Shown: positions 1 to 64,000 of the stretch, piece after piece
How positions within the stretch are numbered: position 1 is the stretch's first letter
Layout of the letters: each line of letters starts with the position of its first letter
The notes under the pieces: generated by a model
Told to the model about the DNA's origin: nothing
Database searches by the model: none
The model's input: the letters and a program-made list of their open reading frames with translations, nothing else
Position numbers and translations under genes: made by a program
NCBI GenBank assembly: GCA_049472355.1
Contig: JBLIRP010000002.1
Location: forward strand, 35,252-99,251
Direction of reading: 5' to 3'
DNA length: 64,000 nucleotides
Source: a bacterium
GTDB taxonomy: Bacteria; SZUA-182; DTGQ01; JAFGSM01

Positions 1-488
1 AAGGATGCCCTTTCAGTATCCTGATGATAATAGAGGTAGTTGAATCCCACATAAAAATGGAGCCGCCAATAATCCGGGTACGAGAGTAATCCCTTCTCCA
101 TGAGCGCGGTGCTCTGGTCGGGATTACCCCCCTCAAGGGCGAGTATGATGCCTCCGAACTCATAGGGATAGCGAAAGTGAGGGTCCAGCGTGGTGACGAG
201 ATCCAGTATGTGATAGAGCCATGTGTAGCTTCGATCGGTCAGATAGTGTCCGCCGAAATAGGCGATTGCCTTTATCCAGAGAAGATCTGCAGCCAGGGAA
301 TCAAATCCGAGGCACAGGGGCTTCAGGAATCTTCCGGTGGGAAGATACATCAACCGTTCCTCCCTGGCCCGCTTAAAGGAATGGTCAATGGATGTCTGCA
401 CGAAATAGACAGCGACAAAAAGAAGAAGGAGCGCAAGGAACCAGATCACAGAGCGGACGACACCGACATTACGGATGTTTATGGTCAT
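1..488 (-). CDS. Pilus-associated TPR-like membrane-anchored protein (PilG/XapA-like), 3' end outside window
   Basis: Not in ORF track because it runs off the edge. Hand translation from ATG 488 (SD GGAGGGGG): MTINIRNVGVVRSVIWFLALLLLFVAVYF...GFDSLAADLLWIKAIAYFG...VTTLDPHFRYPYEFGGIIL...PDYWRLHFYVGFNYLY; open to position 1; resembles proteins found downstream of deltaproteobacterial pilins. Confidence 0.7.
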   Translation of the reverse strand, partial: MTINIRNVGVVRSVIWFLALLLLFVAVYFVQTSIDHSFKRAREERLMYLPTGRFLKPLCLGFDSLAADLLWIKAIAYFGGHYLTDRSYTWLYHILDLVTTLDPHFRYPYEFGGIILALEGGNPDQSTALMEKGLLSYPDYWRLHFYVGFNYLYYHQDTERAS

Positions 489-2499
489 TTTCTCCCCCTC
501 CGTTAGGATCGCCTGTCAGGATCGGCACCTTCATCTGCGATCCGTCATACGCATGCGTGCCGCACCCCATCGATTCCAGTTTAGGATACAGTGTGCGGAG
601 ATCAAAATCAATGAGTTCCTTCTCATAGGGGATATGCGCCTTCCCTTCAAGACCGAGTCCCCGTATCCTCAGTATCTCCTCATATTCGGTGCATGCCGCC
701 CGGCGATCCCCGAGTGCCTCAAGGGTCAAGCCGAGCCAATAATACCCGGATAAACAATAAGGCTCGAGCCGTACCACCTGTTCAAAGGCATCCCGGGCAT
801 CACGGTATCGCTTCTGATGGAAAAGGGCCCTTCCCAGGCCGGAAAAACCCTTATGGAGATACGGGGCGAGCAGCAGGCACCGTCTAAACGCCGCCTCTGC
901 CCTGGTCACAAGCTCCGGCTGGGCAGGAAGGGCTTCATACAGATTCAGATATCCCATGCCCAGGGATAGGGGAAAATGGTGATCATTAGGATTGAGTGCC
1001 TGTGCGAGCCCTGCCTCGCTCAGTCCCTTTTCCAGGAAATCCGGATCCCGTGTCAGGCCGAACATCTTGAAATAGGCACCCCCAAGGGAGTTATGGTAGG
1101 GTGCGCACCCGAAATCAATTCGGACCGCCCGTTCAATGTCCCGTATGTCGGAGAAAGGATCTATGCCCTCGACCCTGTCAAATATCCTAAACCCGATATA
1201 CTCCCGGATGGGGATCCATGCGAGTGCGGCAACGACGACAAGGGAAGCCACGACCGCCGCCCTGGATCTTCTCTCTACAAGGGGAATCCACAAGGGTTTT
1301 CTCCCGATTTCAATGATCCGTATCTGCCTTACCCACACCAGCATAAGCAGCAAGAGGAACACGGTGGGAGGAATATGAAAGATAAAGTCCACCATGGAAT
1401 GGGCAAGGAGGGTCATCATCCCGACAAGAAGGGCCTTCTTTTCTCCGTGCATCCCGGCAAGACCGGCCTCTTTCTTCAGGCATTCCCGAAACACTATAAA
1501 AAGTAAGAAAAGTATCATCAGGATACCCGGTATGCCCATCTCCGCACCCACGTGGAGCAGTTCGTTATGGGCGTATCGCGCAACCCTCGCATAACGGGCC
1601 CACGTGCCCTCCACAGGAAAGGCGTACATGAACGAGTAGAAAGGGAAATTTCCGATTCCCACGCCGAGCAGGGGATGATCCCTCAGCATGGCAAGGGCGC
1701 CTTTCCACATTGACCATCGGCTGTAAGCATACACATCTGCGCGTCCCACCTCCATGATCCGCACCATGAGGGGATTCGGGATAAAAATGAAGAGTACGAA
1801 GGCCACCATCAGAACAGAGAGGACCTTCCACCTCGCTCGTGAGCACAAGACGAATCCCACTGCGCCCCCGGCAAGGGCAAGGAGCCCCCCCCGGGAGCCG
1901 GTCAGAAAAAGCGCGATCCCCATAAGGCCGACGAGCCCTGCCTTCGGCATCCATTGTGTGCGAAAGGGAGGATGAAATGCCATGCGAGCAATGATGAGCA
2001 TGCACAGGCAGGCAAGGAAGGCGGCAAGGTGGTTGGGATTGTAAAATGTCCCGGTGATCCTCACCTCGTGCATGAGAAACGCCTGATAGAACCCGATCAG
2101 GGACTGCACTACCCCCATGCCCACCATCCCCCAAAAGAGCGTTTCAATATCCCGGATAGAAAAGGTTTTGGCCATGTGAACATAAAAGAGGACGTAACAG
2201 GTTACCAAGATGAGACACCGTACTGCATTGTGGTGATAGCTTACGAAGATGCTGGAAAAGGCCGCAAGGGGAATGAATCCCAGGACCGGAAGATCGATGG
2301 CGGACCAGGCAATGCCCCATCCCCTCCGTCTCAATCCCTCCAGGAGACTTATGCCAAGGAGGAGGAGGGCCGAAATCTGGATGAAAAGACCCGGCAGCCT
2401 CGGTGTCCCGGCCTTGATCAGGGATGGCAGAAGGACCCCTGTCCATACGATGATGTGGATCAACCGGCGATCATACAATCCCTTATGTTGCTCAGACAT
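469..2499 (-). CDS. O-antigen ligase family (Wzy_C) protein with C-terminal TPRs; candidate pilin O-oligosaccharyltransferase
   Basis: Many TM segments; GTFYNPNHLA, TGSRGG, HPLLGVGIGNF and AHNELLH motifs; TPR-like C-terminus; directly downstream of pilins. Confidence 0.85.
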   Translation of the reverse strand: MSEQHKGLYDRRLIHIIVWTGVLLPSLIKAGTPRLPGLFIQISALLLLGISLLEGLRRRGWGIAWSAIDLPVLGFIPLAAFSSIFVSYHHNAVRCLILVTCYVLFYVHMAKTFSIRDIETLFWGMVGMGVVQSLIGFYQAFLMHEVRITGTFYNPNHLAAFLACLCMLIIARMAFHPPFRTQWMPKAGLVGLMGIALFLTGSRGGLLALAGGAVGFVLCSRARWKVLSVLMVAFVLFIFIPNPLMVRIMEVGRADVYAYSRWSMWKGALAMLRDHPLLGVGIGNFPFYSFMYAFPVEGTWARYARVARYAHNELLHVGAEMGIPGILMILFLLFIVFRECLKKEAGLAGMHGEKKALLVGMMTLLAHSMVDFIFHIPPTVFLLLLMLVWVRQIRIIEIGRKPLWIPLVERRSRAAVVASLVVVAALAWIPIREYIGFRIFDRVEGIDPFSDIRDIERAVRIDFGCAPYHNSLGGAYFKMFGLTRDPDFLEKGLSEAGLAQALNPNDHHFPLSLGMGYLNLYEALPAQPELVTRAEAAFRRCLLLAPYLHKGFSGLGRALFHQKRYRDARDAFEQVVRLEPYCLSGYYWLGLTLEALGDRRAACTEYEEILRIRGLGLEGKAHIPYEKELIDFDLRTLYPKLESMGCGTHAYDGSQMKVPILTGDPNGGGENDHKHP

Positions 2500-2606
2500 T
2501 TAAAACATCCTTATCGAGCGTGAGGGGGACTCGTGACCCTCTCCTCAATCGGGCGTGTACAAAACTTTCACCTTCAAGCGGTTGCGCCCCGCCGGGCGTA
2601 CAAAGG

Positions 2607-2642
2607 AGAAAAGGCCGCCCGGCATCCCGGACGGCCTTTTCT
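2607..2642 (-). terminator. Intrinsic terminator after pilin gene
   Basis: AGAAAAGGCCG...CGGCCTTTTCT inverted repeat with T-run, 20 bp past the pilin stop. Confidence 0.8.
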
Positions 2643-2662
2643 GATAATTCACCAGGAACGAA

Positions 2663-3151
2663 TCAATAGACGTTCTTGGCAGTTATCTGTGATATGTCGC
2701 TTCCCCCATTAGAGGCCTGATATTCAGCTTCCACGCCGTCAGCATCGAGGTCGCCGAATGCACTCGCCGAGAAGGCGGTTGAAGGAGTGCCTGTAGTTGT
2801 AACCGTGTAGACATAGTACACCTGGCCTGCAGGCTCAAACCCGAGGGCGGAGAATTCCGTTGCATCGGCCACCCATTGCTGTTTCGTTGCAAGTGGCGTA
2901 GCCGAAGGATACCGGGCGATGGTGCCGGCCGCTTCAGGATAGTACGCGTCCTCTTCGGCATTGTAGGCCTCTTGGACGGTCCTGATGGCGCCCAGGTTTG
3001 ACTTCGCCTCCGAGGTCTTCGCCTTCAGACGGAAGGTCAGGAAGTTCGGTATGGCGATTGCTGCCAGGATGCCGATGATAGCCACAACAATCATCAGCTC
3101 GATCAGGGTAAAACCTTTTTTGCTCTTTAAAAGCCTTAACATGGTGGTCAC
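2663..3151 (-). CDS. pilA: Type IVa pilin (probable major pilin)
   Basis: [25 protein letters not shown] prepilin motif; SD GGGAGGT; followed by terminator. Confidence 0.92.
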
Positions 3152-3224
3152 CTCCCCTTGGTTATATGGTTAATAATAAAATATACCGTTTACGTCCGCA
3201 ATGTCTTGCCGTTGAACCGGACCG

Positions 3225-3701
3225 TTAGTATACGTTCTTTGCCGTCTCCTGGACAATCTCGCTGTCTTTGGTGATATAGAATTGTGATATTACGCCGTCC
3301 CCGTCAAGGTCTCCGTATGCTGAAGCCCTGAAGTTCTGTAAATATGTCTCGGCGTTGTTCTGTCCTACGGAATAGCGAAAGTAGACCTGACCGGTGGGCT
3401 CGAAGGCGATGGCGGAGAATTCGGTAACCGAAATGAACCACGATTCCTTCGTTGTGGTCGGGTTACTCGCAGGATACTGGGCTATGGGCCCATAGTAGAC
3501 GTCACATTCAGTGTGGTATGCCTCCTCGCCAAGCCGTATCGACCCGAGGTTCGATTTCGCCTCTGCCATCTTCGCCTTGAGCCTGAAGGTAAGGAAATTG
3601 GGGATGGCAATGGCTGCCAGGATGCCGATGATCGCAACAACAATCATCAACTCGATCAACGTAAAACCCTTTTTTTGGAGCATCATTTTCATTATGATCA
3701 C
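3225..3701 (-). CDS. Second type IVa pilin, paralog of 2663-3151
   Basis: Identical first 32 mature residues; shared FEP.GQVY, GDLD.DG and TAKNVY C-terminus. Confidence 0.92.
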   Translation of the reverse strand: MIIMKMMLQKKGFTLIELMIVVAIIGILAAIAIPNFLTFRLKAKMAEAKSNLGSIRLGEEAYHTECDVYYGPIAQYPASNPTTTKESWFISVTEFSAIAFEPTGQVYFRYSVGQNNAETYLQNFRASAYGDLDGDGVISQFYITKDSEIVQETAKNVY

Positions 3702-3763
3702 CGCCCCTTTCTACAATCGTTATTGAATCTATTTCGTTTGATTTCGTTTGATCCCATGATAGA

Positions 3764-3779
3764 AGCAATCGATGTGCCA
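3764..3779 (-). promoter_or_regulatory. Sigma54 (-24/-12) promoter of the pilin genes
   Basis: Minus strand TGGCAC-ATCGA-TTGCT, a perfect consensus about 60 bp upstream of the pilin ORF. Confidence 0.88.
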
Positions 3780-3867
3780 CAAGAGAAAATATCATGTAAG
3801 TAATTGTAATAAAATATGTTATTGTCTTAATCCTCCCCGGTGGGCACCTCTTCCAGCACCGGGCGAC

Positions 3868-4016
3868 TGACAGATTTTGTCACCTATACCTGTATATGCG
3901 GCAAGGCGCAGGGAACGACAGGGCTAACTTTAGGATAATCTATTGAAATTTAATACTTAATTTGATTCCATTGCTGTCATATGACGAATTCTGTTCAGAG
4001 TTGACAAATTTTGGCA
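3868..4016. promoter_or_regulatory. Candidate enhancer-binding-protein (PilR-like) sites
   Basis: TGACA-GATTT-TGTCA palindrome at 3868-3882 and TGACA-AATTT-TGGCA at 4002-4016, upstream of the sigma54 promoter. Confidence 0.55.
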
Positions 4017-4021
4017 CCTCT

Positions 4022-5323
4022 TTAAAACACGAGGTTCAGGCCGATATTTATCTGATAGGTTTGGTAGTCGAAGGTATCCGGCGAATCCAGGACATCTTCC
4101 TCTGAAATATTCGTATTCCGCTGCCTGTACGAGCCGTTGATGGTGCCCCAGATCCAATCGAGGAACTGATAATCCAAACCCGCCCGGGCTTCGTACATCT
4201 CGTCCTTGCGGGGGACATTCTTATAATCGGAATAGGTGTAGGCGAGGTCGATCCATGTCCCCACCTTGTAGGTAAGCTGGTGATCGAGGCCCAGACTTCC
4301 CATGCTCGAGTAGTAGAATTCGGCTTCCGTGCCCGAATATTGAAAGGTTGAATCCTCGATCCTTCGTTCCATGGCAAGCGCAAGGGAGGTAAATTCCGAA
4401 AACGTCTGTTTCAGATCAACCGCAACCTTCCACGTCTCCGGCATGCGGTCCCCTGTGCCTGATGCATCGTTATATTCCTTCCACTGATACCCCCCCTTGA
4501 TTGCGCCGGAGAGTTTTGCAGTGGCCTCCCATTCAAGGCCCGTAAGGAGGCTCTGTGTCGTTGAATCCCTCCTCTCCGCCTGGACCGGCTCGCAGTAATC
4601 ACTGGCAATATACCCGTATTCGAGGAGTATGGCGGTCTTGGTGAATGGCCTGAGGGTTGCCTTGGCAGTGAAGGTCAGTACATCCCGGTTTCTGTCGTCC
4701 GCAATTGCGCTGTCCTCATACCGATGCTCGACAAGGTCGGCATTCAGGGCAATGCCGAAACGGTCCCTCATATTCAGCCTCACCCCGACCCGGGCATCCG
4801 TCTCCCTGCGATTCTCCGCACGGTCCTCGGTGCTGGGGGGATCGGATGTCTTGCGATAGCGATACCCCCCGTCCACGAAAAGTCCATGGCCGGATTTTCC
4901 TAACTGGATATCGAATGCTGAATCCAGGTCGAAAAGGTCCTTGTCGTCCACATCCCTGATGTCATACCGGAATATTTCAAACAGGTAGCTCAACCGGAAC
5001 CGATAGTTCGTCTTCTGCCAGTCACAACGCACCCCGGGCACATAGGAGCGATAACCGCTGGTCTTCTCATACCCCTTCCGCGCCAGATAGGGATTATCGA
5101 CGAATCCCTCGGTAACATTAAAAAAGGGGTGAATCTCCAGGGAGCCGAAATGGATGTTGCCGATACCCTCCACGGGCGTGACAAGGAACATACAAAAAAG
5201 GAAGAGCATAAGGACGGCCCAAAGAAGCCTGCCAGGATAATCTATCGCCATACCTTTCCTTTTTTTTTTCCAATCCTGTTGCAGAGTAGTCCTCTCCACG
5301 TGAAGGAAACCCCCTTTAGTCAT
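4022..5323 (-). CDS. Outer-membrane beta-barrel protein (polysaccharide-export-associated porin type)
   Basis: Signal-like hydrophobic stretch, alternating amphipathic strands, C-terminal ...IGLNLVF; true start may be internal (MAID...). Confidence 0.75.
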   Translation of the reverse strand: MTKGGFLHVERTTLQQDWKKKRKGMAIDYPGRLLWAVLMLFLFCMFLVTPVEGIGNIHFGSLEIHPFFNVTEGFVDNPYLARKGYEKTSGYRSYVPGVRCDWQKTNYRFRLSYLFEIFRYDIRDVDDKDLFDLDSAFDIQLGKSGHGLFVDGGYRYRKTSDPPSTEDRAENRRETDARVGVRLNMRDRFGIALNADLVEHRYEDSAIADDRNRDVLTFTAKATLRPFTKTAILLEYGYIASDYCEPVQAERRDSTTQSLLTGLEWEATAKLSGAIKGGYQWKEYNDASGTGDRMPETWKVAVDLKQTFSEFTSLALAMERRIEDSTFQYSGTEAEFYYSSMGSLGLDHQLTYKVGTWIDLAYTYSDYKNVPRKDEMYEARAGLDYQFLDWIWGTINGSYRQRNTNISEEDVLDSPDTFDYQTYQINIGLNLVF

Positions 5324-5352
5324 TATCGGCGCATCCGTGCATTTTCCATGGG

Positions 5353-6873
5353 CTAAAGCCTTGCCTGGATACGGTAGCGGATTCGTTCCTGTGATTTCGG
5401 GGCGATGGAGATCTCAAACCGGAGCGCATGGGCCGCCTCCTTTTTCCACTGATGAGAGCTTTCCAGTACCTGCCATTCCCCGGGCACGGACTCGATGACC
5501 ACCACCCATGCAGCCTGGTCCTTTTGGTTGCGAAGGATGATCTCCCAGGCCACTTCGATGAGATTGGGGGCCGGTTTCCTCCAATCCGTCTGATTTCTCT
5601 CCACAACAAGGTCGAAGGCATACCCGGTCTGTATACGCACCTTTTCATCCTCAGGGGTATGGGGGATCCTGTCTTCACCCAGGAACTGGATCATGCCCTT
5701 TGAGTCGGCGGTATAGACCCTGACGATGCCCTCGGGCAGCGGAAGGCCCAGGTGAAATGTCTTTCTGTTTTCAAATTCCAGAAAAACGCCGACCCTCTGG
5801 GGCCTTTCCTCATCCCGTGATTTGTAACGGTAGAACTGCTCACCGCCGTAGTATCGGGGCTCCTTCTTCACCGGTATTCGCTCTGTGGAAAAAAGACGTA
5901 TCTGCTTTTCCTGATTCCCCTTGATGTCCAGCGTTTCCGGGACATCGTACAGATGGTACTCGAACACCTCCTCCTCCGATATCCCTCGCGTCATCAACGC
6001 GGCGTCTCCTGCCTCCCGCATCCGGATAAGCCGCGGTTTTTCGGTCTCGACCCTGCCGACCTTCCCGGCCATGAGTTGGAGATGCGTGTTGTTGAAGGGC
6101 TCTCCCGTCTTGTTGACGATGGTGACCAACCCCTGGAGGTCTCCCCTGGTCTGTTCCGCATTGAGCACAAGCACATAATCCGCATTCCAGTCGATATTCT
6201 CCGTGAGATAGCTCACCGCAACGGATTGCCTTCCACCTTGAGAGGCAGCAATCTTCCATGTCAATGAGGGCTCATTTCCGAGGTCCACGGGAAGTTCCGG
6301 CAGTACGACCCTCCCGGGATGCCCGATATGAATCTCATCCCCGATCCTGAAGACAGGCCCCTGCGTGGTGCTCACCAATTCCGCCTTGAGCGCGCCCTTT
6401 TTGCCCGAAAAATCATCCTTGTCCACAAGTCTGACCGTCTTGCCCACATACCTCTCCATAAGGGCCTGAGGGGTAACAGGGTTATATTCATAATTCTGCT
6501 CCGCAACATCCAGGGTCCCGGCGCTGCCCATGGATTTCACCCGTACCGAGGCAGGGATGATATGGGGCGACACATCCCGGAACCGCAGTTCCGCCTTCCC
6601 GCCGGGAAGGGTTATCTCCCGTATGTCCTGGACCAGGGCAAAATTATCGTTGTAGATGGTTATCCTTATGTCCCTTCGGTCCGCTTCCGTGGTTTCAAGG
6701 GAAGGGGTGCCCTTGATCTCCAGCGATGTTTCACCGGCACCGGTGATCCCCTGCACGATCCCCTTCTCTCCAGCCATCGGCATGACCTGGGCGGTGCACT
6801 CATGAAGGCCCCAACAAATAACAGTGATAATGAAAAGCGCAAAAACCAGGGTATAATACGGCCTCTTATTCAT
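5353..6873 (-). CDS. DUF4139/DUF4140-type exported protein
   Basis: ITIYNDNFALVQD, EQNYEY, W.ADY, LGLPLP.G.VRVY and GEDRIPHTP motifs; N-terminal signal. Confidence 0.8.
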   Translation of the reverse strand: MNKRPYYTLVFALFIITVICWGLHECTAQVMPMAGEKGIVQGITGAGETSLEIKGTPSLETTEADRRDIRITIYNDNFALVQDIREITLPGGKAELRFRDVSPHIIPASVRVKSMGSAGTLDVAEQNYEYNPVTPQALMERYVGKTVRLVDKDDFSGKKGALKAELVSTTQGPVFRIGDEIHIGHPGRVVLPELPVDLGNEPSLTWKIAASQGGRQSVAVSYLTENIDWNADYVLVLNAEQTRGDLQGLVTIVNKTGEPFNNTHLQLMAGKVGRVETEKPRLIRMREAGDAALMTRGISEEEVFEYHLYDVPETLDIKGNQEKQIRLFSTERIPVKKEPRYYGGEQFYRYKSRDEERPQRVGVFLEFENRKTFHLGLPLPEGIVRVYTADSKGMIQFLGEDRIPHTPEDEKVRIQTGYAFDLVVERNQTDWRKPAPNLIEVAWEIILRNQKDQAAWVVVIESVPGEWQVLESSHQWKKEAAHALRFEISIAPKSQERIRYRIQARL

Positions 6874-6921
6874 CTTTGTCCCCCTCCATCAATTTAAATG
6901 ATCGATTCTTCCAATGGTATC

Positions 6922-7111
6922 AATCCGTTCAGCCATGCCAAGCCTCGGGCAGGCAGCGAAGCTCTCCGGCCCTCAGCTTCAGTACATTGAAACGGTCATG
7001 AAGGTTGGTTCTCTGAGTGCGCTCTATTCAGCCCATAGTCGAATGCCACATCAGGTTCCCAATACCAAGGGCGTTCCTCTTTGGCAACAGCAGCCCACCG
7101 AACGAATCCCC
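6922..7111 (-). ncRNA. ssrS: Probable 6S RNA
   Basis: 190 nt rod: AUUCGUUCGGU pairs with GCUGAACGGAU, UGCCAA with UUGGCA, GCCCUUGGU with GCUGAGGGC; central GGGAACCUGA...UCAGAGAACCAACCU resembles the 6S GGGAGC...CCCACCU signature. Confidence 0.65.
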
Positions 7112-7175
7112 AATAATTCACACTGTTATATATCCCATTTGACATGCCGAATGCAATTGCCGTAAAGTACCCGGT

Positions 7176-7952
7176 ATGATCGATCTTCACTGCCACATCT
7201 TGCCGGGGCTGGATGACGGCTCCCAAAATATCGAAGAATCAATAATGATGTCCCGCATCGCTTATCAAGACGGCATTAGAACCATCGTGGCTACTCCCCA
7301 TACCATGAATGGAATGTTTGTCAACGATCGAGAGATCATCCTGGCAGAGGTGGAACGATTGAACAATTGCCTTGCAGGAGAAAGGCTGGATCTGCGCATT
7401 CTTCCAGGGGCCGATGTACATGTAAATTACAATATACCCGATCTGATCAGGGAGGGAAAGGCGACGACCGTGAATGACAACGGGAGATACATCCTCCTTG
7501 AATTCCCTCATCAACTCGTTCCCCCGGGAATACCCGAGCTCGTATTTCAGCTCAAACTTCAGGGAATCACCCCCATTTTCACCCATCCCGAACGAAACAC
7601 TGCAATTCAAGGAGATTTGAATATCATTCTGCGATTAATTGAGCAGGGAGCCCTGACTCAAATCACTGCAGATAGTCTGACCGGTGAATTCGGTGCCATG
7701 GCTTATAAAACCGCTGTTAAAATGCTCAAACATAATCTCGCTCATATTATTGCTTCGGATGCACATTCCGCTAAAATACGCGTACCGATGCTTTCACATG
7801 CAATGCATGAGGCATCTAAGATGACCGGGGAAAATGGAGCGGAGGCTATGGTCACGACAATCCCGCAGGCGATCATTGACGGGAAGGTCATTAATGACCT
7901 TCTTGATCCAATCAGGCCCAAAAAATCCCTTTTAAAAAAATTGCTTGGATGA
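7176..7952 (+). CDS. CpsB/CapC-family PHP tyrosine-protein phosphatase
   Basis: MIDLHCHILPGLDDGS, ATPH, HPERN and ASDAH motifs. Confidence 0.93.
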   Translation: MIDLHCHILPGLDDGSQNIEESIMMSRIAYQDGIRTIVATPHTMNGMFVNDREIILAEVERLNNCLAGERLDLRILPGADVHVNYNIPDLIREGKATTVNDNGRYILLEFPHQLVPPGIPELVFQLKLQGITPIFTHPERNTAIQGDLNIILRLIEQGALTQITADSLTGEFGAMAYKTAVKMLKHNLAHIIASDAHSAKIRVPMLSHAMHEASKMTGENGAEAMVTTIPQAIIDGKVINDLLDPIRPKKSLLKKLLG

Positions 7953-8023
7953 TGGGGATTGAAATCCTTTTTGTAAGGCCATGGAAAAGCGGTCCATGCG
8001 TTGATAAGGATTAATAATGTATA

Positions 8024-8959
8024 TCAGGCCATAAATAAAGAGATTTCCAATTTTTCCATGATCTTATATATGGGTTTTTCCTTATGTTTAATAATGGTCA
8101 GAGCGGCATCCGCCATTTGGCATACCTCTTTAACCTTTGCTTGAGAAAGATCGGTTTTTTTCAATCTAAAAGGCAATTGCTGCAGAAATGATTGATCGGA
8201 TTCAAGTCTCATGGAAGCAATCAAAGGGATGATCTCAGAAAGTTGATTATATAAAATATCGCCGTTTTCAAAATCAAAAGGAAAACTCCCAAAGGACACG
8301 ATCACTTCCTGTCCGATCCGTTGCATCTCATTTTCGACAATTCCGGCATTTGCTCCTTGCCATGTCTTATTAAAAATCATCATCGCAATCTTCAGATCCA
8401 GGCCAATGGATTCTAAATCTTCTTCCTTCTCCGGTTTTCCGGAAGGGGGCATTCTCTCCTTTAAATCCTGTCTCAAGGCCTGGAAAAATCGGGTGAGAAA
8501 ACGCTCTATATTCATTGAATTCAAAAGCGTCTCATTCAAAGGAAGCAATTCATTCACCACCTGAAAAAATTTGTGTTTCTGGCTTGATCTTACATTAAGA
8601 TAACCCAGGAAATACCCAAAAGAAATGACAGGATCGAAATGGATCAGGCATTGCATGATCCGGTGAGGAAAACCTTCTTTATTTACCTTTTCAAGGCTAA
8701 AGAGAAGAATGGGTACTATTGATTCGGCATCCTGCCCCTGAATGGTTTCCATTGCGGCTTGCGCATTATCTTTGTTGTCCGATGAAAGAAATTGAGCCAT
8801 GGTCGCCTTGCTTGAAGATGACAGCCGCTTTTTTGTTTCTCTCTTTAATGACTCTCTTGATCGTATAAGGGCAAAGAGTCCATCAAGCCAAGGGAAAAGA
8901 TCCAATTTACGTTCTTTCCATTGAGATTCCAAATCGTTAAAATCCAATTCGATTTTCAT
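8024..8959 (-). CDS. Hypothetical, helical (HEAT-like) protein
   Basis: 311-codon ORF in AT-rich DNA; no family recognised. Confidence 0.65.
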   Translation of the reverse strand: MKIELDFNDLESQWKERKLDLFPWLDGLFALIRSRESLKRETKKRLSSSSKATMAQFLSSDNKDNAQAAMETIQGQDAESIVPILLFSLEKVNKEGFPHRIMQCLIHFDPVISFGYFLGYLNVRSSQKHKFFQVVNELLPLNETLLNSMNIERFLTRFFQALRQDLKERMPPSGKPEKEEDLESIGLDLKIAMMIFNKTWQGANAGIVENEMQRIGQEVIVSFGSFPFDFENGDILYNQLSEIIPLIASMRLESDQSFLQQLPFRLKKTDLSQAKVKEVCQMADAALTIIKHKEKPIYKIMEKLEISLFMA

Positions 8960-9387
8960 AAGAGCCCTTTGATGAGATTATTATTCATAGACGATCTGAA
9001 TATGATAAAAATAAAAAAAATGGCGCGCGCCGCCCTTTTAGCGATCATGAATTACCATAGATTCGCCATATTTTTTATTGAAAATCGACAACTATGATTG
9101 ACGACCCAAGAAAATTTCCTGGTCCGTAGTATAACAAAAACAACCGCTGATTTAAAAAATCTTGAAAAATTGCTCGTAAAAATGTCAGAATCAGTGCTCG
9201 ATTTCCCTTGGAAATCAACGGCCAAAATGGTCTGGGATACGCACTTGACAAGGATTGCGACTTAATATATAAGAAAAGCGGCCCTTTTACAAGGGTTCAG
9301 CATCGGAATATATTTAGCATTTACTGCATATCGTCAATAAATCCACTTTCCCTTAAGTCTGAAAATATAGCAAATCAAAATATCGGC

Positions 9388-9416
9388 TTGACATTTACCT
9401 TATAATGACATATTCT
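9388..9416 (+). promoter_or_regulatory. Sigma70-type promoter
   Basis: TTGACA-17bp-TATTCT; a second TTGACA-17bp-TATAAG lies at 9245-9273. Confidence 0.55.
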
Positions 9417-9497
9417 AACAGTTCGAATTAGTATTCACGAAACCATGAAAAGTGATGCACCGAGTCACGGAGAGGAGCATAGGAACGAATTCTCTCA

Positions 9498-9586
9498 TTA
9501 AACTGCCCCGCCGCAAGCAGCGGAGCATTAAATCAAATTTTTTCGGGTCGCTCCAAGGGGCGGGAATTAAACGCGCAGAGATTAAA
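9498..9586. repeat. Degenerate REP/MITE-like element
   Basis: TTAAACTGCCCCGCCGCAAGCAGCGG...CCAAGGGGCGGGAATTAAACGCGCAGAGATTAAA: GC-rich hairpins in AT-rich DNA, recalled as an IS200/605-associated type of small repeat. Confidence 0.4.
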
Positions 9587-9657
9587 TGTGCATCACATTT
9601 TTGTGAATTATCCATAATTTTAAAAAACTTTGGCCTTCAAGAAGAAAGAGTCAATGT

Positions 9658-10656
9658 ATGAAGACAATAATATTTGTTGGATTTATTTTATTAGGATTTA
9701 TCCCAATCATTATTATTTTAAATCTTTTTCTTTACAAGCTCTATCATAATTTTGCCGAAAAATCATTCGAAAATAACAATTGTATCGTTCTTACAAATGA
9801 GAAAATATGTGATGTTCTTGAAAATTGCAGTCCTTCGAAATCAATTATGATTTTTAAGTCTGCAATTTGTGACAATTGTGAAGTTGAAGGTTTGAGATAT
9901 TACACAAAGTATCCGTTTGGGTCCAATATTGTTACGGCTCATGATAATCATAGAAGAGCGATTATTGCCTTTAACATTGGGCAGATGCTTTCAAAAGGAA
10001 AATTAGATCATGATGATATGAATTTATGTGCCGATATTCTCATCTGTTTAACGAATTATACAAAAGAGACTTACTACACGCAGCTTTTTGCATGGCAAAG
10101 CTTAGTTAATTTGTTTTATTTTCAAAAAGAGGCATTACTTGATCGTATCACCATTGATTATATAAAAGCCAGTATTACAAGAAATTTTCAGACAGGTATC
10201 GGGCCTATTAAATTTATTTTTGATATCAAAGCCCATAAAAGTATGAAAAAGAATTCAGAGGACTTTATCAAGGAAATAATACTGTTTGCTATAAGACATG
10301 CAGCGATGCCTCTGCGTGCGCTTTTGGTGTTCAAATTGAATAAAAGTCCTCATTTTGACCAGACTCAAAAGACCGAATATATGAAAAATTTGCCCAAGAA
10401 TCGCGAATTTGAAAGGTTTTTAATGCAGATGAAGGTTCTATCCTTTGGTTTCGCTCGGGAGGAATTAGAGGAAGGGATAAAAAATCTTGGTTTGCAGCCG
10501 CCCCCATATTCCAGTAAAACGACTGAAGGGGAGATCGTCCAACTTTTACTCAAAGATTTCATTGAAGAGATCTACGTGCCTGTATCCTATTTGATGCACA
10601 ATTATGATCGCTGGGATATACCGAGGCATCAGTCGGGAGATTTCTTATGGTATTAG
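9658..10656 (+). CDS. Unrecognised membrane-anchored protein, paralog 1
   Basis: N-terminal TM helix; colinear with 33784-34779 along its whole length. Confidence 0.85.
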   Translation: MKTIIFVGFILLGFIPIIIILNLFLYKLYHNFAEKSFENNNCIVLTNEKICDVLENCSPSKSIMIFKSAICDNCEVEGLRYYTKYPFGSNIVTAHDNHRRAIIAFNIGQMLSKGKLDHDDMNLCADILICLTNYTKETYYTQLFAWQSLVNLFYFQKEALLDRITIDYIKASITRNFQTGIGPIKFIFDIKAHKSMKKNSEDFIKEIILFAIRHAAMPLRALLVFKLNKSPHFDQTQKTEYMKNLPKNREFERFLMQMKVLSFGFAREELEEGIKNLGLQPPPYSSKTTEGEIVQLLLKDFIEEIYVPVSYLMHNYDRWDIPRHQSGDFLWY

Positions 10657-10753
10657 AAGGATGAAGACGAACCATCTGATCGTTTATGTATTACAAACCC
10701 CGGCGTGACAGAGCAACGTAAGGAGGAATTGAGCTGTGAGATGTATGACGGGA

Positions 10754-11227
10754 TTATTCCGAATGAGAAGCGGCCCGGTAGAGTTCGATCGCTGATTTTT
10801 TAAGATCCGCCTCAGCGGCCTTTTCATCAAAGCCCACTCTTCCTACCTGGCCTTCCAGCCAGTTCTGAACCCTTTCCCTGGCGAGAACGGCCAAATCGAC
10901 CTCTGCCTCCCGAGTCACCTTTTCGGCCCCGAATGAAAGCACGGTGACCCTGTTATTCTTAACCTCCAGGAATCCGCCGGCAACAACGACCCAATGGGCC
11001 TCTCCATCCTTTTCATATCGAAGGGGTGCAATAGGCAAGCGGACCAACATAGCGGCATGGTCAGCCAGAATACCGATATATTTCTCTTTGGTCAGTTCGC
11101 CTTCCTCCTGCTCACCTTCCAGGTCCCTGACCACCACAATGTCTATTTCATCATCCTTCAATACACACTTTTCAGGAGTGAGCACTTCGAGGGATATTTT
11201 TCCCTTCCCTTTTTTCAGCTTAGCCAT
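10754..11227 (-). CDS. atpC: F1 epsilon subunit
   Basis: LEVLTPE, IGILADHAAML and VAGGFLEV motifs; acidic insertion. Confidence 0.92.
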   Translation of the reverse strand: MAKLKKGKGKISLEVLTPEKCVLKDDEIDIVVVRDLEGEQEEGELTKEKYIGILADHAAMLVRLPIAPLRYEKDGEAHWVVVAGGFLEVKNNRVTVLSFGAEKVTREAEVDLAVLARERVQNWLEGQVGRVGFDEKAAEADLKKSAIELYRAASHSE

Positions 11228-11244
11228 AGAATCGCTTTCCCTGC

Positions 11245-12693
<1,449 letters not shown>

Positions 12694-13647
12694 TTAGAAT
12701 GCTGTTTGTGATACAGACTCTTGCTCGATTACTCTGGCTGCGCTAAGAATGCCTAATAAATCCAGGGTGATTAAGTCCCTTCTCATTCGATTATATTGGA
12801 TACCCATTTCATGTAACTTTTCTGCGGCCCGGTCCGAGGCATCTTCCATGGCCATCATCCGTGCGCCCTGCTCACTGGCATATGATTCCAATAGCAGATC
12901 AAAGATCTGTATCTTGAAATACATGGGGATCAATTCCTTCAAAATGGTGAGGGAATCCGGTTCGTAGATCCATTTGATGCGTGCGGTTTTATCCTTTGTG
13001 GTCTGCTCTTCAAGACCGAAACTGAACGGCAGCAGCTTGATCACCTTGGGTTCACGTTTGGCGGGTCCATGAAACTTTGTATAGGCACAGTATATCTCAT
13101 CGATATTCTTGTGCAGAAAGAGATCGGTCATATTCATGATCAGAGACAAGGCATCCGATATGGAAACACCTTGCTCCGACCAGGGTTCGATATTTAATAT
13201 CGGAAACGGCGTATTTTTTTTAAAAAAACGCTCACCTCTGAGCCCTTTGATCCAAACACCAACCTCGGCATTCTTATTCTTTCTCAAAATAGTATCCAAA
13301 AAAATCTGAGTCGTTTTGCCTATCCGGCCATTATAATTGCCGCACATACCAATATCCGAAGCAATGACGAAAACGATAATCCTGTTTTGTTTACGCTTTT
13401 TAATTAATAGAGGTGATATTTCGGTCATTACCTCTTCGGAAAACATATCCTTCTCAGAAAAAAGCGCGATCTCGGATTGGATTAAGGCGATTTCCCTCAT
13501 TCTTTCAGCGAACATGCTCAGCGTGGCCGCCTTAAAACGCGTCCTGGCCAGCTTTGCCGCCGCCACAGTGGACATGGTCTCAGTGGTGCCTTTGATATTC
13601 TCAACACTTCTCATTCTGTTCTTTAAATCAATCAACTTCTGTGACAT
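12694..13647 (-). CDS. atpG: F1 gamma subunit
   Basis: TM..VAAAKL, SDIGMCGNYN, SEQGARMMAME.A, YNRMRR..IT. Confidence 0.95.
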   Translation of the reverse strand: MSQKLIDLKNRMRSVENIKGTTETMSTVAAAKLARTRFKAATLSMFAERMREIALIQSEIALFSEKDMFSEEVMTEISPLLIKKRKQNRIIVFVIASDIGMCGNYNGRIGKTTQIFLDTILRKNKNAEVGVWIKGLRGERFFKKNTPFPILNIEPWSEQGVSISDALSLIMNMTDLFLHKNIDEIYCAYTKFHGPAKREPKVIKLLPFSFGLEEQTTKDKTARIKWIYEPDSLTILKELIPMYFKIQIFDLLLESYASEQGARMMAMEDASDRAAEKLHEMGIQYNRMRRDLITLDLLGILSAARVIEQESVSQTAF

Positions 13648-13661
13648 AATTGATACCCGCT

Positions 13662-15473
13662 TTAGACAAATTGCTTTTTGAACTCAGCAATGATTTCCCT
13701 TAAGCCTGAATTGATCTCCGGGGTCAAATCCTTCTTTTCCTGAATCATGTCCATGATATTCTGATAATTCTGATGAGCAAAAGCCACCAACCCCTTCTCG
13801 AACTCCCCGACCCGTTTTACAGGAATATCATCCATCAGGCTGTTGACCACCGCGTAAAGCACCAAGGCCTCCTCTGCCAACGGCATAGGCGCATACTGAA
13901 TCTGTTTTAATAATTCACGCCCCCTTTCCCCTCTGGCAAGCTGGGCCTTTGTGGCCTCATCCACCTCTGCACCAAATTTTACAAAGGCCTGCATCTCATG
14001 ATATTGAGCAAGGTCTATTCTCAACCTTCCGGCGATCTTTTTGATGATCTTGGTTTGCGCTGCACCACCGACCCTAGATACCGACAAACCGACATTAATG
14101 GCCGGCCGAAAGCCCGTATTAAACAAACCGGATTCGAGATATATCTGGCCATCCGTAATCGATATTACATTGGTCGAGATATATGAGGTGACATCCCCGC
14201 CCAGTGTCTCGATGATCGGTATGGCGGTCAACGACCCCCCGCCTTTTTCCTTACTCAGTTTGGCGGCCCTTTCCAACAATCTTGAATGCACATAAAAAAT
14301 ATCACCCGGATAGGCCTCCCTGCCGATAGGTCTCTTCAAGAGAGCCGACATCTCCCTGTAAGCCACCGCATGTTTGGAAAGATCGTCGAAAATAACCAAC
14401 GCATCCCCGCCCTGCTCCATGAACTCCTCACCGATGGCGCAGGCAGTATAAGGCGCCAGGTATTTAAAGGCGGTCTGCTCATTGGCTAGCGCAGCGACAA
14501 TAATCGTATGGTCCAATGCCCCCTCTCTTCGCAAGACCTCCACGACCTTGGCCACGGCTGCGGCCTTCTGACCGATGGCCGCATAGACACATATCAGATT
14601 GTTGCCCTTCTGATTTATTATGGTATCTATGGCCAGGGTGGTCTTTCCGATCTTCCTGTCGCCGATAATCAATTCCCTCTGGCCGCGCCCTATGGGGATC
14701 ATTGCGTCTATCGCCTTTATCCCGGTCTGTACCGGTTCCTTTACAGGCTGGCGCGTCACCACACGGGGAGCGATCCTTTCCACTAATCGATAGCTCGTGG
14801 TGAGGATCTTGCCTTTACCATCGATGGGCTGACCGACAGCGTTCACTATCCTGCCGATCATTCCCTTCCCAACAGGAATCTCCAACTGATGGCCGGTACA
14901 AACAACCTTGGTTCCTTCCTTAATATCTTCTTCAGCTCCTAGTAAAATACAACCTACTGCATCCTGCTCCAAACTAAAGGCCAAACCGTAAACGCTTCCG
15001 GCAAATTCAACCACTTCCATAGAACCCACGTTCTCAAGGCCCGCGACCCTGGCGATTCCGTCGCCGACCTGGAGGACAATCCCCTCCTGGCGCATGTCCT
15101 CAATCTTAAAGGTCGGTTTCGTGGCTTCTATAATCCGCCGTAGTTCCTTGGTAATGTCCTCTGTTTTCAATTGTTGGACATCGCCCTTCAATTCCATAAA
15201 CTTTCTGTCTAATTCACTTACAAAACTCTGCTTGACATCAAGACTGATCTTCTTGTTTCTGTCAAGAAACAGCATTGGGCTTTCCTGTTTAGCGTCCGTA
15301 AATACCTTGATCTGTATTTTCTTTCCCGCAATCTTGGAAAGCTCTTGCTCCAAATTCTCCACAAAATCGGATCTATAAACAGTCGGGCTCAACAAAACCA
15401 AAGGTTGACTGGCGTTATTTAAAGCCTCCTTTAAACCTTCCTGTTTAGCTTCCATCTGTTTAACATTCTCCAT
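13662..15473 (-). CDS. atpA: F1 alpha subunit with ~100-aa delta-like N-terminal extension
   Basis: [38 protein letters not shown]; canonical alpha N-terminus only begins near residue 100. Confidence 0.97.
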
Positions 15474-15868
15474 AATCCTTAGCCTTCCATCATAAGTTTC
15501 TTATTATTCAGCAGCCATATTCGACATCCCTCAGCTATTCCCCATATTCCCACTCTAAAATGATAATGACTCTCCTCTACAAACGCCACATACTGGATTC
15601 ATACGAATCAATTCTCGTAAAAATCCTCAAGGCCGATTTCATCTGTACCCGATGAAAAATAGCTGCAGAATAATTATGACAAACTCCATATTGATTAAAT
15701 CGTACGATATTTACTGCAAAACATAAATTGGCTTTAAGGTATAACCCTGATAGATCCAATAACGGTTATTTTGAATCCGGCTCTTGTTATAGGCTACAAC
15801 TCTGTATTCCTCTATTCCATCATAGGCTACAGCCGAAACACAAAAAACCCCCAGGAGCGGCACCCTGA

Positions 15869-16267
15869 TCAAATGATCAGAATCAATGCGACAACCAGGC
15901 AATAAAGACATAATGCCTCAATGATGGCCATACCGATCAACATGGTCATAAAAAGCTTTCCCTGGATCTCGGGCTGTCTTGACATACCTTCCAATGAGGC
16001 CATTCCGAACTTGGCAATCCCCAGGGAGGCGCCGAATGCACCCCAACCGAGCAATATGGCTGCAGCTACTGCCTTTAAAGCCTCAACCCAGGCGACTTCG
16101 CCACCCTTTGTTGTTACGATAGCTGCGGATTCTTCCGCCCATAATGCCAAGGGAGATGACAAAGCCAGTAGAATCGTATTGACAAATACAAAATAAATGG
16201 TTTTTTTGGACCGTATAACCCTTATAACCCTGTTCTTTGTGGAATTGTATAATGATGCAATAGACAT
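15869..16267 (-). CDS. atpE: F0 c subunit with N-terminal leader
   Basis: SRQPE loop and IIEAL carboxylate; ATG 16267 follows SD AAGGAGG; leader ends ALWA-EE. Confidence 0.93.
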   Translation of the reverse strand: MSIASLYNSTKNRVIRVIRSKKTIYFVFVNTILLALSSPLALWAEESAAIVTTKGGEVAWVEALKAVAAAILLGWGAFGASLGIAKFGMASLEGMSRQPEIQGKLFMTMLIGMAIIEALCLYCLVVALILII

Positions 16268-16332
16268 TGAGACCCTCCTTTTAATGATTAAAATAATGGA
16301 ATGTTGCATTGGTTATAAAAGGTTAACCTTGC

Positions 16333-16812
16333 TTAGGATGCCTGCCGTAGACTGTCCAATATGACCTTCTCTACAAGTTCCTTATGACCGTCCTTCTTCG
16401 CCAGATCCGGAAGCGCCCTGTAAGCGGCTGAACTGACCAGATCGATCAATTTCAGATTCGTCTCCTGGAGCAGTTCCTCCCTCTCCCTGGCGATTTCAGC
16501 ACGGGCGTTTTCTATGATCTTGTCGGCCTCTTCCTTGGCCTTTGCGATGATATCATTTTTCATCTTTTCCGTTTGGTTCAAAATCTTCTGTGCATCTACC
16601 CTGCTTTGAGCAAGAATCTCATCCCGATCCCTCAATGCCTTCTCTTGTTCCTCTTTGGCGATTGCACGTTGCCGTAACCCCTCCTCGATCTTTTCCTTTC
16701 TTGCATCCAATATCTCCATTATGGGTTTGAAGAAGAATTTTTTCATAAGAAAAAGAAGGATAAAGAAATTGACAACTAAAAATATTGTTTTTGTAAAGTC
16801 AAAGCCTATCAT
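16333..16812 (-). CDS. atpF: F0 b subunit
   Basis: VNFFILLFLMKKFFFKPI..ILDARKEKI then coiled coil. Confidence 0.93.
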   Translation of the reverse strand: MIGFDFTKTIFLVVNFFILLFLMKKFFFKPIMEILDARKEKIEEGLRQRAIAKEEQEKALRDRDEILAQSRVDAQKILNQTEKMKNDIIAKAKEEADKIIENARAEIAREREELLQETNLKLIDLVSSAAYRALPDLAKKDGHKELVEKVILDSLRQAS

Positions 16813-16878
16813 CAGTTCACCCCGAGTAAAAAGTTTTTTTAACGGAAACTATTTTGTAAACAATATTGCCTTTATCTA

Positions 16879-18159
16879 TTAATGTACGCCTAATTCTTCC
16901 TTGAAATAAAACAGACTCAGCATAACAAAGACCAAGGTCTGTATAATCGCGAAAAGGACATCCATGCAGAAGATCATAAATGGAATAAACAAGGGAACTA
17001 CAAAATAATATCTCTTGATTGCAACGTCAGTAACCATCGAAAGCACACTATGCTCGCCAAATATATTACCAAAAAGTCGCAGTGAAAGTGAAAGAAGTCT
17101 TGCTCCATTATCAACAAGATGCAGCGCAATGAGGAACAAAACAATTATTTTTACAGGAGCCTGTTTTAAGATCCCGAAGGCTATGTTTAATAATTTTGAT
17201 ATAGGCATCCAAACAGCGGATAAAATCTTTTTATGAAAAGTTAAAGCCCTATTCAAATACCGTAAAATAAAGAAAACAATCAAAATAAGTGAATACATAC
17301 TGACGATATTAACGATTACGGTATGCTTGAAGGGTATAAAAAGAATGAACATGATGCCGATACACATAAGCAATGTGCCAATGCCGTAAAAAATCGAATA
17401 TTTGACGAATGAAGCGTCCTCCCCGTCTTCCAATCCCGAGATCCTCAGGAAAAAGCCGACCATGGACTCCGCAAGACACTGAATTCCCCCTGGAACATCA
17501 TCTCTCTGTAGCCTTGATCGTATCCAAAAACCGAATGCCAGCAATAAAACGGTCGCCGCCACACAATAGACAGCCATCAGTTGAAATGGCAAGGATAATA
17601 ATACGGCAATATTATCGATCAAATAGAGAATCAAGAATGGAATCACGAAGAGCTTCCACATGAAGGAACCTTTTTTGGACTGCGTCCTTGAGCCTTGCCC
17701 CTCATGCCTAAAAACCTCTTCCTCATCCGAGGCCTCTTTTTTCCCAAGCCCTGGGATTGGGTCCAGCCATAATTTGGCCGCCTTTTTGGGTCCATTTAAT
17801 TTTATATTGTAATACTGTAAGCCGATGACAACGATCAAGGCCAATGCAAAGGTGTTGCTCCAATCACTGGTTGGCGGATGTGCATGAGGAATTATGAGAA
17901 AAAAATTGGAGATTAAGATAAATAGAACAAAGGTACCCAGAAACGGAAGTAAGTGAGCCAGCTTTTCCTGCCCCAGCTCCGTCCTTATAATGTTGTCCAG
18001 GGATTCTACCAGAACCTCGGCAATATTTTGAACTGAGCCGGGCGCGCCATCCTTTTGCCTGTTTTTGATCGCTAAATACGAAAAGATGAGAAGAATTGCC
18101 GATGTAATTGAACAATAGATTATTTCATAGATCCACGTTAAACCAAAATGAACATGCAT
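16879..18159 (-). CDS. atpB: F0 a subunit, enlarged (426 aa) by internal duplication
   Basis: PG.VQN.AE, PPTSD, LSLSLRLFGNIFGEH (essential Arg), IQTLVF. Confidence 0.92.
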   Translation of the reverse strand: MHVHFGLTWIYEIIYCSITSAILLIFSYLAIKNRQKDGAPGSVQNIAEVLVESLDNIIRTELGQEKLAHLLPFLGTFVLFILISNFFLIIPHAHPPTSDWSNTFALALIVVIGLQYYNIKLNGPKKAAKLWLDPIPGLGKKEASDEEEVFRHEGQGSRTQSKKGSFMWKLFVIPFLILYLIDNIAVLLSLPFQLMAVYCVAATVLLLAFGFWIRSRLQRDDVPGGIQCLAESMVGFFLRISGLEDGEDASFVKYSIFYGIGTLLMCIGIMFILFIPFKHTVIVNIVSMYSLILIVFFILRYLNRALTFHKKILSAVWMPISKLLNIAFGILKQAPVKIIVLFLIALHLVDNGARLLSLSLRLFGNIFGEHSVLSMVTDVAIKRYYFVVPLFIPFMIFCMDVLFAIIQTLVFVMLSLFYFKEELGVH

Positions 18160-18270
18160 TGCTTACTTCTATACCCTTTCTTTTATGCCGCTTGCGAGCC
18201 TTGTATGCGATTTTTGGTAAACGATTTTTATTCATATCGCCTTGAAATTCTCTCTTAAAAAACGATTGTA

Positions 18271-18299
18271 ATGATATCAATAATACCGTTTTTTGTCAA
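18271..18299 (-). promoter_or_regulatory. Sigma70-type promoter of the atp operon
   Basis: Minus strand TTGACA-17bp-TATCAT about 110 bp upstream of atpB. Confidence 0.75.
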
Positions 18300-18420
18300 C
18301 ACCCAAATGAACCAATTCCAAAACATAATCACGTCATTCCTTTTCCCCTCATCGCATACATTTGAGGAGGATTGATCATTCCATAGGATTTCAATACCTA
18401 TTTTTATATAATATTAAATT

Positions 18421-18965
18421 CCAACTGCCCGGCGTCCTCACAGCGATTTGTACCGTCACCGGTGCCAAGGCATCATCCCTATCAGCGGCCCCTTCCCCTC
18501 ACGCAGGGGGCTTTCTGACAGGTCGCAGCATGCGACTATCATCCCGGATTCCTTTGCATGAGCGATCCCTGCACGGCCTCTCCCCATGAATATCCGTTTC
18601 GTGCAGGTCCTCACGTTGTCAAGCCCTGCACTCCGTTCTCATACGTCCATCACCTCTTACGATCATTTACCAATCGACCATTACGAACCAGCGCCTTTTC
18701 CCGCACACCAGCTCAACCGCTTTCCTCTGGTGCGCAGGTCTTATGCGTAAAACATTCTTATGTAAGAATTCGTACGCCTCTTCCGGAAACCTTGGATTCG
18801 CCGATCGTATACGATATTTTGCATCCGCACAGATCCCCGTCGCTGGACTACTTCGAATTTGCCCTTTTGGCCTGATATCCGACCTGTCCAAAAAAATGAC
18901 GCCTAAAGGAACGGTCGGGACCATCCATACCTTCAGGGACGGGAAATCTGAACCACGCACCATTT
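18421..18965 (-). ncRNA. Putative large structured non-coding RNA, family not recognised
   Basis: GC-rich patch in AT-rich flanks with at least 8 stems that use G-U pairs on the minus strand and a GUGA tetraloop; no convincing ORF. Confidence 0.55.
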
Positions 18966-19000
18966 TATCCCCTTCGATATAATTTTTATTATTTTAAAAG

Positions 19001-19049
19001 GTAGCATGATTGCTACCTTTTTTCAGACTCTAAAAAGCACGCCTGCGAC
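19001..19049. promoter_or_regulatory. Tandem enhancer sites for the rightward sigma54 promoter
   Basis: GTAGCA-TGAT-TGCTAC (19001-19016) and AAAGCA-CGCC-TGCGAC (19034-19049), 33 bp apart. Confidence 0.6.
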
Positions 19050-19131
19050 TTGCACCCTGCAGTGAAAATTTCATATCATTGTAACCATATGTTTTTTAAC
19101 GTATTTTTAGCTTTGTAGAGATTATTGTTAT

Positions 19132-19147
19132 AGGCATGCATATTGCT
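19132..19147 (+). promoter_or_regulatory. Sigma54 promoter
   Basis: AGGCAT-GCATA-TTGCT (GG-N10-GC). Confidence 0.7.
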
Positions 19148-19481
19148 CCCCATAAGTGCAGCACTACAGAAATATCCTAATCCCATAATGGCCTTATCCA
19201 CCAAATAAAGATGAAGGAGGGGGGAGAATATCGAATAGAAAAGTCGATGATCTCATAATTCAATCCATCAATTATATATCACTATTCTACGGTTTTCTTA
19301 CGGCCCTTTCATGCCGAGCCTCAGCACACGCGAAGACGTTGTATTAGGGCTCATTGAATTCGTAGTTTTTATCCTTTGAATTTGTCGATCCTGTTATCAT
19401 CGGCCGGAAAATAGTGTTCCAAATAGAGGGAATCAAAAGTCACTATTAAAACCTTACTATATTTAAACAGAGGTCACGCAA

Positions 19482-19940
19482 ATGTACAGAGATAAAGATT
19501 CAACCAATAAGGCTATATTCTATACCAGGGCTGTTAACAGCCCGAAGGATACGTGGTCGATCGATACCCAGATCAAAAGGGCGCAATCGTACGCGAAATC
19601 CACGGGTTTAAATCTGCAGGAAATATTCGTCGATGAGACGCAGGTCCCCATATACTATATAATAAAGGATAGGGCCTCCGTATCATCTCAAAAATCCTTC
19701 CAGCCCAAGAGGCTTCTTATGCCCGATTTAGTTCCGGTTTATCAAGAGGCTATGACACAACTCATTGAAATGACAGCTTTTCAGAGGATGCTCGCGTACA
19801 TTCGTTCGAATCCGGTCAATGTACTTCTGATTTCAAAGCTTGAGATCTTGTTCGCAAACATGAAGGATGCATTCAGCTTCGTTGACAATGAGCTAAATCC
19901 CCGGCGAATCGCCCTTAAGACCCTTGGTGAGATTAATTGA
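19482..19940 (+). CDS. Serine-recombinase (resolvase) catalytic-domain homolog, apparently inactive
   Basis: AIFYTR...SIDTQI...IFVDE...FQRML...VLLISKL pattern; YxRxS reads YTRAV and DRLxR reads EILFA; SD GAGG. Confidence 0.75.
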   Translation: MYRDKDSTNKAIFYTRAVNSPKDTWSIDTQIKRAQSYAKSTGLNLQEIFVDETQVPIYYIIKDRASVSSQKSFQPKRLLMPDLVPVYQEAMTQLIEMTAFQRMLAYIRSNPVNVLLISKLEILFANMKDAFSFVDNELNPRRIALKTLGEIN

Positions 19941-20090
19941 TCGTCGTTGGAAGTAAATCAGAAATATAAATTCGGGATTGAAATATTCCCCTGCTTGAGG
20001 ACAACGGGGTATTTAGAAAAGACAAGAATGTTCACCGGTATTTCGTATTATTATAAGGTTATTAATCTCCCTCAACCAGGATAAATCAAT

Positions 20091-20489
20091 ATGCAAATGA
20101 CGAAGAATACGAGTAAAACCAAGGGAATTGTTGTCTGCAATACAACATTATGCTTAAATTGTGGTAATTGTATTGTTGCATGCAAAAGGAGGCATAAAAA
20201 TATTTCACGTCATAGAAGAGAGGGCGCGACTTTAATCGGCATAAGTTTATTTCCTGATTTATGCAGTCTATGTCAAGATGCCAAATGCATAGAAGCCTGC
20301 AATCGCAACGGGCTGGAAAGAGATGAGAATGGGTATATCATTGTTACGGACAAATGCGTAGGATGCGGTTCCTGCGCCAGGGCTTGCCCTTATAACGCCA
20401 TACTGCTTTTTTCCGAGCCAGAGGGAATAGGTTCTTTTTTGGGAGACTTTGTTTCTTATATCAAAAGCTTTGTGAAAAAAAATGGATGA
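20091..20489 (+). CDS. 4Fe-4S protein, N-terminal part of a DmsB/HydN-type ferredoxin
   Basis: CLNCGNCIVAC, CSLC...CIEAC, CVGCGSCARACP; lacks the final KCDxC...CP segment. Confidence 0.8.
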   Translation: MQMTKNTSKTKGIVVCNTTLCLNCGNCIVACKRRHKNISRHRREGATLIGISLFPDLCSLCQDAKCIEACNRNGLERDENGYIIVTDKCVGCGSCARACPYNAILLFSEPEGIGSFLGDFVSYIKSFVKKNG

Positions 20490-20495
20490 GATACT

Positions 20496-21638
20496 ATGAC
20501 GGAAGCCAAAATAATGCAAAAAGTGATAGTCATTTGTGATTTATCAAATTGCTTAAATTGTGGTAACTGTATTATTGCCTGTGAACGCAGGCATAAAGAT
20601 ATTTCACGACATTCCCGGGTCTTTTCTACAATTATCGGGATCAGTCTATTGCCGAGTCTATGTATGGTATGTAACGATCCTAAATGCATAGAAGCTTGTA
20701 ATCATGATGGAATGACAAGAGATGAACATGGTCACATCGTTGTTACGGATAATTGTATTGGTTGCGGCTTGTGTATGAGAGTTTGTCCGTATAACGCGAT
20801 ACTATTATTCTCAGGGGAAATCAGAAGAAGTTCATTTATGGATAAGCTCATTGATTTAATACGCCCAAACGGAAATAACATTGAGGATAATAATGGGAAA
20901 AAATCCAAGGCCATTGATTTGGAATCCGTAGAAGACATTATTGACCGACATGGAAATGGAGCTGGCTCTTTGCTGAACATCCTCAATGATATTCAAGACC
21001 ATTATGGTTATTTATCCCAGGAGGTATTGAGATATGTTTCAAGAACACGTGAAATACCTCTGACACAGATTTTCCATGTCGTTACGTTTAATCGAGGATT
21101 CAATCTCATTCAAAATCAGCGATGGGAAACCGAGGGATCAAATGGAACAACCTGGCATATAGGCGGCGCCCAAAAGATAACAGAGATGTCAAATTTCGAC
21201 AACGATGGTTTTCACCTGAGGATAAATGACAAGAAATGTGTATCGTGCGGTCTCTGCGTAAAGGCATGTGAAGAAGTAAGCGGAGCTTGTGCATTACGTT
21301 TCTCCAGACAGGTTATTTACGGAGAGGTTAAGAAGCCGTTTTTGGAATTCCCTGAGGCCTGTACCGGCTGCGGTGAGTGCGCCAAGGTATGTCCTACAAA
21401 GGCAATCACCATTGACTATGAAGTTGAAAAAATGCGATCCAAGCAGAAGGTAGTAAAATGTGACGGCTGCGCTGGATACGATGACAGGGCTTGTGTCGTT
21501 AACTGTCCAACTGGGGCACTAAAGGCAATACCGTTGGATGAATATCTTTCTCAACATAAGATATCCTACAATATAGAATTAAGAGATATGCTTAAGCAGT
21601 CACTCAAGGAAAAAGGCGAGGCTATTTCTCCTTTATAA
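20496..21638 (+). CDS. Polyferredoxin with NuoE N-terminal-like insert
   Basis: Six Cys clusters; insert SLLNILNDIQDHYGYLSQEVL...VVTFN. Confidence 0.88.
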   Translation: MTEAKIMQKVIVICDLSNCLNCGNCIIACERRHKDISRHSRVFSTIIGISLLPSLCMVCNDPKCIEACNHDGMTRDEHGHIVVTDNCIGCGLCMRVCPYNAILLFSGEIRRSSFMDKLIDLIRPNGNNIEDNNGKKSKAIDLESVEDIIDRHGNGAGSLLNILNDIQDHYGYLSQEVLRYVSRTREIPLTQIFHVVTFNRGFNLIQNQRWETEGSNGTTWHIGGAQKITEMSNFDNDGFHLRINDKKCVSCGLCVKACEEVSGACALRFSRQVIYGEVKKPFLEFPEACTGCGECAKVCPTKAITIDYEVEKMRSKQKVVKCDGCAGYDDRACVVNCPTGALKAIPLDEYLSQHKISYNIELRDMLKQSLKEKGEAISPL

Positions 21639-21991
21639 CAGCACAATAATGCAGTAAGTAGTCTTTTCTATGACCTATTATCATTGCAATTCGTTACTTT
21701 TTGATATCGCTAACTAGTATGGCTAAAGAATAAAAATAAGGATAAACATCCTCTTTTTATATATGATCGATTCTATTCATTTATATTCATATAAGATCCA
21801 CCTCAAAGTCAGTTTAAAAAATCTATTAGAGAATATCGATTCTCAAATGTAATAGACTGTTTGTACAGAACTTTTTATTTTTTTGATCGTACATTCGTAT
21901 TGGGCAGGTTATAGCTTTTGATGATTGTTTATAGTAATTAAATTCATATAGATAATGAGATAAACAATATGATGGAGTATAAGGTGATATT

Positions 21992-23197
21992 ATGGACAAA
22001 TTAATCGTTATCCTCTTATTTGAGGATGATCCTACTCATGCCGGCTTGATAAGAAAGGTATTGCATTCCTATAACAGATCAATCGTTGTAGAGCAGGCAT
22101 CGACTGCAGATGAATTTTACGACTTATTAAAAAAGGAACCAAAATACGATTTAATCATATGTGACTATGATCTTCCAAGGAATATAGGGTTGAAGATGTT
22201 GAAGAGAACAAGAAGAGAGTTCATGTTTAAAAGGCCTATAATCGCACTGGTCGGTATGCGGTATAAGAAATTTGCAGAAGAATTGATTGCATTCGGGGCT
22301 ACACGCTATCTCATTAAGACAGAAAATTTTCATAATTCTCTTCCATTGATTGTCGAGGATTGTCTAAGGGCAGGTCCTGAAATAATGGAACATGTTATTA
22401 AGAGGCATGACCAGGATTCGTTGATACGATTCAAGATTGATGGACAGGAAGTTGAGGGAGTCAAAGGGGAAACCATACTGGAAGTGGCCCGCAGGTATAG
22501 TATCAAAATACCAACCCTTTGCTATCATCCTTCAGTGAGCACGTATGGGGGGTGCCGGCTTTGCGTCGTTGAGGTGATCAAAAACAAAGGGAAACGACTG
22601 GAACCATCATGTGTATTCCCAATATCGGACGGAATCGAGGTCAAGACGGCAAGTGAAAAGGTGCTTAATACGCGAAGGTTGGTTTTGGAGCTTTTGCTGG
22701 CTCAATGTCCGAATGCAGAGATTTTAAGGAAAATTGGAGAGGTTCTTGGTTTGCAGAGTTCCCGCTTCCCTTTGAATACAGATGGTAATAAATGTATTTT
22801 ATGTGGCTTATGTGTCCGAGTATGCCGGGAGGTCGTCGGATTGGGGGCTATAGGCTTTTCTCAGAGATATCTTCATCGCGAGATAACCCCACCGTTCTGG
22901 GAGCTGTCCGAAGCCTGTTCCGGATGTGGGGAGTGCGCCAAGATATGTCCAACCGGTGCAATCACCTTGGAATACATTGATGAGAAAATACGAAAAAAAC
23001 GCGGTGCTGTAGCGGTTAAGTGTGACGGATGTGCGGGGTATGGTAACAAGGCTTGTGTGATCAACTGTCCAACGGGGGCTCTGGATGTTGTTCCGTTAGA
23101 GGAGTATGTTTCCAAACACAAGATATCTTTTAATGCAGAACTCGAAGAGCTTATGGAGAATTCAACCGAACAGGAACCTGAGGGAAAATATGAATAA
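21992..23197 (+). CDS. Receiver domain fused to NuoG/HoxU-like 2Fe-2S plus 4Fe-4S domains
   Basis: LLFEDD...ICDYDLP...YLIK receiver; IPTLCYH...GGCRLCVVE...PSC; CILCGLCVRVC; CSGCGECAKICP; KCDGC...CPTGAL. Confidence 0.88.
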   Translation: MDKLIVILLFEDDPTHAGLIRKVLHSYNRSIVVEQASTADEFYDLLKKEPKYDLIICDYDLPRNIGLKMLKRTRREFMFKRPIIALVGMRYKKFAEELIAFGATRYLIKTENFHNSLPLIVEDCLRAGPEIMEHVIKRHDQDSLIRFKIDGQEVEGVKGETILEVARRYSIKIPTLCYHPSVSTYGGCRLCVVEVIKNKGKRLEPSCVFPISDGIEVKTASEKVLNTRRLVLELLLAQCPNAEILRKIGEVLGLQSSRFPLNTDGNKCILCGLCVRVCREVVGLGAIGFSQRYLHREITPPFWELSEACSGCGECAKICPTGAITLEYIDEKIRKKRGAVAVKCDGCAGYGNKACVINCPTGALDVVPLEEYVSKHKISFNAELEELMENSTEQEPEGKYE

Positions 23198-24086
23198 GAA
23201 TGCCGAGAATCAGCATACAGTCTTTCGTGTGTTTTGGGTTTTGCTAGTCATTATTATTACCTTTTATTTATACCTGCGATACAAGGCATATTTCGCCACG
23301 CCAAGCCATTTGAGACATTTTAATCCGGTCACACTTGAGCCTAATCAGCTTCATCAAGTACTCAAGCCGTCAGGGAGTTTGGGACATGGTCTCGGTATTG
23401 CGGGGTCGATCTTAATGATTTTATGTGTGATTTTATATATTTTGAGAAAAAAAATTGAAAAGCTGGAGTCCCTGGGACCGCTTTCCTTATGGTTGGAAAT
23501 ACACATCTTTCTCGGCATACTGGGGCCTGTTTTGATCTTCTTTCATTCTGCTCTGAAATTTGGCGGTTTAATAGGTATTGGATTCTGGTTAATGGTAATT
23601 GCCGTCATTTCAGGGGTTCTGGGAAGAACATGTTTTGGAAAGTATTTTGGGCGTTTAACCAGGAGATATGAGCTGTTACATAAAATCGACGTCTTTCTCG
23701 AAAGGGATTTGAAAGAGGCAAGTCAGAATTCTTCCATCATTAAAAGGACCATGGAGTTGAAATCATCAAACTTCCCAAGCAATCTAGGCATAATAGCCGC
23801 TTTGAAGGAATGGGCATATATAAAGAAGGAAAAAAATAATCTGATGGTCTTAATAGAAAAGAAATATGGTAATAAAGGATCAGAAGAGCATGAGACACTT
23901 AAAAAATGGGCTACCGAAGTTATTAGTAGGTTGGATGAAATAAGTGCTGTTTCTGCCTTAAACCTTCATTTATCCATAATAAATAAATGGCTCTTGATCC
24001 ACGAAGTATGTAGTTATTTATTGTTTATTTTCCTTTTTATCCATGTTTTTGTAACTGCATATTGGGGATATACGTGGTTATTATAG
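23190..24086 (+). CDS. Membrane protein with heme-b-type His ligands (ferric-reductase-like TM domain)
   Basis: Several TM helices; GHGLG, YILRK, WLEIHIFLG, FFHS, WLLIH, FIHV; ATG 23190 overlaps the upstream stop. Confidence 0.75.
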   Translation: MNKNAENQHTVFRVFWVLLVIIITFYLYLRYKAYFATPSHLRHFNPVTLEPNQLHQVLKPSGSLGHGLGIAGSILMILCVILYILRKKIEKLESLGPLSLWLEIHIFLGILGPVLIFFHSALKFGGLIGIGFWLMVIAVISGVLGRTCFGKYFGRLTRRYELLHKIDVFLERDLKEASQNSSIIKRTMELKSSNFPSNLGIIAALKEWAYIKKEKNNLMVLIEKKYGNKGSEEHETLKKWATEVISRLDEISAVSALNLHLSIINKWLLIHEVCSYLLFIFLFIHVFVTAYWGYTWLL

Positions 24087-24197
24087 GCCTTTTTTGCTCA
24101 ATGTAGGCCATAAATTGAATACAAAAAGGATGTAATTAAAAATTTGATTCAAAACTAATGCCTTTCATTCATCTAATGTGAGCGAGGTATACCTTAA

Positions 24198-24719
24198 ATG
24201 AAAAAATATTCTTTATCCCTGCTATTATTACTCATAGTTGTTTTTTTTCTCCTTTATGCCTGTTTTCACGTAAAATGGTCAGAGATGCTTTCCCCCGGAG
24301 ACCTTTCCTTGGCACATGCGGATATGGATTTGTCAGAGGACTGCCAGGCGTGCCATACGAAGGGTAAACAGATCGATAACGGAAAATGTCTGGACTGCCA
24401 TGCGGAGATACAAGACAAAATGGATTTAAATCAGGGTCTCCATAGCCAGGCGTCAAGTGAATGTTTAGATTGTCATTCAGAGCATCATGGAAAGGAAACC
24501 AACATTGCTTATTTCGATGAAGATAACTTTGATCATGCCAAGACAGGGTGGTCACTGGAAGGAAGGCACACGTTGTTGAAATGTGAAGCCTGCCATATGA
24601 AAGACTCCTTCTTGCTTGACAAGGCAGATTGCATTCATTGTCATAAGGATTTTCACGAAGGCGAGTATGGCACTGATTGTGCTGAATGCCACGATCAGGA
24701 TTCATTCAGAATGGAATAG
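24198..24719 (+). CDS. Hexaheme c-type cytochrome
   Basis: Six CxxCH motifs (CQACH, CLDCH x2, CEACH, CIHCH, CAECH); SPG.LS.AH; N-terminal signal/anchor. Confidence 0.93.
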   Translation: MKKYSLSLLLLLIVVFFLLYACFHVKWSEMLSPGDLSLAHADMDLSEDCQACHTKGKQIDNGKCLDCHAEIQDKMDLNQGLHSQASSECLDCHSEHHGKETNIAYFDEDNFDHAKTGWSLEGRHTLLKCEACHMKDSFLLDKADCIHCHKDFHEGEYGTDCAECHDQDSFRME

Positions 24720-24739
24720 AATGAAGGTCTTACTCCCCC

Positions 24740-24934
24740 TTATTGATCAGGCTGCTGATAGCCCTCATCCTCTTCGAAATTTATCAATTCCTTTTTATAC
24801 TGTAACTCCTTTTCAATAACATAATTTTTCAAGGCCTCTATGATCACATCCTTTATTGGTATAGCATCCTTCTCTGCAATAAGCTTAAGCTGTTTATAAA
24901 TATTGTCATCAAGATTATTGATTTGAATCTTCAT
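24740..24934 (-). CDS. Small ribbon-helix-helix-like protein
   Basis: MKIQINNLDDNIYKQLK..AEK....I...IIEAL; SD GAGG. Confidence 0.65.
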   Translation of the reverse strand: MKIQINNLDDNIYKQLKLIAEKDAIPIKDVIIEALKNYVIEKELQYKKELINFEEDEGYQQPDQ

Positions 24935-25505
24935 AGTGATACCCTCACATTTGATGTTTTTGGCGTGACGTATTTATTATTTCTAATCATCACAGGAATG
25001 TCCTCATCGAATCCGGCACCAACATAAAAAAACTTCGGTCTTTCTTTGAAAAGCAAATCAACATATATTTCAATTCACTACTGTCCGGTTAAAAATAAAG
25101 CAATTTGCCCAAGGACGCTAATATCAAGGGTTTTGAGATGTTTGACATTTTATCGATTTCAAATTGTTTTAACATTTCGCTATCAATAAAATCAATCTGT
25201 TACGATCTTAAAAATTGCATTTTTGAGAACAACCGGACAGTAGTGATTTCAATTAATTATTTAAAGCATTGCATATCAATCGGTACTTAGTATACATGTA
25301 ATGTTTCAGACAAATCAAGTCCGAAAAAAACAATCCGAAAAAAACAATGGCGTATATTTCAGCATTACGGGAAGGGCCGGAGGGCTCTTTGGCCCTTGCT
25401 GAGGATGTAGAAGGACCAGTAGATAAACCGAATGAAGCTCAGACCTAGTTCTCCAGGCCTTTGTTTATAAGAAGGAATGCGATCTTACGGGGCCTAAGAC
25501 GCGAG

Positions 25506-27221
25506 TTATTCAGCCAATATCCGCGAAATTCTTCGATTGATGTAGTTGACCTTTTTCTTTAATCTATATTTTGTATGGATTCTGGATTCAAGCGTTCTCG
25601 CGGACTTTGTTATGACACGCACCCTGCGTGCCAAGCCTTTTGGTATCTCTTTGAATAAATTTAACATGCAAAGCAAAAGACAAAACAGCCACGGTTTATT
25701 TAATTTAGTCGCTATGTAACTCGCGCCCTTCTCCCTTCTTTTAAGAGCCAAGTCCAATGTTCTCCCCGCTAAACTGGAGGTAAACCATTCATCCGCATTG
25801 ATCATTTTCAATAATGTCTGAAAGGCGGCTATCTCTTCTTTTATCCGCTTCTTGATTTCCTCCGGTGGCTCGTTTGTTGGTTCTTGGGTAAGTAATATTT
25901 GCAGGTACTTGATAAGAAATCGGACCCTTTGCATGACTTCGTATTTTTCTCTGTTTGATAGTTCTCCTTCCAGTTTTTCGGCCAAATTTAGACGAAGTTC
26001 CTCTATCAAATCCAGCTCGTAGGCACTTGAAAACTTGAATCTTTCTCCAAACAGGGAAGGGATCCCAACAAAAATATCGGCAACCTCCTGCAATCGGTAT
26101 ATTTGGAGCAACTTATTGAAATTCTCCCAACACGGGAGCATGTTTGGTGTTTCTTTCGGAACGTTCGCATTGTTCCAAACCGTACTGCATGGATATAGTT
26201 TTAAGAATTGATCTATATCCACATGGTCGACATCGAGATTATATTCCTGGGTTACCCTTGGGAAGCAGGACTTGGTCAGATTCAAGAATTCCTCCCAGTT
26301 CGGGTATTTGTTCAGAAAACGGTCCAGCACGACTCCGGCTATAAGGATCATATGAAATTTAATTGTACCGAGCTCCATTTTGATATCTGCATGAATATCA
26401 CCAAGGCCGTCGGTAATCATAATGATCTCGGCCTGTCTCATATCGGGATCGTTTTTTATGTCTTTGATGGCCGTTAGTATAGCCTCATTTATTTTTGTTT
26501 CATAACACTCGACCGTATGCAGGTTAATCAGATATCTTATGAGTTCCTTTATTTGTCCGGATTTCGTAATCTGCTGCAACTGGCCCATCTCCTGATTAAA
26601 AAAACGAAAGTATATCTGAGGGCTCTCCTTCCGGACTCTTCGAAGATATTCAATACAGATTGCCTTGGCAGCATAGAGCTTGTTCAGTTGGTCACCTTCC
26701 ATGGAGCATGAATTATCAAATAGGATATAGACCTTTTGTCTCTTGTTTAATTCCTTGTCCTTTCCATAAACCAGATCAGAAACAGATAAGCCTTCGGGAT
26801 CGATGAATTTTTTCCTGTATAACTCATGATTGATGAGTTTTTTGTAAAAAAGATCCTCTGTATTGATCAAAAATTCTCTGGGCAGGATATGCAATATTTG
26901 GCTTGTTGAAGTCACTTTTCCAATATCGACATTATCAGCCAATTCTGAATCTATAATCATATCATTTCTATCGATTTCCTCCTTCACTTTGTTGTCTTCG
27001 AAGATCCTATTTCTCTCGAGAATGGGCGCCATTCTCCCCTTGATTGGATACGCGGTATCCATTGAAAAAAGGCACCGTGCAATAAAAAATATCTTTATCC
27101 ATTCCTTTGGTAGACCATCACTAACATTCCGGATATCATCCGGAAAACAATCCGGTATGTTCAAAATATCTAAATAACACTCCGGCTCTATAAAGAACCA
27201 ATGGTTAAGGAATTCATTCAT
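25506..27221 (-). CDS. VWA-domain protein (ViaA/CoxE-like)
   Basis: MIDAS ILFDNSCSM, IIMITDG; downstream of a MoxR-type ATPase. Confidence 0.85.
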   Translation of the reverse strand: MNEFLNHWFFIEPECYLDILNIPDCFPDDIRNVSDGLPKEWIKIFFIARCLFSMDTAYPIKGRMAPILERNRIFEDNKVKEEIDRNDMIIDSELADNVDIGKVTSTSQILHILPREFLINTEDLFYKKLINHELYRKKFIDPEGLSVSDLVYGKDKELNKRQKVYILFDNSCSMEGDQLNKLYAAKAICIEYLRRVRKESPQIYFRFFNQEMGQLQQITKSGQIKELIRYLINLHTVECYETKINEAILTAIKDIKNDPDMRQAEIIMITDGLGDIHADIKMELGTIKFHMILIAGVVLDRFLNKYPNWEEFLNLTKSCFPRVTQEYNLDVDHVDIDQFLKLYPCSTVWNNANVPKETPNMLPCWENFNKLLQIYRLQEVADIFVGIPSLFGERFKFSSAYELDLIEELRLNLAEKLEGELSNREKYEVMQRVRFLIKYLQILLTQEPTNEPPEEIKKRIKEEIAAFQTLLKMINADEWFTSSLAGRTLDLALKRREKGASYIATKLNKPWLFCLLLCMLNLFKEIPKGLARRVRVITKSARTLESRIHTKYRLKKKVNYINRRISRILAE

Positions 27222-27240
27222 GGATCAAAGGCCTCAGTTT

Positions 27241-28737
27241 TTATTTGGACTGCCTAAAATGAACATCATTGAATCTTTTGACATCGTGTTCAAACCCCTC
27301 GATCAGTTCCAATGTCTCCTTCTTTATAGCCATCTCTTTGAGCAAAGAACAGCTTTCTTCGAAAATCTCAAGCAAATGAATTAATCTTGATTTGCTCGGT
27401 CGGAACCCGATCTTATTTACAAAAGTCATCAATCTGTTTTTAATACTTGCCTCTACAAAGGAACGTTCAATTTCGTCTATGATCAACCCGAAATTCTGAT
27501 GTTCTACCAATGCACCCGGATCCTTGGCGGATTTTATTGTTCGAAAAATACTCATAATATTAAATAATCGATTTAGAAGCTGCTTATCGTCGAAAAAATA
27601 TTTCTTCGTTGCATCAATGATCCCCTTTAAACGCCTTTTTTCTTCTTCCTTTCCCACGATACAGATCAAATAATACAGGTTATTGAGGTCTCTTTCCTCC
27701 ACTACTGCACGTCCGTCAAGAATTGCAGATGCCCTCAGCAGATTCTGTGTCTTTGCCGCCGTTCTGTCGCTGATCATGAAATTATAGCCGCCCTCAATCC
27801 TCTTTGACTCTTCCGTATATTTACGAATTATATAATTCTTCAGGAAAAGGATATACTCCGGAATCTTTATGGACTGTGTTTTGATCAACAGTTTAATATG
27901 ATTAAGTCTTTCCAAATCCAGTGTAACATCTGATTGTCTTATTTTACCTACATTTTTTCTATAAACCTGGTCTATTGACAATTTGTAGTATAGGTTTTTG
28001 TTTTCCATGATATAGCACTTGTATAAAAACCGATCCAGGACAGCCTCCAGCATTTCGGTCGCTCGAATATAATTTGAAGCGGCAATAACAGTATTGAGAG
28101 GAGAATCAACTATCTGTTCACCATTTACCAGTCTTTTCTCATTCAGCAGGGTAAGAAGGGACCTCAACAACATATCGTTAGCATCAAAGATTTCATCAAG
28201 AAAAGCAAAATCAGAGGCAACAATCGAACCCTTAATATTGTGTATCAACTTCCCTCTTTTGAGATCATCCATGTTATAGGCACCAAACATATTATCCGGC
28301 ATCGTATCTTTGGTAAGTTGCTTCTGAAATAATTTTATATCTTCGAAGGATGAAAAGATTTGTCGTGCGAGAAGGCTTTTCGCCATTCCAGTTCTTCCCA
28401 AAATTAACTGGTGCTCACCGGTCAAAATGGCATAAAAACTCTGGCGAACGATCTCTTCTCTATCCACTATGTTTTCGCAAACGAAATTGATAATATGGTT
28501 TATCTCTCCGGTTGTTTCAAACGCAATTTGGTAGTCCGGATGGTCTATTTCGAGTATCTTATTCAAGTCCAAATCAAGACCTGTTTTTACCTTCTCCTGC
28601 TCAAGGCCCGTCATGTCATTGACTGAAGGATACTTTTGAAGCCTATCCTCCTCTTCATTCGCTTCCGTTTCTTCCGCACGGCCAATGTCTTTATAAAGAT
28701 AATCTGAATCTATGCTCATAGTCTTTTCCTTTCCCAA
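27241..28737 (-). CDS. MoxR/RavA-family AAA+ ATPase
   Basis: GEH.LILGRTGMAKS, AFLDEIF, LLTLLNE, ASN, AVLDRF. Confidence 0.92.
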   Translation of the reverse strand: MGKEKTMSIDSDYLYKDIGRAEETEANEEEDRLQKYPSVNDMTGLEQEKVKTGLDLDLNKILEIDHPDYQIAFETTGEINHIINFVCENIVDREEIVRQSFYAILTGEHQLILGRTGMAKSLLARQIFSSFEDIKLFQKQLTKDTMPDNMFGAYNMDDLKRGKLIHNIKGSIVASDFAFLDEIFDANDMLLRSLLTLLNEKRLVNGEQIVDSPLNTVIAASNYIRATEMLEAVLDRFLYKCYIMENKNLYYKLSIDQVYRKNVGKIRQSDVTLDLERLNHIKLLIKTQSIKIPEYILFLKNYIIRKYTEESKRIEGGYNFMISDRTAAKTQNLLRASAILDGRAVVEERDLNNLYYLICIVGKEEEKRRLKGIIDATKKYFFDDKQLLNRLFNIMSIFRTIKSAKDPGALVEHQNFGLIIDEIERSFVEASIKNRLMTFVNKIGFRPSKSRLIHLLEIFEESCSLLKEMAIKKETLELIEGFEHDVKRFNDVHFRQSK

Positions 28738-28826
28738 AACTTTAAATCGATCATGTACAATCTCCGCAACTTTTCACTCATATTTTTCTGAACCACAGTC
28801 CGACAGCAACTTATTGGAGAAGCTAT

Positions 28827-29219
28827 CTATAATTTCCCTTGCAATTCATAGGCAAACCTGTGGGCACTTTGACGCGTCTTTTCCCAATCTTTCTTGATTA
28901 TGCCTCCCTGAAAATCCTGATAAAATTTGTGATCAGTGCACCCCAGACTACAGCAATCCGATGCATGAGAATTCACCGCCAGAGGACAGTCCTTTGAACA
29001 TTCATAAAAATCACATAACGGACAGAAATTTGTTATACGCTCATCCATTTTCAGAGACCTAAAGGCCTCTCTTTTTACCATCTCTATGAGCGTAGAATTA
29101 AGAGTAAACTTTTTATTCAAATTATCAAACACTTCGTTCGATAATAAAGAAATCGCGTGCCAAATCTTGATTGAATCTGATATCGCCTGCCGTGAATCGT
29201 TATAATACATATTGATCAA
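28827..29219 (-). CDS. Small Cys-rich hypothetical protein
   Basis: CPLC...C...CPL...CC...C; first ORF after the sigma54 promoter; ATG alternative at 29210. Confidence 0.65.
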   Translation of the reverse strand: MINMYYNDSRQAISDSIKIWHAISLLSNEVFDNLNKKFTLNSTLIEMVKREAFRSLKMDERITNFCPLCDFYECSKDCPLAVNSHASDCCSLGCTDHKFYQDFQGGIIKKDWEKTRQSAHRFAYELQGKL

Positions 29220-29377
29220 TTTTAATTTTTCGGTTACAATAAAAACCAGCTATTCTTAACAAAATCTATTATTGATGACCTTCACAAAAAAAATATCGGG
29301 CCGTAAAGCGGCAAGATATGGTACGCTGTAGTTTAGTTAGTTATTTTTTTCTAATATACGTATATCCTTAATAATCA

Positions 29378-29393
29378 TGCAACAATTGTACCC
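29378..29393 (-). promoter_or_regulatory. Sigma54 promoter
   Basis: Minus strand GGGTAC-AATTG-TTGCA (GG-N10-GC). Confidence 0.65.
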
Positions 29394-29473
29394 TTAATAA
29401 TCTATCCACATAGTCTATTTGTATTTTAAATACAATATAATAGCAGTTTTTGTTTGGTCTCGATCGCATCAAG

Positions 29474-29522
29474 GTTGCGATTTAGCGACTTTGAGGAAAA
29501 TTTATGGTCGCAACATTGCGAC
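29474..29522. promoter_or_regulatory. Tandem enhancer sites for the leftward sigma54 promoter
   Basis: GTTGCG-ATTT-AGCGAC (29474-29489) and GTCGCA-ACAT-TGCGAC (29507-29522), 33 bp apart. Confidence 0.62.
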
Positions 29523-29844
29523 GACTATTTATTTTCACTGTCCTTGGAGCTATAGGCGATTTTTTTGTAATGTTCTTATTGATTAATCTCTGTATATGAC
29601 TTCCAATGCCTTGTTTATTAAGAATAAACTTCTCGTTAAGATCCCCTGTTTGCTCAAGCGATTTCTTACGATTCTCTGATCCATCTCCTCACAAGCCTGT
29701 ACTGCTGATTGATATTCTTTATGGCTGCCCGTTTTCCGGGATTTCTACTCATGGGAAGACACGTATTGAAATTTCAGGAGTGTTATCTATTAATGGCAGG
29801 CTTTAGCACTGGAACCGATTCCGTCCGGCAATAGACGGTGACCA

Positions 29845-32800
29845 CTATTGCGTCCTTTTTTTGGATGACGGTAATTTGAGTCCCAAGGAATTTATCTTCC
29901 TAAAGAGGGTTGCCTTGTGAATACCTAATTGGCGGGCTGTTTTAATTCGACTCCAGTCATTTTGTCTCAATATATTCATCAAAAAGGCTGCTTCCATTTT
30001 CATAAAGGTTGTGAGATCTCTGTTCTTTGAATAGTCAATAGATAGGGAGGCGAATAACGACTCAGGCAGATCCTCTTTTCCTATCTTTTCAGATTGACAT
30101 AGGACGAAGCTCCGCTCTATTATATTCTCCAATTCCCTGATATTACCAGGATAGTCATAGGACAATAGACATATCATTGCTTCTTCAGTTATCCCTGTGA
30201 TCTTTTTTCCCCGCTGCCTATTCAATTGTTCTATGAAATGATTGACCAACAAAGGCACGTCCTCCAGGCGTTCTCTCAATGGAGGCAGATCCAGTCTGAC
30301 CACATTTATCCGGTAATATAAATCCTCCCTGAACCTTCCCTCTTTAACCAGATCCATGAGATTTTTGTTGGTTGCGGTTATAATACGCACATTTGCCTTG
30401 ATGGTCTTTACGGAACCCAACGGCTCATATACCCTTTCTTGCAGGAACCGCAAAAGACGAACCTGCATCGCCGGTGATATATCGCCTATTTCATCCAGAA
30501 AAAGGCTCCCTCCCTCTGCAATAGCAAATCGACCCATTTTATCCTTTTTGGCGTCGGTAAAGGCGCCTGCCTTGTAGCCGAACAATTCCGATTCCAACAG
30601 GGTATCAGGGAGAGCGCCGCAGTTGACGATAATAAAGGCTTTGTCCTTTCTAGGGCTCAAATTATGAATGGCTTGTGCGATTAAATGCTTCCCGGTTCCA
30701 CTTTCTCCATGTATCAAAACCGTGCTCACACTTTCAGCGACCGAAGGAAGTATGTCGAAAAGTTCCCAGAGTTTTTTATTCCGCCCGATGATCCCCTCAA
30801 ATCTAAAGCTCTGGCCATCGTCCTTACCCTCAAGGTCGTATTTTATGCCTGCAAAATCCCTATGTCCCTTTTTCTCTTCTCTCTTCACAGGGAACTGGTA
30901 AGGCTCAGAAGCGCTATATCTGCCCGTCTTTTGCCTGGGCAGGAGAATCCCTGTCTTTCCGTTCTCATATACTGATTCCTTGATACCATGAAGCAAGACA
31001 GCAATCTTTATGACGTTGCCCTGCTCGTCCCCAATAGGATAAAAACTCATATGCAACTCATCGTCACCCGACCTATTTTCATATTCGACCGTCTTGGCAG
31101 AATGTATGGTCTCCTCGATCTTTGCCTTTATCTTTTCCGAGCGATCCGGCGAAAAGAGATTGCAGAAATCCCAGCCCAGAATATCCTCAGTCTTTTTACC
31201 AAGATATTTTTCGGCCCTTTCATTTAATGCAACAAGCACACCTGTTGTATCCAATAAAAAGGCGGAATCATTAAAGGCATTCAAAAAGGCCTTTTCTGTC
31301 TCAAGTCTGTCTTTTTCGATTTCAATAGACGCCTTCTTGTCTGTAATATTCTTGATGATAATCAGTTTGGCTGCAGGATTTCCATGGGTATCCAGAATAT
31401 AGGACCTTAGTATTTCCGACAAAAATGGCTTGCCATCCGTTCCGGGATACCAAACCCCGGCAGAAAACTCCTCCTTTCCATTGTTTTGAAATTCATTCAT
31501 ATCGATATATTTCTTCTGTTGAGGAGAAAGACAATCGTACAAATTTCTTCCAATTATTTCTTTTTCCTTTAAGCCATGCATGGTAACAAATGCCTTGTTA
31601 ACGTACAGCAAATCATCATTCATATCCATTATGGCTATTCCTTCTTCACTATGCTTCAAGAAGGACGAAAATATTTCAAAACGTTCTTCCATCTCCTGGT
31701 TATCGGTTCTTTTTCGAACAGATGAAATCAAATATTTATTTACACCTATTTTAAAAATACTCGTTGATCCACAAGCATTAATTATTTTTCCATTCTTATG
31801 AAGATAGCTGGTTTCAAATATCGTGGAACCTTTTTGCATAGTTCCTTTTTTGATCCCAGCCGTTGTTTCAGAATCTTCTTCAGACTGCAAATCCTTGAGT
31901 CTCATGCACGCCAACTCTTCAACCGAATAGCCAACGAGGTCAGAAAATGCATGATTTGTATAGATAAAGTTCCCTTGCATATCGGTCATAAAAAAACCTT
32001 CAGCAAAGATATCGAACATCTTCCTGTTTCTTAAGATTTCCTTCTTCAGGACACCATGGATTTTCGGAAAGTCGCTGATGTCCTTGAAATTTTCGATAAT
32101 TCCTATAAATTCACCACCATGTCCGTAGAAAGGCATCGCTGTCAGGACGCACGGAACCTTTGATACGTCCTTGACTTTGACTGTGATCTTTTTTTCCATG
32201 CGAGCCAATTTATCCTCCGGAAGCTTTATCATGGGACAATCACTGGTATGACATAAGGAGGAAGTGAATAATTCATAGCACTTCTTGCCTTTTAATTCAT
32301 CCCTCGGTATATCGATTATTTTCAAGAGCGTGTTGTTTGCCTGAAGCATATTGAAATTGATATCTATTATTCCCATGCCGTCGGCCGCTGTATTGAATAT
32401 TTGATCGATTTCCGCATAGGCCAATCTGATCGTTTCCTCCGCAGCCCTCAATTCAGCCTTCTCCTTGTCGAGTAATGTTCTTGTTAGAAGAAGATTATCG
32501 TTATTTTCCACCACCTTTTTCTGCATCTCTTTATGAGCCTTACGAAGCATCTCGACATCACGCCTTTTTTCGGTGATGTCTCTGCAATGCGTAAACATAC
32601 CTTTAAATTTTCCAATTTCATCACAAATTGCGGTTATTTTACACCAGATTGGTATCTGCTTACCATTTTTAGTTATTATTTCGAGTTCAAGCTCGGAATT
32701 ACCGTATTCCTTGATTTCCGGTATCTTTTGTATGAATAACTTCTTATATTTTTCAACCATACAATTTTCTAACATATTGCCAATAATCTCTTTTCTATTG

Positions 32801-33675
32801 ATACCTGTCAGTTCAATAAAAGCATCATTGCAATCAAGGACAACTCCGTCTGTATCAAGGACGACTATTCCATCTGAAGCAATCTTGAATAATAGCCGAT
32901 ATTTGTTTTCACTCTTTCTGAGTGCCAGTCCCATCTTTTTATGCTCAATTGCATTGGCGAAAATCTCTCCCACGATTCTCAAAAGTGCAATTATATCGAT
33001 CTCCCATGACTTTTTGTTTCGAATCGAAGCGAAACCGACAAATCCAATAAAAGATCTTCCACAAAACATCGGTACATTGATGAGCGATTGGATCTTATGG
33101 GCTTTCAAATATTCCTTTATCTCGATCAAAAGGTCCTGTGAAAAATCAAGGTGCAGGAGACTCTCTTTTTTAATCTTCTTGTCAAACCACGGAAATTCGT
33201 CTTCGATTAAGCCTCCTTTGATTCCCTGAATCTGCGGCTTCACCTCTTCAGCACACCATTCATAGACATCGCTGATACTTTTTCCATCATCACTAAAAAG
33301 AACTACATACGTTCTATCGACATCAACAAAACGACCTATGGTTTCCAATGCCTTATTTATTGCTTCATCTGTCTCCTCGGGCAAGAGTTTAATAAAATCC
33401 GTAGATAGTGTCGCAATAAGCTTTTCCAATTCGGCGCGATAGTGCAAGGCTTCCTCGGCCTTTTTTCGTTCCAAGACTTCCTGTCTTAGCTGGGTGTTGG
33501 CTGCAATTAAGTCAGCGGTCTGCTCGGTTATCCTTTTCTCCCGATCATCATATTCCCTGCGCAGCGCCTGCCTGAGCACATCCTCAAATCTTTGGTGCTT
33601 GGCCACCTGCATTTCCAACTGGGAAATATGTTTCTTAAGGTCTTTATTTTCCTTATTCTTATCCTTTTTTTGCAT
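29845..33675 (-). CDS. Sigma54-dependent enhancer-binding protein with GAF and multiple PAS domains
   Basis: GESGTGK, ESELFG, GAFTDA, FLDEIG, FREDLYYR, PGNIRELEN, Fis-type HTH; one GAF and about 5 PAS repeats. Confidence 0.95.
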   Translation of the reverse strand: MQKKDKNKENKDLKKHISQLEMQVAKHQRFEDVLRQALRREYDDREKRITEQTADLIAANTQLRQEVLERKKAEEALHYRAELEKLIATLSTDFIKLLPEETDEAINKALETIGRFVDVDRTYVVLFSDDGKSISDVYEWCAEEVKPQIQGIKGGLIEDEFPWFDKKIKKESLLHLDFSQDLLIEIKEYLKAHKIQSLINVPMFCGRSFIGFVGFASIRNKKSWEIDIIALLRIVGEIFANAIEHKKMGLALRKSENKYRLLFKIASDGIVVLDTDGVVLDCNDAFIELTGINRKEIIGNMLENCMVEKYKKLFIQKIPEIKEYGNSELELEIITKNGKQIPIWCKITAICDEIGKFKGMFTHCRDITEKRRDVEMLRKAHKEMQKKVVENNDNLLLTRTLLDKEKAELRAAEETIRLAYAEIDQIFNTAADGMGIIDINFNMLQANNTLLKIIDIPRDELKGKKCYELFTSSLCHTSDCPMIKLPEDKLARMEKKITVKVKDVSKVPCVLTAMPFYGHGGEFIGIIENFKDISDFPKIHGVLKKEILRNRKMFDIFAEGFFMTDMQGNFIYTNHAFSDLVGYSVEELACMRLKDLQSEEDSETTAGIKKGTMQKGSTIFETSYLHKNGKIINACGSTSIFKIGVNKYLISSVRKRTDNQEMEERFEIFSSFLKHSEEGIAIMDMNDDLLYVNKAFVTMHGLKEKEIIGRNLYDCLSPQQKKYIDMNEFQNNGKEEFSAGVWYPGTDGKPFLSEILRSYILDTHGNPAAKLIIIKNITDKKASIEIEKDRLETEKAFLNAFNDSAFLLDTTGVLVALNERAEKYLGKKTEDILGWDFCNLFSPDRSEKIKAKIEETIHSAKTVEYENRSGDDELHMSFYPIGDEQGNVIKIAVLLHGIKESVYENGKTGILLPRQKTGRYSASEPYQFPVKREEKKGHRDFAGIKYDLEGKDDGQSFRFEGIIGRNKKLWELFDILPSVAESVSTVLIHGESGTGKHLIAQAIHNLSPRKDKAFIIVNCGALPDTLLESELFGYKAGAFTDAKKDKMGRFAIAEGGSLFLDEIGDISPAMQVRLLRFLQERVYEPLGSVKTIKANVRIITATNKNLMDLVKEGRFREDLYYRINVVRLDLPPLRERLEDVPLLVNHFIEQLNRQRGKKITGITEEAMICLLSYDYPGNIRELENIIERSFVLCQSEKIGKEDLPESLFASLSIDYSKNRDLTTFMKMEAAFLMNILRQNDWSRIKTARQLGIHKATLFRKINSLGLKLPSSKKRTQ

Positions 33676-33783
33676 TGTAGTAACTCAGATCACCAAAATA
33701 GATTGAATAACATATCTTATTACCTAACCGCAGTATATCTTCATTGACCTCAGCACAGGCTCTATTTTAGCCCTATTATGGAT

Positions 33784-34779
33784 TCATACCCATAAAAAAT
33801 TTGTCTCATAGGCTCTGACATCATTCGCATTAAAGCTATGAAGCATATAGGAGGCTGGAACATAGAGTTCTTCTATAAAATATTTCGTTAAAATTTCCAC
33901 TATCTCGCCCTCGGTTGTTTTATGGGAGTATGGCGGTGATTGTAACCCAAGGTTGGTCAATCCCTCACTCAGTTCCTCTTTTGTAAAACCTCGGGACAAA
34001 TTATTCATATGCTCCAAAAAACTCTTTAGCTTAAGATCATTGGGTATTATTTTCATAAAATTCGATTTTTCAGAATGTTTAAAATAGGGGCTTTTGATAA
34101 GCTTGAATATCAAGAGGGCCACGAGAGGTGTGCTGCAATTCCCCAAGGTATAACAGATGGTATCGTTGATCAGAGAAACCGTTTTTGTATCAAGCCCCTT
34201 AACCTGCTTAATATCAAAAATGAACTTAACTACCCCGATTCCTGACATAAAATCCTTTGATATGAGAAGCCTAAGGGTATCCTGTCCCACCATTTCCATT
34301 AATGCGTTTTTTTTAAAGCGCATCAATCTGCTCAAGCTGTTCCACACGATAAGCTGCGTGTAGTGCTTCTCATTGCAGCTTCTTGCCAGGGTAAGAAGGA
34401 TGTCACTGCAACACTCCAGATCTCTATTTTGGATGACTTGTGCCGTGAGCATCACCCCTATCGTGTGAGCGATGAAGGCCTTGCGATGATTGTCATGTGC
34501 AGTAGTAATTTTTGAGCCAAAGGCAAACTTCGTGTAATATCGCACGCCGTTTACTTCTGAATGATCACATAGGGCAGACCTGAAAACCTGAAGTGACTCG
34601 GATAAATCCCCCCCTTTTAGGATATCTCCTATCCTTCTTCTGGTCAAGACTATATGGCCTCTGTTTTCGAATGTCCTTTCTTTTAAGAGACCATAAATGT
34701 AATACACAAAAAGGGATAGGATGCCTATGGCCGGGATGAGTGCAATTACCGCTAATCCAATAACCAATGCCGACAGCAT
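33784..34779 (-). CDS. Unrecognised membrane-anchored protein, paralog 2
   Basis: Colinear with 9658-10656; start MLSAL (ATG 34779) chosen because it gives 331 aa versus 332 aa for paralog 1. Confidence 0.85.
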   Translation of the reverse strand: MLSALVIGLAVIALIPAIGILSLFVYYIYGLLKERTFENRGHIVLTRRRIGDILKGGDLSESLQVFRSALCDHSEVNGVRYYTKFAFGSKITTAHDNHRKAFIAHTIGVMLTAQVIQNRDLECCSDILLTLARSCNEKHYTQLIVWNSLSRLMRFKKNALMEMVGQDTLRLLISKDFMSGIGVVKFIFDIKQVKGLDTKTVSLINDTICYTLGNCSTPLVALLIFKLIKSPYFKHSEKSNFMKIIPNDLKLKSFLEHMNNLSRGFTKEELSEGLTNLGLQSPPYSHKTTEGEIVEILTKYFIEELYVPASYMLHSFNANDVRAYETNFLWV

Positions 34780-35028
34780 CCATGTAATCCTTTTTCTAAA
34801 AACATCCGGGATGCAAATGAATGGGAATAAATTCGCCAAAAAGTAATTTAATGATATAATCAAGGAATAAATTGCTCATATCATGATTAGATCATAAATC
34901 AAAAAAACCCTCTTTTCAAATATAAGAATTGAAATGCGAAAAAAATCTGGTATACTATATTTTAGCAAATATTATTCACAATAATAATTTTTCATTTTCT
35001 ATTTCAATATGGTGAAAGGAGAATAATC

Positions 35029-35964
35029 ATGGGGCATCCGATACAGAAGGCAAATATTCTCATTATCGATGAGGTGGAATCCGCTAAGTCCCTGATGGAT
35101 CTTCTTAAAAAGGAAAATTTCAGGGTCAGCCCCGCAGAGAATATTGCCGATGCACTACATAAGGCAGCCAACGAGATCTTCGACATCATCCTTCTGGAAA
35201 TCAACCTACCGGCTATAAACGGTTTGAAAGGCCTGCTCGATCTCCGCAGGGTATCCCCTCATTCGCATGTCATTGTGATGACATCCTCCCCATCCGTGGA
35301 AACCGCGGTATCCACCATGAAAAGCGGCGCGGTCGACTATCTCGTGAAGCCCATAAAAAATGATGACTTCCTCGATATTATCCGCACAAATATTCATATC
35401 GACCTCAAGGACGATATCCTCACCAAGCTGGGAGAAAAGATAAAGTCCATCCGGAAGGGCAAGGGCATCAAGATAAAGCAACTGAGCAGCCGTTCCGGAC
35501 TTACCGAAAGCTCCATATCCATGATCGAGAACGGCAAGATATCACCCTCCATCACCACCATCAATAAGATCGCTGTGGCCCTCGGCGTCCATCCGATCGA
35601 ATTCTTTGAGATCGAACGTCATAAGCGGTGGATTGTAACGAGAAAGAATGAACGTGAGAGGGTTCAGATTTCGGGCAACGAGAATGTCCTCGAGTACCTC
35701 TGCAAGGAGAAGGGTTCGTCCAAAAACGAGATCTATATCTCGAATCTCGCCATGAATCAGAAATCCTATGAGGAACGGCTCAACCACGAGGGGGAAAAAT
35801 TCTGCATAGTCCTTAGGGGAACGATCGACGTCGAACTGGGAAGCGAAATCATCACCCTCAACGAGGGAGATACGATCCTCTTCGACTCCATGATCCCTCA
35901 TCTCTGGAGAAGCTCAAAGTCCAAGGAAAGCCGCTCGCTCTGGTTGATATCGCGCAATGCCTGA
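35029..35964 (+). CDS. Receiver-XRE HTH-cupin transcriptional regulator
   Basis: REC fold (GAVDYLVKP), ISMIENGKISPS HTH, HEGE...GD...FDS..PH cupin. Confidence 0.9.
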   Translation: MGHPIQKANILIIDEVESAKSLMDLLKKENFRVSPAENIADALHKAANEIFDIILLEINLPAINGLKGLLDLRRVSPHSHVIVMTSSPSVETAVSTMKSGAVDYLVKPIKNDDFLDIIRTNIHIDLKDDILTKLGEKIKSIRKGKGIKIKQLSSRSGLTESSISMIENGKISPSITTINKIAVALGVHPIEFFEIERHKRWIVTRKNERERVQISGNENVLEYLCKEKGSSKNEIYISNLAMNQKSYEERLNHEGEKFCIVLRGTIDVELGSEIITLNEGDTILFDSMIPHLWRSSKSKESRSLWLISRNA

Positions 35965-36042
35965 TGCGTCGTGGCAACAACCCCGACAAGGGGCGTGTGC
36001 ACGGAAAGCCCCCTGCCCCGGGCAGGTCCGCGCATTGCTTGA

Positions 36043-36213
36043 TCAGTCGAGTTTGACGGCCTCGTCAATGAGCATGATGGGGATATCATCCTTTATGGGA
36101 TAGAGCAGTTTACAGGCGTTGCATACCAGGCCGTCTTCCTCCTTGGTGAGTACGAGATCACCCTTGCACTTCGGGCAGGCAAGAATTTCCAAAAGCTTCT
36201 GATCAATGGACAT
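36043..36213 (-). CDS. Trm112/YcaR-family protein
   Basis: Hand translation MSIDQKLLEILACPKCKGDL...C..C...YPIKDDIPIMLIDEA (56 aa); SD AGGAG; below ORF-track cutoff. Confidence 0.93.
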   Translation of the reverse strand: MSIDQKLLEILACPKCKGDLVLTKEEDGLVCNACKLLYPIKDDIPIMLIDEAVKLD

Positions 36214-36260
36214 TTGCACCCGCTCCTTTCATCGCAAATGATTGAAAACATGCTGTGCCA

Positions 36261-37208
36261 TCATTGCCGGGCATGGCATTCCGTGAACCATTCAAACTCC
36301 CGCTTGAGCCCCTTTTCAAGCGTTACCTTTGCCTTGTAGCCGAGGCACATCCGTGCCTTTGATACATCCGCGTAGGTGTGCCTGACATCCCCTTTCTGCG
36401 TCTCTATGAACTGGCGGGGGATTTTTTTGTTGGCGACCCTCTCCAGGATGCTCAATACCTGGTTGAGGCTCACCCTGCTGCCTCCCCCGATATTGAAGAC
36501 CTCGCCTTCCGCCTCCGATTGCACCGCTTGGATGTTCGCATCAATGATGTCGGAGATATAGGTAAAATCCCTTGTCTGCTCGCCGTCCCCGTAAACAGTG
36601 ATCTGCCTGTTCTCCATGCACGCCGTAATAAAGCGGTGGAAGGCCATATCGGGCCTCTGTCTTGGACCGTACACGGTAAAATATCGCAGGCTGACACAGG
36701 GCAGGCCAAAATTCTTTGCATACAGACAGGCAAGGTGCTCCCCTGCCAGCTTGGTTACCCCATAGGGAGAAACAGGCCTTACCACGTTCACCTCCCTCAT
36801 GGGAAGCTCCGGGGTATCACCATACACGGAGGATGAGGAGGCATAGACAAACTTCTTGATCCCCTTTCCCAGACATGCCTCCAGGAGCGCCTGTGTTGCC
36901 TTTATATTGCAATCCGTATAGATCCTGAATTCCTTTCCCCAACTGGCCCTCACCCCCGCCTGAGCAGCCTGGTGGAAGATGAGCTCGCAGTCCTCTACCA
37001 GTTCCTCCAAATTCATGTCGTTGAGGTCGGCCTCTATGAAACGAAATCCGTTATTGTCTCTCAACCCGGCGAGATTCTTCTCCTTCAACTGTCTCGGGTA
37101 ATAATCGATAAAGGCATCAATCCCGACCACGTCATGTCCGAGTTCCAGAAGCCGCTCCGCCAAATGAGAGCCTATGAATCCGGCCACCCCGGTAACAAGA
37201 CAGCGCAT
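36261..37208 (-). CDS. NAD-dependent nucleotide-sugar epimerase (UDP-glucuronate 4-epimerase-like)
   Basis: GVAGFIGS, AAQAGVR, SSSSVYG, YGVTK, YFTVYGPRQRPDMA. Confidence 0.93.
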   Translation of the reverse strand: MRCLVTGVAGFIGSHLAERLLELGHDVVGIDAFIDYYPRQLKEKNLAGLRDNNGFRFIEADLNDMNLEELVEDCELIFHQAAQAGVRASWGKEFRIYTDCNIKATQALLEACLGKGIKKFVYASSSSVYGDTPELPMREVNVVRPVSPYGVTKLAGEHLACLYAKNFGLPCVSLRYFTVYGPRQRPDMAFHRFITACMENRQITVYGDGEQTRDFTYISDIIDANIQAVQSEAEGEVFNIGGGSRVSLNQVLSILERVANKKIPRQFIETQKGDVRHTYADVSKARMCLGYKAKVTLEKGLKREFEWFTECHARQ

Positions 37209-37211
37209 AGT

Positions 37212-38273
37212 TCACTCCTCCTCATTCCTTTTACGTGCGTGCAATACGTAGCTTTCGAGCATCTGTTCGGCGGCGTGCACAACGTCTTCAACCTGTATGG
37301 TATCCATGCAGGCGGGTGATGCGCAATACAATCTCCCGCAGGGGACACAGGGGAGGGTCCCTTGAATCACCCGGTCGCACGTACCACGGGGTCCCCTTGC
37401 CTGCGACGCGGTGGGACCATAGAGCCCCAGCACAGGGACGTGCATCAGCCCGGCCATCTGTATGATTGCGGAATCACCCGCAATGATAAAGCTGCATCCA
37501 CCGATCAAGGCCAGCATGGACTTGCCCCGAGCAGGATAGGCCCGAAGGGGAACCGACCGCATCCGCCGCTCGATCGAGGTGACCATGCCACGCTCTCCGG
37601 GAAACCAGAGGATGAGACAATTCATTCCCAGCTTCTCCGTCATTGCATCGGCCACCCTGGCGTAGTGATCGGCACCCCAGCATCGATTCGTATAGTCGGC
37701 CCCCGGATAGATCCCGATCACCGGCCGGTCGGGAAAGGGAAGCCTCTGCGCGAAGAAGGTGTCCGCCTCTATCCGTGCTTCCTGCGGAATCATGAGCTTC
37801 GGCATTGTGGTCTCGGCCTCGATCCCCATCTCCCGGAGCAGGGAGAGATTTCTCTCCACGTCATGAACAATTCCCTCGGGCTGGGCCGCAATACGCGGAG
37901 ACCACCGCTTCATCAGTCCCCCCTCCCCCTGAACGCCGATCCGGTGCGTGCAGCCCGAAGACATGCCGATAAAGGCGCTCAAGGCGCTCCCCTGGAGATC
38001 CAAAACCACATCAATCGTATCACGCCTCAAACGGAGAAGGGTCATGACCATCTCCCAGACTACCGGTATCGTCCGATGGGGATAGGGAAAATCCCTTATC
38101 CATTCCTTTCTCTTCCACGCATGGAGCACATCGATGTCTTCGTACCCCTCGAGTAGTTCCACCCCGACCTCATCCGTCACCCATACGAGGCGTGCAGGTG
38201 ATACGGCCCTCCTGATTGCCGAGGCCACGGGAAGCGCATGGATGATCTCCGTTTCAGGACCGAACCTGATCAT
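37212..38273 (-). CDS. GT9 LPS heptosyltransferase-like
   Basis: DLQG, PGA....W, GDS...MA...VPVLGLYGPT, PC.PC; start may be a CTG about 13 codons upstream. Confidence 0.85.
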   Translation of the reverse strand: MIRFGPETEIIHALPVASAIRRAVSPARLVWVTDEVGVELLEGYEDIDVLHAWKRKEWIRDFPYPHRTIPVVWEMVMTLLRLRRDTIDVVLDLQGSALSAFIGMSSGCTHRIGVQGEGGLMKRWSPRIAAQPEGIVHDVERNLSLLREMGIEAETTMPKLMIPQEARIEADTFFAQRLPFPDRPVIGIYPGADYTNRCWGADHYARVADAMTEKLGMNCLILWFPGERGMVTSIERRMRSVPLRAYPARGKSMLALIGGCSFIIAGDSAIIQMAGLMHVPVLGLYGPTASQARGPRGTCDRVIQGTLPCVPCGRLYCASPACMDTIQVEDVVHAAEQMLESYVLHARKRNEEE

Positions 38274-38321
38274 GCAGATGCACGGGTGGTCTTTTTCTAC
38301 TCGTTTACCCAGGCCTTTTCC

Positions 38322-38903
38322 TCATGATGACGGGGTTTGATTCCGCAGTATCCAGTCAACCGCCGCACCGATATCCCGGCTGACATGATCAGGCACTGCC
38401 GTATATCCCTGGTGAACATGGCCGTACTCCTGCGCACCATATCCGGTCAACACCAGGACCCCCTTCACCCCGGCATGATGCGCGGTCTCTATATCGGTGA
38501 CGCGGTCGCCGATCAGAAAGGATCGTGACAGGTCGACCGAAAGATCGGATACGGCCTGCTCGATCATACCGGTGCCCGGCTTCCTGCAGCCGCAATCGAT
38601 TCGATAGGGGGCTTCCCCCTCGGTCGGATGATGAGGACAGAAATAGATGCCGTCGAGGCGGGCACCTTCAGCACCTAAAAGGTCCACCAGTCTTTTATTG
38701 ATCGCCAGGACCGCGTCTTCGGAATGATAGCCCCGGGCAACCCCCGATTGATTGCTGATGCATACCGCAAGCAGGCCGTGATCGTTCAGCCTCTTTATGG
38801 CGAGGGCTGCGCCCGGTATAAGGGAGAGCCGCTCCACCTCGTGCAGGTATCCGACCTCCTCATTGATGGTGCCATCCCGATCCAAAAACACCGCAGGTCT
38901 CAT
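38322..38903 (-). CDS. gmhB: D-glycero-D-manno-heptose-1,7-bisphosphate phosphatase
   Basis: FLDRDGTI, NQSGVARG, CPHHP, CRKP, IGDR. Confidence 0.93.
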   Translation of the reverse strand: MRPAVFLDRDGTINEEVGYLHEVERLSLIPGAALAIKRLNDHGLLAVCISNQSGVARGYHSEDAVLAINKRLVDLLGAEGARLDGIYFCPHHPTEGEAPYRIDCGCRKPGTGMIEQAVSDLSVDLSRSFLIGDRVTDIETAHHAGVKGVLVLTGYGAQEYGHVHQGYTAVPDHVSRDIGAAVDWILRNQTPSS

Positions 38904-38928
38904 GTCCCTTATCCTCTTGGTTACTTAA

Positions 38929-39198
38929 TGTTCCGTGGAAGGGAGCGACTTTTGCTTGGGCTCCCTTGCACACGGCCCGTATGGCTCGCTTCGGGGACGC
39001 CTCGACTCGCCCTTCGGGCCAAAAAATGAAGCAAGCCTTCAAGCTTTTCAAAAGAAGCCTTTTTATAATAGCTTCGCTTTGCTCTGACAGAGACAGGCCG
39101 TAGTGCTCGTCGGCAGATGCACAAGCGCGATTCCTTCCCCGCACACGCCGGGTATTGAGCGATTTCGATATCCTGTCCCGCAATACATGGAACAGCCT
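38929..39198. mobile_element. Possible MITE/REP-like insertion between lpxK and gmhB
   Basis: Ends TGTTCCGTG / CATGGAACA are inverted; internal GCCCTTCGGGC hairpin; interrupts an otherwise tight operon. Confidence 0.35.
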
Positions 39199-39298
39199 TG
39201 CAACCACGGCCCACTGCGGAATTGGGATCCATCCCGTCGGGAATGGAGGACATACAACCTTCATGGCTGCATATGCCTAAGAGTTATAACGAATTGTA

Positions 39299-40399
39299 TC
39301 AGGAAAATACCCCTTGGACAAGAATTGAAAGGGCGCCTAGTCCACGGGTGCCCTTCAACTTCATTCTCATGATCAACATGAATACCCTGTCCCTTCCCTC
39401 CCTGGGGAGGCGCACCCCGTCCTTTTCGGTGGTGACCAGGCATTCCGCGCCGCACGCGCTGGCTGTCTCCCGCATATGCGCAATCTCACCGGGCGAGAAC
39501 CAGTGATGATCGGAAAAGACACGACGGTGCGCAATCCTCGCTCCCAACGCCTCCAGTTGGTCAAAAAACGCACCAGGGTCGGCGATCCCGGCAAAGGCGA
39601 GCACCGGTCGTTTCCGCAACAGGCCTATGGACACGGATTCCCCGCGGCTATCGGCTGGCACCAGGGCCTCGGGTTCATAGGTGGTTTCGAGAACAGGGAC
39701 CCGGCCATTGTAATTGCGGATGCGCTTGATAATGGGATCGATCAACTGACCGGGCATGGACTTGTTCACCAGTATCAGCGACGCCCGGCAAAGCGCGCTG
39801 GCAGGTTCCCGGAGACGCCCCAGGGGCAGCAGATTATCACCGCCGAAGGGGTCACGTGCGTTGATCACCACGACGTCCCTGTCCCTGAACAGTCGACGGT
39901 GTTGAAATCCGTCATCGAGGAGAAAGCAGTCCGGCCCGAACCTCCGGAACGCCAGCATGCCCGATGCATACCGGTCCCTTCCCACCACCACCGGGACATC
40001 AGGCATCCATCGCGCAAGCATAGCCGGTTCATCACCCGATTCCTCAGGTCCTGTCAGGATACCCTTTCCATCAGAGACCACCGTGATCCTTTCCCCTCCC
40101 CGCCGTTTATATCCCCGGGTGAGGATCACGGGATGCCTGCCCTGCTCCCGCAATACCCTTGCAATCATGCCCACTACCGGCGTCTTGCCGGCTCCCCCCA
40201 CCGTCAGGTTCCCCACGGATAACACCGGGCAGGGAAGGCGGCGTGTGGCAATGATACCGTGTGCGAATGCCGCCTCCCGGGCCCGAACCGCAGCCCCGTA
40301 GAGCAGTGACAAAGCGGCAAGAGGGGGCCTCAGCAGGGGATTCGCCTGGGCGTGTTCCTGCATCGCCGTCCTTGCATCTTTATGAGAGCAACCGCTCAT
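39299..40399 (-). CDS. lpxK: Tetraacyldisaccharide 4'-kinase
   Basis: VGNLTVGGAGKTP, RGY, GDEP, LDDGFQH, LPLGRLRE, TTEKD. Confidence 0.96.
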   Translation of the reverse strand: MSGCSHKDARTAMQEHAQANPLLRPPLAALSLLYGAAVRAREAAFAHGIIATRRLPCPVLSVGNLTVGGAGKTPVVGMIARVLREQGRHPVILTRGYKRRGGERITVVSDGKGILTGPEESGDEPAMLARWMPDVPVVVGRDRYASGMLAFRRFGPDCFLLDDGFQHRRLFRDRDVVVINARDPFGGDNLLPLGRLREPASALCRASLILVNKSMPGQLIDPIIKRIRNYNGRVPVLETTYEPEALVPADSRGESVSIGLLRKRPVLAFAGIADPGAFFDQLEALGARIAHRRVFSDHHWFSPGEIAHMRETASACGAECLVTTEKDGVRLPREGRDRVFMLIMRMKLKGTRGLGALSILVQGVFS

Positions 40400-40429
40400 G
40401 TGAGCAACTCATCCCCTCCCCGGAAATGT

Positions 40430-41515
40430 TCAGCCCTTCCCTCCTGTATCCCCCTGTCCCTTCATCGACGATAGGATGCGGGATACAACATCCTCCGGTG
40501 CAATGGCCTCCATACATACCCTCCTTCCCATAGGACATCGCCGCTTCCGGCAGGGAACGCAGGGCAGATCGGGCTGCACCACAACGTGCCCTCGGCCGAT
40601 GGGACCGGTCCTCCGAGGGTCTGCGGCCCCGAACAGTCCGATCACCCGTGTACCCACCGCGGTCGCCAGGTGAAGGGGGCCGGTATCTCCACTCACCAGT
40701 ATGTCGCATCGGTTGAGGACTGCGGCGCTCATTCGGATGGACAGGCTGCCCACCAGGTTTAGCACCCGTGCAGGCCCGATACTCAAAAATTCCTCTGCCA
40801 GTACCCTGTCCTCTTCACCTCCGACGAGCACGGTCCTGAATCCTTCCATATCAAGGAGAATATGGAGTTGGTAAAAGAAATGCACCGGCCATCGATTGAC
40901 CGGATGGGATGCCCCCATATTCAGACATACCGTCCCCTTTGCGCTATCCCCGCCCGTATGCGCGGCCAAGACCCCTTCGGCTGCCGCCTGCTCATCCCCG
41001 GTAAGAACGAGATCAAGCGTCAAGTCTTCCGCTTCGATCCCCAGTTTCTGTAATGGCTTACAATGGTCCTCCACTGCATGGACCACCCGTGTTCCCCCGG
41101 AAATGCGCCTCTGTTTCCTATACAGGGAGGTTCCCTTCGGCCTCAGCAGCAGGGTGAGCAGTCGCCAGCGCCAGTTGCTGGGCTGATAGTTGAGGATCCA
41201 GTCGATGTTCTCCCGTTGCAGGGACCTGGCAAGCCGAATGATTCGGCCAGTCTCCGGGAGTCCCCTCCCCTTTTTAAAGACAACCACCGAATAAACGTTC
41301 GGATTATGGGCGAGGAGGTCCATCGCAGGCTCCCCCCCCACGAGAAAGATGGCCCTTGCATCGGGCAGATGCCGTTTGATCGCCTTGACCACAGGCGTCA
41401 TATGGAGGACATCCCCGATGGCCCCCGGCTTTATCACCAGAATCGCCCCGGCGCTGTCCGCCCGCATACGTTCGAGAAACCTTTCCCTCGGTATCCTTCT
41501 CATTGACACTCGCAA
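40430..41515 (-). CDS. GT9 LPS heptosyltransferase (WaaF-like)
   Basis: AIGDV, GDTGPLHLA, GLFGA.DP.RTGP, PCVPC. Confidence 0.92.
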   Translation of the reverse strand: MRVSMRRIPRERFLERMRADSAGAILVIKPGAIGDVLHMTPVVKAIKRHLPDARAIFLVGGEPAMDLLAHNPNVYSVVVFKKGRGLPETGRIIRLARSLQRENIDWILNYQPSNWRWRLLTLLLRPKGTSLYRKQRRISGGTRVVHAVEDHCKPLQKLGIEAEDLTLDLVLTGDEQAAAEGVLAAHTGGDSAKGTVCLNMGASHPVNRWPVHFFYQLHILLDMEGFRTVLVGGEEDRVLAEEFLSIGPARVLNLVGSLSIRMSAAVLNRCDILVSGDTGPLHLATAVGTRVIGLFGAADPRRTGPIGRGHVVVQPDLPCVPCRKRRCPMGRRVCMEAIAPEDVVSRILSSMKGQGDTGGKG

Positions 41516-41837
41516 CAGCCGTTAAAGGTGATTTCGTCTCCCTCGGACGATATTGTTGGCATGAAATTGGCATACATTCTGAAGAGGGAGATTGCCGTAA
41601 CAAAACGGGATGAACATGTGTCTTTCATAGCAGAAACGGAATGTTAATCATGGTGTCATCGTGTTAGGCGCCATTTTCGGGCACATGGTTGCTGATCGCT
41701 TTTGACAATGTACGGATAACATTTTATTTTATAAGTATGTATGCCCCTCATACGTGTATTATAATAGGGCATTATACCATTATCGCAGGGAAAAATTGAA
41801 CACTTTTTCATCCATTGTATATAAGCGCAGGTATTCT

Positions 41838-44006
41838 ATGGTGTCCAGAAACATCCTATGTCTCTTTCTCACCGGCATCTTTCTATCGATTACCCTGTTT
41901 ACCCCCGCAATTCTTGCGGCCCAGGGGCCATCCATGACCCCTGCCCTTCTCAATGAGTTGGTCTCCGGCATCGTGCGCAGGCCCGAGGACACGGCCCGGC
42001 GTCTTCTTCTGGGCGAGGAGGATACCACCTTCGCGCGGAAATGCGCAACCCCCATCGTGAGGATGGCACTGGCCCATCAGGACTGGCTTTCTGAAGAAAA
42101 CCGCTTCATCCTCCACCGGCCCGATGATCACCCCCTGGTTCGATACTATTCACTGGACGGTTCGGTAAATCTGACCTATGACACCCTTCACTTCAGGATC
42201 CACTACACCGAGTCGGGTTACAATGCGGTTGATGGCTCGGACGGGCTCACGGCGACCACCCCTCAATTTGTCAAGGACCTCGGTGATTATTTTGAACAGG
42301 CATGGGAGTATGAGGTGAATACCCTCAAGTATGATGCACCGCCCCCTGACGGGACAAACGGAGGCAACGAAAAATTCGACGTGTATATCCAAAATCTCAA
42401 TTACTATGGATATACCCTGGTTGAAAGCGGACATCCAATCATTGTAGTAGACAATGATTATGAAAACGACGGCTCGTATACCCTGCGGTTTGAACCTAAT
42501 CTCGATCCGGAGGACGACAAGGCCGGAAATATGAAAATCACTGCGGCCCATGAATTCTTTCATGCCATCCAGTACTATTACGACGATTGGAATGACGAGT
42601 GCATCTGGTGGGAGGAAAATACCGCCGTTTGGATGGAGGATGAGGTATTTGATTATGTGGACGGGTATCTCAACTATCTCGGCGCTCCCTTCGATGACCT
42701 GAATTGGAACCTTCGGTGGGATTCGGGTGAACCCTGGTATCCCCTTGACGGCAACCAGCCGGAAACGAGCAAGGCAAGGCCCGCAAATGTATGGTTTGAG
42801 GCACCGCACCTCTCCCTGGACACCCAAACCACCGGCGCATTCGATCGATATATGTACGGCGGCGTGATCTGGGCCAAATATCTTGCCGCCATGTTCGGGG
42901 AGGAATTCATCAAGGACAGTTTCATTATCACGGATGAGAAAACGGATGCCATCACCGCGCTCCGCCAGGCACTGGAAGACCACGGCTCCTCGCTCGAAGA
43001 GACATTTGCCGACTTCCGGGTCAAGGTGCTCACCCTGGACCCGTATATCTTCGACGAGGCGGAGAACTACCCCCTGGTGCGGCACGTGGGAAACTACGGG
43101 GGAACCAACGAGGCGGATTATCCCGTGTACCTTGACCTGGGGGATGATGTCTGCCACCTTTCCTCCCGTTATATCGGTCTCACCGCTCCCTACGGGGAGA
43201 AGAAGCTGGTGATCGACGTTGACGGGCAGGATGATTCCCTGTTCGGTTTCGCCCTCGTCCTTTTCACCCATGACGGATACGATGTGCGCTACATCCCCAT
43301 TGATGATCCTGATCTGCAGGTGGGAAGGATCGAGGTTGTCTCCTTCGGCACTGCAGGGCTTTACAAACGCGCTGCCCTCATCGCGATGAATCTTTCTTCA
43401 TCAGTCAATCCGGACGGTCGATCGGTCGAAATATTCGCCAGCCTGGAACGGATCGTCAACTATACCCTCCGCCTCCGGGGGGGACTAAACATCGTGAGCC
43501 TTCCCACAAACCTTGCCGGTGCGCACGATGCCCACGATTTCCTCAGGGTCTATTTCGATTCCTCCCAAGGCGTGCAATTTCTCGGTTTTGATCCCGAAAC
43601 CGGTCTCTGGCAGATCTCATACATGGGGGACCAGCCCATGGGGACCCCCTTTCTCCTGAACTGGCAGAAGGGGTATGTGATCTCGGTTCCCCATGCAATG
43701 AGCCTGTCCCTGTCCGGGGATCCTCCGGTCCAGACAGGCATTGATCTGACCCCTGGGCACAATATCATCTCATCCCTGACTTCCGATGCGGATACGTTGT
43801 CTCCGAAAACGGTCCTCGAATCCACCGATGCCGAGCCGGGCGAGCGTATTTCGATAAGCATCCAGAAATATGATCATGAGCAGGGGAGGAGAAAGAGCGG
43901 ATACTGGTTTTTCGGCAGATTCACCGGCAATGACTTCACGATTGAAAAGGGTGAGGGGTATATGATCGATATGCTCGAGGCACGCCCCGGCTGGAACCCG
44001 CCGTAA
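41838..44006 (+). CDS. Secreted zinc metalloprotease-like protein (MXAN_6640 type)
   Basis: Signal peptide from MVSRN; CAT motif; HFRIHY; TAAHEFFHAIQ...WWEE.TA.WME. Confidence 0.8.
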   Translation: MVSRNILCLFLTGIFLSITLFTPAILAAQGPSMTPALLNELVSGIVRRPEDTARRLLLGEEDTTFARKCATPIVRMALAHQDWLSEENRFILHRPDDHPLVRYYSLDGSVNLTYDTLHFRIHYTESGYNAVDGSDGLTATTPQFVKDLGDYFEQAWEYEVNTLKYDAPPPDGTNGGNEKFDVYIQNLNYYGYTLVESGHPIIVVDNDYENDGSYTLRFEPNLDPEDDKAGNMKITAAHEFFHAIQYYYDDWNDECIWWEENTAVWMEDEVFDYVDGYLNYLGAPFDDLNWNLRWDSGEPWYPLDGNQPETSKARPANVWFEAPHLSLDTQTTGAFDRYMYGGVIWAKYLAAMFGEEFIKDSFIITDEKTDAITALRQALEDHGSSLEETFADFRVKVLTLDPYIFDEAENYPLVRHVGNYGGTNEADYPVYLDLGDDVCHLSSRYIGLTAPYGEKKLVIDVDGQDDSLFGFALVLFTHDGYDVRYIPIDDPDLQVGRIEVVSFGTAGLYKRAALIAMNLSSSVNPDGRSVEIFASLERIVNYTLRLRGGLNIVSLPTNLAGAHDAHDFLRVYFDSSQGVQFLGFDPETGLWQISYMGDQPMGTPFLLNWQKGYVISVPHAMSLSLSGDPPVQTGIDLTPGHNIISSLTSDADTLSPKTVLESTDAEPGERISISIQKYDHEQGRRKSGYWFFGRFTGNDFTIEKGEGYMIDMLEARPGWNPP

Positions 44007-44026
44007 GTATGCAAACGACCCGATGC

Positions 44027-45469
44027 TCAATCGGGCATCAGGCGTTCCATGATCCGTTCCCCGGTCAGCACCCCGGCCGCCTTGTCAATGGCGAACCGCG
44101 CCTCCATGACATCGTAGTTGAGGGTGGCGAGGTCGGTTTTCGCCTTCACCAGCAGAAGGTTGGCATCGAGCACATCCAGGTTCGTTGCCTCGCCCTCCTG
44201 ATACCTGAGTTTCACGATCCTCATGTTCTCCTGGGCATGCTCGATCTGTTTATCGATGGCCTTCAAGGTCGCCAGGAGGTCATCTAGACGGAGAAATGCT
44301 TGTACTACCTCCAGCCGTACCTGTTTCCTCTGATCGATTTCCTGAAGACCGGAAAGGGTATGATCGTGGCGAGCCCTCCTCAGCCGCACCATCCTGGTCC
44401 CCCCCTCGAACAGGGGGAGCGAGATGCTCCCCCCTACCGTGACGGTTTCGTCGTCAGGGAAGAAGTCCTCGCCGCTCTTTTCATATTCACCGAACAGGGT
44501 GACCATCGGAAGAAAATCCCTCTTGGCCAGGGTAACCCCCATACCGGCCAATTCCTTTGATTTCACGGCGGCACGGTAGTCCGGCCTGCGTTCGTACGCC
44601 CGGTTGATGGACTCCTCCATCTCCCCTTCCTGTTCAAGGATCCCGGCAACGGGAAGGACGGTAAAGGGACCCTCCTCCCAGAAGATGACCTTCCCCAGAT
44701 TCTCATAGCTCAGGGAAAGGGCCTTCTCTGCATGAATAAGATCGCTTTGCGCATTGGCAAGCTCCATTTCCGCACGCAAGACGTCATTTTTTGCCACCTG
44801 GCCCACCTCGAACCGCCGCCTTGTAACCCTGAGGTGTTCGGTGAGCCGTTCCCTCGCTTCCCTGGCAATGGCCAGCATCTCATCCGCCTTGAGCGTATTG
44901 AGGTATGCGACGACAACCCCGAACAGGACATTCTGCGTCACCGTCTCATGCTCCAACTCAGATATCTCGATGCTCAGATGCGCCTGCGGCTTCAGCACAA
45001 GGTACTTACCCTGGTCAAACAGGGGTTGCTGGAGGGAGACACTGAACCCGTAATTATCATCGGGGAAAAATTGGGCCAGGAGCGTGTCCCCATCCTGATG
45101 GGTGTATTCAAGACTCGTAGAGAGCCTCGGGAGCATCGATGCACGTGCCTCCGGTATCCGGAGCCTGGACTGGAGCACCCGTTCCCGGGCGGCGTTGACG
45201 GAGGGATTTTGCTCCAATGCGATATCCAGGCACTCGATCAGCGAGAGGGGTCTCACCGCCTGGGCACGGCACCGGGAAGGAAAAGGAACCGAAAGGGTGA
45301 GGATTGCAGCTAACACCGCAATGGTAAGGATACACCCCTGCGTGCAGACATCATATCTCGATTTCATGGTAGACTCCCCGCAGTTGCATGCGGTAATTCC
45401 CTTTGTCAACCTTTGGTCCTGTTTGAGGGCGGACATATTTACTCCGCCCTCAAGCATACAAAGCCACAA
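44027..45469 (-). CDS. TolC-family outer-membrane efflux protein
   Basis: ALEQNP, QPLFD.G, RFEVG....DVLRA, RYQEG.AT.LDVLDA; start uncertain (probably near 45368). Confidence 0.9.
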   Translation of the reverse strand: MWLCMLEGGVNMSALKQDQRLTKGITACNCGESTMKSRYDVCTQGCILTIAVLAAILTLSVPFPSRCRAQAVRPLSLIECLDIALEQNPSVNAARERVLQSRLRIPEARASMLPRLSTSLEYTHQDGDTLLAQFFPDDNYGFSVSLQQPLFDQGKYLVLKPQAHLSIEISELEHETVTQNVLFGVVVAYLNTLKADEMLAIAREARERLTEHLRVTRRRFEVGQVAKNDVLRAEMELANAQSDLIHAEKALSLSYENLGKVIFWEEGPFTVLPVAGILEQEGEMEESINRAYERRPDYRAAVKSKELAGMGVTLAKRDFLPMVTLFGEYEKSGEDFFPDDETVTVGGSISLPLFEGGTRMVRLRRARHDHTLSGLQEIDQRKQVRLEVVQAFLRLDDLLATLKAIDKQIEHAQENMRIVKLRYQEGEATNLDVLDANLLLVKAKTDLATLNYDVMEARFAIDKAAGVLTGERIMERLMPD

Positions 45470-45517
45470 TCCGAATCACCGCAGTTGCAGCATACCCCTG
45501 AAAAGGGTATCATCAGT

Positions 45518-46219
45518 ATGATCATGAGAAATACGTCGGAAGAACATCATAAGATCATAACGGAAATTAAGGAGTTCCTCAAGGCACACCACGAGGCCGG
45601 GCTTGAGTGGACAAGATTGCCGGAACGGTGCCTGTGTCCGGCAATTCTCGCAGCATTGCAGGAATCAGCCCGTCAATGCACCCGGTGCCGCCTCTCGGCA
45701 TCCAGGACACGGGTGGTATTCGGGGAGGGAGATCCCCGGGCACGCCTGCTCTTCATCGGCGAGGCCCCGGGTGCTGAAGAGGATCGAACGGGCCGCCCCT
45801 TTATCGGGAGGGCGGGCGAGCTGCTCACGAAGATCATAGAGGCAATCGGCCTTTCCAGGGACCAGGTCTATATCTCCAGTGTCGTCAAGTGCAGGCCCCC
45901 GGAGAACAGGGCCCCTGAACAGGATGAAATCGCAGCCTGTAAACCGTTCCTGATCAAACAGATCCAGGCGATACAGCCGGCGGTCATCTGCACCCTGGGG
46001 ACGGTTTCCACCCAGGTCATCCTCAATACGCGTGATCCCATCACCAAATGCCGGGGGAAGTTTTACGATGTCCACGGTATCCGGGTGATGCCCACATTTC
46101 ACCCCGCATACCTTCTGCGCAATCCGAAGGACAAAAAACTGGTGTGGGAGGATATGCAGCGGATTCAGGCGCTCTATCAGACACTCGTGTCAGATCGCAC
46201 GGATTCCCGGGAAGCCTGA
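45518..46219 (+). CDS. Family 4 uracil-DNA glycosylase
   Basis: C..C.L, IGEAPG.EED..G.PF.G.AG, KCRPP.NR.P, TFHPAYLLR. Confidence 0.95.
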   Translation: MIMRNTSEEHHKIITEIKEFLKAHHEAGLEWTRLPERCLCPAILAALQESARQCTRCRLSASRTRVVFGEGDPRARLLFIGEAPGAEEDRTGRPFIGRAGELLTKIIEAIGLSRDQVYISSVVKCRPPENRAPEQDEIAACKPFLIKQIQAIQPAVICTLGTVSTQVILNTRDPITKCRGKFYDVHGIRVMPTFHPAYLLRNPKDKKLVWEDMQRIQALYQTLVSDRTDSREA

Positions 46220-46299
46220 AAATCATGTGTATACCATAACTGCTCAATGCAGTTCGGATTATATTCGGTATCATTGCAACCTGATTGAGAAGTGATAAG

Positions 46300-48624
46300 A
46301 TGCCCGAACGTATCGCCCAGGTCGCCCTCAGCATACCCAAGGAAAACCTCTTCACCTACCTCGTACCCCCCGAATTGACGAATACCGTGCAGACAGGCCA
46401 TTTGGTGTGTGTTCCCCTGAAAAGGCGGGAGGCAATCGGCCTGGTTGTGGGGGTCGAGGAGGCCGTACCGGGGAATACGCCTGACGGAATCGACCTCAAG
46501 CCGATCACCGCACTCCCCTACCCTGACCCCGTACTCGATCCCCTGCTCCTCGATCTGGCCCGGTGGATGAGCGACTATTACCTTTGTCCCCTCGGCGTGA
46601 CCATCAGGGCCCTCTTTCCTACGGGACTTATACCCGAGCGGATTGCAGGCATACCCGGCACCTGCGCCTTCCGGCCCAAGGCCAGGGAAAGACTGATCTC
46701 CTCCATCGCCCTCCGTCGCCCACTTCAGGAGATCGACGAATTTATCACCTCGCATCGAAGGAAGGCGCCGCGGCAGTGTACAGTGCTCGCATCACTCATC
46801 GAAAAGGGAGGAAAGGCCGCGATTGCCGAGCTTTTCCCCGGGCAACGGGTACCCTCTTCGCTCATCCGGGACATGATCAACAAGGGACTGGTTGAGCGCA
46901 CCAGGGAACAGGTGTATCGTGATCCCTACACCCCCGGAACAAAGACGAGGGAATACAGGCCAATAATCTTGACTTCCGATCAGGAGGGGGTGCTCGCAGA
47001 GCTGCGTGCCGCCCTGGACAAGGGGGGATACGCCCCCTTTCTCCTCCACGGGATAACGGGAAGCGGCAAGACCGAGGTCTACCTCCGGCTCATACTAAGG
47101 GCCCTAAAAAAGGGGCTTCAGGCCATTCTGCTGGTGCCCGAGATATCCATCACCCACCAGTTGATCGACCTGTTCAAACACCACCTCGGCGACCGGATCG
47201 CCATCCTGCACAGCCATCTCAGCGAAGGGGAGCGGCTGGATGAATGGCTGAGGATCAAGCAGGGGGAAGCGGATGTGGTGATCGGTGCACGCTCGGCAAT
47301 CTTCGCCCCCCTGCCCAGGCTGGGGGTCATCATCTGCGACGAGGAGCATGACGCCTCCTACAAGCAGGAATCCCCGCCCCGCTATCAAGGAAGAGACGTT
47401 GCCATCATGCGCGCCACCATGTGCCGCTGTCTCATATGCCTCGGCTCCGCCACCCCTTCCCTGGAAAGCTTTCACAATGCCCGCATCAACAAATACCGCC
47501 TCCTTGTCCTGCCCCTGAGGGTGACGGTTCATCCCCCGCCCTCGGTGGAAATCATCGATATGCGAGGGGAGGATGCCGAGACGGACGGACACACGGACAC
47601 CCAGGACCAGGACGAAGCGCCTCCCTCCGCGTTTTCACGAAGGCTGCGCGCGGCCATGGAAGAGGCCCTGGAGGGTGGAAACCAGGTGCTGATATTTCAA
47701 AACAGGCGCGGCTATTCCCCCTTCCTGCTTTGCCCGAAATGCGGGTATGTGCCGCGCTGCCCGAATTGCTCCGTATCATTGACCTACCATGCAACCGACC
47801 ATCAGCTCAGGTGCCACTACTGCGACTATCAGAACCGGCCCCCGGATTCCTGCCCCCACTGTCCCGATGTGCCCATGCGCCATATGGGACATGGCACCCA
47901 GAAGGTGGAGGAGGAGCTGAAGGGGGTCTTCCCCGATGCGTGCGTTGCCCGCATGGACCGCGACACCACCGGGAAGAAGGGGGCCCATGCCCGCATCCTG
48001 GAGGCTGTTGAACGGGGCGAGACCAACATCCTGGTGGGCACCCAGATGATCACCAAGGGCCTCAACCTTCCCCAGGTGGTCATGGTCGGGGTGGTGGGCA
48101 TCGATTACGCGCTCAACATCCCCGATTTCCGTTCCGCGGAGCGGGTCTTTCAGGTGATCACCCAGGTGGCGGGAAGGGCGGGAAGGGGGGACATGCCGGG
48201 AAGGGTGTTCATACAGACATTCTTTCCCGGCCATTACAGCTTTGCCCATGCAAGCAGGCATGATTACGCATCATTCTACGAGCGGGAGATAGGATTCAGG
48301 AGGCGCCTCGCCTATCCGCCCTTTTCGCGCCTGGTGAATTGTATTGTACGGGGCGCGGACAAGAAGCTCGCACGAAAGGCGGCCGGGGTTATCGCCAAGG
48401 GGATCAGGACAGCGACGAAATCCGGCGAGGTGAGGACCCTGGGCCCTGCCATGGCCCCCATCTTCCGGCTGAAGAACAAGCACCGCTACCAGATTCTGCT
48501 GAAGGCCCCTGACTATCGCCCTGCCCACCTGGCAGTCCGGAAGGTACTCGCCGATTTTTTCCGACTGAAGGAGTTCCGGAACATCTCAGTGGAGGTGGAC
48601 GTGGATCCGGTGAACATGCTCTGA
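46300..48624 (+). CDS. priA: Primosomal protein N'
   Basis: GITGSGKTEVY, DEEHD.SYKQ, GSATPS, eight-Cys zinc region, QVAGRAGR. Confidence 0.97.
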   Translation: MPERIAQVALSIPKENLFTYLVPPELTNTVQTGHLVCVPLKRREAIGLVVGVEEAVPGNTPDGIDLKPITALPYPDPVLDPLLLDLARWMSDYYLCPLGVTIRALFPTGLIPERIAGIPGTCAFRPKARERLISSIALRRPLQEIDEFITSHRRKAPRQCTVLASLIEKGGKAAIAELFPGQRVPSSLIRDMINKGLVERTREQVYRDPYTPGTKTREYRPIILTSDQEGVLAELRAALDKGGYAPFLLHGITGSGKTEVYLRLILRALKKGLQAILLVPEISITHQLIDLFKHHLGDRIAILHSHLSEGERLDEWLRIKQGEADVVIGARSAIFAPLPRLGVIICDEEHDASYKQESPPRYQGRDVAIMRATMCRCLICLGSATPSLESFHNARINKYRLLVLPLRVTVHPPPSVEIIDMRGEDAETDGHTDTQDQDEAPPSAFSRRLRAAMEEALEGGNQVLIFQNRRGYSPFLLCPKCGYVPRCPNCSVSLTYHATDHQLRCHYCDYQNRPPDSCPHCPDVPMRHMGHGTQKVEEELKGVFPDACVARMDRDTTGKKGAHARILEAVERGETNILVGTQMITKGLNLPQVVMVGVVGIDYALNIPDFRSAERVFQVITQVAGRAGRGDMPGRVFIQTFFPGHYSFAHASRHDYASFYEREIGFRRRLAYPPFSRLVNCIVRGADKKLARKAAGVIAKGIRTATKSGEVRTLGPAMAPIFRLKNKHRYQILLKAPDYRPAHLAVRKVLADFFRLKEFRNISVEVDVDPVNML

Positions 48625-48677
48625 TGCACGAAGGGATCGTTTTCTTCAGTCCGGGGAAACACCTGACGGATGCGGTA

Positions 48678-50939
48678 TTAGACCCACCGCTTTATCCATG
48701 ACTTTATCCCGCTCGAGGATTTGACCATGATGAGGGGCTTGTTGCATCGCCGCGCAACAATATCGGGAATGGATTCCCTGACCACCTGATAAATCAATGG
48801 GTCACGGGTGCTGCCCAGCACGATCAGATCGTGATGCTCCGCCTCCTCCAGGATCGCCTCAACCGGGCTTTGGTGGGTGATGGTCCGCGCCTCCACCCGT
48901 TCCGGGGGAAGCTGGATCCTCTCGTTGTTCGCCGCCAGAAAGCCATCCAGATCGAAGTGAGCCTTCCCTGTCTGGACCGTGAATGCACAGATCCTCCCGT
49001 CGTCCTCCCGTGCGAGGATGGAGGCGATCTCCAGGGCGAATGCACTGTTGGGCCCTCCGATGACCGGCACGAGGATCCGTTCGAACCGTTGCTGGCAGCA
49101 ATTCTTCACGATCACCACGTTGCAGGGTGAGCGCTCGATGATGGGGTCCACAGTGCTCCCCAGCTTGAATCCATAGGTCCTGGTCTGGCCGTGCCATCCC
49201 ATGATGAGCATGTCCGTCTTCTTCTCCCTGACCGCGCTCACAATGCCCCGGGCGATGTTCCTGCAGTAGCGGATGGTGGTGCTGATGGGAAAGAGGAAGA
49301 TGAGGTAGAGCATGGCCTCGACGATGGCCTCCTTGCCTTCGAGCATATACTCCTTCGCATCAGAGAGGGGCAACTGTTCAGGCACCTCCACCATGTGCAG
49401 CAGCTCGATCCGGGCGTACTTCGCCTTGCAGATCTTGTAGGTGGTGCGCACCAGTTCGAGTGAATTCCGCGGGTTGGCCACCGCCACCATCACCCGGTAC
49501 CCTTCGCCCTCGGGTGCCTTCTCCTCCTCGAGCACCTGGATCTCCTCGGCGGTGGCCTTTGCATGGCTTTTTGCGTAGAAATGGTATATGGCGATGCCCG
49601 CAATCGTCCAGGCAGGCGCAATGATCCAGGCAATCAGGCTCATGTGCACGAGCCATACGGCGAGGATCGCCTGGCATACGATGGCGATCACGGGAAACAG
49701 GGGGAAGAACGGCATCACGAACCCGTACTCCAGTTCATCGCTCATGTTGAACCTGATCTTTACCACGCACAGATTCACCATGAAAAAGAGCAGGAGAAAC
49801 ATGATGCTCGCGCTCGATGCCACATCGATGGTGGGAAGCGCCGTGGCCACAATGATCAATATGGCCCCGGTGATGACCAGGGCCACCCAGGGGGTCTTTC
49901 GTTTGCGCGAGATGCGGGCAAAGAATCCGGGAAGCATGGTATCCCTTCCCAGGGCGAACGACGCCCGGGTTGCGGAATAGATGGTGGCATTCAATGCCGA
50001 GGTGGATGCGAATATGACCGCAAGCGTGAGGAGGAGGTTTCCCATGGGCATCAATCGGGCTACCGCCTCTCCGAATCCCCTTTCCCTGAACTGTCCTATC
50101 CACTGCCAGGGGGCGCCGACCACCCCGGGGGAACCCGCCTTCACCGACACCACCGTTGCGAAGGACACCGCAGCATAGGTGAGGGTGACCACGAACACCG
50201 AATAGATCATCGCCTTGGGCAGGTTCTTCTTAGGTTCGATCGCCTCATCCCCGGTCTGGGCAATCACCTCGTACCCTTCAAAGGCCACGTAGGTGAACCC
50301 CATGGTGATGAGGAGCTTCGACCATCCGTGCGGAAGGAAAGGGGAGAAGTTCTGCAACCGTGATGGATCCCGAACGGCCACCAGGATACCCACGGCGCCG
50401 ATGACGAGAAGAATGATGGTCTGTCCCAGGGTGAAGAAGGCGCCGACCTTCCCGGTTTCCGACGCGCCCCGGTAATTGATGGCAAGAAAGAAGAAGGCGA
50501 TGAGCACGCAGACGATCTTTTCGGTGACCGGAATGGAGAAGGGAACCCACCCCAGGAATCCGAGCACCTCCAGATAGCGCACCATGTAAATGGCGAAGGT
50601 GACCGCATAGAGGCTTCCCGCAACGGTCGAGGCGAACCATTCGAACCACCCCGCAATAAAGCTGGTGCCCCTTCCGAAACCGATGCGTGCATAATTGTAG
50701 GCGCCGCCCGCCCTGGGGATGGCGGAGCTCAGCTCCGCGTAGGCAAGGGCCGTAAATATGGCGAGGACGCCATTGAGGGTAAAGGTGAGCATTGCCCCGC
50801 CGGGCCCGGACACGAAAATGGAATTACCCAGGCCGAGAAACACCCCGGCGCCGATCATCATCCCCATCCCCATCATGGTGATGTGAAAGAGGGAAAGTTC
50901 GCGGGAGAGCTCGGAGGTTACCTGAATCTTCTCATCCAT
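48678..50939 (-). CDS. APC-family amino acid permease with C-terminal universal-stress domains
   Basis: GMMIGAGVF, YAELSSA.P.AGG.Y, AFEGYE; two USP-like domains. Confidence 0.9.
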   Translation of the reverse strand: MDEKIQVTSELSRELSLFHITMMGMGMMIGAGVFLGLGNSIFVSGPGGAMLTFTLNGVLAIFTALAYAELSSAIPRAGGAYNYARIGFGRGTSFIAGWFEWFASTVAGSLYAVTFAIYMVRYLEVLGFLGWVPFSIPVTEKIVCVLIAFFFLAINYRGASETGKVGAFFTLGQTIILLVIGAVGILVAVRDPSRLQNFSPFLPHGWSKLLITMGFTYVAFEGYEVIAQTGDEAIEPKKNLPKAMIYSVFVVTLTYAAVSFATVVSVKAGSPGVVGAPWQWIGQFRERGFGEAVARLMPMGNLLLTLAVIFASTSALNATIYSATRASFALGRDTMLPGFFARISRKRKTPWVALVITGAILIIVATALPTIDVASSASIMFLLLFFMVNLCVVKIRFNMSDELEYGFVMPFFPLFPVIAIVCQAILAVWLVHMSLIAWIIAPAWTIAGIAIYHFYAKSHAKATAEEIQVLEEEKAPEGEGYRVMVAVANPRNSLELVRTTYKICKAKYARIELLHMVEVPEQLPLSDAKEYMLEGKEAIVEAMLYLIFLFPISTTIRYCRNIARGIVSAVREKKTDMLIMGWHGQTRTYGFKLGSTVDPIIERSPCNVVIVKNCCQQRFERILVPVIGGPNSAFALEIASILAREDDGRICAFTVQTGKAHFDLDGFLAANNERIQLPPERVEARTITHQSPVEAILEEAEHHDLIVLGSTRDPLIYQVVRESIPDIVARRCNKPLIMVKSSSGIKSWIKRWV

Positions 50940-51087
50940 TGTTGATATCCTTCAAGATCTCCCGGACGGAGCGGGGACTTTTTCGGTTAATCCGCTCAAT
51001 CGTGCGTCTGCTCCAGAAGGTGATATACGTGATAAATCCCATTGCACACCCGGTAAGGATCCATCCGATGAGCGCATCTCGTTCCAT
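50932..51087 (-). CDS. Small single-TM protein coupled to the permease
   Basis: SD AAGGAG; MERDALIGWILTGCAMGFITYITFW...; stop overlaps the permease start. Confidence 0.6.
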   Translation of the reverse strand: MERDALIGWILTGCAMGFITYITFWSRRTIERINRKSPRSVREILKDINNG

Positions 51088-51301
51088 TGTCTCTCCTTTT
51101 TGGCATATGACCCCGAAAAGGGTTACTATACACAATCACCGGTACCCTGCAATAAACTAACGAAAATATAAAGGGGTTTTTCGATCTTTTCAAGTCATAG
51201 GGTCTCACGCATTATTCGGCATACCAATCCCTTTCATTCAATTCGGGGAGAACCGATTGACTCCCAGTGCACACTGTTACTGATGTACTGCATTAGCCGA
51301 A

Positions 51302-53818
51302 TTAAAATGCATGACCGATGCTCAGATAAAACCGGCTGCTCGCTTCGTCCGGCTCCTTATCAATGACCCGGGCGTAATCGACCCGAACGGGACCAAGGGG
51401 GGTGATCAGGCGAAGGCCCACTCCTGCCCCCTTCCTGGTGTCGTCTATGTCAAACTCCTCCCGCGTTGTCCACACATTGCCGGCATCAAAAAATATGACA
51501 CCCTTGATGCTCCGGTACAGGGGATAGCGCAGTTCGAGGTTATACACCCACAACACCCTCCCGCCGAGCGGAAGGCCTGTTTCCTCGTCGATGGGACCAA
51601 GTGAATCCTCCCTGAATCCCCTCACCGTGTTTCCTCCGCCGGCAAAAAAGCGCTCCTGGATGGGCACCGTGGTGGTCTGGCCGTAGACCCCGATATACCC
51701 CCCCCGTATGCCCAGGGCCCCCACCAACCTCGATGTGAAGGGATAAAAGGCCCTGCACTCCGCCTTGATGGTGTAGAAATCCTGGTCCCCCCCGATCCAG
51801 CTTCCCGCGAAATCCGTGGTGAGATTGGCGTACACGCCCTCACTCGGGTCGAGGAAATTGTCGCGGGAGTCATAGATCAGGGTCGGGCCGATGGCGCTGA
51901 TGGTGTGCTCATGGTATTCCTCAGGCACCTCCGCAGGATTGATGGTGATGTCTTCCAGGCGGGTCAGGTCGATGTGGTAGGTCAGGCCGATGCGCAGCCG
52001 TCTCTTGAACGGTCTCCACAGGCCGAGGCTGAGCCCCCTGCTTCGCGTGTGATATTCCCGCCGGTCCTCCGTGGCGGTATAGATGCTGCCTTCGCCCTCC
52101 ACCCTGTGCCGGGGGAGCAGCAGGGGATCCTTGAAGGTGATGGTGTATTTGGAGGAGCGACCCACCTCCTCCACCAAGTGCCTGGCCCCGCCGAGACCGG
52201 TGAGATCGGCCCTGAAGCTGCCGCTGATGGCCCTGCCCCACAGGTTGTCCTCCCTGATCTCCATGTACCCCCGGTACCCCAGCCGGGAACTGAAACCCAC
52301 CCCCAGGTTGACCCTGCCTGTCTCCGTCTCCTCCACCTCGATCACACAATCTACCACCTCCGCACGCTGATCGATTCCCCGTGGCTCCACGCTCAGGCTG
52401 TTGAACAGCCCCAACCGGGAGAGCCTCTCCTGGGCATCCAGTATTCGCTGGTAGCTGAAGGGATCGCCGGATCGAAGGGGTGTGGCGAGCCGGATAACCT
52501 TATCCCGGGTCTTGAAGTTCCGCTCGATGTCGATCCTTCCGAACCGCGCAAAGGTCCCCTCGTTTATCCGGTAGCGGATGTCCACGGTTCCCGTCTCCTC
52601 ATCCCTTTTCACCTCGGATGCGACCCGTGCATAGGGATACCCGCTGTTGCCGTAAAAAATGGACAGCCTCCGGCGGTCGTCTTCGAATTCACGAGGACGA
52701 AGCGGGCTCCCCTCCACCACTGTGAGCACCCCCCTCAGGGTCCGCTCCGAAAAGACCTTGTTTCCCTCAAAGGAAAGACGCTCCGCCACCATCCTGACCC
52801 CCTCTTCAACGATTATCCGCTTTTTGAGGCGCCGCCCCTTTCCCTCGGTCTTGGTGGTAATGCTGACATTGGGAAATCCCTCGGATCGGTACAGCGCCTC
52901 CAGTGCCTCCAGGTCTTTCTCGAACGTGACCTGTTTAAAGGGACGTCGCCGGAACAGCCAGAAGCCGCGAAGGGAGAGAAACTGTCTCCTCAGACGCTTT
53001 GTCTTGAGATGCTTGCCGTGTACGAATACGACATCCATGAGGTACTGTCTCCTGCCCTCGTCAATGGAAAACACCACCTCCCGGTCTCCCTGTACGTCCG
53101 GATCGCCGATATCGAAGCCGACCTTCACATCGATATACCCGCTGTCCCGGTAAAGGTCCGTTATCCTTTCGGAGCTCTCTTCAGCCTCCAACTGGTCAAA
53201 GAAGCGGTTCTCGTAAAACGTCACCACCGCAAGGATCTCCTCGCGGGAAAAATACCTGTTTCCCCTGATTCGCACCTGTACCTTCGGCCCCCGATAGATA
53301 AAGATGTCAAGGTACGCCCCATTGTCCTCGATCCTCTCCAGGTACCGGATATCCCCCCTCAGGAATCCCGCCCTGACCATCCGTTCCTCGAGTACCTTGA
53401 GCCGCTCCTTGAATCGTTTTCGTTTGAATACCTGTCCCTTTTTCAGCCCCAGGAGAAATTCGATGTCCGGCCCTTGACCCGGCCGGTCGTCAACAAAGGA
53501 CACCTCCGCGATGCGTGTTCTCGGTCCCTTGTGGATGTCGATGACCAGGACGCCGAGGTTGTCCTCGGTCTTCTCCAGTGTGCGATCTACCCTTACCCTG
53601 TCGTACCCCTCATTTTGATAGACCCCTTCGATCCTCTCCACCACCTCCTCGACCCGCTCCGGCCGATACTCCTCACCGAGGCGTAGGGGGATCACCCTCT
53701 TAAGCTCCCTCTCGAAGATGGGAAAATTCCCCTTGATGCTGATGCCGCTTATGAGGGTTTCCGCAAAACCGGTTACCGGGAACGCCATCAGAAACACGAG
53801 GACCACCAGAAGGGGCAT
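51302..53818 (-). CDS. Omp85 family (BamA/TamA-like) protein
   Basis: POTRA repeats; ERFFAGGGNTVRGF; TPLGPVR.DY; C-terminal IGHAF; start taken at MPLLV (upstream GTG possible). Confidence 0.92.
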   Translation of the reverse strand: MPLLVVLVFLMAFPVTGFAETLISGISIKGNFPIFERELKRVIPLRLGEEYRPERVEEVVERIEGVYQNEGYDRVRVDRTLEKTEDNLGVLVIDIHKGPRTRIAEVSFVDDRPGQGPDIEFLLGLKKGQVFKRKRFKERLKVLEERMVRAGFLRGDIRYLERIEDNGAYLDIFIYRGPKVQVRIRGNRYFSREEILAVVTFYENRFFDQLEAEESSERITDLYRDSGYIDVKVGFDIGDPDVQGDREVVFSIDEGRRQYLMDVVFVHGKHLKTKRLRRQFLSLRGFWLFRRRPFKQVTFEKDLEALEALYRSEGFPNVSITTKTEGKGRRLKKRIIVEEGVRMVAERLSFEGNKVFSERTLRGVLTVVEGSPLRPREFEDDRRRLSIFYGNSGYPYARVASEVKRDEETGTVDIRYRINEGTFARFGRIDIERNFKTRDKVIRLATPLRSGDPFSYQRILDAQERLSRLGLFNSLSVEPRGIDQRAEVVDCVIEVEETETGRVNLGVGFSSRLGYRGYMEIREDNLWGRAISGSFRADLTGLGGARHLVEEVGRSSKYTITFKDPLLLPRHRVEGEGSIYTATEDRREYHTRSRGLSLGLWRPFKRRLRIGLTYHIDLTRLEDITINPAEVPEEYHEHTISAIGPTLIYDSRDNFLDPSEGVYANLTTDFAGSWIGGDQDFYTIKAECRAFYPFTSRLVGALGIRGGYIGVYGQTTTVPIQERFFAGGGNTVRGFREDSLGPIDEETGLPLGGRVLWVYNLELRYPLYRSIKGVIFFDAGNVWTTREEFDIDDTRKGAGVGLRLITPLGPVRVDYARVIDKEPDEASSRFYLSIGHAF

Positions 53819-53873
53819 CCGGAAAAGACGGGGCCCCCCCGCAGCGCCTCCAGTCACCCGCAAGGCCCTCCTA

Positions 53874-56800
53874 TCAGAATGAAAAACCGATGTTGAGATC
53901 AATCGAATAGGTCCCCTGATCATCCTGCGCCCCGATGAGGGTAAGATGGTCCGTGATGCTGTATTCCGCCTCTGCGATCTCGCGTTGCTCCTCACCCTTG
54001 AGGTGGGAGTATTTGATCTTCAAACGCTTTGACAGGGTCTTTCCCACCGTGAACTGCTCCACGCCCCCTCCCTCCTCCTGAAGCCTCAGGTTGAGGATAT
54101 CCAGCCTGAAAAGGTCCTGGGGAAACATGTTGAGCCTGAGCATATCCAGCCCGGTATAGTAGGCGATATCCTCGCCGATGACGTTCGTCAGCACACTGCT
54201 CGTGGTACTGAGCATGAGGGAGAGGATATCGCGCTCCTGTTCCCTGCCGTTCTCCTCGGTGGTAAGGCCGAAAAATACCATATTCAATATCTCCGGCTGG
54301 GAGAGATACGGGGTGGAGCTGAACTGGAGGTTTGGTTTGCTCACCGGACCGAACACATTGATTCTGAGGCGATGGCTGTTGATGTCCTTCACGGCCACGG
54401 CGTTGATCGTGGGCTCGGCAACCGCCGGATCGTTCAGCGCTAAGCGGGCCGAGGTGATGTCGAACCGCTGGCTTCCGATGATGATTTCACCCTCGTCGAC
54501 CTCAATCTCCCCGTCCAGCCAGGGCTCGTTGAGGGTTCCCCTGACGGAGAGGCCGCCGGTGAGACTCGCCACATAGAACGGGCTTCGTACCCGGAAATCA
54601 TTACCCAGATCCAATCCCACGTTGAGGGTGGTCCGGCTTACCCATTTGCCCCATTTCCTCCCCAGACCCCTCTGCAGGAGTCCTTCGGTCTCCACCTCCC
54701 TCTTCCGGGCAAGAAGAAACTGCAGTATATCGCGGTAGGAGGTATGCCGGGCCTCCATGACCAGGATGTTCCCGCCCAGTATCCCGACGCCGGACGTGCC
54801 CACCCACTCGAGCTGTCCCTCCAGGAAACCCTTGTAGGCATCCCTCTTGTAAAGGTAAAGGTCCTCGATGCGGGCGGTGACGTCGAACGAATCGATCTCC
54901 GTTCCCTGATACACGACGATCCCGTTGATCACGATACCCCCGCCGCCGCGCGTGTATCCAACCAACTCTTTGATATACACGGATTGTTTCGTAAACCAGA
55001 TCTCACCGTTGATGCTGTCGGCCCTGAAATTATACTCGGGCACTGAAAATCCACCCCCGGAGAGCAGTATCTTCCCGTCAAACAACGGCCTGGAAGTGCT
55101 GCCCCTTGCGTGCACGTCCAACTCGGCCTTTCCGCTCAGGCCTCGCGTCGCCGGCACATTGTCCTGAAAGACGGTCAGGGGCACTATGCCGGCGGCCTTC
55201 AGGTCGAATCGGTCAGGCAGCAGCCAGGTTCCCTGCACATCGAGCGAACCCCGCTCCCCCTTGATGGACAGGCCGGGTATGGTAATCTCCCTGCCCCGAA
55301 GAACGAACTCGTATCCCCCCACAACCTCGAAACGTCCGGGGGCCCCGGCAATGACCAGTTCACTGCCCCGAAAGGAGCCCGCAAGGGAGGAGATCCCCTC
55401 CCTGACCGCTCCCCGCACCTCGGACTTCCCGCTCATGGTCACCGAAAATTGGGGATCCTGAAATATCCCCGTATTCGGGTCCGCAATGGGAAATCCCTCC
55501 CACACAGAGGAAAAAGTAAAGGGGATCTCGCCACGAAGGTCAAGTGAACACAGGACATTACCCCAGGAATGGGTGAGGGAGGCCTGCACGTCATCACCCC
55601 TACGCTCAAATCCGCCGGTGACTGTCATGCCCCCTCTTCCCTTGTAGGAAAGCCCCTTCACCTCGAAGTTTCCCTCCATGTCCTTCCCTTTGCCTGAAAC
55701 GGTGAGGGAGAGGGTGCCCTCCAGAGGAATGGTGCGACCCTCGTGCCACTCGAGGGGCATGACATGCCATGAGGAGGCATGGACCCGCATGGCAACCACA
55801 TCATCTCTTCCCAGGGAAAGATCTACCTCTATGACCCCTTCCTCCCTGCGTGCAAAGACATTCCGAAAGCTGACGACGCCCGGACGAGTGGTGAATTCAC
55901 CCTTCACCTCCCCCACCGGTTGACCCATAAGGGAGGTCTCCTCCCCTCTGAACGACCCCTCCGAGGTAACCCGTGACCCGCGCACATCCAAGGTACCCTC
56001 TCCGGACACCATCCCCTGAAAGGGGAACCCGGGCCGGTAGGGGATCGCCCCGGCAATCTCGGCAAGTGGCACCGCATGCGCCGACCAGGTGCAGTGAATC
56101 TCAGGCCGCACCCGGGCATGGGAGAGGTCTATTGCACAGGTCCCGGCGATCCTCCCCCCGTCCAGGGAGCCCTGCATATCATCGAGGTGCACCCTCCCAT
56201 TGAAATAGTTATATTTCAGGCCCACCATATCCGCCCTGAGGTGCCTGAAGGTCACCCCTTTGCCCTGAAATTCCCCGGCAAACCGTGGCTGGTTAAGGTG
56301 CTCATCCATGTGCCCGCTGAAGGTGCCGCGTCCCTTGACAGGAAATCCCCAGATCCCGGATGCGAGATTCCTTTCCCGTATCTCGCCGGTGTAACTGATC
56401 CGTACCTTCTTGGATCGCAGATCATACTCCCCCTCCGCCTGGATTCGGTTTTCCCCCACTGCAATGGAAAAATCCTTCAGGGCAAGCAGATTCCTCTGAG
56501 AGGTGAATCGGGTCTCAATCTCCGCCTTTTGGCCGGCAAGGGCATGGGCCGGGGCAAACGGGGCCTCCACCCTGAGCGTGCCCTCGCTCTCCACCTGCCT
56601 TTGGGGCCATGTGATCCGCCAGTCCATGCTTCCGGTCCACAAAAGGTCGGTGCCCGGGAACAGGGAGGACCAGTTTTTCATCATGGAGGTGCTCGGAAGG
56701 CCTGCGGCGTGGATGTCCACCGTTGCCGTATGTTTTTTCAGCTCGATGAGCGATGACACGGCAAGGTTACCCTCCCTCCAGATCCCTTCCATATCCTCGA

Positions 56801-57782
56801 ATGAGACAATCCCGAGGTGGTATCCGAACCGTCCCCGTACATTGCTGAAATGGTAGTCTCTCCAGGAAAACCGGGGTGCGCTGAGGTCCCCCTCGACCTT
56901 CATCTGCCGCCACTTCCCCCCTATCTTCCCTGTGGAGGTCACCTTCCCCTCCATCTGCCGGAAGGGCTTGAGAAAGATGGCCAGCGTATCGCACAGGAGC
57001 ACCCCATTGTATGCCCCATCGAACACGATGCCCGGATGTCCCTTGGAAACTGTCCCCTTCCACCGCAGGTATCCCTCCTCGGGGAAGAGGACCTGCAGCG
57101 AATCCACGGTGATCCCCTCGCCGGTGAGGGAGCCCACGAGGCCCCCTGATTGCAGAAGGCGATATTGCCCCTTCCAGGTGCATTCCCCCTCCTCGAACGC
57201 CATCCGGACCGGAAAGGGACCCTTTGTGTCAAGTTTATTCGCCGAAAGGGAAAGGTGGCGGAGGGTTACACTCCCCTTCTTCTGTGGGAGGTCGACGGCA
57301 AGCTCCTGCCCCTCCACATCGATCCCGCCCACGGTTACGCTCCACCCCCCTCCCCTTCCCTGTTGGCCCTGTTTCAGCATGGGCATGAGGGCGGCATAAT
57401 CACCGGTCCCTGCAAGGAGGGCCCTTCCCCTGAGCCCCTTGAGGGTAATGCGCCGTATGGCAACCACCCTTCTGAGGAGCAAAGCCGGATTGAATGATAC
57501 ATACACGCGCTCGGCAAGCACCCACAATGAAAAGTCTCCGGTCGCCTTGGACTCCACCCGCAGACCGGCTATGCGCAGCCGGAGGGGAATAAGGTCAAGC
57601 GACCATCGATCCCACACGACATTGAATGGTATATAGGCATTCAGATACTCCCGTATTCTTCGCTCCCCATATTGCTCGAGCAGGCCTTTCCCCCAGCGAA
57701 GGGCAAGGACGCAGAGAAGAATGACCAGCAGGACGACAAAAATTGTCCGCCGACGTGCTATGTATCGTGATACATTCATCAT
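53874..57782 (-). CDS. TamB/AsmA-like translocation-assembly protein
   Basis: N-terminal anchor, long beta-rich body, C-terminal SSTPYLSQ.EIL and VGKTLS; adjacent to Omp85 gene. Confidence 0.88.
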   Translation of the reverse strand: MMNVSRYIARRRTIFVVLLVILLCVLALRWGKGLLEQYGERRIREYLNAYIPFNVVWDRWSLDLIPLRLRIAGLRVESKATGDFSLWVLAERVYVSFNPALLLRRVVAIRRITLKGLRGRALLAGTGDYAALMPMLKQGQQGRGGGWSVTVGGIDVEGQELAVDLPQKKGSVTLRHLSLSANKLDTKGPFPVRMAFEEGECTWKGQYRLLQSGGLVGSLTGEGITVDSLQVLFPEEGYLRWKGTVSKGHPGIVFDGAYNGVLLCDTLAIFLKPFRQMEGKVTSTGKIGGKWRQMKVEGDLSAPRFSWRDYHFSNVRGRFGYHLGIVSFEDMEGIWREGNLAVSSLIELKKHTATVDIHAAGLPSTSMMKNWSSLFPGTDLLWTGSMDWRITWPQRQVESEGTLRVEAPFAPAHALAGQKAEIETRFTSQRNLLALKDFSIAVGENRIQAEGEYDLRSKKVRISYTGEIRERNLASGIWGFPVKGRGTFSGHMDEHLNQPRFAGEFQGKGVTFRHLRADMVGLKYNYFNGRVHLDDMQGSLDGGRIAGTCAIDLSHARVRPEIHCTWSAHAVPLAEIAGAIPYRPGFPFQGMVSGEGTLDVRGSRVTSEGSFRGEETSLMGQPVGEVKGEFTTRPGVVSFRNVFARREEGVIEVDLSLGRDDVVAMRVHASSWHVMPLEWHEGRTIPLEGTLSLTVSGKGKDMEGNFEVKGLSYKGRGGMTVTGGFERRGDDVQASLTHSWGNVLCSLDLRGEIPFTFSSVWEGFPIADPNTGIFQDPQFSVTMSGKSEVRGAVREGISSLAGSFRGSELVIAGAPGRFEVVGGYEFVLRGREITIPGLSIKGERGSLDVQGTWLLPDRFDLKAAGIVPLTVFQDNVPATRGLSGKAELDVHARGSTSRPLFDGKILLSGGGFSVPEYNFRADSINGEIWFTKQSVYIKELVGYTRGGGGIVINGIVVYQGTEIDSFDVTARIEDLYLYKRDAYKGFLEGQLEWVGTSGVGILGGNILVMEARHTSYRDILQFLLARKREVETEGLLQRGLGRKWGKWVSRTTLNVGLDLGNDFRVRSPFYVASLTGGLSVRGTLNEPWLDGEIEVDEGEIIIGSQRFDITSARLALNDPAVAEPTINAVAVKDINSHRLRINVFGPVSKPNLQFSSTPYLSQPEILNMVFFGLTTEENGREQERDILSLMLSTTSSVLTNVIGEDIAYYTGLDMLRLNMFPQDLFRLDILNLRLQEEGGGVEQFTVGKTLSKRLKIKYSHLKGEEQREIAEAEYSITDHLTLIGAQDDQGTYSIDLNIGFSF

Positions 57783-58135
57783 CTCCCGCCTACTCGCTTA
57801 TGCCTGAGCATTAAACTGATACCATAGCATAATGCAACGCCTTTTGCATTATGCTGTGTGTGACACCGGCAATTCCGATTGTGACATTGCATAAGCATTA
57901 TGGTGGACAGGCATATTGCGGAGTAACTATGTCCGCCCGCCACACTCCCATAATTTAGATTACTGGTGCGGTTCGGATGATTGCCTAAAAGAAAGGGAGG
58001 AATGAAGTGCCCCGTTCCGGACGGTCCGGTGCGGTGATTCGTCAAGACATGCGTGGAGGACGATGAATCAGGCGATTCTTACCACCACCCTTCTCGTAAT
58101 GGTGCCCCCTGACTGGTCCCGGCCGGCCCCGGCAA

Positions 58136-58477
58136 TCACCAGGTCAGATCCCTCTCTTTCAGCCCCTTGACCAGGAGAAGGGGGACAACGAAGAGAAGAC
58201 AGGTGCCGACCTCATTCAGATCGATGATCTCGCCGATGATCCTGATTGCCTCCTCAAGGGTTTCGTCGTCCTTTACCACGGAGAAGATGGTTTTGTTGTA
58301 GTCCGATGTCTTGAGACTTTTTCTGAGCCCGGCAAAAATGGGGATATCGTATGCGAGCTTGTGCCCCATACCCACACTATCGATTATGGTGGCGCCGGAA
58401 ATTCCTACCTCCACGAACGCCTCCAGGATCTCGTCCAGGAATTCCTCCTTGTTTAGTACCAATACGAGCAGCTTCAT
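58136..58477 (-). CDS. PII-like (GlnB-fold) protein
   Basis: MKLLVLVLNK...GISGATIIDS.GMG; SD AAGGAG before ATG 58477. Confidence 0.8.
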   Translation of the reverse strand: MKLLVLVLNKEEFLDEILEAFVEVGISGATIIDSVGMGHKLAYDIPIFAGLRKSLKTSDYNKTIFSVVKDDETLEEAIRIIGEIIDLNEVGTCLLFVVPLLLVKGLKERDLTW

Positions 58478-58657
58478 CCGCGACTCCTTGATAGGGCATG
58501 GTTCCCATTGTTGCCTGAGAATATAGCTTACCACAAAATTTCATTGCCGGTCAATGGCGTTGAAAACCCTGTCCAAATGTACAGGTCTGTCCCAAAATGG
58601 ATGTCTCACCGGCCGGGTTTTCCCGAATTTGCTTATCATGCTTGACTTTTAGGTCAA

Positions 58658-58730
58658 ACACAACATCTTGTATTGAATTTTAAATTTCCCTACTATATAT
58701 CTTGACAAGTTTTGAGGGGTGTGTTATAGT
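58658..58730 (+). promoter_or_regulatory. Sigma70 promoter with candidate tandem NrdR boxes
   Basis: TTGACA-17bp-TATAGT at 58702-58730; ACACAACATCTTGTAT at 58658 and CTACTATATATCTTGA at 58690. Confidence 0.6.
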
Positions 58731-58793
58731 TTTTGGCAAAATTCGGGTACCCTTGATCACATAAACCTCAACCCAGTTAAGGGGGGGAAAGAG

Positions 58794-59873
58794 ATGCGGA
58801 TCATTGCCATTGCCAACCAAAAGGGCGGTTGCGGAAAAACGACAACCGCAATAAACCTTTCGGCCTGCATCGCCAAGACCGGCAAGAAGGTCTTGCTGAT
58901 CGATGTTGATCCGCAGGCCCATGCGACGCTCGGCTTAGGCATAAAGCCGGGTGATTTCGACTACAGTCTCTACGACATCCTCACCAGCTTCAGCGGTGAC
59001 CTTCAGGCGATAAAGGAGAGCATCCTGAACATCTCTCCGAACCTTTTCTTGATTCCCTCGGAGGTGATCCTGAGCGCCGCGGAACAGAATCTCTCCCAGG
59101 CCAAGGAGAGGGAATACCGACTTTCCCGCGCCATTGAGCCGATCGCAAATGACTATGACTTCATCATCATGGACTGTCCTCCCAGCGTAGGCCTTCTCAC
59201 CTTCAATGCACTTCTGGCATGTAAGGAGGCCATCATCCCCATAGAATCAAGTTTCTTCTCCCTGCATGGGCTGGGAAAGCTCATGGAAACGATCAACATC
59301 ATCAACCGCAAATGCGGGCACCGTATAGAGGTGAACGCCCTCCCCACCATCTATGATCGCCGCACCCGTATATCCGAAGAGGTGATTACGGAAATCAAAC
59401 GGTGCTTCCAGGACCATCACTTCAAGACCTTCATACGGGTAAATGTAAAGCTGAAGGAGGCGGCAAGCTACGGCCAGGCAATCACCGAATACTGCCAAAA
59501 ATGCACCGGATTCGCCGACTACATGGAGCTCAGCAAGGAGGTCCTGGACATGGAGGCGATACGCGCGGAGCACGCAGCCATGCAGCCGGATGCCAGGCCT
59601 CCCAAGAGACTTGATTCCGGCATCCTTTTTAGCGTATACTCACCAGAGGCGTCCAGTGTGTACCTGGCTGCTGATTTTAACGAGTGGAAACCGGAACGGG
59701 AGCCACTCTTTGATATCGAAGGAAACGGGATATGGCAGCGCATCGTGAATTTGAGACCCGGACGATATCAGTATAAATTTGTAGTAGATGGCAAATGGAT
59801 CAAGGACCCGGTGAATCCCAGGCAGCTCAATGGGCCCTTTGGCGAAAACTCCATTTGCGAGGTAGAGCCCTAA
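58794..59873 (+). CDS. ParA/Soj-family ATPase fused to a C-terminal CBM48 (AMPK-beta-like glycogen-binding) domain
   Basis: NQKGGCGKTT, IDVDPQ, MDCPPS; then SVYLAADFNEW...GIW...LRPGRYQYKFVVDGKW..DP. Confidence 0.92.
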   Translation: MRIIAIANQKGGCGKTTTAINLSACIAKTGKKVLLIDVDPQAHATLGLGIKPGDFDYSLYDILTSFSGDLQAIKESILNISPNLFLIPSEVILSAAEQNLSQAKEREYRLSRAIEPIANDYDFIIMDCPPSVGLLTFNALLACKEAIIPIESSFFSLHGLGKLMETINIINRKCGHRIEVNALPTIYDRRTRISEEVITEIKRCFQDHHFKTFIRVNVKLKEAASYGQAITEYCQKCTGFADYMELSKEVLDMEAIRAEHAAMQPDARPPKRLDSGILFSVYSPEASSVYLAADFNEWKPEREPLFDIEGNGIWQRIVNLRPGRYQYKFVVDGKWIKDPVNPRQLNGPFGENSICEVEP

Positions 59874-59899
59874 GCATTCGCACACATCGAATCGAGATT

Positions 59900-60799
59900 A
59901 TGGAGAAAAAAAGGAAGTTGGGAAGAAGCTTGGAAGAGGTTGCCGATTTCTGGCTCACGTCCTCTCCTATTTCCCATGAATCGGATTCCGCAGGAGAGTC
60001 CCTTCCCCGCAATGCCCCGGGCCCAGGTCATGGTTTCACCAACAAGACCATCTCTATCCTTTACCCGGAATCCCTGAAGGTCAAAGGGCTTCTCCTCGCC
60101 AATTTCGCCCTGGAGCTGGCAAAACAAGGCTATGGCTCCTGCATACTGGATTATGAGCCGCACGATTCACCTGTGCGGCTGATCATGGACAGCCTGTTTC
60201 AGAGCTTTTCAAAGGGGGATGACAGTGAGGAACCCTCCCCCTTCCACCGGGTGCTGAAACTCTACGGATTGCCCGGCATTCATCTTTTTTCGCGATCCGA
60301 AGAGTCCCTTTCCCATACCCCTGTGCCGAATATCACTGACGACCTTTTTACGCAACTTGCCGGCAGCAACCTGCTGGAATCGATCATACTGCCTCATCAC
60401 CCGGATAACCTTGAGATGATCTCGATGATGGAATCCCTTCCCCCCATCATCCTTTTGGTATCCAGGCCTCGAAGGGAATCGCTTCTGGTGTCGTATGCCT
60501 ATATAAAAACCATTGCAGCAAAAAACCCTCAGGCCCAGGTATGGATGATCATGGATGAGGTCAAGGACCGGGACGTAGCGGTCAAGGCGTTTACCTGTTT
60601 GAATCAAGCCGCCATGCGCAATCTGGCGACCACATGCCTCCCGCTCAAATTCCTGGGATCGATCATCCATGACCAGGCCCTCGGCATTTCCCTGGCCACC
60701 CATTACCCGCTGGTGCTCTCTGAGCAACACTCGGTGGCACGGGACAGCATCATCCGAATAACCTCTAATTTTATTAAAACCATAGAGAATCCAGATTGA
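59900..60799 (+). CDS. Degenerate MinD/FlhG-fold protein with ParB-like N-terminal peptide
   Basis: KKRKLGRSL N-terminus; ANFALELAKQG..ILD, SYAYIK, FLGSIIHD; P-loop glycines lost. Confidence 0.7.
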   Translation: MEKKRKLGRSLEEVADFWLTSSPISHESDSAGESLPRNAPGPGHGFTNKTISILYPESLKVKGLLLANFALELAKQGYGSCILDYEPHDSPVRLIMDSLFQSFSKGDDSEEPSPFHRVLKLYGLPGIHLFSRSEESLSHTPVPNITDDLFTQLAGSNLLESIILPHHPDNLEMISMMESLPPIILLVSRPRRESLLVSYAYIKTIAAKNPQAQVWMIMDEVKDRDVAVKAFTCLNQAAMRNLATTCLPLKFLGSIIHDQALGISLATHYPLVLSEQHSVARDSIIRITSNFIKTIENPD

Positions 60800-60803
60800 G
60801 CCC

Positions 60804-61415
60804 ATGTCAAGGCTTTTAAAACCGATCACTATCACGGATCACCGGTTCCTGATCAAGGTCTTCGCAGAGTGTCTTGATGAATGGGATGACTGGAAGGTTC
60901 TCGATCAGGAGTTGGGGAGCCCTCAGCGCGGGACCATCGACATCCTGGCGGCTGACACGGAGCAGCGTCCCTACCTCGTCACCATCGGATACATCAACAT
61001 CGAGGAAGGGCTGATTCGATGCCTTACCGGGTATCGCTGGTTCAAGGAAAATCTGACGATTCTCAAGAGGGTGTTCTCCCGGCAGGAGATCGACTTTGAT
61101 CTGCCCGTCAATCTCGTTCTTATCGCCGAACAGGTCATCCCCGAGGCATCACGACTCGCGCAGGATATCTCGAAGGTGCCCATCAGCATCTTTCGCTACA
61201 CCTGCTTCGGATCGAAGGACGACCCGCTGATTCACCTCGAACAACTGGACGGACAACCCCTGCCTCCGACGGGAAAGGGGCCGTCAAAGACTGAAGACAC
61301 TCCGGTCGAGAAGAAGGGGTTGAATATCGACGAGATAAAGAGACGGCTCAAGGTCGAGCTCGCGGATCTGAGCGAAAAAGAGATAGAGGAGTTTCTGAAT
61401 CTGGATCTGCCATAA
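60804..61415 (+). CDS. Hypothetical protein, degenerate NucS/PD-(D/E)XK-like fold
   Basis: GTIDILAAD...YLV...LVLIA; ExK absent. Confidence 0.6.
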   Translation: MSRLLKPITITDHRFLIKVFAECLDEWDDWKVLDQELGSPQRGTIDILAADTEQRPYLVTIGYINIEEGLIRCLTGYRWFKENLTILKRVFSRQEIDFDLPVNLVLIAEQVIPEASRLAQDISKVPISIFRYTCFGSKDDPLIHLEQLDGQPLPPTGKGPSKTEDTPVEKKGLNIDEIKRRLKVELADLSEKEIEEFLNLDLP

Positions 61416-61559
61416 CTGGTGAGGCGCAGCCCCTCGCCCATTCCTTCATCCTCTCTTAAAATCATAAACTTATCGAATCAGGCCCCATACCTTTATTGAT
61501 TTGTGGCCGACAATGGTATATCATACTTCTCTCTTTTTCAGGGTCACCAAGGGAACAGG

Positions 61560-62870
61560 ATGTCTGCGAATATAAACAATGAATGCGACATAACCATCGA
61601 GAGCCTCTCCTTCGGGGGGATGGGGCTCGGCCGCGTCAACGGGCAGGTGGTGTTTGTCTCCCATACCGCACCCGGCGACAGGGTGAGGACCAGGATCGTC
61701 GCCCAGGAGACGGATTATCTGGTGGGGACCCTGGAAGAGATCATCGAACCCTCCCCACTGCGCGTCGAGCCCCCCTGTCCCCATTTCGGTGTATGCGGGG
61801 GTTGTCATTGGCAGCACCTCGATTACCAGGGCCAGCTCAGGCAGAAGGAATTTCTCCTGCAGGAGGCGTTCACCAGGATCGGCCATCTGGATGCGAGCAG
61901 CGTCAAACCCTGCATCCCCTCCCCGTCCCCGTTCCATTACCGGCACCGGATGCAGTTCAACATCAATCATAAGGAAAGAAAGCCGCACATCGGGCTCTAC
62001 ATGAGAAAGACCCACAACCTCGTGGATATCCGGGAATGCGTCATCGCCCACCACGCGATCAACACGATCCTTGACAAGGCATGGGAATGGGTGAACGGGA
62101 CCGACGACAAGCACCTGCACGGACTGGATGTCACGGTGGACATGGCCGGAGAAACGGCCCTGGTGGTGCTTCGCTACATCAAGGGCTCCCTGGAGGAGAA
62201 GCAGGGGGACTTTCTGGCACTGCAGCGTCTCTGCCCCCAGATCAAGGGAGGGCTCATCCGGATCGAGACATACAAGAAGCCTTTAGCCGGCGCAGTGGGT
62301 GAGCAGAACATCGAGCTTGTGTACGAGAACATGACATTTACAATAGGCCCTGAGACCTTCATCCAGGTCAATCTGAAGGGAAACGAGATCCTCATTGCCC
62401 ATGTGGTGGCCGCCATGCCCCCGGAAACGGAAAAGGTCCTGGAGCTTCATTGCGGCATGGGGAACTTCAGCATACCCATCTCCCGGCATACCCAGTCGCT
62501 TTTCGGCATCGAAAGCAACCCCGAGCCCTACCGCTATGCACTGATCAATGCCCACAACAACCGCAGACCGAATTGCCATTTTCTTAAAAAAAGCGATGTG
62601 CGAGGGATACGGCAGCTCATTAATTCGGGGATCGATTTTTCGGTGATGGTGATGGACCCCCCCCGGTCGGGATGCAAGGAGATCCTCGACTCCATCCCCA
62701 GCCTGGGACCGCGGCGGATCATCTACGTGTCCTGCAATCCCTCCACCCTGGCCCGCGATGTGTCCGTACTGGTGAAGGAGCAGGGCTACCGGGTCGACTC
62801 CGTCCAGCCGATCGATATGTTTCCCCAGACGTACCATGTGGAGAGCGTCACCGTGCTCTCCAAGACGTAA
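61560..62870 (+). CDS. rlmD: 23S rRNA m5U1939 methyltransferase
   Basis: TRAM domain, C.HFGVCGGC.WQH, F.QVN, DPPR.G, YVSCNP.TLARD, DMFPQT.HVE. Confidence 0.93.
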   Translation: MSANINNECDITIESLSFGGMGLGRVNGQVVFVSHTAPGDRVRTRIVAQETDYLVGTLEEIIEPSPLRVEPPCPHFGVCGGCHWQHLDYQGQLRQKEFLLQEAFTRIGHLDASSVKPCIPSPSPFHYRHRMQFNINHKERKPHIGLYMRKTHNLVDIRECVIAHHAINTILDKAWEWVNGTDDKHLHGLDVTVDMAGETALVVLRYIKGSLEEKQGDFLALQRLCPQIKGGLIRIETYKKPLAGAVGEQNIELVYENMTFTIGPETFIQVNLKGNEILIAHVVAAMPPETEKVLELHCGMGNFSIPISRHTQSLFGIESNPEPYRYALINAHNNRRPNCHFLKKSDVRGIRQLINSGIDFSVMVMDPPRSGCKEILDSIPSLGPRRIIYVSCNPSTLARDVSVLVKEQGYRVDSVQPIDMFPQTYHVESVTVLSKT

Positions 62871-62952
62871 TGAGCACATGCAATCGTTCAACGGAAAATC
62901 TCAATAGCGCGTCTCATCCCCCGTGTGGTGAGCGTTGCAGCGGGGTGCCGCC

Positions 62953-64000
62953 ATGCCCGAAAAACCGACCCTCTTTCTCATAGACGGCAATTCATATCTC
63001 TACCGGGCCTACTACGCCCTCCCCCACTTGTCGAATTCCGCGGGACTGCCCACCAACGCCGTCCTGGGATTCACCAACATGCTCATCAAGGTGCTGCGTG
63101 AGGACCAGCCCGACTTCTTCGGCGTGGTGTTCGATGTGAAGGGCCCCACCTTCAGGGAGGAGGCATTCAAGGACTACAAGATCCACCGGCCCAAGACTCC
63201 TCCGGACCTCCTGGTGCAGATCCCCTATATCAAGAAGATCATCCAGTCCTTCGGCATCCCCACCCTGGAGCTGCCCGGATACGAGGCGGACGATGTCCTG
63301 GGCACCCTGAGCAGACGCGGGGAGAAGGAATTCAGGGTGTTCATCATCACCGGTGACAAGGACGCCTTCCAGCTCATCTCCGATTCCGTGTCCGTGCTGC
63401 GCGAAATCAAGGATCGGACCATCTATGACGCAGACAAGGTGATGGAGCGATACGGGGTGGAGCCCTCGCAGATACCCGACCTCATGGCCCTCATGGGGGA
63501 CAAGATCGACAACATCCCCGGGGTCCCCGGCATCGGGGAAAAGCGGGCCACGGCGCTCATCAAGGAATACGGCACCCTGGAGAACCTGCTGGACAAGGTG
63601 GACACCGTCACCTCCCCGGCGCTCCAGCGCGCCCTGAAGGAGCACCGGGACCAGGCCGTCCTCAGCAAGATGCTCGCCACCATCCAAACCGACAGCCCGA
63701 TAGAGGTGGACTGGGCGAGCCTCAAGGTGGGGGAGCCGGATGACGCCACCCTGATGGAGATCTTCAAGGAGATGGAGTTCTCCGGCCTTATGAAGCAGTT
63801 CGCCCCTGCAGGCACGCTCTCCGAAAAGACCTATACGGTGATCCTGGACAAGGGGGAATTCGACGCCCTGTGCGGCCGTCTTCGCACCGTGCCCGCGTTC
63901 GCCGTTGATCTCGAGACCACCGACCAGCGCCCCATGTGGGCGCAGATCGTGGGCATCTCCCTTTCCTTCGAGGAACACCGCGCGTTTTACATCCCCATCC
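62953..64000 (+). CDS. polA: DNA polymerase I, 5' part (runs off window)
   Basis: Hand translation MPEKPTLFLIDGNSYLYRAYYA...PTNAVLGF...GYEADDV...TGDKD...GDKIDNIPGVPGIGEK...FAVDLET. Confidence 0.97.
   Translation, partial: MPEKPTLFLIDGNSYLYRAYYALPHLSNSAGLPTNAVLGFTNMLIKVLREDQPDFFGVVFDVKGPTFREEAFKDYKIHRPKTPPDLLVQIPYIKKIIQSFGIPTLELPGYEADDVLGTLSRRGEKEFRVFIITGDKDAFQLISDSVSVLREIKDRTIYDADKVMERYGVEPSQIPDLMALMGDKIDNIPGVPGIGEKRATALIKEYGTLENLLDKVDTVTSPALQRALKEHRDQAVLSKMLATIQTDSPIEVDWASLKVGEPDDATLMEIFKEMEFSGLMKQFAPAGTLSEKTYTVILDKGEFDALCGRLRTVPAFAVDLETTDQRPMWAQIVGISLSFEEHRAFYIPI

Follow-up and report, generated by a model that had tools for sequence, protein, structure and literature searches.

What kind of ATP synthase does this locus encode, and do the genes around it form one system with it? 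The H+/ATP ratio determines the minimum membrane force needed for ATP synthesis, and how energy-limited sediment microbes make ATP at low force is a long-standing question. Work published in 2025 showed that the stator number can double the H+/ATP ratio and predicted natural delta–alpha fusions (PMC12229609). We analyzed a 64,000-nucleotide stretch of bacterial DNA (the window), for which an earlier note had pointed, rightly, to a delta–alpha fusion and a long AtpB. Taken jointly, the explanation that we favor and regard as reasonably probable is a second F-type synthase, shared within an order and capable of carrying several stalks, in an accreted mosaic block.

The AT-rich block

The GC content confirmed an AT-rich block of about 27 kb (positions 7980–35000), with a GC content of 0.411 versus 0.524 in the left flank, 0.566 in the right flank, and 0.540 in the genome. 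Its 31 kb low-GC run is the longest in the assembly; the runner-up measures 15 kb. Pilin and outer-membrane genes lie on one side and LPS genes on the other. The parts listed in the earlier note were found in the block: a non-canonical atp operon, Fe–S/haem genes, a VWA protein with a MoxR/RavA-like ATPase, a single PAS/GAF sigma-54 activator, and two paralogues near the block ends (46% identical). The note would have given up its reading for a chimeric assembly, but assembled contigs from three studies crossed the atpB–noncoding junction without any difference, one of these runs being possibly the source of the window itself:

15384–23109, contig X1
17134–19344, contig X3
17994–20261, contig X5

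An integrative genomic island was not indicated, as there was no tRNA and no end-paired direct repeat among the repeats listed. The same gene skeleton at the same site in the relatives G003 and G004 also counts against such an island.

A second F-type operon

The operon and its promoter comprise the following features.

18271–18299, minus strand: sigma-70-type promoter, TTGACA-17-TATCAT (11/12 plus TG)
16879–18159, minus strand: atpB, subunit a, 426 aa, with an internal tandem duplication
16333–16812, minus strand: atpF, subunit b of normal length (159 aa), no b–delta fusion; PF00430 and TIGR01144 above cut-off
15869–16267, minus strand: atpE, subunit c with an N-terminal extension that looks like a signal peptide by eye; likely start at 16267, SD upstream
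13662–15473, minus strand: atpA, 603 aa, the delta C-terminal domain (about residues 20–95) fused in frame to alpha
12694–13647, minus strand: atpG, gamma; PF00231
11245–12678, minus strand: atpD, beta, Walker A intact; TIGR01039 722.7 bits versus a cut-off of 462.85
10754–11227, minus strand: atpC, epsilon; PF02823, TIGR01216 below cut-off

The order atpB-F-E-A-G-D-C supplies subunits a, b, c, alpha, beta, gamma, and epsilon with intact catalytic motifs and with both Arg361 of subunit a and the Glu of subunit c present, which places the enzyme among the F-type synthases. A separate full-length delta gene (atpH) is absent: PF00213 had no match in the window, and its single match in the genome lies on contig C83. 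This contig carries the separate canonical operon that the earlier note had asked about (B-E-F-H-A-G and the start of D, cut by the contig end). The host genome also contains V/A-type genes. Because the ion site of subunit c reads EALCLY and helix 1 has no Gln or Glu (Ile at that position), a proton-type c is predicted and the enzyme is probably proton-coupled. Upstream of atpB, G004, G006, G007, and G010 likewise have TTGACA-type sites. Contigs of the RNA run X15 were identical to 15570–16528 and 11407–11535, with none across 17.1–30.4 kb; being contigs only, from a run chosen with this stretch, they are at most a hint of atp gene transcription and say nothing for or against the noncoding patch.

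An accessory second operon, without atpH and laterally moved, recalls the Na+-extruding N-ATPases (Dibrova et al. 2010, PMC2881411), and the typical ATPase on C83 fits that picture. Their other features are absent from the window, namely the order atpDCQRBEFAG, the atpQ and atpR ORFs, the long b fused to the delta C-terminus (TIGR03321 62.7 versus a cut-off of 224.7), the Na+ ligands, and a c subunit with ESTxxY and a second, helix-1 Glu (PMC2881411). All alt_F1F0 models remained below cut-off, whereas the atpA and atpD models passed. The gene order, the 159 aa b, and EALCLY with Ile in helix 1 exclude membership, and an N-ATPase is extremely unlikely here.

A delta-like domain on alpha

GGAAGG lies upstream of the first ATG of the 603-aa atpA; the public annotation for this genome group starts alpha at an internal site, which hides the fusion. 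The fused frame was found in 12 of the 20 genomes of the phylum, 11 of these 12 having built the profile used to find them. The extension is under purifying selection (dN 0.10 versus dS 1.53).

Against the delta C-terminal domain of the same lineage, the extension aligned without gaps over 60 columns and scored 22.0, compared with 15.5 for the reversed control and at most 16.2 for 30 column shuffles. Its model (mean pLDDT 57) has the order beta-alpha-beta-beta-beta-alpha. In the structure comparison, 7 of 48,161 chains reached Z ≥ 5; all came from F-ATP synthase entries, and from chain label and length we take them to be delta/OSCP. The top match, residues 107–176 of Bacillus PS3 6n2y_I, had a middling Z of 6.2 (rmsd 3.0, 68 aligned) and is nearly the same as fragment 105–178, which Ueno et al. 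fused to alpha (PMC12229609). In the extension-profile search, two distant homologues turned up that match Pfam OSCP in its C-terminal half (E 0.0013 and 0.0037). The window's own extension gave no sequence match to Pfam OSCP or to any PDB delta, hhalign returned a probability of only 5.5%, and Foldseek found nothing at E ≤ 0.001, with delta ranked second. Each line is modest alone; together they are concordant and point to a delta C-terminal domain at the alpha N-terminus. The delta N-terminal domain is missing from the operon, as only about 20 residues precede the fused domain and the atpE–atpA gap holds no conserved ORF. Elsewhere in the genome, 10 of the 12 fusion genomes carry an atpH of normal length.

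This design is already known. An engineered delta(deltaN)–alpha fused Bacillus PS3 FoF1 formed up to three stalks and reached an H+/ATP of 5.8, about doubled (Ueno 2025, PMC12229609; PDB 9jc1), and natural fusions, including that of Acidaminococcus fermentans, were named in the same work (PMC12229609). As in these, the window combines a delta C-terminal domain on the alpha N-terminus with the loss of the delta N-domain and of atpH. Unlike the engineered enzyme, the fusion is natural, its domain is highly divergent, and its operon is a second one beside canonical F-type and V/A-type genes, with the order B-F-E, an internally duplicated a, and an N-terminally extended c. No purified natural delta–alpha fusion was found in the literature searched.

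An internally duplicated subunit a

The long subunit a is 1.6 times the normal length and divides into two units:

residues 3–195, unit 1: N-terminal helices and a truncated copy of the Arg helix
residues 198–426, unit 2: degenerate N-terminal helices, the intact Arg361 helix, and the C-terminal helix

The short-a profile matched the long a twice, and hhalign of the N-half versus the insert gave 98.3% (E 2e-14). Six genomes, representing three families, carry this tandem duplication of the b-binding half; Arg361 is kept in 11/11 long forms. The insert is under purifying selection (dN 0.19 versus dS 1.58, G007 versus G010), with a mean identity among long forms of 47% versus 75–79% in the core. 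The same operon runs with a short a in six relatives, so the duplicated part is not needed for the fusion design. On the F1 tree, the long-a operons are not one clade (p-AU 1.4e-4), and the relative P0020 has a separate, near-complete a–a duplication with two Arg helices.

Structure prediction gave little on the insert. The AlphaFold model of the long a had a pTM of 0.28 and a mean pLDDT of 56; Foldseek retrieved only subunit a chains over 120–150 columns (E 0.005 or worse), which is uninformative on the insert. A complex of the a module 162–335 with two b N-termini scored 0.01, the partner fold being uncertain, and was given no weight either way. In a metagenome scan with the AtpB alignment, none of the 80 distant loci listed matched the extension profile or showed the duplication, a weak negative. 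P0005 and P0008, two of the eight matches of a different search, were excluded as repetitive false matches. We found no earlier description of an internally duplicated subunit a in the literature searched, subscription journals lying outside its coverage.

Stator architecture

Sequence and models thus give an operon without atpH, a delta-C domain on alpha, a duplicated N-half of a with one intact Arg helix, and a proton-type c. In the fused enzyme, each of the three alpha subunits would present a docking site for b2, and the three-fold axis would be left uncapped; with a dock on every alpha and no cap, two or three b2 stalks could assemble. Each stalk would bring its own a subunit onto one shared c ring. 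More stators would raise H+/ATP, and a low proton motive force could then suffice for making ATP; alternatively, when run in reverse, the enzyme could pump more strongly per ATP. Tentatively, the duplicated part of a may add a membrane element behind the channel, serving to brace the stators or to hold them apart. A point against multi-stalk assembly is that the separate delta of the host might attach to the fused F1 head as its cap.

The F1Fo of Chloroflexus aurantiacus reaches more than one stalk, and more than one a subunit, by a natural change in delta (Zhang et al. 2025, PMC12002316). Its delta is free, has a shortened N-domain, and dimerizes to give a2 b4 delta2. In the window, delta-C is instead fused to alpha, and the stalk multiplicity is a prediction.

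Alternatively, the delta-like domain may tether b2 at one alpha only, either because b or a is limiting or because the bulky long a excludes further stalks, and the operon would encode an ordinary accessory F-ATPase for pumping or particular conditions. Stalk counts in the engineered enzyme were themselves about two on average, with three seldom seen (PMC12229609), the long a has 1.6 times the usual length, and Pfam OSCP does not recognize the divergent extension. The conservation of the extension in 12/12 operons under purifying selection and the lack of a full delta in the operon to break the symmetry argue the other way, and we consider a single stalk possible, if unlikely.

Another option is that b2 also docks on the duplicated half of a, two stalks thereby holding a single proton channel (e.g., a1b4 or a2b6), which would be an unprecedented stator architecture. 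In enzymes of solved structure, b is contacted by the very region that is duplicated here (PMC12002316). The copy keeps a PGxxQ-like motif and an invariant Asp-Asn, the duplication was seen in the searches run here only inside delta–alpha fusion operons, and P0020 offers its separate a–a duplication. Against this, unit 1 has conserved ISN and PPTSD motifs that the copy has lost, and identity of the copy among long forms is only 47%. We consider a second dock rather improbable. The same doubt applies to the wider proposal of a natural multi-stalk lineage in which a was re-engineered by duplication twice, as a second b2 dock here and as tandem a–a in P0020, for a low-force enzyme beside the canonical one. 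If this were true, the stator number and not the c-ring size would be the evolving gear ratio.

The lineage has natural forms of one operon with a short a, with a duplicated a, and probably with a tandem a–a; as these are paired variants in cells that keep the canonical enzyme, the effect of stator architecture is directly testable.

Noncoding patch and sigma-54 sites

18410–18980, no strand assigned: noncoding patch, GC-richer, upstream of the atp promoter

The large structured RNA and the sigma-54 regulon proposed in the earlier note were not confirmed. The patch had no Rfam match, and its folding was unexceptional (z −1.96 for the whole noncoding region; 9 of 114 random 570-nt genome segments folded at least as well). 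A search of 21 genomes returned only the window's own, an exact 24-nt scan of metagenome contigs returned none, and six-frame and blastn searches in the genome and related loci found only the patch itself. With at most one mismatch to the consensus, the window has 4 sigma-54 sites, compared with an expectation of 3.48. Two of them are inside the block, each with one mismatch and each within a gene; the single perfect site stands ahead of the pilin gene outside the block.

Neighboring genes and the origin of the block

8024–8959, minus strand: orphan, 311 aa, order-specific, often directly downstream of atpC in relatives
9658–10656, plus strand: paralogue 1 of an unknown family, with an N-terminal hydrophobic helix; in G000 and G001 its insertion separates atpC from the orphan
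19482–19940, plus strand: resolvase-like domain that presumably lacks the catalytic Ser motif; in G006, a homologue (44%) is found ahead of the Fe–S module
20091–24719, plus strand: Fe–S/haem module, a rearranged copy of an order-wide module
24740–24934, minus strand: Arc-like ribbon-helix-helix small protein; G004 and G006 likewise have it next to VWA or MoxR
25506–28737, minus strand: VWA protein and RavA-like MoxR AAA+ ATPase
29845–33675, minus strand: GAF/PAS sigma-54 enhancer-binding protein, syntenic with G004, with many paralogues in the genome
33784–34863, minus strand: paralogue 2, a predicted alpha-solenoid, syntenic with G004 (57%)

The order-wide module consists of a ferredoxin–NuoE, a NuoF, a receiver–HoxU-like protein, a membrane protein, and a hexahaem cytochrome c. 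In relatives, the intact module shares NuoE-like, NuoF-like, and HoxU-like domains with NuoEFG/HoxEFU/HydABC-like diaphorases, and is set apart by its additional fusions to ferredoxin and receiver domains, its membrane protein, and its hexahaem cytochrome. The copy in the window has lost the NuoF-like flavoprotein gene and the NuoE 2Fe–2S cysteines. The earlier note saw correctly that these genes have no catalytic subunit in the block; this is because of a deletion, as the module is intact elsewhere in the same genome.

Could the whole 27-kb block still be one co-inherited energy or redox-sensing system, with the sigma-54 activator and the RNA controlling the Fe–S module and the ATP synthase? 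Twelve related genomes, from one order of an uncultured phylum, have this atp operon. The orphan lies within 5 kb of it in 8/12, MoxR/VWA within about 10 kb in 3/12, and the Fe–S/haem module near it in 2/12. MoxR/VWA adjoins the operon in G004 and G010, the Fe–S module lies about 8 kb away in G006, and a second G006 locus combines a resolvase-like gene, the Fe–S module, and atpE/atpF remnants. The parts thus recur in one order, some loosely linked, but the full set was seen only in G000 (1/12; G001, whose contig ends in atpB, was left out of this test). The local Fe–S copy is a deletion derivative, the sigma-54 sites are not above chance, and the operon and its neighbors have different nearest relatives. 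In the same genus, G004 has the same flanks and skeleton with a different atp operon type and no Fe–S module at the site, and the operon tree rejects genus monophyly (p-AU 5e-36). The gene neighborhoods largely refute a single system, which we regard as highly improbable.

The block is a mosaic, which would have accreted at an old locus. The operon may have been swapped in from an AT-richer relative and a broken second copy of the diaphorase–cytochrome module added, while MoxR/VWA and the orphans would be frequent but dispensable neighbors of the operon. A MoxR AAA+ ATPase with a VWA partner near respiratory genes resembles the RavA–ViaA/MoxR–VWA chaperones as reported in PMC3893208 and PMC10585395; in contrast to these, the window's ATPase falls below the RavA cut-off and the pair is operon-linked in only 3/12 genomes. 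Paralogue 2 was found in 6/41 in the genome search and in 0/38 candidates in the related-locus search of genome contigs; no family could be named for it, and the ESM Atlas had no usable match. For the orphan at 8024–8959, the ESM Atlas gave a weak HEAT-repeat lead, and its protein is a candidate accessory factor.

Organization of the atp operon

The atp operon of the AT-rich block (7980-35000) and its promoter were assigned as follows.

Minus strand: atp operon, gene order atpB-F-E-A-G-D-C, without atpH
18299-18271, minus strand: sigma-70-type promoter, preceding the atp operon

The host has a separate F-type operon on another contig, C83, which runs B-E-F-H-A-G and breaks off early in D at the contig edge; V/A-type ATPase genes lie on contig C31. 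The alpha and beta subunits of the window operon scored above the canonical NCBIfam cut-offs and below the N-ATPase ones. Proton coupling is predicted for subunit c, since it has an EALCLY ion site and no Gln/Glu in helix 1, and among solved structures it is closest to a c chain with EALTIY. Judged from sequence, the window ATP synthase is a second, probably proton-coupled F-type enzyme. Of the traits that PMC2881411 describes for N-ATPases, the window operon shares the status of a second copy without atpH and lacks the others.

Related genomes showed further variations. A ~150-aa Pro/Asp/Met-rich repeat is inserted within the beta-sandwich of epsilon in G007 and G010 (L032:17687-18613 and L012:12091-12999). 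In G013, a small gene pair lies between atpG and atpD (L039:5196-5823), the second gene being PIN-like by eye. The fusion operon is found at most ~15 kb from a V/A-type ATPase operon in G008, G010, and G011 (loci L036, L037, and L041/L012), and in G007 an unknown-family gene adjoins the V/A-type ATPase operon.

Fusion of a delta domain to alpha

The alpha subunit is 603 aa long, ~100 residues longer than the solved alphas, due to an N-terminal extension that was present in 11/11 operons of the first alignment. A profile search, with a profile built from 11 of the 12 positives, detected the extension in 12/20 genomes from across the phylum (11/13 of the order and G013); both misses within the order are 63% complete. 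By sequence alone, the extension matched neither Pfam OSCP nor PDB delta, and Foldseek with its predicted model gave no match at E ≤ 0.001. Its identity as the delta C-terminal domain is supported by the agreement of four weaker tests. A 60-column profile alignment without gaps to the lineage's own delta, in its C-terminal domain, scored 22.0, versus ≤16.2 in 30 shuffles, although its probability was only 5.5%. The predicted model had the delta-C topology (mean pLDDT 57). A structure search over 48,161 chains yielded seven with Z ≥ 5, all of them delta/OSCP as read from labels and lengths, with Bacillus PS3 residues 107-176 at the top (Z 6.2, rmsd 3.0, 68 aligned). Finally, the distant homologues P0004 and P0009 matched PF00213 in its C-terminal half, with scores under the cut-off.

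In most of the 11 operons inspected, the upstream ATG of atpA follows a GGAAGG-like sequence; the internal Met is not conserved, and dN/dS is low (0.10 vs 1.53). Three NCBI alpha records in the cluster, probably those of G000, G001, and G005, are only 511-512 aa long, which implies that the annotation drops the delta domain. We consider it almost certain that the window enzyme carries a natural delta-C/alpha fusion. Such a fusion is of a known kind, since Ueno et al. (PMC12229609) already list natural examples, in A. fermentans and in two UniProt entries. In their engineered fusion of delta 105-178 with alpha, stalks and a subunits numbered up to three, with an average near two, and the H+/ATP ratio was 5.8; Zhang et al. 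(PMC12002316) solved a natural two-stalk enzyme. A multi-stalk assembly of the window enzyme is fairly likely. In another lineage, the 719-aa alpha P0007 has two stretches matching the extension profile, a tandem delta-C fusion.

Duplication in subunit a

AtpB is 426 aa long, and its N-terminal half aligned with the middle of the same protein (hhalign, 98.3%, E 2e-14). It was also matched twice by a profile built on eight short relatives. Unit 1 (3-195) retains the conserved motifs of the N-terminus, and the copy of the Arg helix at its end is truncated; in unit 2 (198-426), the N-terminal helices are degenerate and the Arg361 helix is intact. Across the 11 long forms compared, which include two near duplicates, Arg361 and Asp-Asn 182-183 are invariant, and position 193, the equivalent of Arg361, is occupied by R (2), K (5), Q (2), T (1), or S (1). 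The long forms share a mean identity of 75% and 79% over the core, compared with 47% over the duplicated copy, which is still under purifying selection (dN 0.19, dS 1.58; G007 vs G010).

The long a occurs in the window's own genome (G000), G001 (partial), G005, G006, G007, and G010, and the short a in G004, G008, G009, G011, G012, and G013. Subunit c is N-terminally extended in all five aligned long-a operons and G013, and unextended in G004, G008, and G009. Nineteen database proteins were found at E ≤ 1e-40: ten with the same duplication, eight short, and one, P0020, with a separate duplication. P0020 is a 443-aa a with an independent, more recent, near-complete tandem a-a, in which RLFGNIFGE is kept in both copies; it is represented by one member sequence on two contigs, and it may lie within a fusion operon, as P0036 has a longest contig of equal length. 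A literature search on such duplication of subunit a returned no paper. The duplication in the window's subunit a is conserved.

Contiguity and mosaic composition of the block

The AT-rich character of the block, pointed out in the earlier note, was borne out (GC 0.411, versus flanking values of 0.524 and 0.566 and a genome value of 0.540), and every gene listed there was found. The block is the longest low-GC run of the 148-contig assembly. The junctions tested were not chimeric: contigs from the runs of three studies, one of which may have yielded the window itself, spanned the passage from atpB to the non-coding patch (18410-18980) with zero differences (X1, 15384-23109, continuing to 25103; X3, labelled marine sediment, 17134-19344; X5, 17994-20261). 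G001 has an unbroken left junction, and the order of genes on the right is matched in G004. The block ends carry neither a tRNA nor an integrase nor terminal repeats. One X3 contig (depth 3.7) links 18379 to 25662 via 19 other letters, hinting at a strain without the patch and the Fe-S module (20091-24719), although a single contig may arise by chance.

Several smaller elements were noted. A ~90-bp palindromic dispersed repeat (REP/MITE-like; 9494-9590) has matches on at least 14 other host contigs. A 190-bp element bounded by 25-bp terminal inverted repeats (25066-25255) recurs in G001 as a copy at 92% and has a 74% relative on C113, and a Cys-rich 130-aa orphan upstream of MoxR (28827-29219) has a 44% paralogue on C49. 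Orthologous flanks differ strongly in GC within the genus (L003/L011, L114, L115), ~0.37 in G003/G004 versus 0.52-0.57 in G000.

The proposal that the 27 kb form one co-inherited system was not supported. G004, of the same genus, has the same flanks and skeleton as the window (orphan 8024-8959, atp operon, RHH, VWA, MoxR, activator, paralogue 2 at 33784-34863, response regulator) at a GC of 0.37, but its operon differs, having a short a and the order B-E-F. Its alpha is 68% identical to that of the window, compared with 93% for G005 (another genus) and 83% for G007/G010 (another family). In an unrooted tree built on alpha, gamma, and beta from all 12 operons, monophyly was rejected both for the genus (p-AU 5e-36) and for the long-a operons (p-AU 1.4e-4), pointing to replacement of the operon in place together with module swapping. 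Linkage among the 12 operon genomes, given as lower bounds because of fragmented assemblies, was 8/12 for the orphan (within 5 kb; immediately after atpC in five), 3/12 for MoxR/VWA (within about 10 kb), 2/12 for the Fe-S module, and 3/12 for an unknown-family gene on the operon contig (within 5 kb; G000, G001, and G010).

Fe-S module, non-coding patch, and sigma-54 sites

The Fe-S module was found in 12/20 genomes. A 615-640-aa gene accompanies it in 10/10 other copies inspected (NuoF-like by Pfam in the two scanned) and in the host's own second copy on C85; the window copy is without this gene, and the CxxxxC ligands have disappeared from its NuoE-like part. In G006, a second locus (L112:5850-8947) with the module, a resolvase-like gene, a divergent atpE, and a partial atpF echoes the window arrangement.

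The 570-nt patch lies upstream of the atp promoter. Its reading as a large structured RNA was not supported: the Rfam search gave no match, the folding z was -1.96, 9/114 random genome segments equalled or bettered the patch in folding, and a search of 20 other genomes did not turn it up. Nor did a sigma-54 redox regulon emerge, as sigma-54 sites were at chance level, with none intergenic within the block. Outside it, a perfect sigma-54 consensus (3765-3779) lies upstream of the pilin gene 3225-3701.

Follow-up and report, generated by a model that had tools for sequence, protein, structure and literature searches.

A natural fusion of a delta C-terminal-like domain to F1 alpha in a distinct clade of F-type ATP synthases that may carry more than one peripheral stalk

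Introduction

In canonical F-type ATP synthases, the N-terminal domain of subunit delta lies on the three-fold axis of F1, while its C-terminal domain (delta-C) binds one alpha subunit and the b dimer. How is the peripheral stalk held in an operon that lacks atpH—the delta gene—at its usual place and encodes an alpha subunit some hundred residues longer than normal? The question is posed by contig JBLIRP010000002.1 of a bacterial genome assembly (GCA_049472355.1), from which we analysed a stretch of 64,000 nt, forward-strand positions 35,252–99,251 (hereafter the window; coordinates below count from its first letter). An earlier reading of the letters alone (the sequence-only reading) had proposed that a delta-C-like domain is here fused to alpha.

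The stakes are energetic: the H+/ATP ratio fixes the lowest proton motive force that permits ATP synthesis. Ueno et al. (Nat Commun 2025; PMC12229609) deleted residues 2–104 of Bacillus PS3 delta and fused residues 105–178 to alpha, obtaining a delta(dN)-alpha enzyme with up to three stalks, about twice the wild-type content of a and b, an H+/ATP ratio of 5.8 versus 3.0 and an equilibrium proton motive force of 68 versus 133 mV. Particles with zero, one, two and three stalks made up 15, 51, 26 and 8%, respectively, and the enzyme shed stalks. Their study shows a doubling of H+/ATP through the number of stalks and a subunits, leaves open whether nature uses the delta-alpha route, and names natural delta(dN)-alpha fusions as awaiting verification (Acidaminococcus fermentans D2RLW6, UniProt G4Q3K6 and A0A1I2C5T3); the delta-C-alpha architecture is already published. 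Two other departures from the canonical plan are described: the natural F1Fo of Chloroflexus aurantiacus (PDB 9ITJ) has two stalks and two a subunits (PMC12002316), and N-ATPases follow the gene order atpDCQRBEFAG with delta-C fused to b (PMC2881411).

Results

An F-type operon with an extended alpha and no delta

The operon lies on the minus strand in the order atpB-F-E-A-G-D-C and holds a complete set of a, c, gamma, beta and epsilon genes together with a separate b of ordinary length. It runs from atpB (16879..18159; a 426-aa subunit a, part of which is repeated in tandem within it) through atpF (16333..16812; subunit b, 159 aa, free of any delta fusion and above the TIGR01144 cut-off), atpE (15869..16267; subunit c, with a long N-terminal leader) and the 603-aa atpA open reading frame (13662..15473) to atpG (12694..13647), atpD (11245..12678) and atpC (10754..11227). 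A 395-bp non-coding gap (15474..15868, read on the same strand) separates the stop codon of atpE from the atpA ATG, where atpH would be expected, and for it the sequence-only reading reported no delta frame; a check of all six frames of 15474–15868 likewise found no delta-like ORF. A ribosome-binding-site-like GGAAGG (15483..15488, minus strand) stands 9 nt before the atpA ATG at 15473.

A terminator-like hairpin (15851..15868, minus strand) occupies the end of the gap directly 3′ of atpE, between the Fo and F1 genes; one was found, against 0.3 ± 0.5 in shuffled sequence, and it could, tentatively, lift Fo message over F1. A promoter scan of the gap returned a single site, fewer than in shuffles. 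Contigs of the operon or of close relatives were present in three runs of one RNA study: an identical contig covers 15570–16528, and another with 40 differences covers 14795–15215, across the junction between extension and alpha. As these hits are contigs, DNA carry-over is possible and there is no silent-region control, we make no use of them as evidence of expression.

Against TIGR00962, AtpA scored 729 bits (cut-off 484), and only residues 103–603 (13662..15167) were matched, so that about 102 residues precede a normal alpha body, much where the sequence-only reading had placed the boundary (near residue 100). The motifs which that reading quoted from the extension are present in AtpA. The extension comprises a short conserved helix (residues ~8–18; 15420..15452), a diverged domain resembling delta/OSCP's C-terminal domain (residues ~19–93; 15195..15419) and a linker of about nine residues (15168..15194) directly preceded by Met93, all on the minus strand. 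Beta scored 723 against TIGR01039, the canonical bacterial F1Fo equivalog (cut-off 463). A motif search of alpha recovered what we take to be its P-loop and arginine finger, and by the same search and assumption the catalytic motifs of both alpha and beta, the latter encoded by atpD, are intact.

Two further genes lie beyond atpC. A 311-aa gene (8024–8959, minus strand) is HEAT-like by ESM Atlas features (0.91–0.92) and has no Pfam or NCBIfam family match; of the 20 class genomes, 12 have it (11 of which are also fusion carriers), and it adjoins the 3′ end of atpC in several, and possibly encodes an accessory factor. Between it and atpC, on the opposite strand, lies a 332-aa orphan gene (9658–10656, plus strand) that is shared with genome G001.

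The extension is conserved and under selection

Twelve of the 20 class genomes carry the extension (8 of the 11 that are at least 90% complete), in alphas with 66–97% full-length identity. Among the 80 nearest alpha loci of the genome collection, it was found in none of the 75 unfused ones, the other five being carriers, four of which repeat loci already counted; presence in 12 of 20 class genomes and in 0 of 75 unfused loci shows that the extension is not chance read-through. Over residues 8–92, Nei-Gojobori dN/dS was 0.047–0.079 in eight of nine pairs (the ninth was saturated), as against 0.012–0.039 for the alpha core in six unsaturated pairs, and the extension is under purifying selection.

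A start at the internal Met near residue 93, which the sequence-only reading named as a point on which its proposal might fail, is not supported: dN/dS is low upstream of it, and 4 of 13 homologues have no ATG, GTG or TTG anywhere in positions 84–106. In that interval, ATG falls at 93 in four homologues and at 94 in three, and two have TTG only. At the matching upstream place, where starts in the 12 class loci were picked by inspection, ATG is preceded by GGAAGG in nine and by AGGA or GAGG in three. Three NCBI records in the AtpA cluster (511/512 aa) begin at Met93; given the dN/dS values and the lack of conserved start codons at 84–106, these records are very likely truncated. Together these observations lead us to infer strongly that the extension is translated.

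A probable remote homologue of the delta C-terminal domain

Sequence profiles approach delta-C gradually. Neither the window protein nor any of the 12 class members matched Pfam OSCP (PF00213; gathering cut-off 22.3 bits), and the best homologue reached 19.3 bits, under the cut-off; four homologues matched PF00213 positions 103–170 with E-values of 0.0013–0.01, also below it. When aligned by HHalign with a reference set of 22 delta C-domains, the class-only profile scored 35.5%, rising to 83.2% (E 8.7e-6) when distant relatives were added and to 93.5% (E 2.2e-7) for a group of 616-aa relatives alone, the latter two values being pairwise and obtained without decoy profiles. A delta-C HMM gave 7.0 bits on the window extension, a score reached by none of 200 shuffles; only 5 of the 13 close extensions outscored every shuffle, whereas all nine distant single-domain homologues beat 200 of 200, with 12–28 bits. 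A Gly and Asp-x-Ser pattern that hardly varies among delta C-domains is altered in the extension. A sequence search of PDB chains with two extension profiles returned unrelated chains only (best E 0.02–0.19), and an ESM Atlas search with residues 8–100 peaked at 0.87, all matches being under 0.9.

An AlphaFold2 model of the extension built from 12 sequences (mean pLDDT 62.6; 68–86 over residues 11–80) shows the order helix, strand, helix, three strands, helix; its domain, strand-helix-strand-strand-strand-helix, compares with the four-stranded sheet and two helices of the PF00213 C-domain at Z no higher than 6.0 and rmsd of about 5–6. Foldseek placed the engineered fusion 9jc1_I at rank 1, and 9jc1 and delta chains filled ranks 1–4 and 6, with no E-value below 0.001. 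An unbiased VIA search of 48,161 entries put delta/OSCP chains at ranks 1–4, 6, 7 and 10, the best pairing model residues 23–89 with residues 107–174 of 6n2y_I (PS3 delta; Z 5.8, rmsd 5.1, 66 aligned). In a second VIA look, the first 24 rows were all delta/OSCP, b-delta or engineered-fusion chains, and 9jc1_I aligned across model residues 25–127. Chains of subunit E and of FliH turn up in these lists too (Z 3.4–4.3), ranked under the delta chains. With every Z below 8, the fold match by itself is no proof.

Profile likeness and predicted fold nevertheless agree on the resemblance to delta-C that the sequence-only reading had noticed, though the signal for the window protein taken alone is weak. 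From the fold match, the position in the operon and the bridging sequences, we consider it very probable that the extension descends from delta-C, and treat the domain as a remote homologue of PF00213 and not as a member of the family.

In the short helix ahead of the domain, K15 and L18 are invariant and L14 nearly so across 12 sequences, and the segment is helical in the model. The second VIA look aligned it with residues ~152–165 of mycobacterial b-delta chains, presumably the last helix of their b part. Judging from the model, it may sit in the b-docking groove; alternatively, the monomer model may have placed it there because b was absent.

Subunits a, b and c

Residues 14–190 of subunit a align with residues ~197–358 at 28% identity (E 1.7e-12), and all five long a subunits tested show two HMM domains. 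The duplication adds about 165 residues and takes in three quarters of a, counted from the N-terminus: its first copy stops where the helix with the essential Arg starts, with Gln there in the window genome, the second N-part is much diverged (14–21 bits) and there is only one complete C-terminal half. The long form occurs whole in G000, G005, G006, G007 and G010 and is seen in part in G001, with 424–426 aa in the five class loci seen whole; other fusion carriers and metagenome members have a short a of ~250–270 aa. An AlphaFold2 model of the 426-aa protein from five sequences had a pLDDT of 39.9. Going by its sequence, the enlarged a may crowd the c-ring and limit the number of a subunits, or could add a second b anchor.

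Subunit c has a single Glu in an EALxxY context and no Na+ motif (criteria from PMC2881411), and from its sequence is predicted to be of the proton type. A c leader of about 50 residues is shared by G000, G001, G005, G006, G007 and G010. It ends in what we take to be a signal-peptide-like motif.

The N-ATPase family was considered and set aside: the order is B-F-E-A-G-D-C, b is an ordinary 159 aa and scores 62.7 against the N-type TIGR03321 (246 positions; cut-off 224.7), c has a single Glu, and scores fall short for the N-type alpha/beta models TIGR03324 (587.5 < 750.5) and TIGR03305 (606.7 < 752). No atpR (PF12966) was found in the assembly (87.5% complete) or among the contiguous ORFs of the operon.

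Other ATP synthases in the genome

The absence of atpH noted in the sequence-only reading holds for the gap and the operon and fails for the genome. A six-frame search of the whole assembly (87.5% complete) with the delta-C profile and PF00213 found one delta, on contig C83, where it belongs to a second, canonical F-type operon with a full-length delta; catalytic genes of the V/A type are found on C74, C31 and C130. GC content is 45.8% in the fused operon, 54.0% in the genome and 56.7% in the region of the canonical operon. Ten of the 12 fusion carriers have a full-length delta elsewhere in the genome. From this genome content we infer that the fused enzyme is an accessory, proton-coupled, high-gear copy kept beside a canonical single-stalk F-type enzyme and V/A-type enzymes.

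A cross-phylum clade of fused alphas

Searching with residues 8–125 alone gave one match among 197 candidates. Run against 1.84 billion representatives, a profile picked up ten proteins, seven of them real relatives; P0007, P0010 and P0012, repeat-rich profile matches without an ATP synthase alpha domain, were dropped. A wider profile yielded 43 longer protein clusters, every one an alpha subunit. A search for long proteins bearing delta-C, with one match (a 444-aa b-delta) among 7997 candidates, was too insensitive to serve as a fusion survey.

Gene spacing repeats the pattern of the window. In four class relatives the 13–57 nt between the end of b and alpha are too few to accommodate atpH. 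In metagenome loci of the 616-aa group, b lies directly 5′ of the fused alpha in 11 of 14 (the other three begin too near to tell), and these 11 have two b genes (b′/b) before the fused alpha with no atpH between; the three longest loci of the group continue gamma-beta-epsilon. Source labels, available for few members only, name two Nitrospirota and one Betaproteobacteria MAG.

In a quick LG+G4 tree of 53 rows, 19 fused alpha cores are set off together by a long branch (SH-aLRT 100) and lie apart from the canonical alphas of the class. The tree is discordant with host kinship—a genome of the same genus groups with another family—and a close fused copy occurs in a 0.9-Mb genome (G041), in whose assembly no beta was found. 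We infer that the fused operon moved laterally, binning error being possible.

Various relatives show further rearrangements. In G041, loci L072/L233 comprise a, c, b and fused alpha, interspersed with and followed by unrelated genes. Alphas with two tandem delta-C-like domains occur within the clade (P0008, P0020 and P0021; 719 aa) and, separate from it, in a Bacillota genome (L230 of G110; 709 aa). A full-length delta is in frame with alpha at L234:4265-6475 (G001; 736 aa) and L231:4316-6334 (G234; 672 aa); as the same junction in G000 is a stop/start overlap, the G001 case is either a recent fusion or an assembly indel. Epsilon subunits of 302–308 aa with an insert of ~150 residues are encoded at L163:12687-13613 and L164:12091-12999 (G007 and G010), and a conserved membrane protein of ~188 aa, with no family above cut-off, precedes atpB in b′/b operons (L185:3374-3940, L184:1144-1710 and L179:2-511). 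G013 has operons with delta-C fused to b (L172 and L173; 251 and 241 aa), and both fusion types occur in that one genome.

Among 401 Bacillota genomes, delta-C was found fused to alpha in 12, of which one has two domains and two share identical cores, and the same set includes one full delta-alpha fusion; these counts are a lower bound, only the 29 genomes with weak PF00213 scores having been re-examined. All 12 match PF00213 at E 1e-11 to 1e-20. A free tree sets them apart from the present clade, and we do not claim an independent origin: in an AU test on 40 rows (eight near-duplicates dropped, two added), a single clade of all fusions was not rejected (p 0.70), the constraint giving a tree better by 12.6 log units.

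Discussion

Relation to known enzymes

The window enzyme and the engineered PS3 enzyme (PDB 9JC1) both attach delta-C through a short linker to the N-terminus of alpha, keep an ordinary b, and do without the delta N-domain and a free delta in the operon. They differ in that the aligned parts share 12–15% identity, that the window enzyme is natural and known from its genes, and that the latter has a conserved helix before the domain and a partly duplicated a in its operon. The Acidaminococcus and Bacillota fusions have the same architecture and are likewise known from sequence; whereas the Bacillota fusions are visible to PF00213, the present clade escapes Pfam and stands as a separate group of alphas on a long branch. 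D2RLW6, G4Q3K6 and A0A1I2C5T3 are set beside it by their published description only. The two Chloroflexus stalks come from a dimer of free, shortened delta (PMC12002316), whereas the window enzyme relies on a fusion to alpha. With N-ATPases it shares the lack of atpH, its standing as an extra copy beside a canonical enzyme, and signs of lateral spread.

What is new here is a distinct, Pfam-invisible, cross-phylum alpha clade that reaches Nitrospirota-labelled metagenome proteins and in the window genome is kept beside canonical F-type and V/A-type enzymes; its features are the partly duplicated a, the extra N-terminal helix, the predicted proton-type c and relatives with tandem delta-C domains. 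In the open-access literature we found no paper on this clade and none that tested a natural fusion.

How the enzyme may work, and competing explanations

By analogy with the engineered PS3 enzyme, the covalent link would take the place of the delta N-domain, whose normal position over the three-fold axis restricts the enzyme to one stalk, and the fused domain would let a b dimer dock on each of the three alphas. F1 could then likely have two or three peripheral stalks; with every additional b2 would come a further subunit a, so that the protons used per turn would be proportional to the product of c and a, and about half the proton motive force could suffice for ATP synthesis. The best explanation, and a reasonably probable one, is in our view that the enzyme couples to protons, has two or three stalks and is of use when the proton motive force is low. 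It accommodates the fused frame, its conservation and purifying selection, the absent atpH, the ordinary b and the intact catalytic motifs—all of them observed—and has precedents in the engineered PS3 fusion and in the natural two-stalk, two-a Chloroflexus enzyme. Weighing against it are the silence of PF00213, the low class-only HHalign score, the middling model, the extra helix and the 426-aa a, besides the modest stalk number of the engineered enzyme itself, which averaged 1.26 by cryo-EM and about 2 by gel (PMC12229609).

Its chief competitor, which we think unlikely though deserving of attention, accepts the fusion and has a single site used: the fusion merely stands in for atpH, and a bulky duplicated a, a limited supply of a and b or the first helix keeps two sites empty. 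The 424–426-aa a of five class loci, the alignment of the extra helix with the pre-delta part of mycobacterial b-delta chains, the strong divergence of the delta-C-like domain and the 51% of single-stalk particles in the engineered sample would all fit; yet three identical alphas offer three equivalent sites, which the engineered enzyme filled without strain, the fusion also occurs beside a short a, and the domain is under strong selection. Improbable in our view is an arrangement with several stalks and fewer proton channels, where, as in V/A-type enzymes, one functional a would carry a second b dimer by means of its duplicated outer part, so that the stator is stiffer and H+/ATP is not raised. 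The extent of the duplication, the Gln found in the window genome where the first copy ends and the essential-Arg helix begins, and the single complete C-terminal half speak for it, but the second N-part is much diverged, most clade members examined have a short a, and with a long-a model of such low confidence nothing shows a second b site.

Two further explanations concern the extension itself, and we give each very little credence. It might be translated without being delta-derived—a C-domain like that of V/A-type E or FliH, or an unrelated small alpha/beta fold, with some other role—as the subunit E and FliH hits, the lack of a curated family match and the sub-0.9 ESM Atlas values would allow; delta chains rank higher, however, the domain sits at the place of atpH, and bridging homologues match delta-C in sequence. 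Slightly less credible still is that alpha begins at Met93 behind a decaying remnant, as the three truncated-looking records would have it, since the dN/dS of ~0.07, the 4 of 13 homologues lacking a start codon at 84–106 and the conserved upstream start with its ribosome-binding motif all tell against it.

More speculatively, and in our estimation doubtful, a further step beyond the enzyme with two or three stalks can be imagined: a laterally spreading, cross-phylum F-ATPase subfamily acting as a second low-energy gear beside the canonical enzyme, in which, within the sub-lineage of the window enzyme, the half-duplicated a would anchor two b dimers on one proton channel and so tune stalk and channel number separately, and in which relatives with tandem delta-C domains would offer up to six docking sites per F1.

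Conclusions

The fused architecture is in print and not rare in Bacillota, and cultured Acidaminococcus would be easier to test. Because Pfam does not recognise the present clade and some NCBI records cut its alpha short, annotation-based surveys would miss it. It is a natural, long-evolved candidate for the delta-alpha route, and its stalk interface may be more stable than that of the engineered enzyme, which shed stalks. Because a single-stalk enzyme is kept in the same genomes, both can be compared within one cell type.

Follow-up and report, generated by a model that had tools for sequence, protein, structure and literature searches.

Few large bacterial RNAs fall outside the known families, and time and again those that do have proved to be ribozymes or RNA machines. 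The OLE, ROOL and GOLLD RNAs are 500–800 nt long, consist of multiple domains and contain no open reading frame (ORF), the families rest on many homologs and on covariation, and ROOL and GOLLD occur in phages or prophages near tRNAs (PMC12286853; PMC9723947). Bacterial group II introns, in turn, are reported to decay to intergenic 5′ fragments of domains I–III that measure 487–652 nt, and FRE652 of Sinorhizobium is ~89% identical to its parent (PMC4181065).

The block described here is a 545-nt stretch of the minus strand within a 64,000-nt window (the whole stretch of DNA analyzed). It is a non-coding singleton with sharp boundaries, an RNA-like character and moderate folding, and a low-GC island surrounds it. 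It lies in the 1,322-bp gap between atpB and a divergent resolvase-like gene (Table 1). The block is real DNA that is identical in sequencing runs from separate studies. A contig of run X11 covers 18344–19063, across both ends, with zero differences; contigs of run X9, from a separate study, cover 17848–18516 and 18535–19009, also with zero differences, and neither variants nor joints that skip the block were present in the four DNA runs compared. Contigs of a related organism (~81–83%) match atpB and the Fe–S gene and none falls on the block, which proves nothing.

The GC content of the block is 53.6%, versus 32.6% and 36.8% in its flanks, with a sharp step at each end. Its best 150 nt reach 61% GC, and this value is at most 50% in the seven other island gaps longer than 150 bp. 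The minus strand is rich in G and in purines (G183, A136, U117, C109). A coding model trained on 1,091 long ORFs scored the best frames of the block at −44.6 and −54.8, RNase P RNA at −51.3 and three true genes at +14.5, −16.5 and −10.2; read through stops in six frames, the block matched none of the NCBIfam families. Its non-coding character is confirmed. The surrounding island extends over ~28 kb at 37–47% GC in a genome of 54% GC (87.5% complete), and the block appears to have been acquired as a unit rather than conserved vertically.

The island (window ~8000–36000) contains the atp operon, Fe–S and cytochrome genes, a vWA/AAA pair and a gene for a 1,276-aa PAS sigma54-type activator, and two ORFs near its ends (9658–10656 and 33784–34863) look paralogous by eye. 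An intergenic stretch of ~90 bp at window ~9500–9590 has many 74–85% matches in each of the five close relatives, frequently more than one in a genome and where contigs end; it is a dispersed repeat, perhaps an IS end.

Table 1. Features of the block and its surroundings (window coordinates; stems and domains are predicted).
Feature	Position	Strand	Basis or remark
Candidate structured RNA or RNA remnant, GC-rich non-coding block	18421..18965	minus	GC, composition, no codon periodicity
98-codon open frame, judged not a gene	18667..18963	minus	codon periodicity, homolog searches
5′ domain, predicted three-way junction	18818..18960	minus	begins GUGCG at 18960
5′ domain stems	outer 18950-18938/18841-18830; hairpin 18937-18930/18909-18902; 18890-18886/18848-18844	minus	predicted; mean pair probability of outer stem 0.82–0.83
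Junction strand, candidate long-range pseudoknot	18892..18904	minus	complementary to 18480-18468; 13 pairs including G-U; duplex −15.1 kcal/mol
Interrupted hairpin GCGUA..AUUCUU/AAGAAU..UACGC	18745..18777	minus	mean pair probability 0.96 (GCGUA/UACGC) and 0.94 (AUUCUU/AAGAAU)
12-bp hairpin, 15-nt purine-rich loop	18700..18738	minus	mean pair probability 0.99
Long interrupted hairpin	18556..18644	minus	closing stem probability 0.83; z −3.1
Two 3′ hairpins between GGGAUGAU copies (18545-18538, 18479-18472)	18478..18536	minus	mean pair probability 0.83 (GUCGCA/UGCGAC) and 0.42 (CUGUCAG/CUGAUAG)
Lone TATAAT, no −35 match, just outside block	18407..18412	plus	possible plus-strand transcript start
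Perfect 11-bp hairpin, A/T-tract flanked, terminator-like both ways	18996..19021		6 U plus, 4 U minus
Sigma70-type atp promoter	18271..18299	minus	11/12 consensus match
atpB	start 18159	minus	block ~260 nt above, same strand
Stand-alone resolvase-like domain, divergent neighbor	19482..19940	plus	PF00239, E 9e-6

Neither sequence nor covariance searches found a relative of the block. By DNA search it is single-copy in its own genome and had 0 matches in 60 other genomes; among 19 phylum relatives (the phylum set holds 20 genomes), three gave matches of 24–34 nt that proved unrelated on inspection, and a search of 400 genomes returned no homolog and a single 24-nt match in one of them. Phage records yielded none, and plasmid records yielded seven matches of 26–31 nt, all in the AT-rich flanks. 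Of three single-sequence covariance models, R1 gave two weak matches, poorly aligned and scoring 26 and 21 bits, in 150 genomes, R2 none in 150 and R3 none in 149. With laxer filters, R1 and R2 matched in 0 of 5 genomes, and R3 gave one 10-bit match in seven neighbor loci. Five motif scans of viral contigs returned 19, 21, 9, 5 and 0 loci, and 0 of these 54 extend beyond the pattern; frame-based scans, with six 24-nt patterns each, returned 601 and 184 candidate stretches in GTDB and 14 and 8 in viral contigs, none of them confirmed. By a rough estimate the frame-based scans exclude only near-identical copies, and the collection-wide scans exclude only close copies of the block. A metagenome scan with an atpB query found two short contigs with no upstream DNA.

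DNA search and the three covariance models did not find the block in 19 of 19 phylum relatives, four of them from the same genus (63–97% complete), and an RNase P RNA is found in all 19. Two genomes that share this atp operon are uninformative on the presence of the block because of contig breaks: the G001 contig ends within atpB, and that of G005 begins only 186 bp above the gene. In G006, which belongs to another family and has no full atp operon at the locus, a resolvase-like gene is divergent from atpE/atpF-like genes across a gap of ~375 bp with 30–33% GC and no such block. At that locus the atpE-like and atpF-like genes stand alone, with the rest of the atp operon absent, and the resolvase-like gene also sits between them and an Fe–S/response-regulator gene.

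The resolvase-like protein encoded beside the block has eight relatives at 52–80% identity and a ~40-residue insertion; the 80%-identical relative is represented by six contigs, the longest of 30 kb. The catalytic motif of serine recombinases is usually Y-x-R-x-S. The corresponding site reads YTRAV, YTRVV or YTKV in this protein and its eight relatives, and the usual serine motif is absent. Because the altered motif is shared throughout, the sequences point to a conserved family that is probably catalytically dead.

A group II intron origin, with the block as the 5′ half, was suggested by its initial GUGCG, its length and a few look-alikes of intron motifs. The GUGCG at 18960 is one of three GUGYG occurrences in the block, and the matching AAC..GGGA closing strand was not found. 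The introns used for comparison carry a 5′ GGUG..AAGUCC hairpin, a RUAGUA loop and an AAC..GGGA end of domain I, and the block is without all three. The domain V/VI model RF00029 was unmatched in the window and found one copy elsewhere in the same genome, and the group-II D1D4 Rfam models were unmatched in the block at E values up to 10; in a control, 6 of 8 introns matched Rfam at gathering score and 2 of 8 escaped. No intron-encoded reverse transcriptase was found by six-frame family matching or among the neighboring ORFs. Pairwise scores were raised for one of eight introns (39 versus 26.8 ± 3.3), and when 30 further intron loci were compared with the block, each stayed at or below the score of its best shuffle.

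Four profile tests of group II membership ended at shuffle level. A class C profile, built from connected clusters only (seven unclustered loci were left out), did not report the block. An E/F-type profile, for which 5 of 25 loci passed the motif filter, scored −0.2 bits, with 107 of 300 shuffles as good, and a CL-type profile scored 0.0 bits, with 35 of 500 shuffles as good. A profile of ten sequences for domain III (RUAGUA/GAAG loop) gave 3.6 bits, with 67 of 1,000 shuffles as good; in its control, 10 of 10 left-out true domains scored 6.1–27 bits and CL-type domains went undetected. Sensitivity across classes is limited, the E/F-type profile detecting two of six introns of other classes, and the negative result therefore applies to the classes sampled. 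An odd group II class could escape these profiles.

Several group II-like sequences were encountered elsewhere. A locus on another contig of the same genome (L107) is a CL-type group II intron cut by the contig end, and L181, on a further contig, is a class C-type 5′ part; both are unlike the block. In two order-level relatives, group II-like 5′ regions below the Rfam gathering cut-off (L156 in G006 and L158 in G010) begin with GGGAGC and not GUGYG. The sequence GGGTGCAAGTC at 19059–19047 (minus), 90 nt above the block, resembles a hairpin at the 5′ end of the group II introns used for comparison, probably by chance; the site shares 13 of 17 bases with 18544–18528. The hairpin arm 18945–18930 has what we take to be a weak resemblance to an IS200/IS605 end, and Rfam gives no match there.

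Our best explanation, held tentatively, is that the block is an orphan folded-RNA scaffold from a mobile element, of no assigned class and now probably inactive. We rank it, by a small margin, ahead of a functional RNA, chance-folding DNA, an atp leader, a plus-strand RNA and a protein. A mobile origin would account for the block as follows. An element may have delivered it into the low-GC island, at the AT-rich gap that separates the atp operon from the divergent resolvase-like gene; with its protein gene and catalytic end since lost, the block would now probably be decaying, much as self-splicing retroelements leave 5′-half remnants. Read-through transcription would yield an RNA that folds into four domains, could at most damp transcription into atpB and would not be catalytic. 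The sharp GC steps inside a low-GC island, the failure to find the block in 19 of 19 relatives, the blockless gap in G006 and the missing promoter–terminator pair on the minus strand are consistent with this origin, and the length and GUGCG start fit the reported decay of group II introns to 5′ fragments (PMC4181065). Some parts fold strongly and the 3′ quarter shows no folding signal (the 3′ 130 nt have a z score of only −0.45), as expected of a decaying scaffold. Against a mobile scaffold stand the failure to assign an element class by group II profiles or Rfam, the single copy, the lack of a visible target-site duplication or terminal repeats, and neighboring ORFs that include neither a transposase nor a reverse transcriptase. 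The breaks in G001 and G005 also remove the informative comparison, and G006 is of another family and without the full operon at that locus.

A functional, free-standing large noncoding RNA is somewhat unlikely. It would belong to an undescribed, narrowly distributed family, an orphan like OLE, ROOL and GOLLD, with four domains tied together by pairing between a 5′ junction strand and the second GGGAUGAU, and it would act as a scaffold or protein-binding RNA. That the block represents an undescribed ~545-nt four-domain RNA class of a small uncultured sediment lineage, with a junction linker that pairs with the repeated GGGAUGAU and a role as either a free-standing scaffold or a regulator of the ATP synthase operon, is a doubtful possibility. 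The preliminary description may be right in interpreting the block as an RNA gene. Its observation that the block lacks the signatures of RNase P, tmRNA, SRP, OLE, raiA and group II intron domain V was borne out by an Rfam covariance search, with 0 matches at gathering score in the 64 kb; Rfam 15, including OLE, ROOL, GOLLD, raiA and HEARO, gave only sub-threshold, unrelated matches to the block (E 2–10). A literature search, with subscription journals mostly outside its coverage, returned no paper on the motif of the block or on a large RNA above atpB.

None of the individual known RNAs considered was supported as an identity of the block. The RNase P RNA model RF00010 is unmatched in the block, and an ordinary type A copy is present in 19 of 19 relatives; the genome of the block has no RNase P RNA match, yet keeps the protein subunit. 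The flanking sequence from G001 maps 389 bp from the end of a contig of this genome, which also lacks the gene that separates this flank from rnpB. For tmRNA, defined by its tRNA-like domain and tag reading frame (RF00023, ARAGORN), Rfam gave no match in the window, an ordinary copy occurs in three of five close relatives, and only sub-threshold matches of 71–93 nt were found elsewhere in the genome. The contig end, the missing intervening gene and the ordinary RNAs of the relatives make assembly gaps a simpler explanation than a disguised RNase P RNA or tmRNA. A CsrB/RsmZ-type sponge was not supported by motif counts (GGA, 19 versus 16.5 expected, P = 0.24; ANGGA, 7 versus 4.1, P = 0.11), and csrA (PF02599) was not found in the 87.5%-complete genome.

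The predicted anatomy has four parts: a 5′ three-way junction comes first, followed by a pair of firm hairpins, then a long hairpin with interruptions, and finally a 3′ part that is looser. All complementary segments listed in the preliminary description are present on the minus strand, as are its two copies of GGGAUGAU, at 18545 and 18479. In the thermodynamic ensemble six of its stems are supported (Table 1), whereas three are disfavored and lose to competing pairings (CCGACC/GGUCGG, pair probability 0.00; GUGCAGG/CCUGCAC, 0.01; ACCG/CGGU, 0.09). The 5′ junction takes the shape [[][]] in 975 of 1,000 samples, with pair probabilities of 0.82–0.95, and its domain (18950–18830) has a z score of −3.1; the hairpins at 18700–18738 and 18745–18777 together reach −4.9, with 0 of 200 shuffles as good. 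GUGCAGGG also occurs twice (18631 and 18574), on either side of CCUGCAC, which makes alternative pairings possible, each with a stem probability of 0.01. The G-U bias that had been taken to mark the minus strand holds in count (7 G-U and 0 A-C among 96 pairs in 14 stems) and is partly circular, because the stems were picked on that strand, which holds 183 G versus 109 C.

An RNA-like composition without coding signal, as in the RNase P RNAs of relatives, the confident junction and hairpins, the twin motif, the lack of an Rfam match and the identity across separate-study runs all argue for a functional RNA. So does local folding: the mean window z score of −1.44 is inside the range of four RNase P RNAs from relatives (−0.6 to −2.35). 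The whole-length z score argues against it, at −1.53 (8 of 100 shuffles fold as well) versus −1.8 to −4.8 for the same four RNAs, as does the failure of every search to find a homolog. The long-range pairing of 18904–18892 with 18480–18468 can be obtained by chance, since the block has four helices of at least 11 pairs versus a shuffle mean of 2.6 and these are not rarer in shuffles. The earlier suggestion that the RNA is free-standing is unsupported on the minus strand, where the sequence directly upstream has no sigma70 match and that downstream no terminator.

It is unlikely that the block is neutral foreign DNA, an unrecognizable relic never functional as RNA, whose stems are the best that chance offers in a G-rich strand. 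The counts of perfect helices are not above those of shuffles (P = 0.07–0.48 over eight settings), and in 12 of 40 shuffles the number of pairs with probability above 0.8 reaches that of the block. When segments from the first 53.8 kb of the window were ranked, the block came fifth of 99 on the minus strand and about ninth of 198 on both strands, and several ORF-covered segments fold as well; because it is only fifth of 99, part of the folding signal reflects selection by the preliminary description, which chose the stretch for its stems. The best local folding score in the scanned 53.8 kb belongs to window 45000–45900 (mean z of about −1.77, both strands low). On the other side, the mean window z score of the block is below that of 22 of 22 random GC-matched genome segments, the best sub-domain is matched by no shuffle, the minus strand beats the plus strand in six of seven sub-regions, and neither a comparison of one frame with 1.84 billion proteins nor a six-frame comparison with NCBIfam showed any trace of a protein origin. 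The shuffle comparison thus gives moderate support: three minus-strand sub-domains reach −3.1, −4.9 and −3.1, with bounds chosen after seeing the fold, and the whole length reaches only about −1.5. The local signal is real and modest, and 'highly structured' was an overstatement.

Less probable still is a long cis-acting leader or switch of the atp operon, transcribed from a weak upstream promoter (9/12, 19312–19284) in which pairings around CCUGCAC would exclude one another and the hairpin at 19021–18996 would act as an attenuator. The block does share the strand of atpB, alternative pairings are present and a promoter-like site lies upstream. The atp operon, however, has its own near-consensus sigma70 promoter below the block, as had been proposed, promoter-like sites number 4 versus 3.7 expected by chance, and neither an expression platform beside the atpB start nor an Rfam riboswitch match was seen. 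The hairpin, which lies 30 nt upstream of the block and is the sole terminator-like one, was not called by a terminator scan.

A plus-strand transcript of ~605 nt, from the lone TATAAT to the hairpin and six U ending at 19024, is highly improbable. These two elements bracket the block exactly, and the hairpin has no upstream plus-strand gene to terminate; we rate this transcript low because the plus strand is rich in C and its fold is less stable (−147 versus −193 kcal/mol; whole-length z −1.10, 15 of 100 shuffles folding as well). The TATAAT has no −35 match, and such hexamers are common in AT-rich DNA.

Homologs conserving the 98-codon frame, which would have favored a protein over base pairs, were not found. 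The frame matched only itself among 5.8 billion clusters and 1.84 billion protein representatives, with no Pfam family and no usable Atlas match (an Atlas recognition of 1164, short of the 2300 that real families typically reach), and its codon-position χ2 of 5.6 compares with 17.3–35.7 for six real genes measured over an equal length and 4.6 for RNase P. A 98-aa orphan protein with a purine-rich ribosome-binding site and a decayed tail, largely refuted already, is scarcely credible: its ATG lies at the GC boundary after GAAGGGG, and the frame has 3 stops versus 9 and 10 in the other two, but it lacks codon periodicity and relatives, and 5% of shuffles yield an ORF this long.

As it stands, the block is a singleton with moderate folding support and no demonstrated family membership, and it is not yet a discovery. 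Should the block prove to represent an RNA class of its own, at 545 nt, or a long RNA switch acting on the ATP synthase operon, that would be a real addition; an orphan scaffold that escapes the group II and Rfam models would point to an unsampled class of RNA-bearing mobile element.

Among known systems, type A RNase P RNA (RF00010) resembles the block in composition, in being GC-rich within AT-rich flanks and in its range of local folding; the block differs in matching no such model, and the rnpB locus of its genome falls off a contig end. It is like the OLE, ROOL and GOLLD RNAs in size, in its multiple domains, in having no ORF and in a possible long-range pairing; it differs from those families (PMC12286853; PMC9723947) in being a singleton, in lying beside the atp operon rather than in a phage or near tRNAs, and in having no Rfam match at E ≤ 10. 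From FRE652 (PMC4181065) it differs in having no recognizable parent. It is nevertheless like FRE652 and the RF00029 and group-II-D1D4-1 to -7 families in its intergenic position, lack of an ORF and length (~500–650 nt), and it shares with group II 5′-half remnants the absence of domain V, a GUGCG start, a G- and purine-rich strand and a few short look-alikes in a plausible order.
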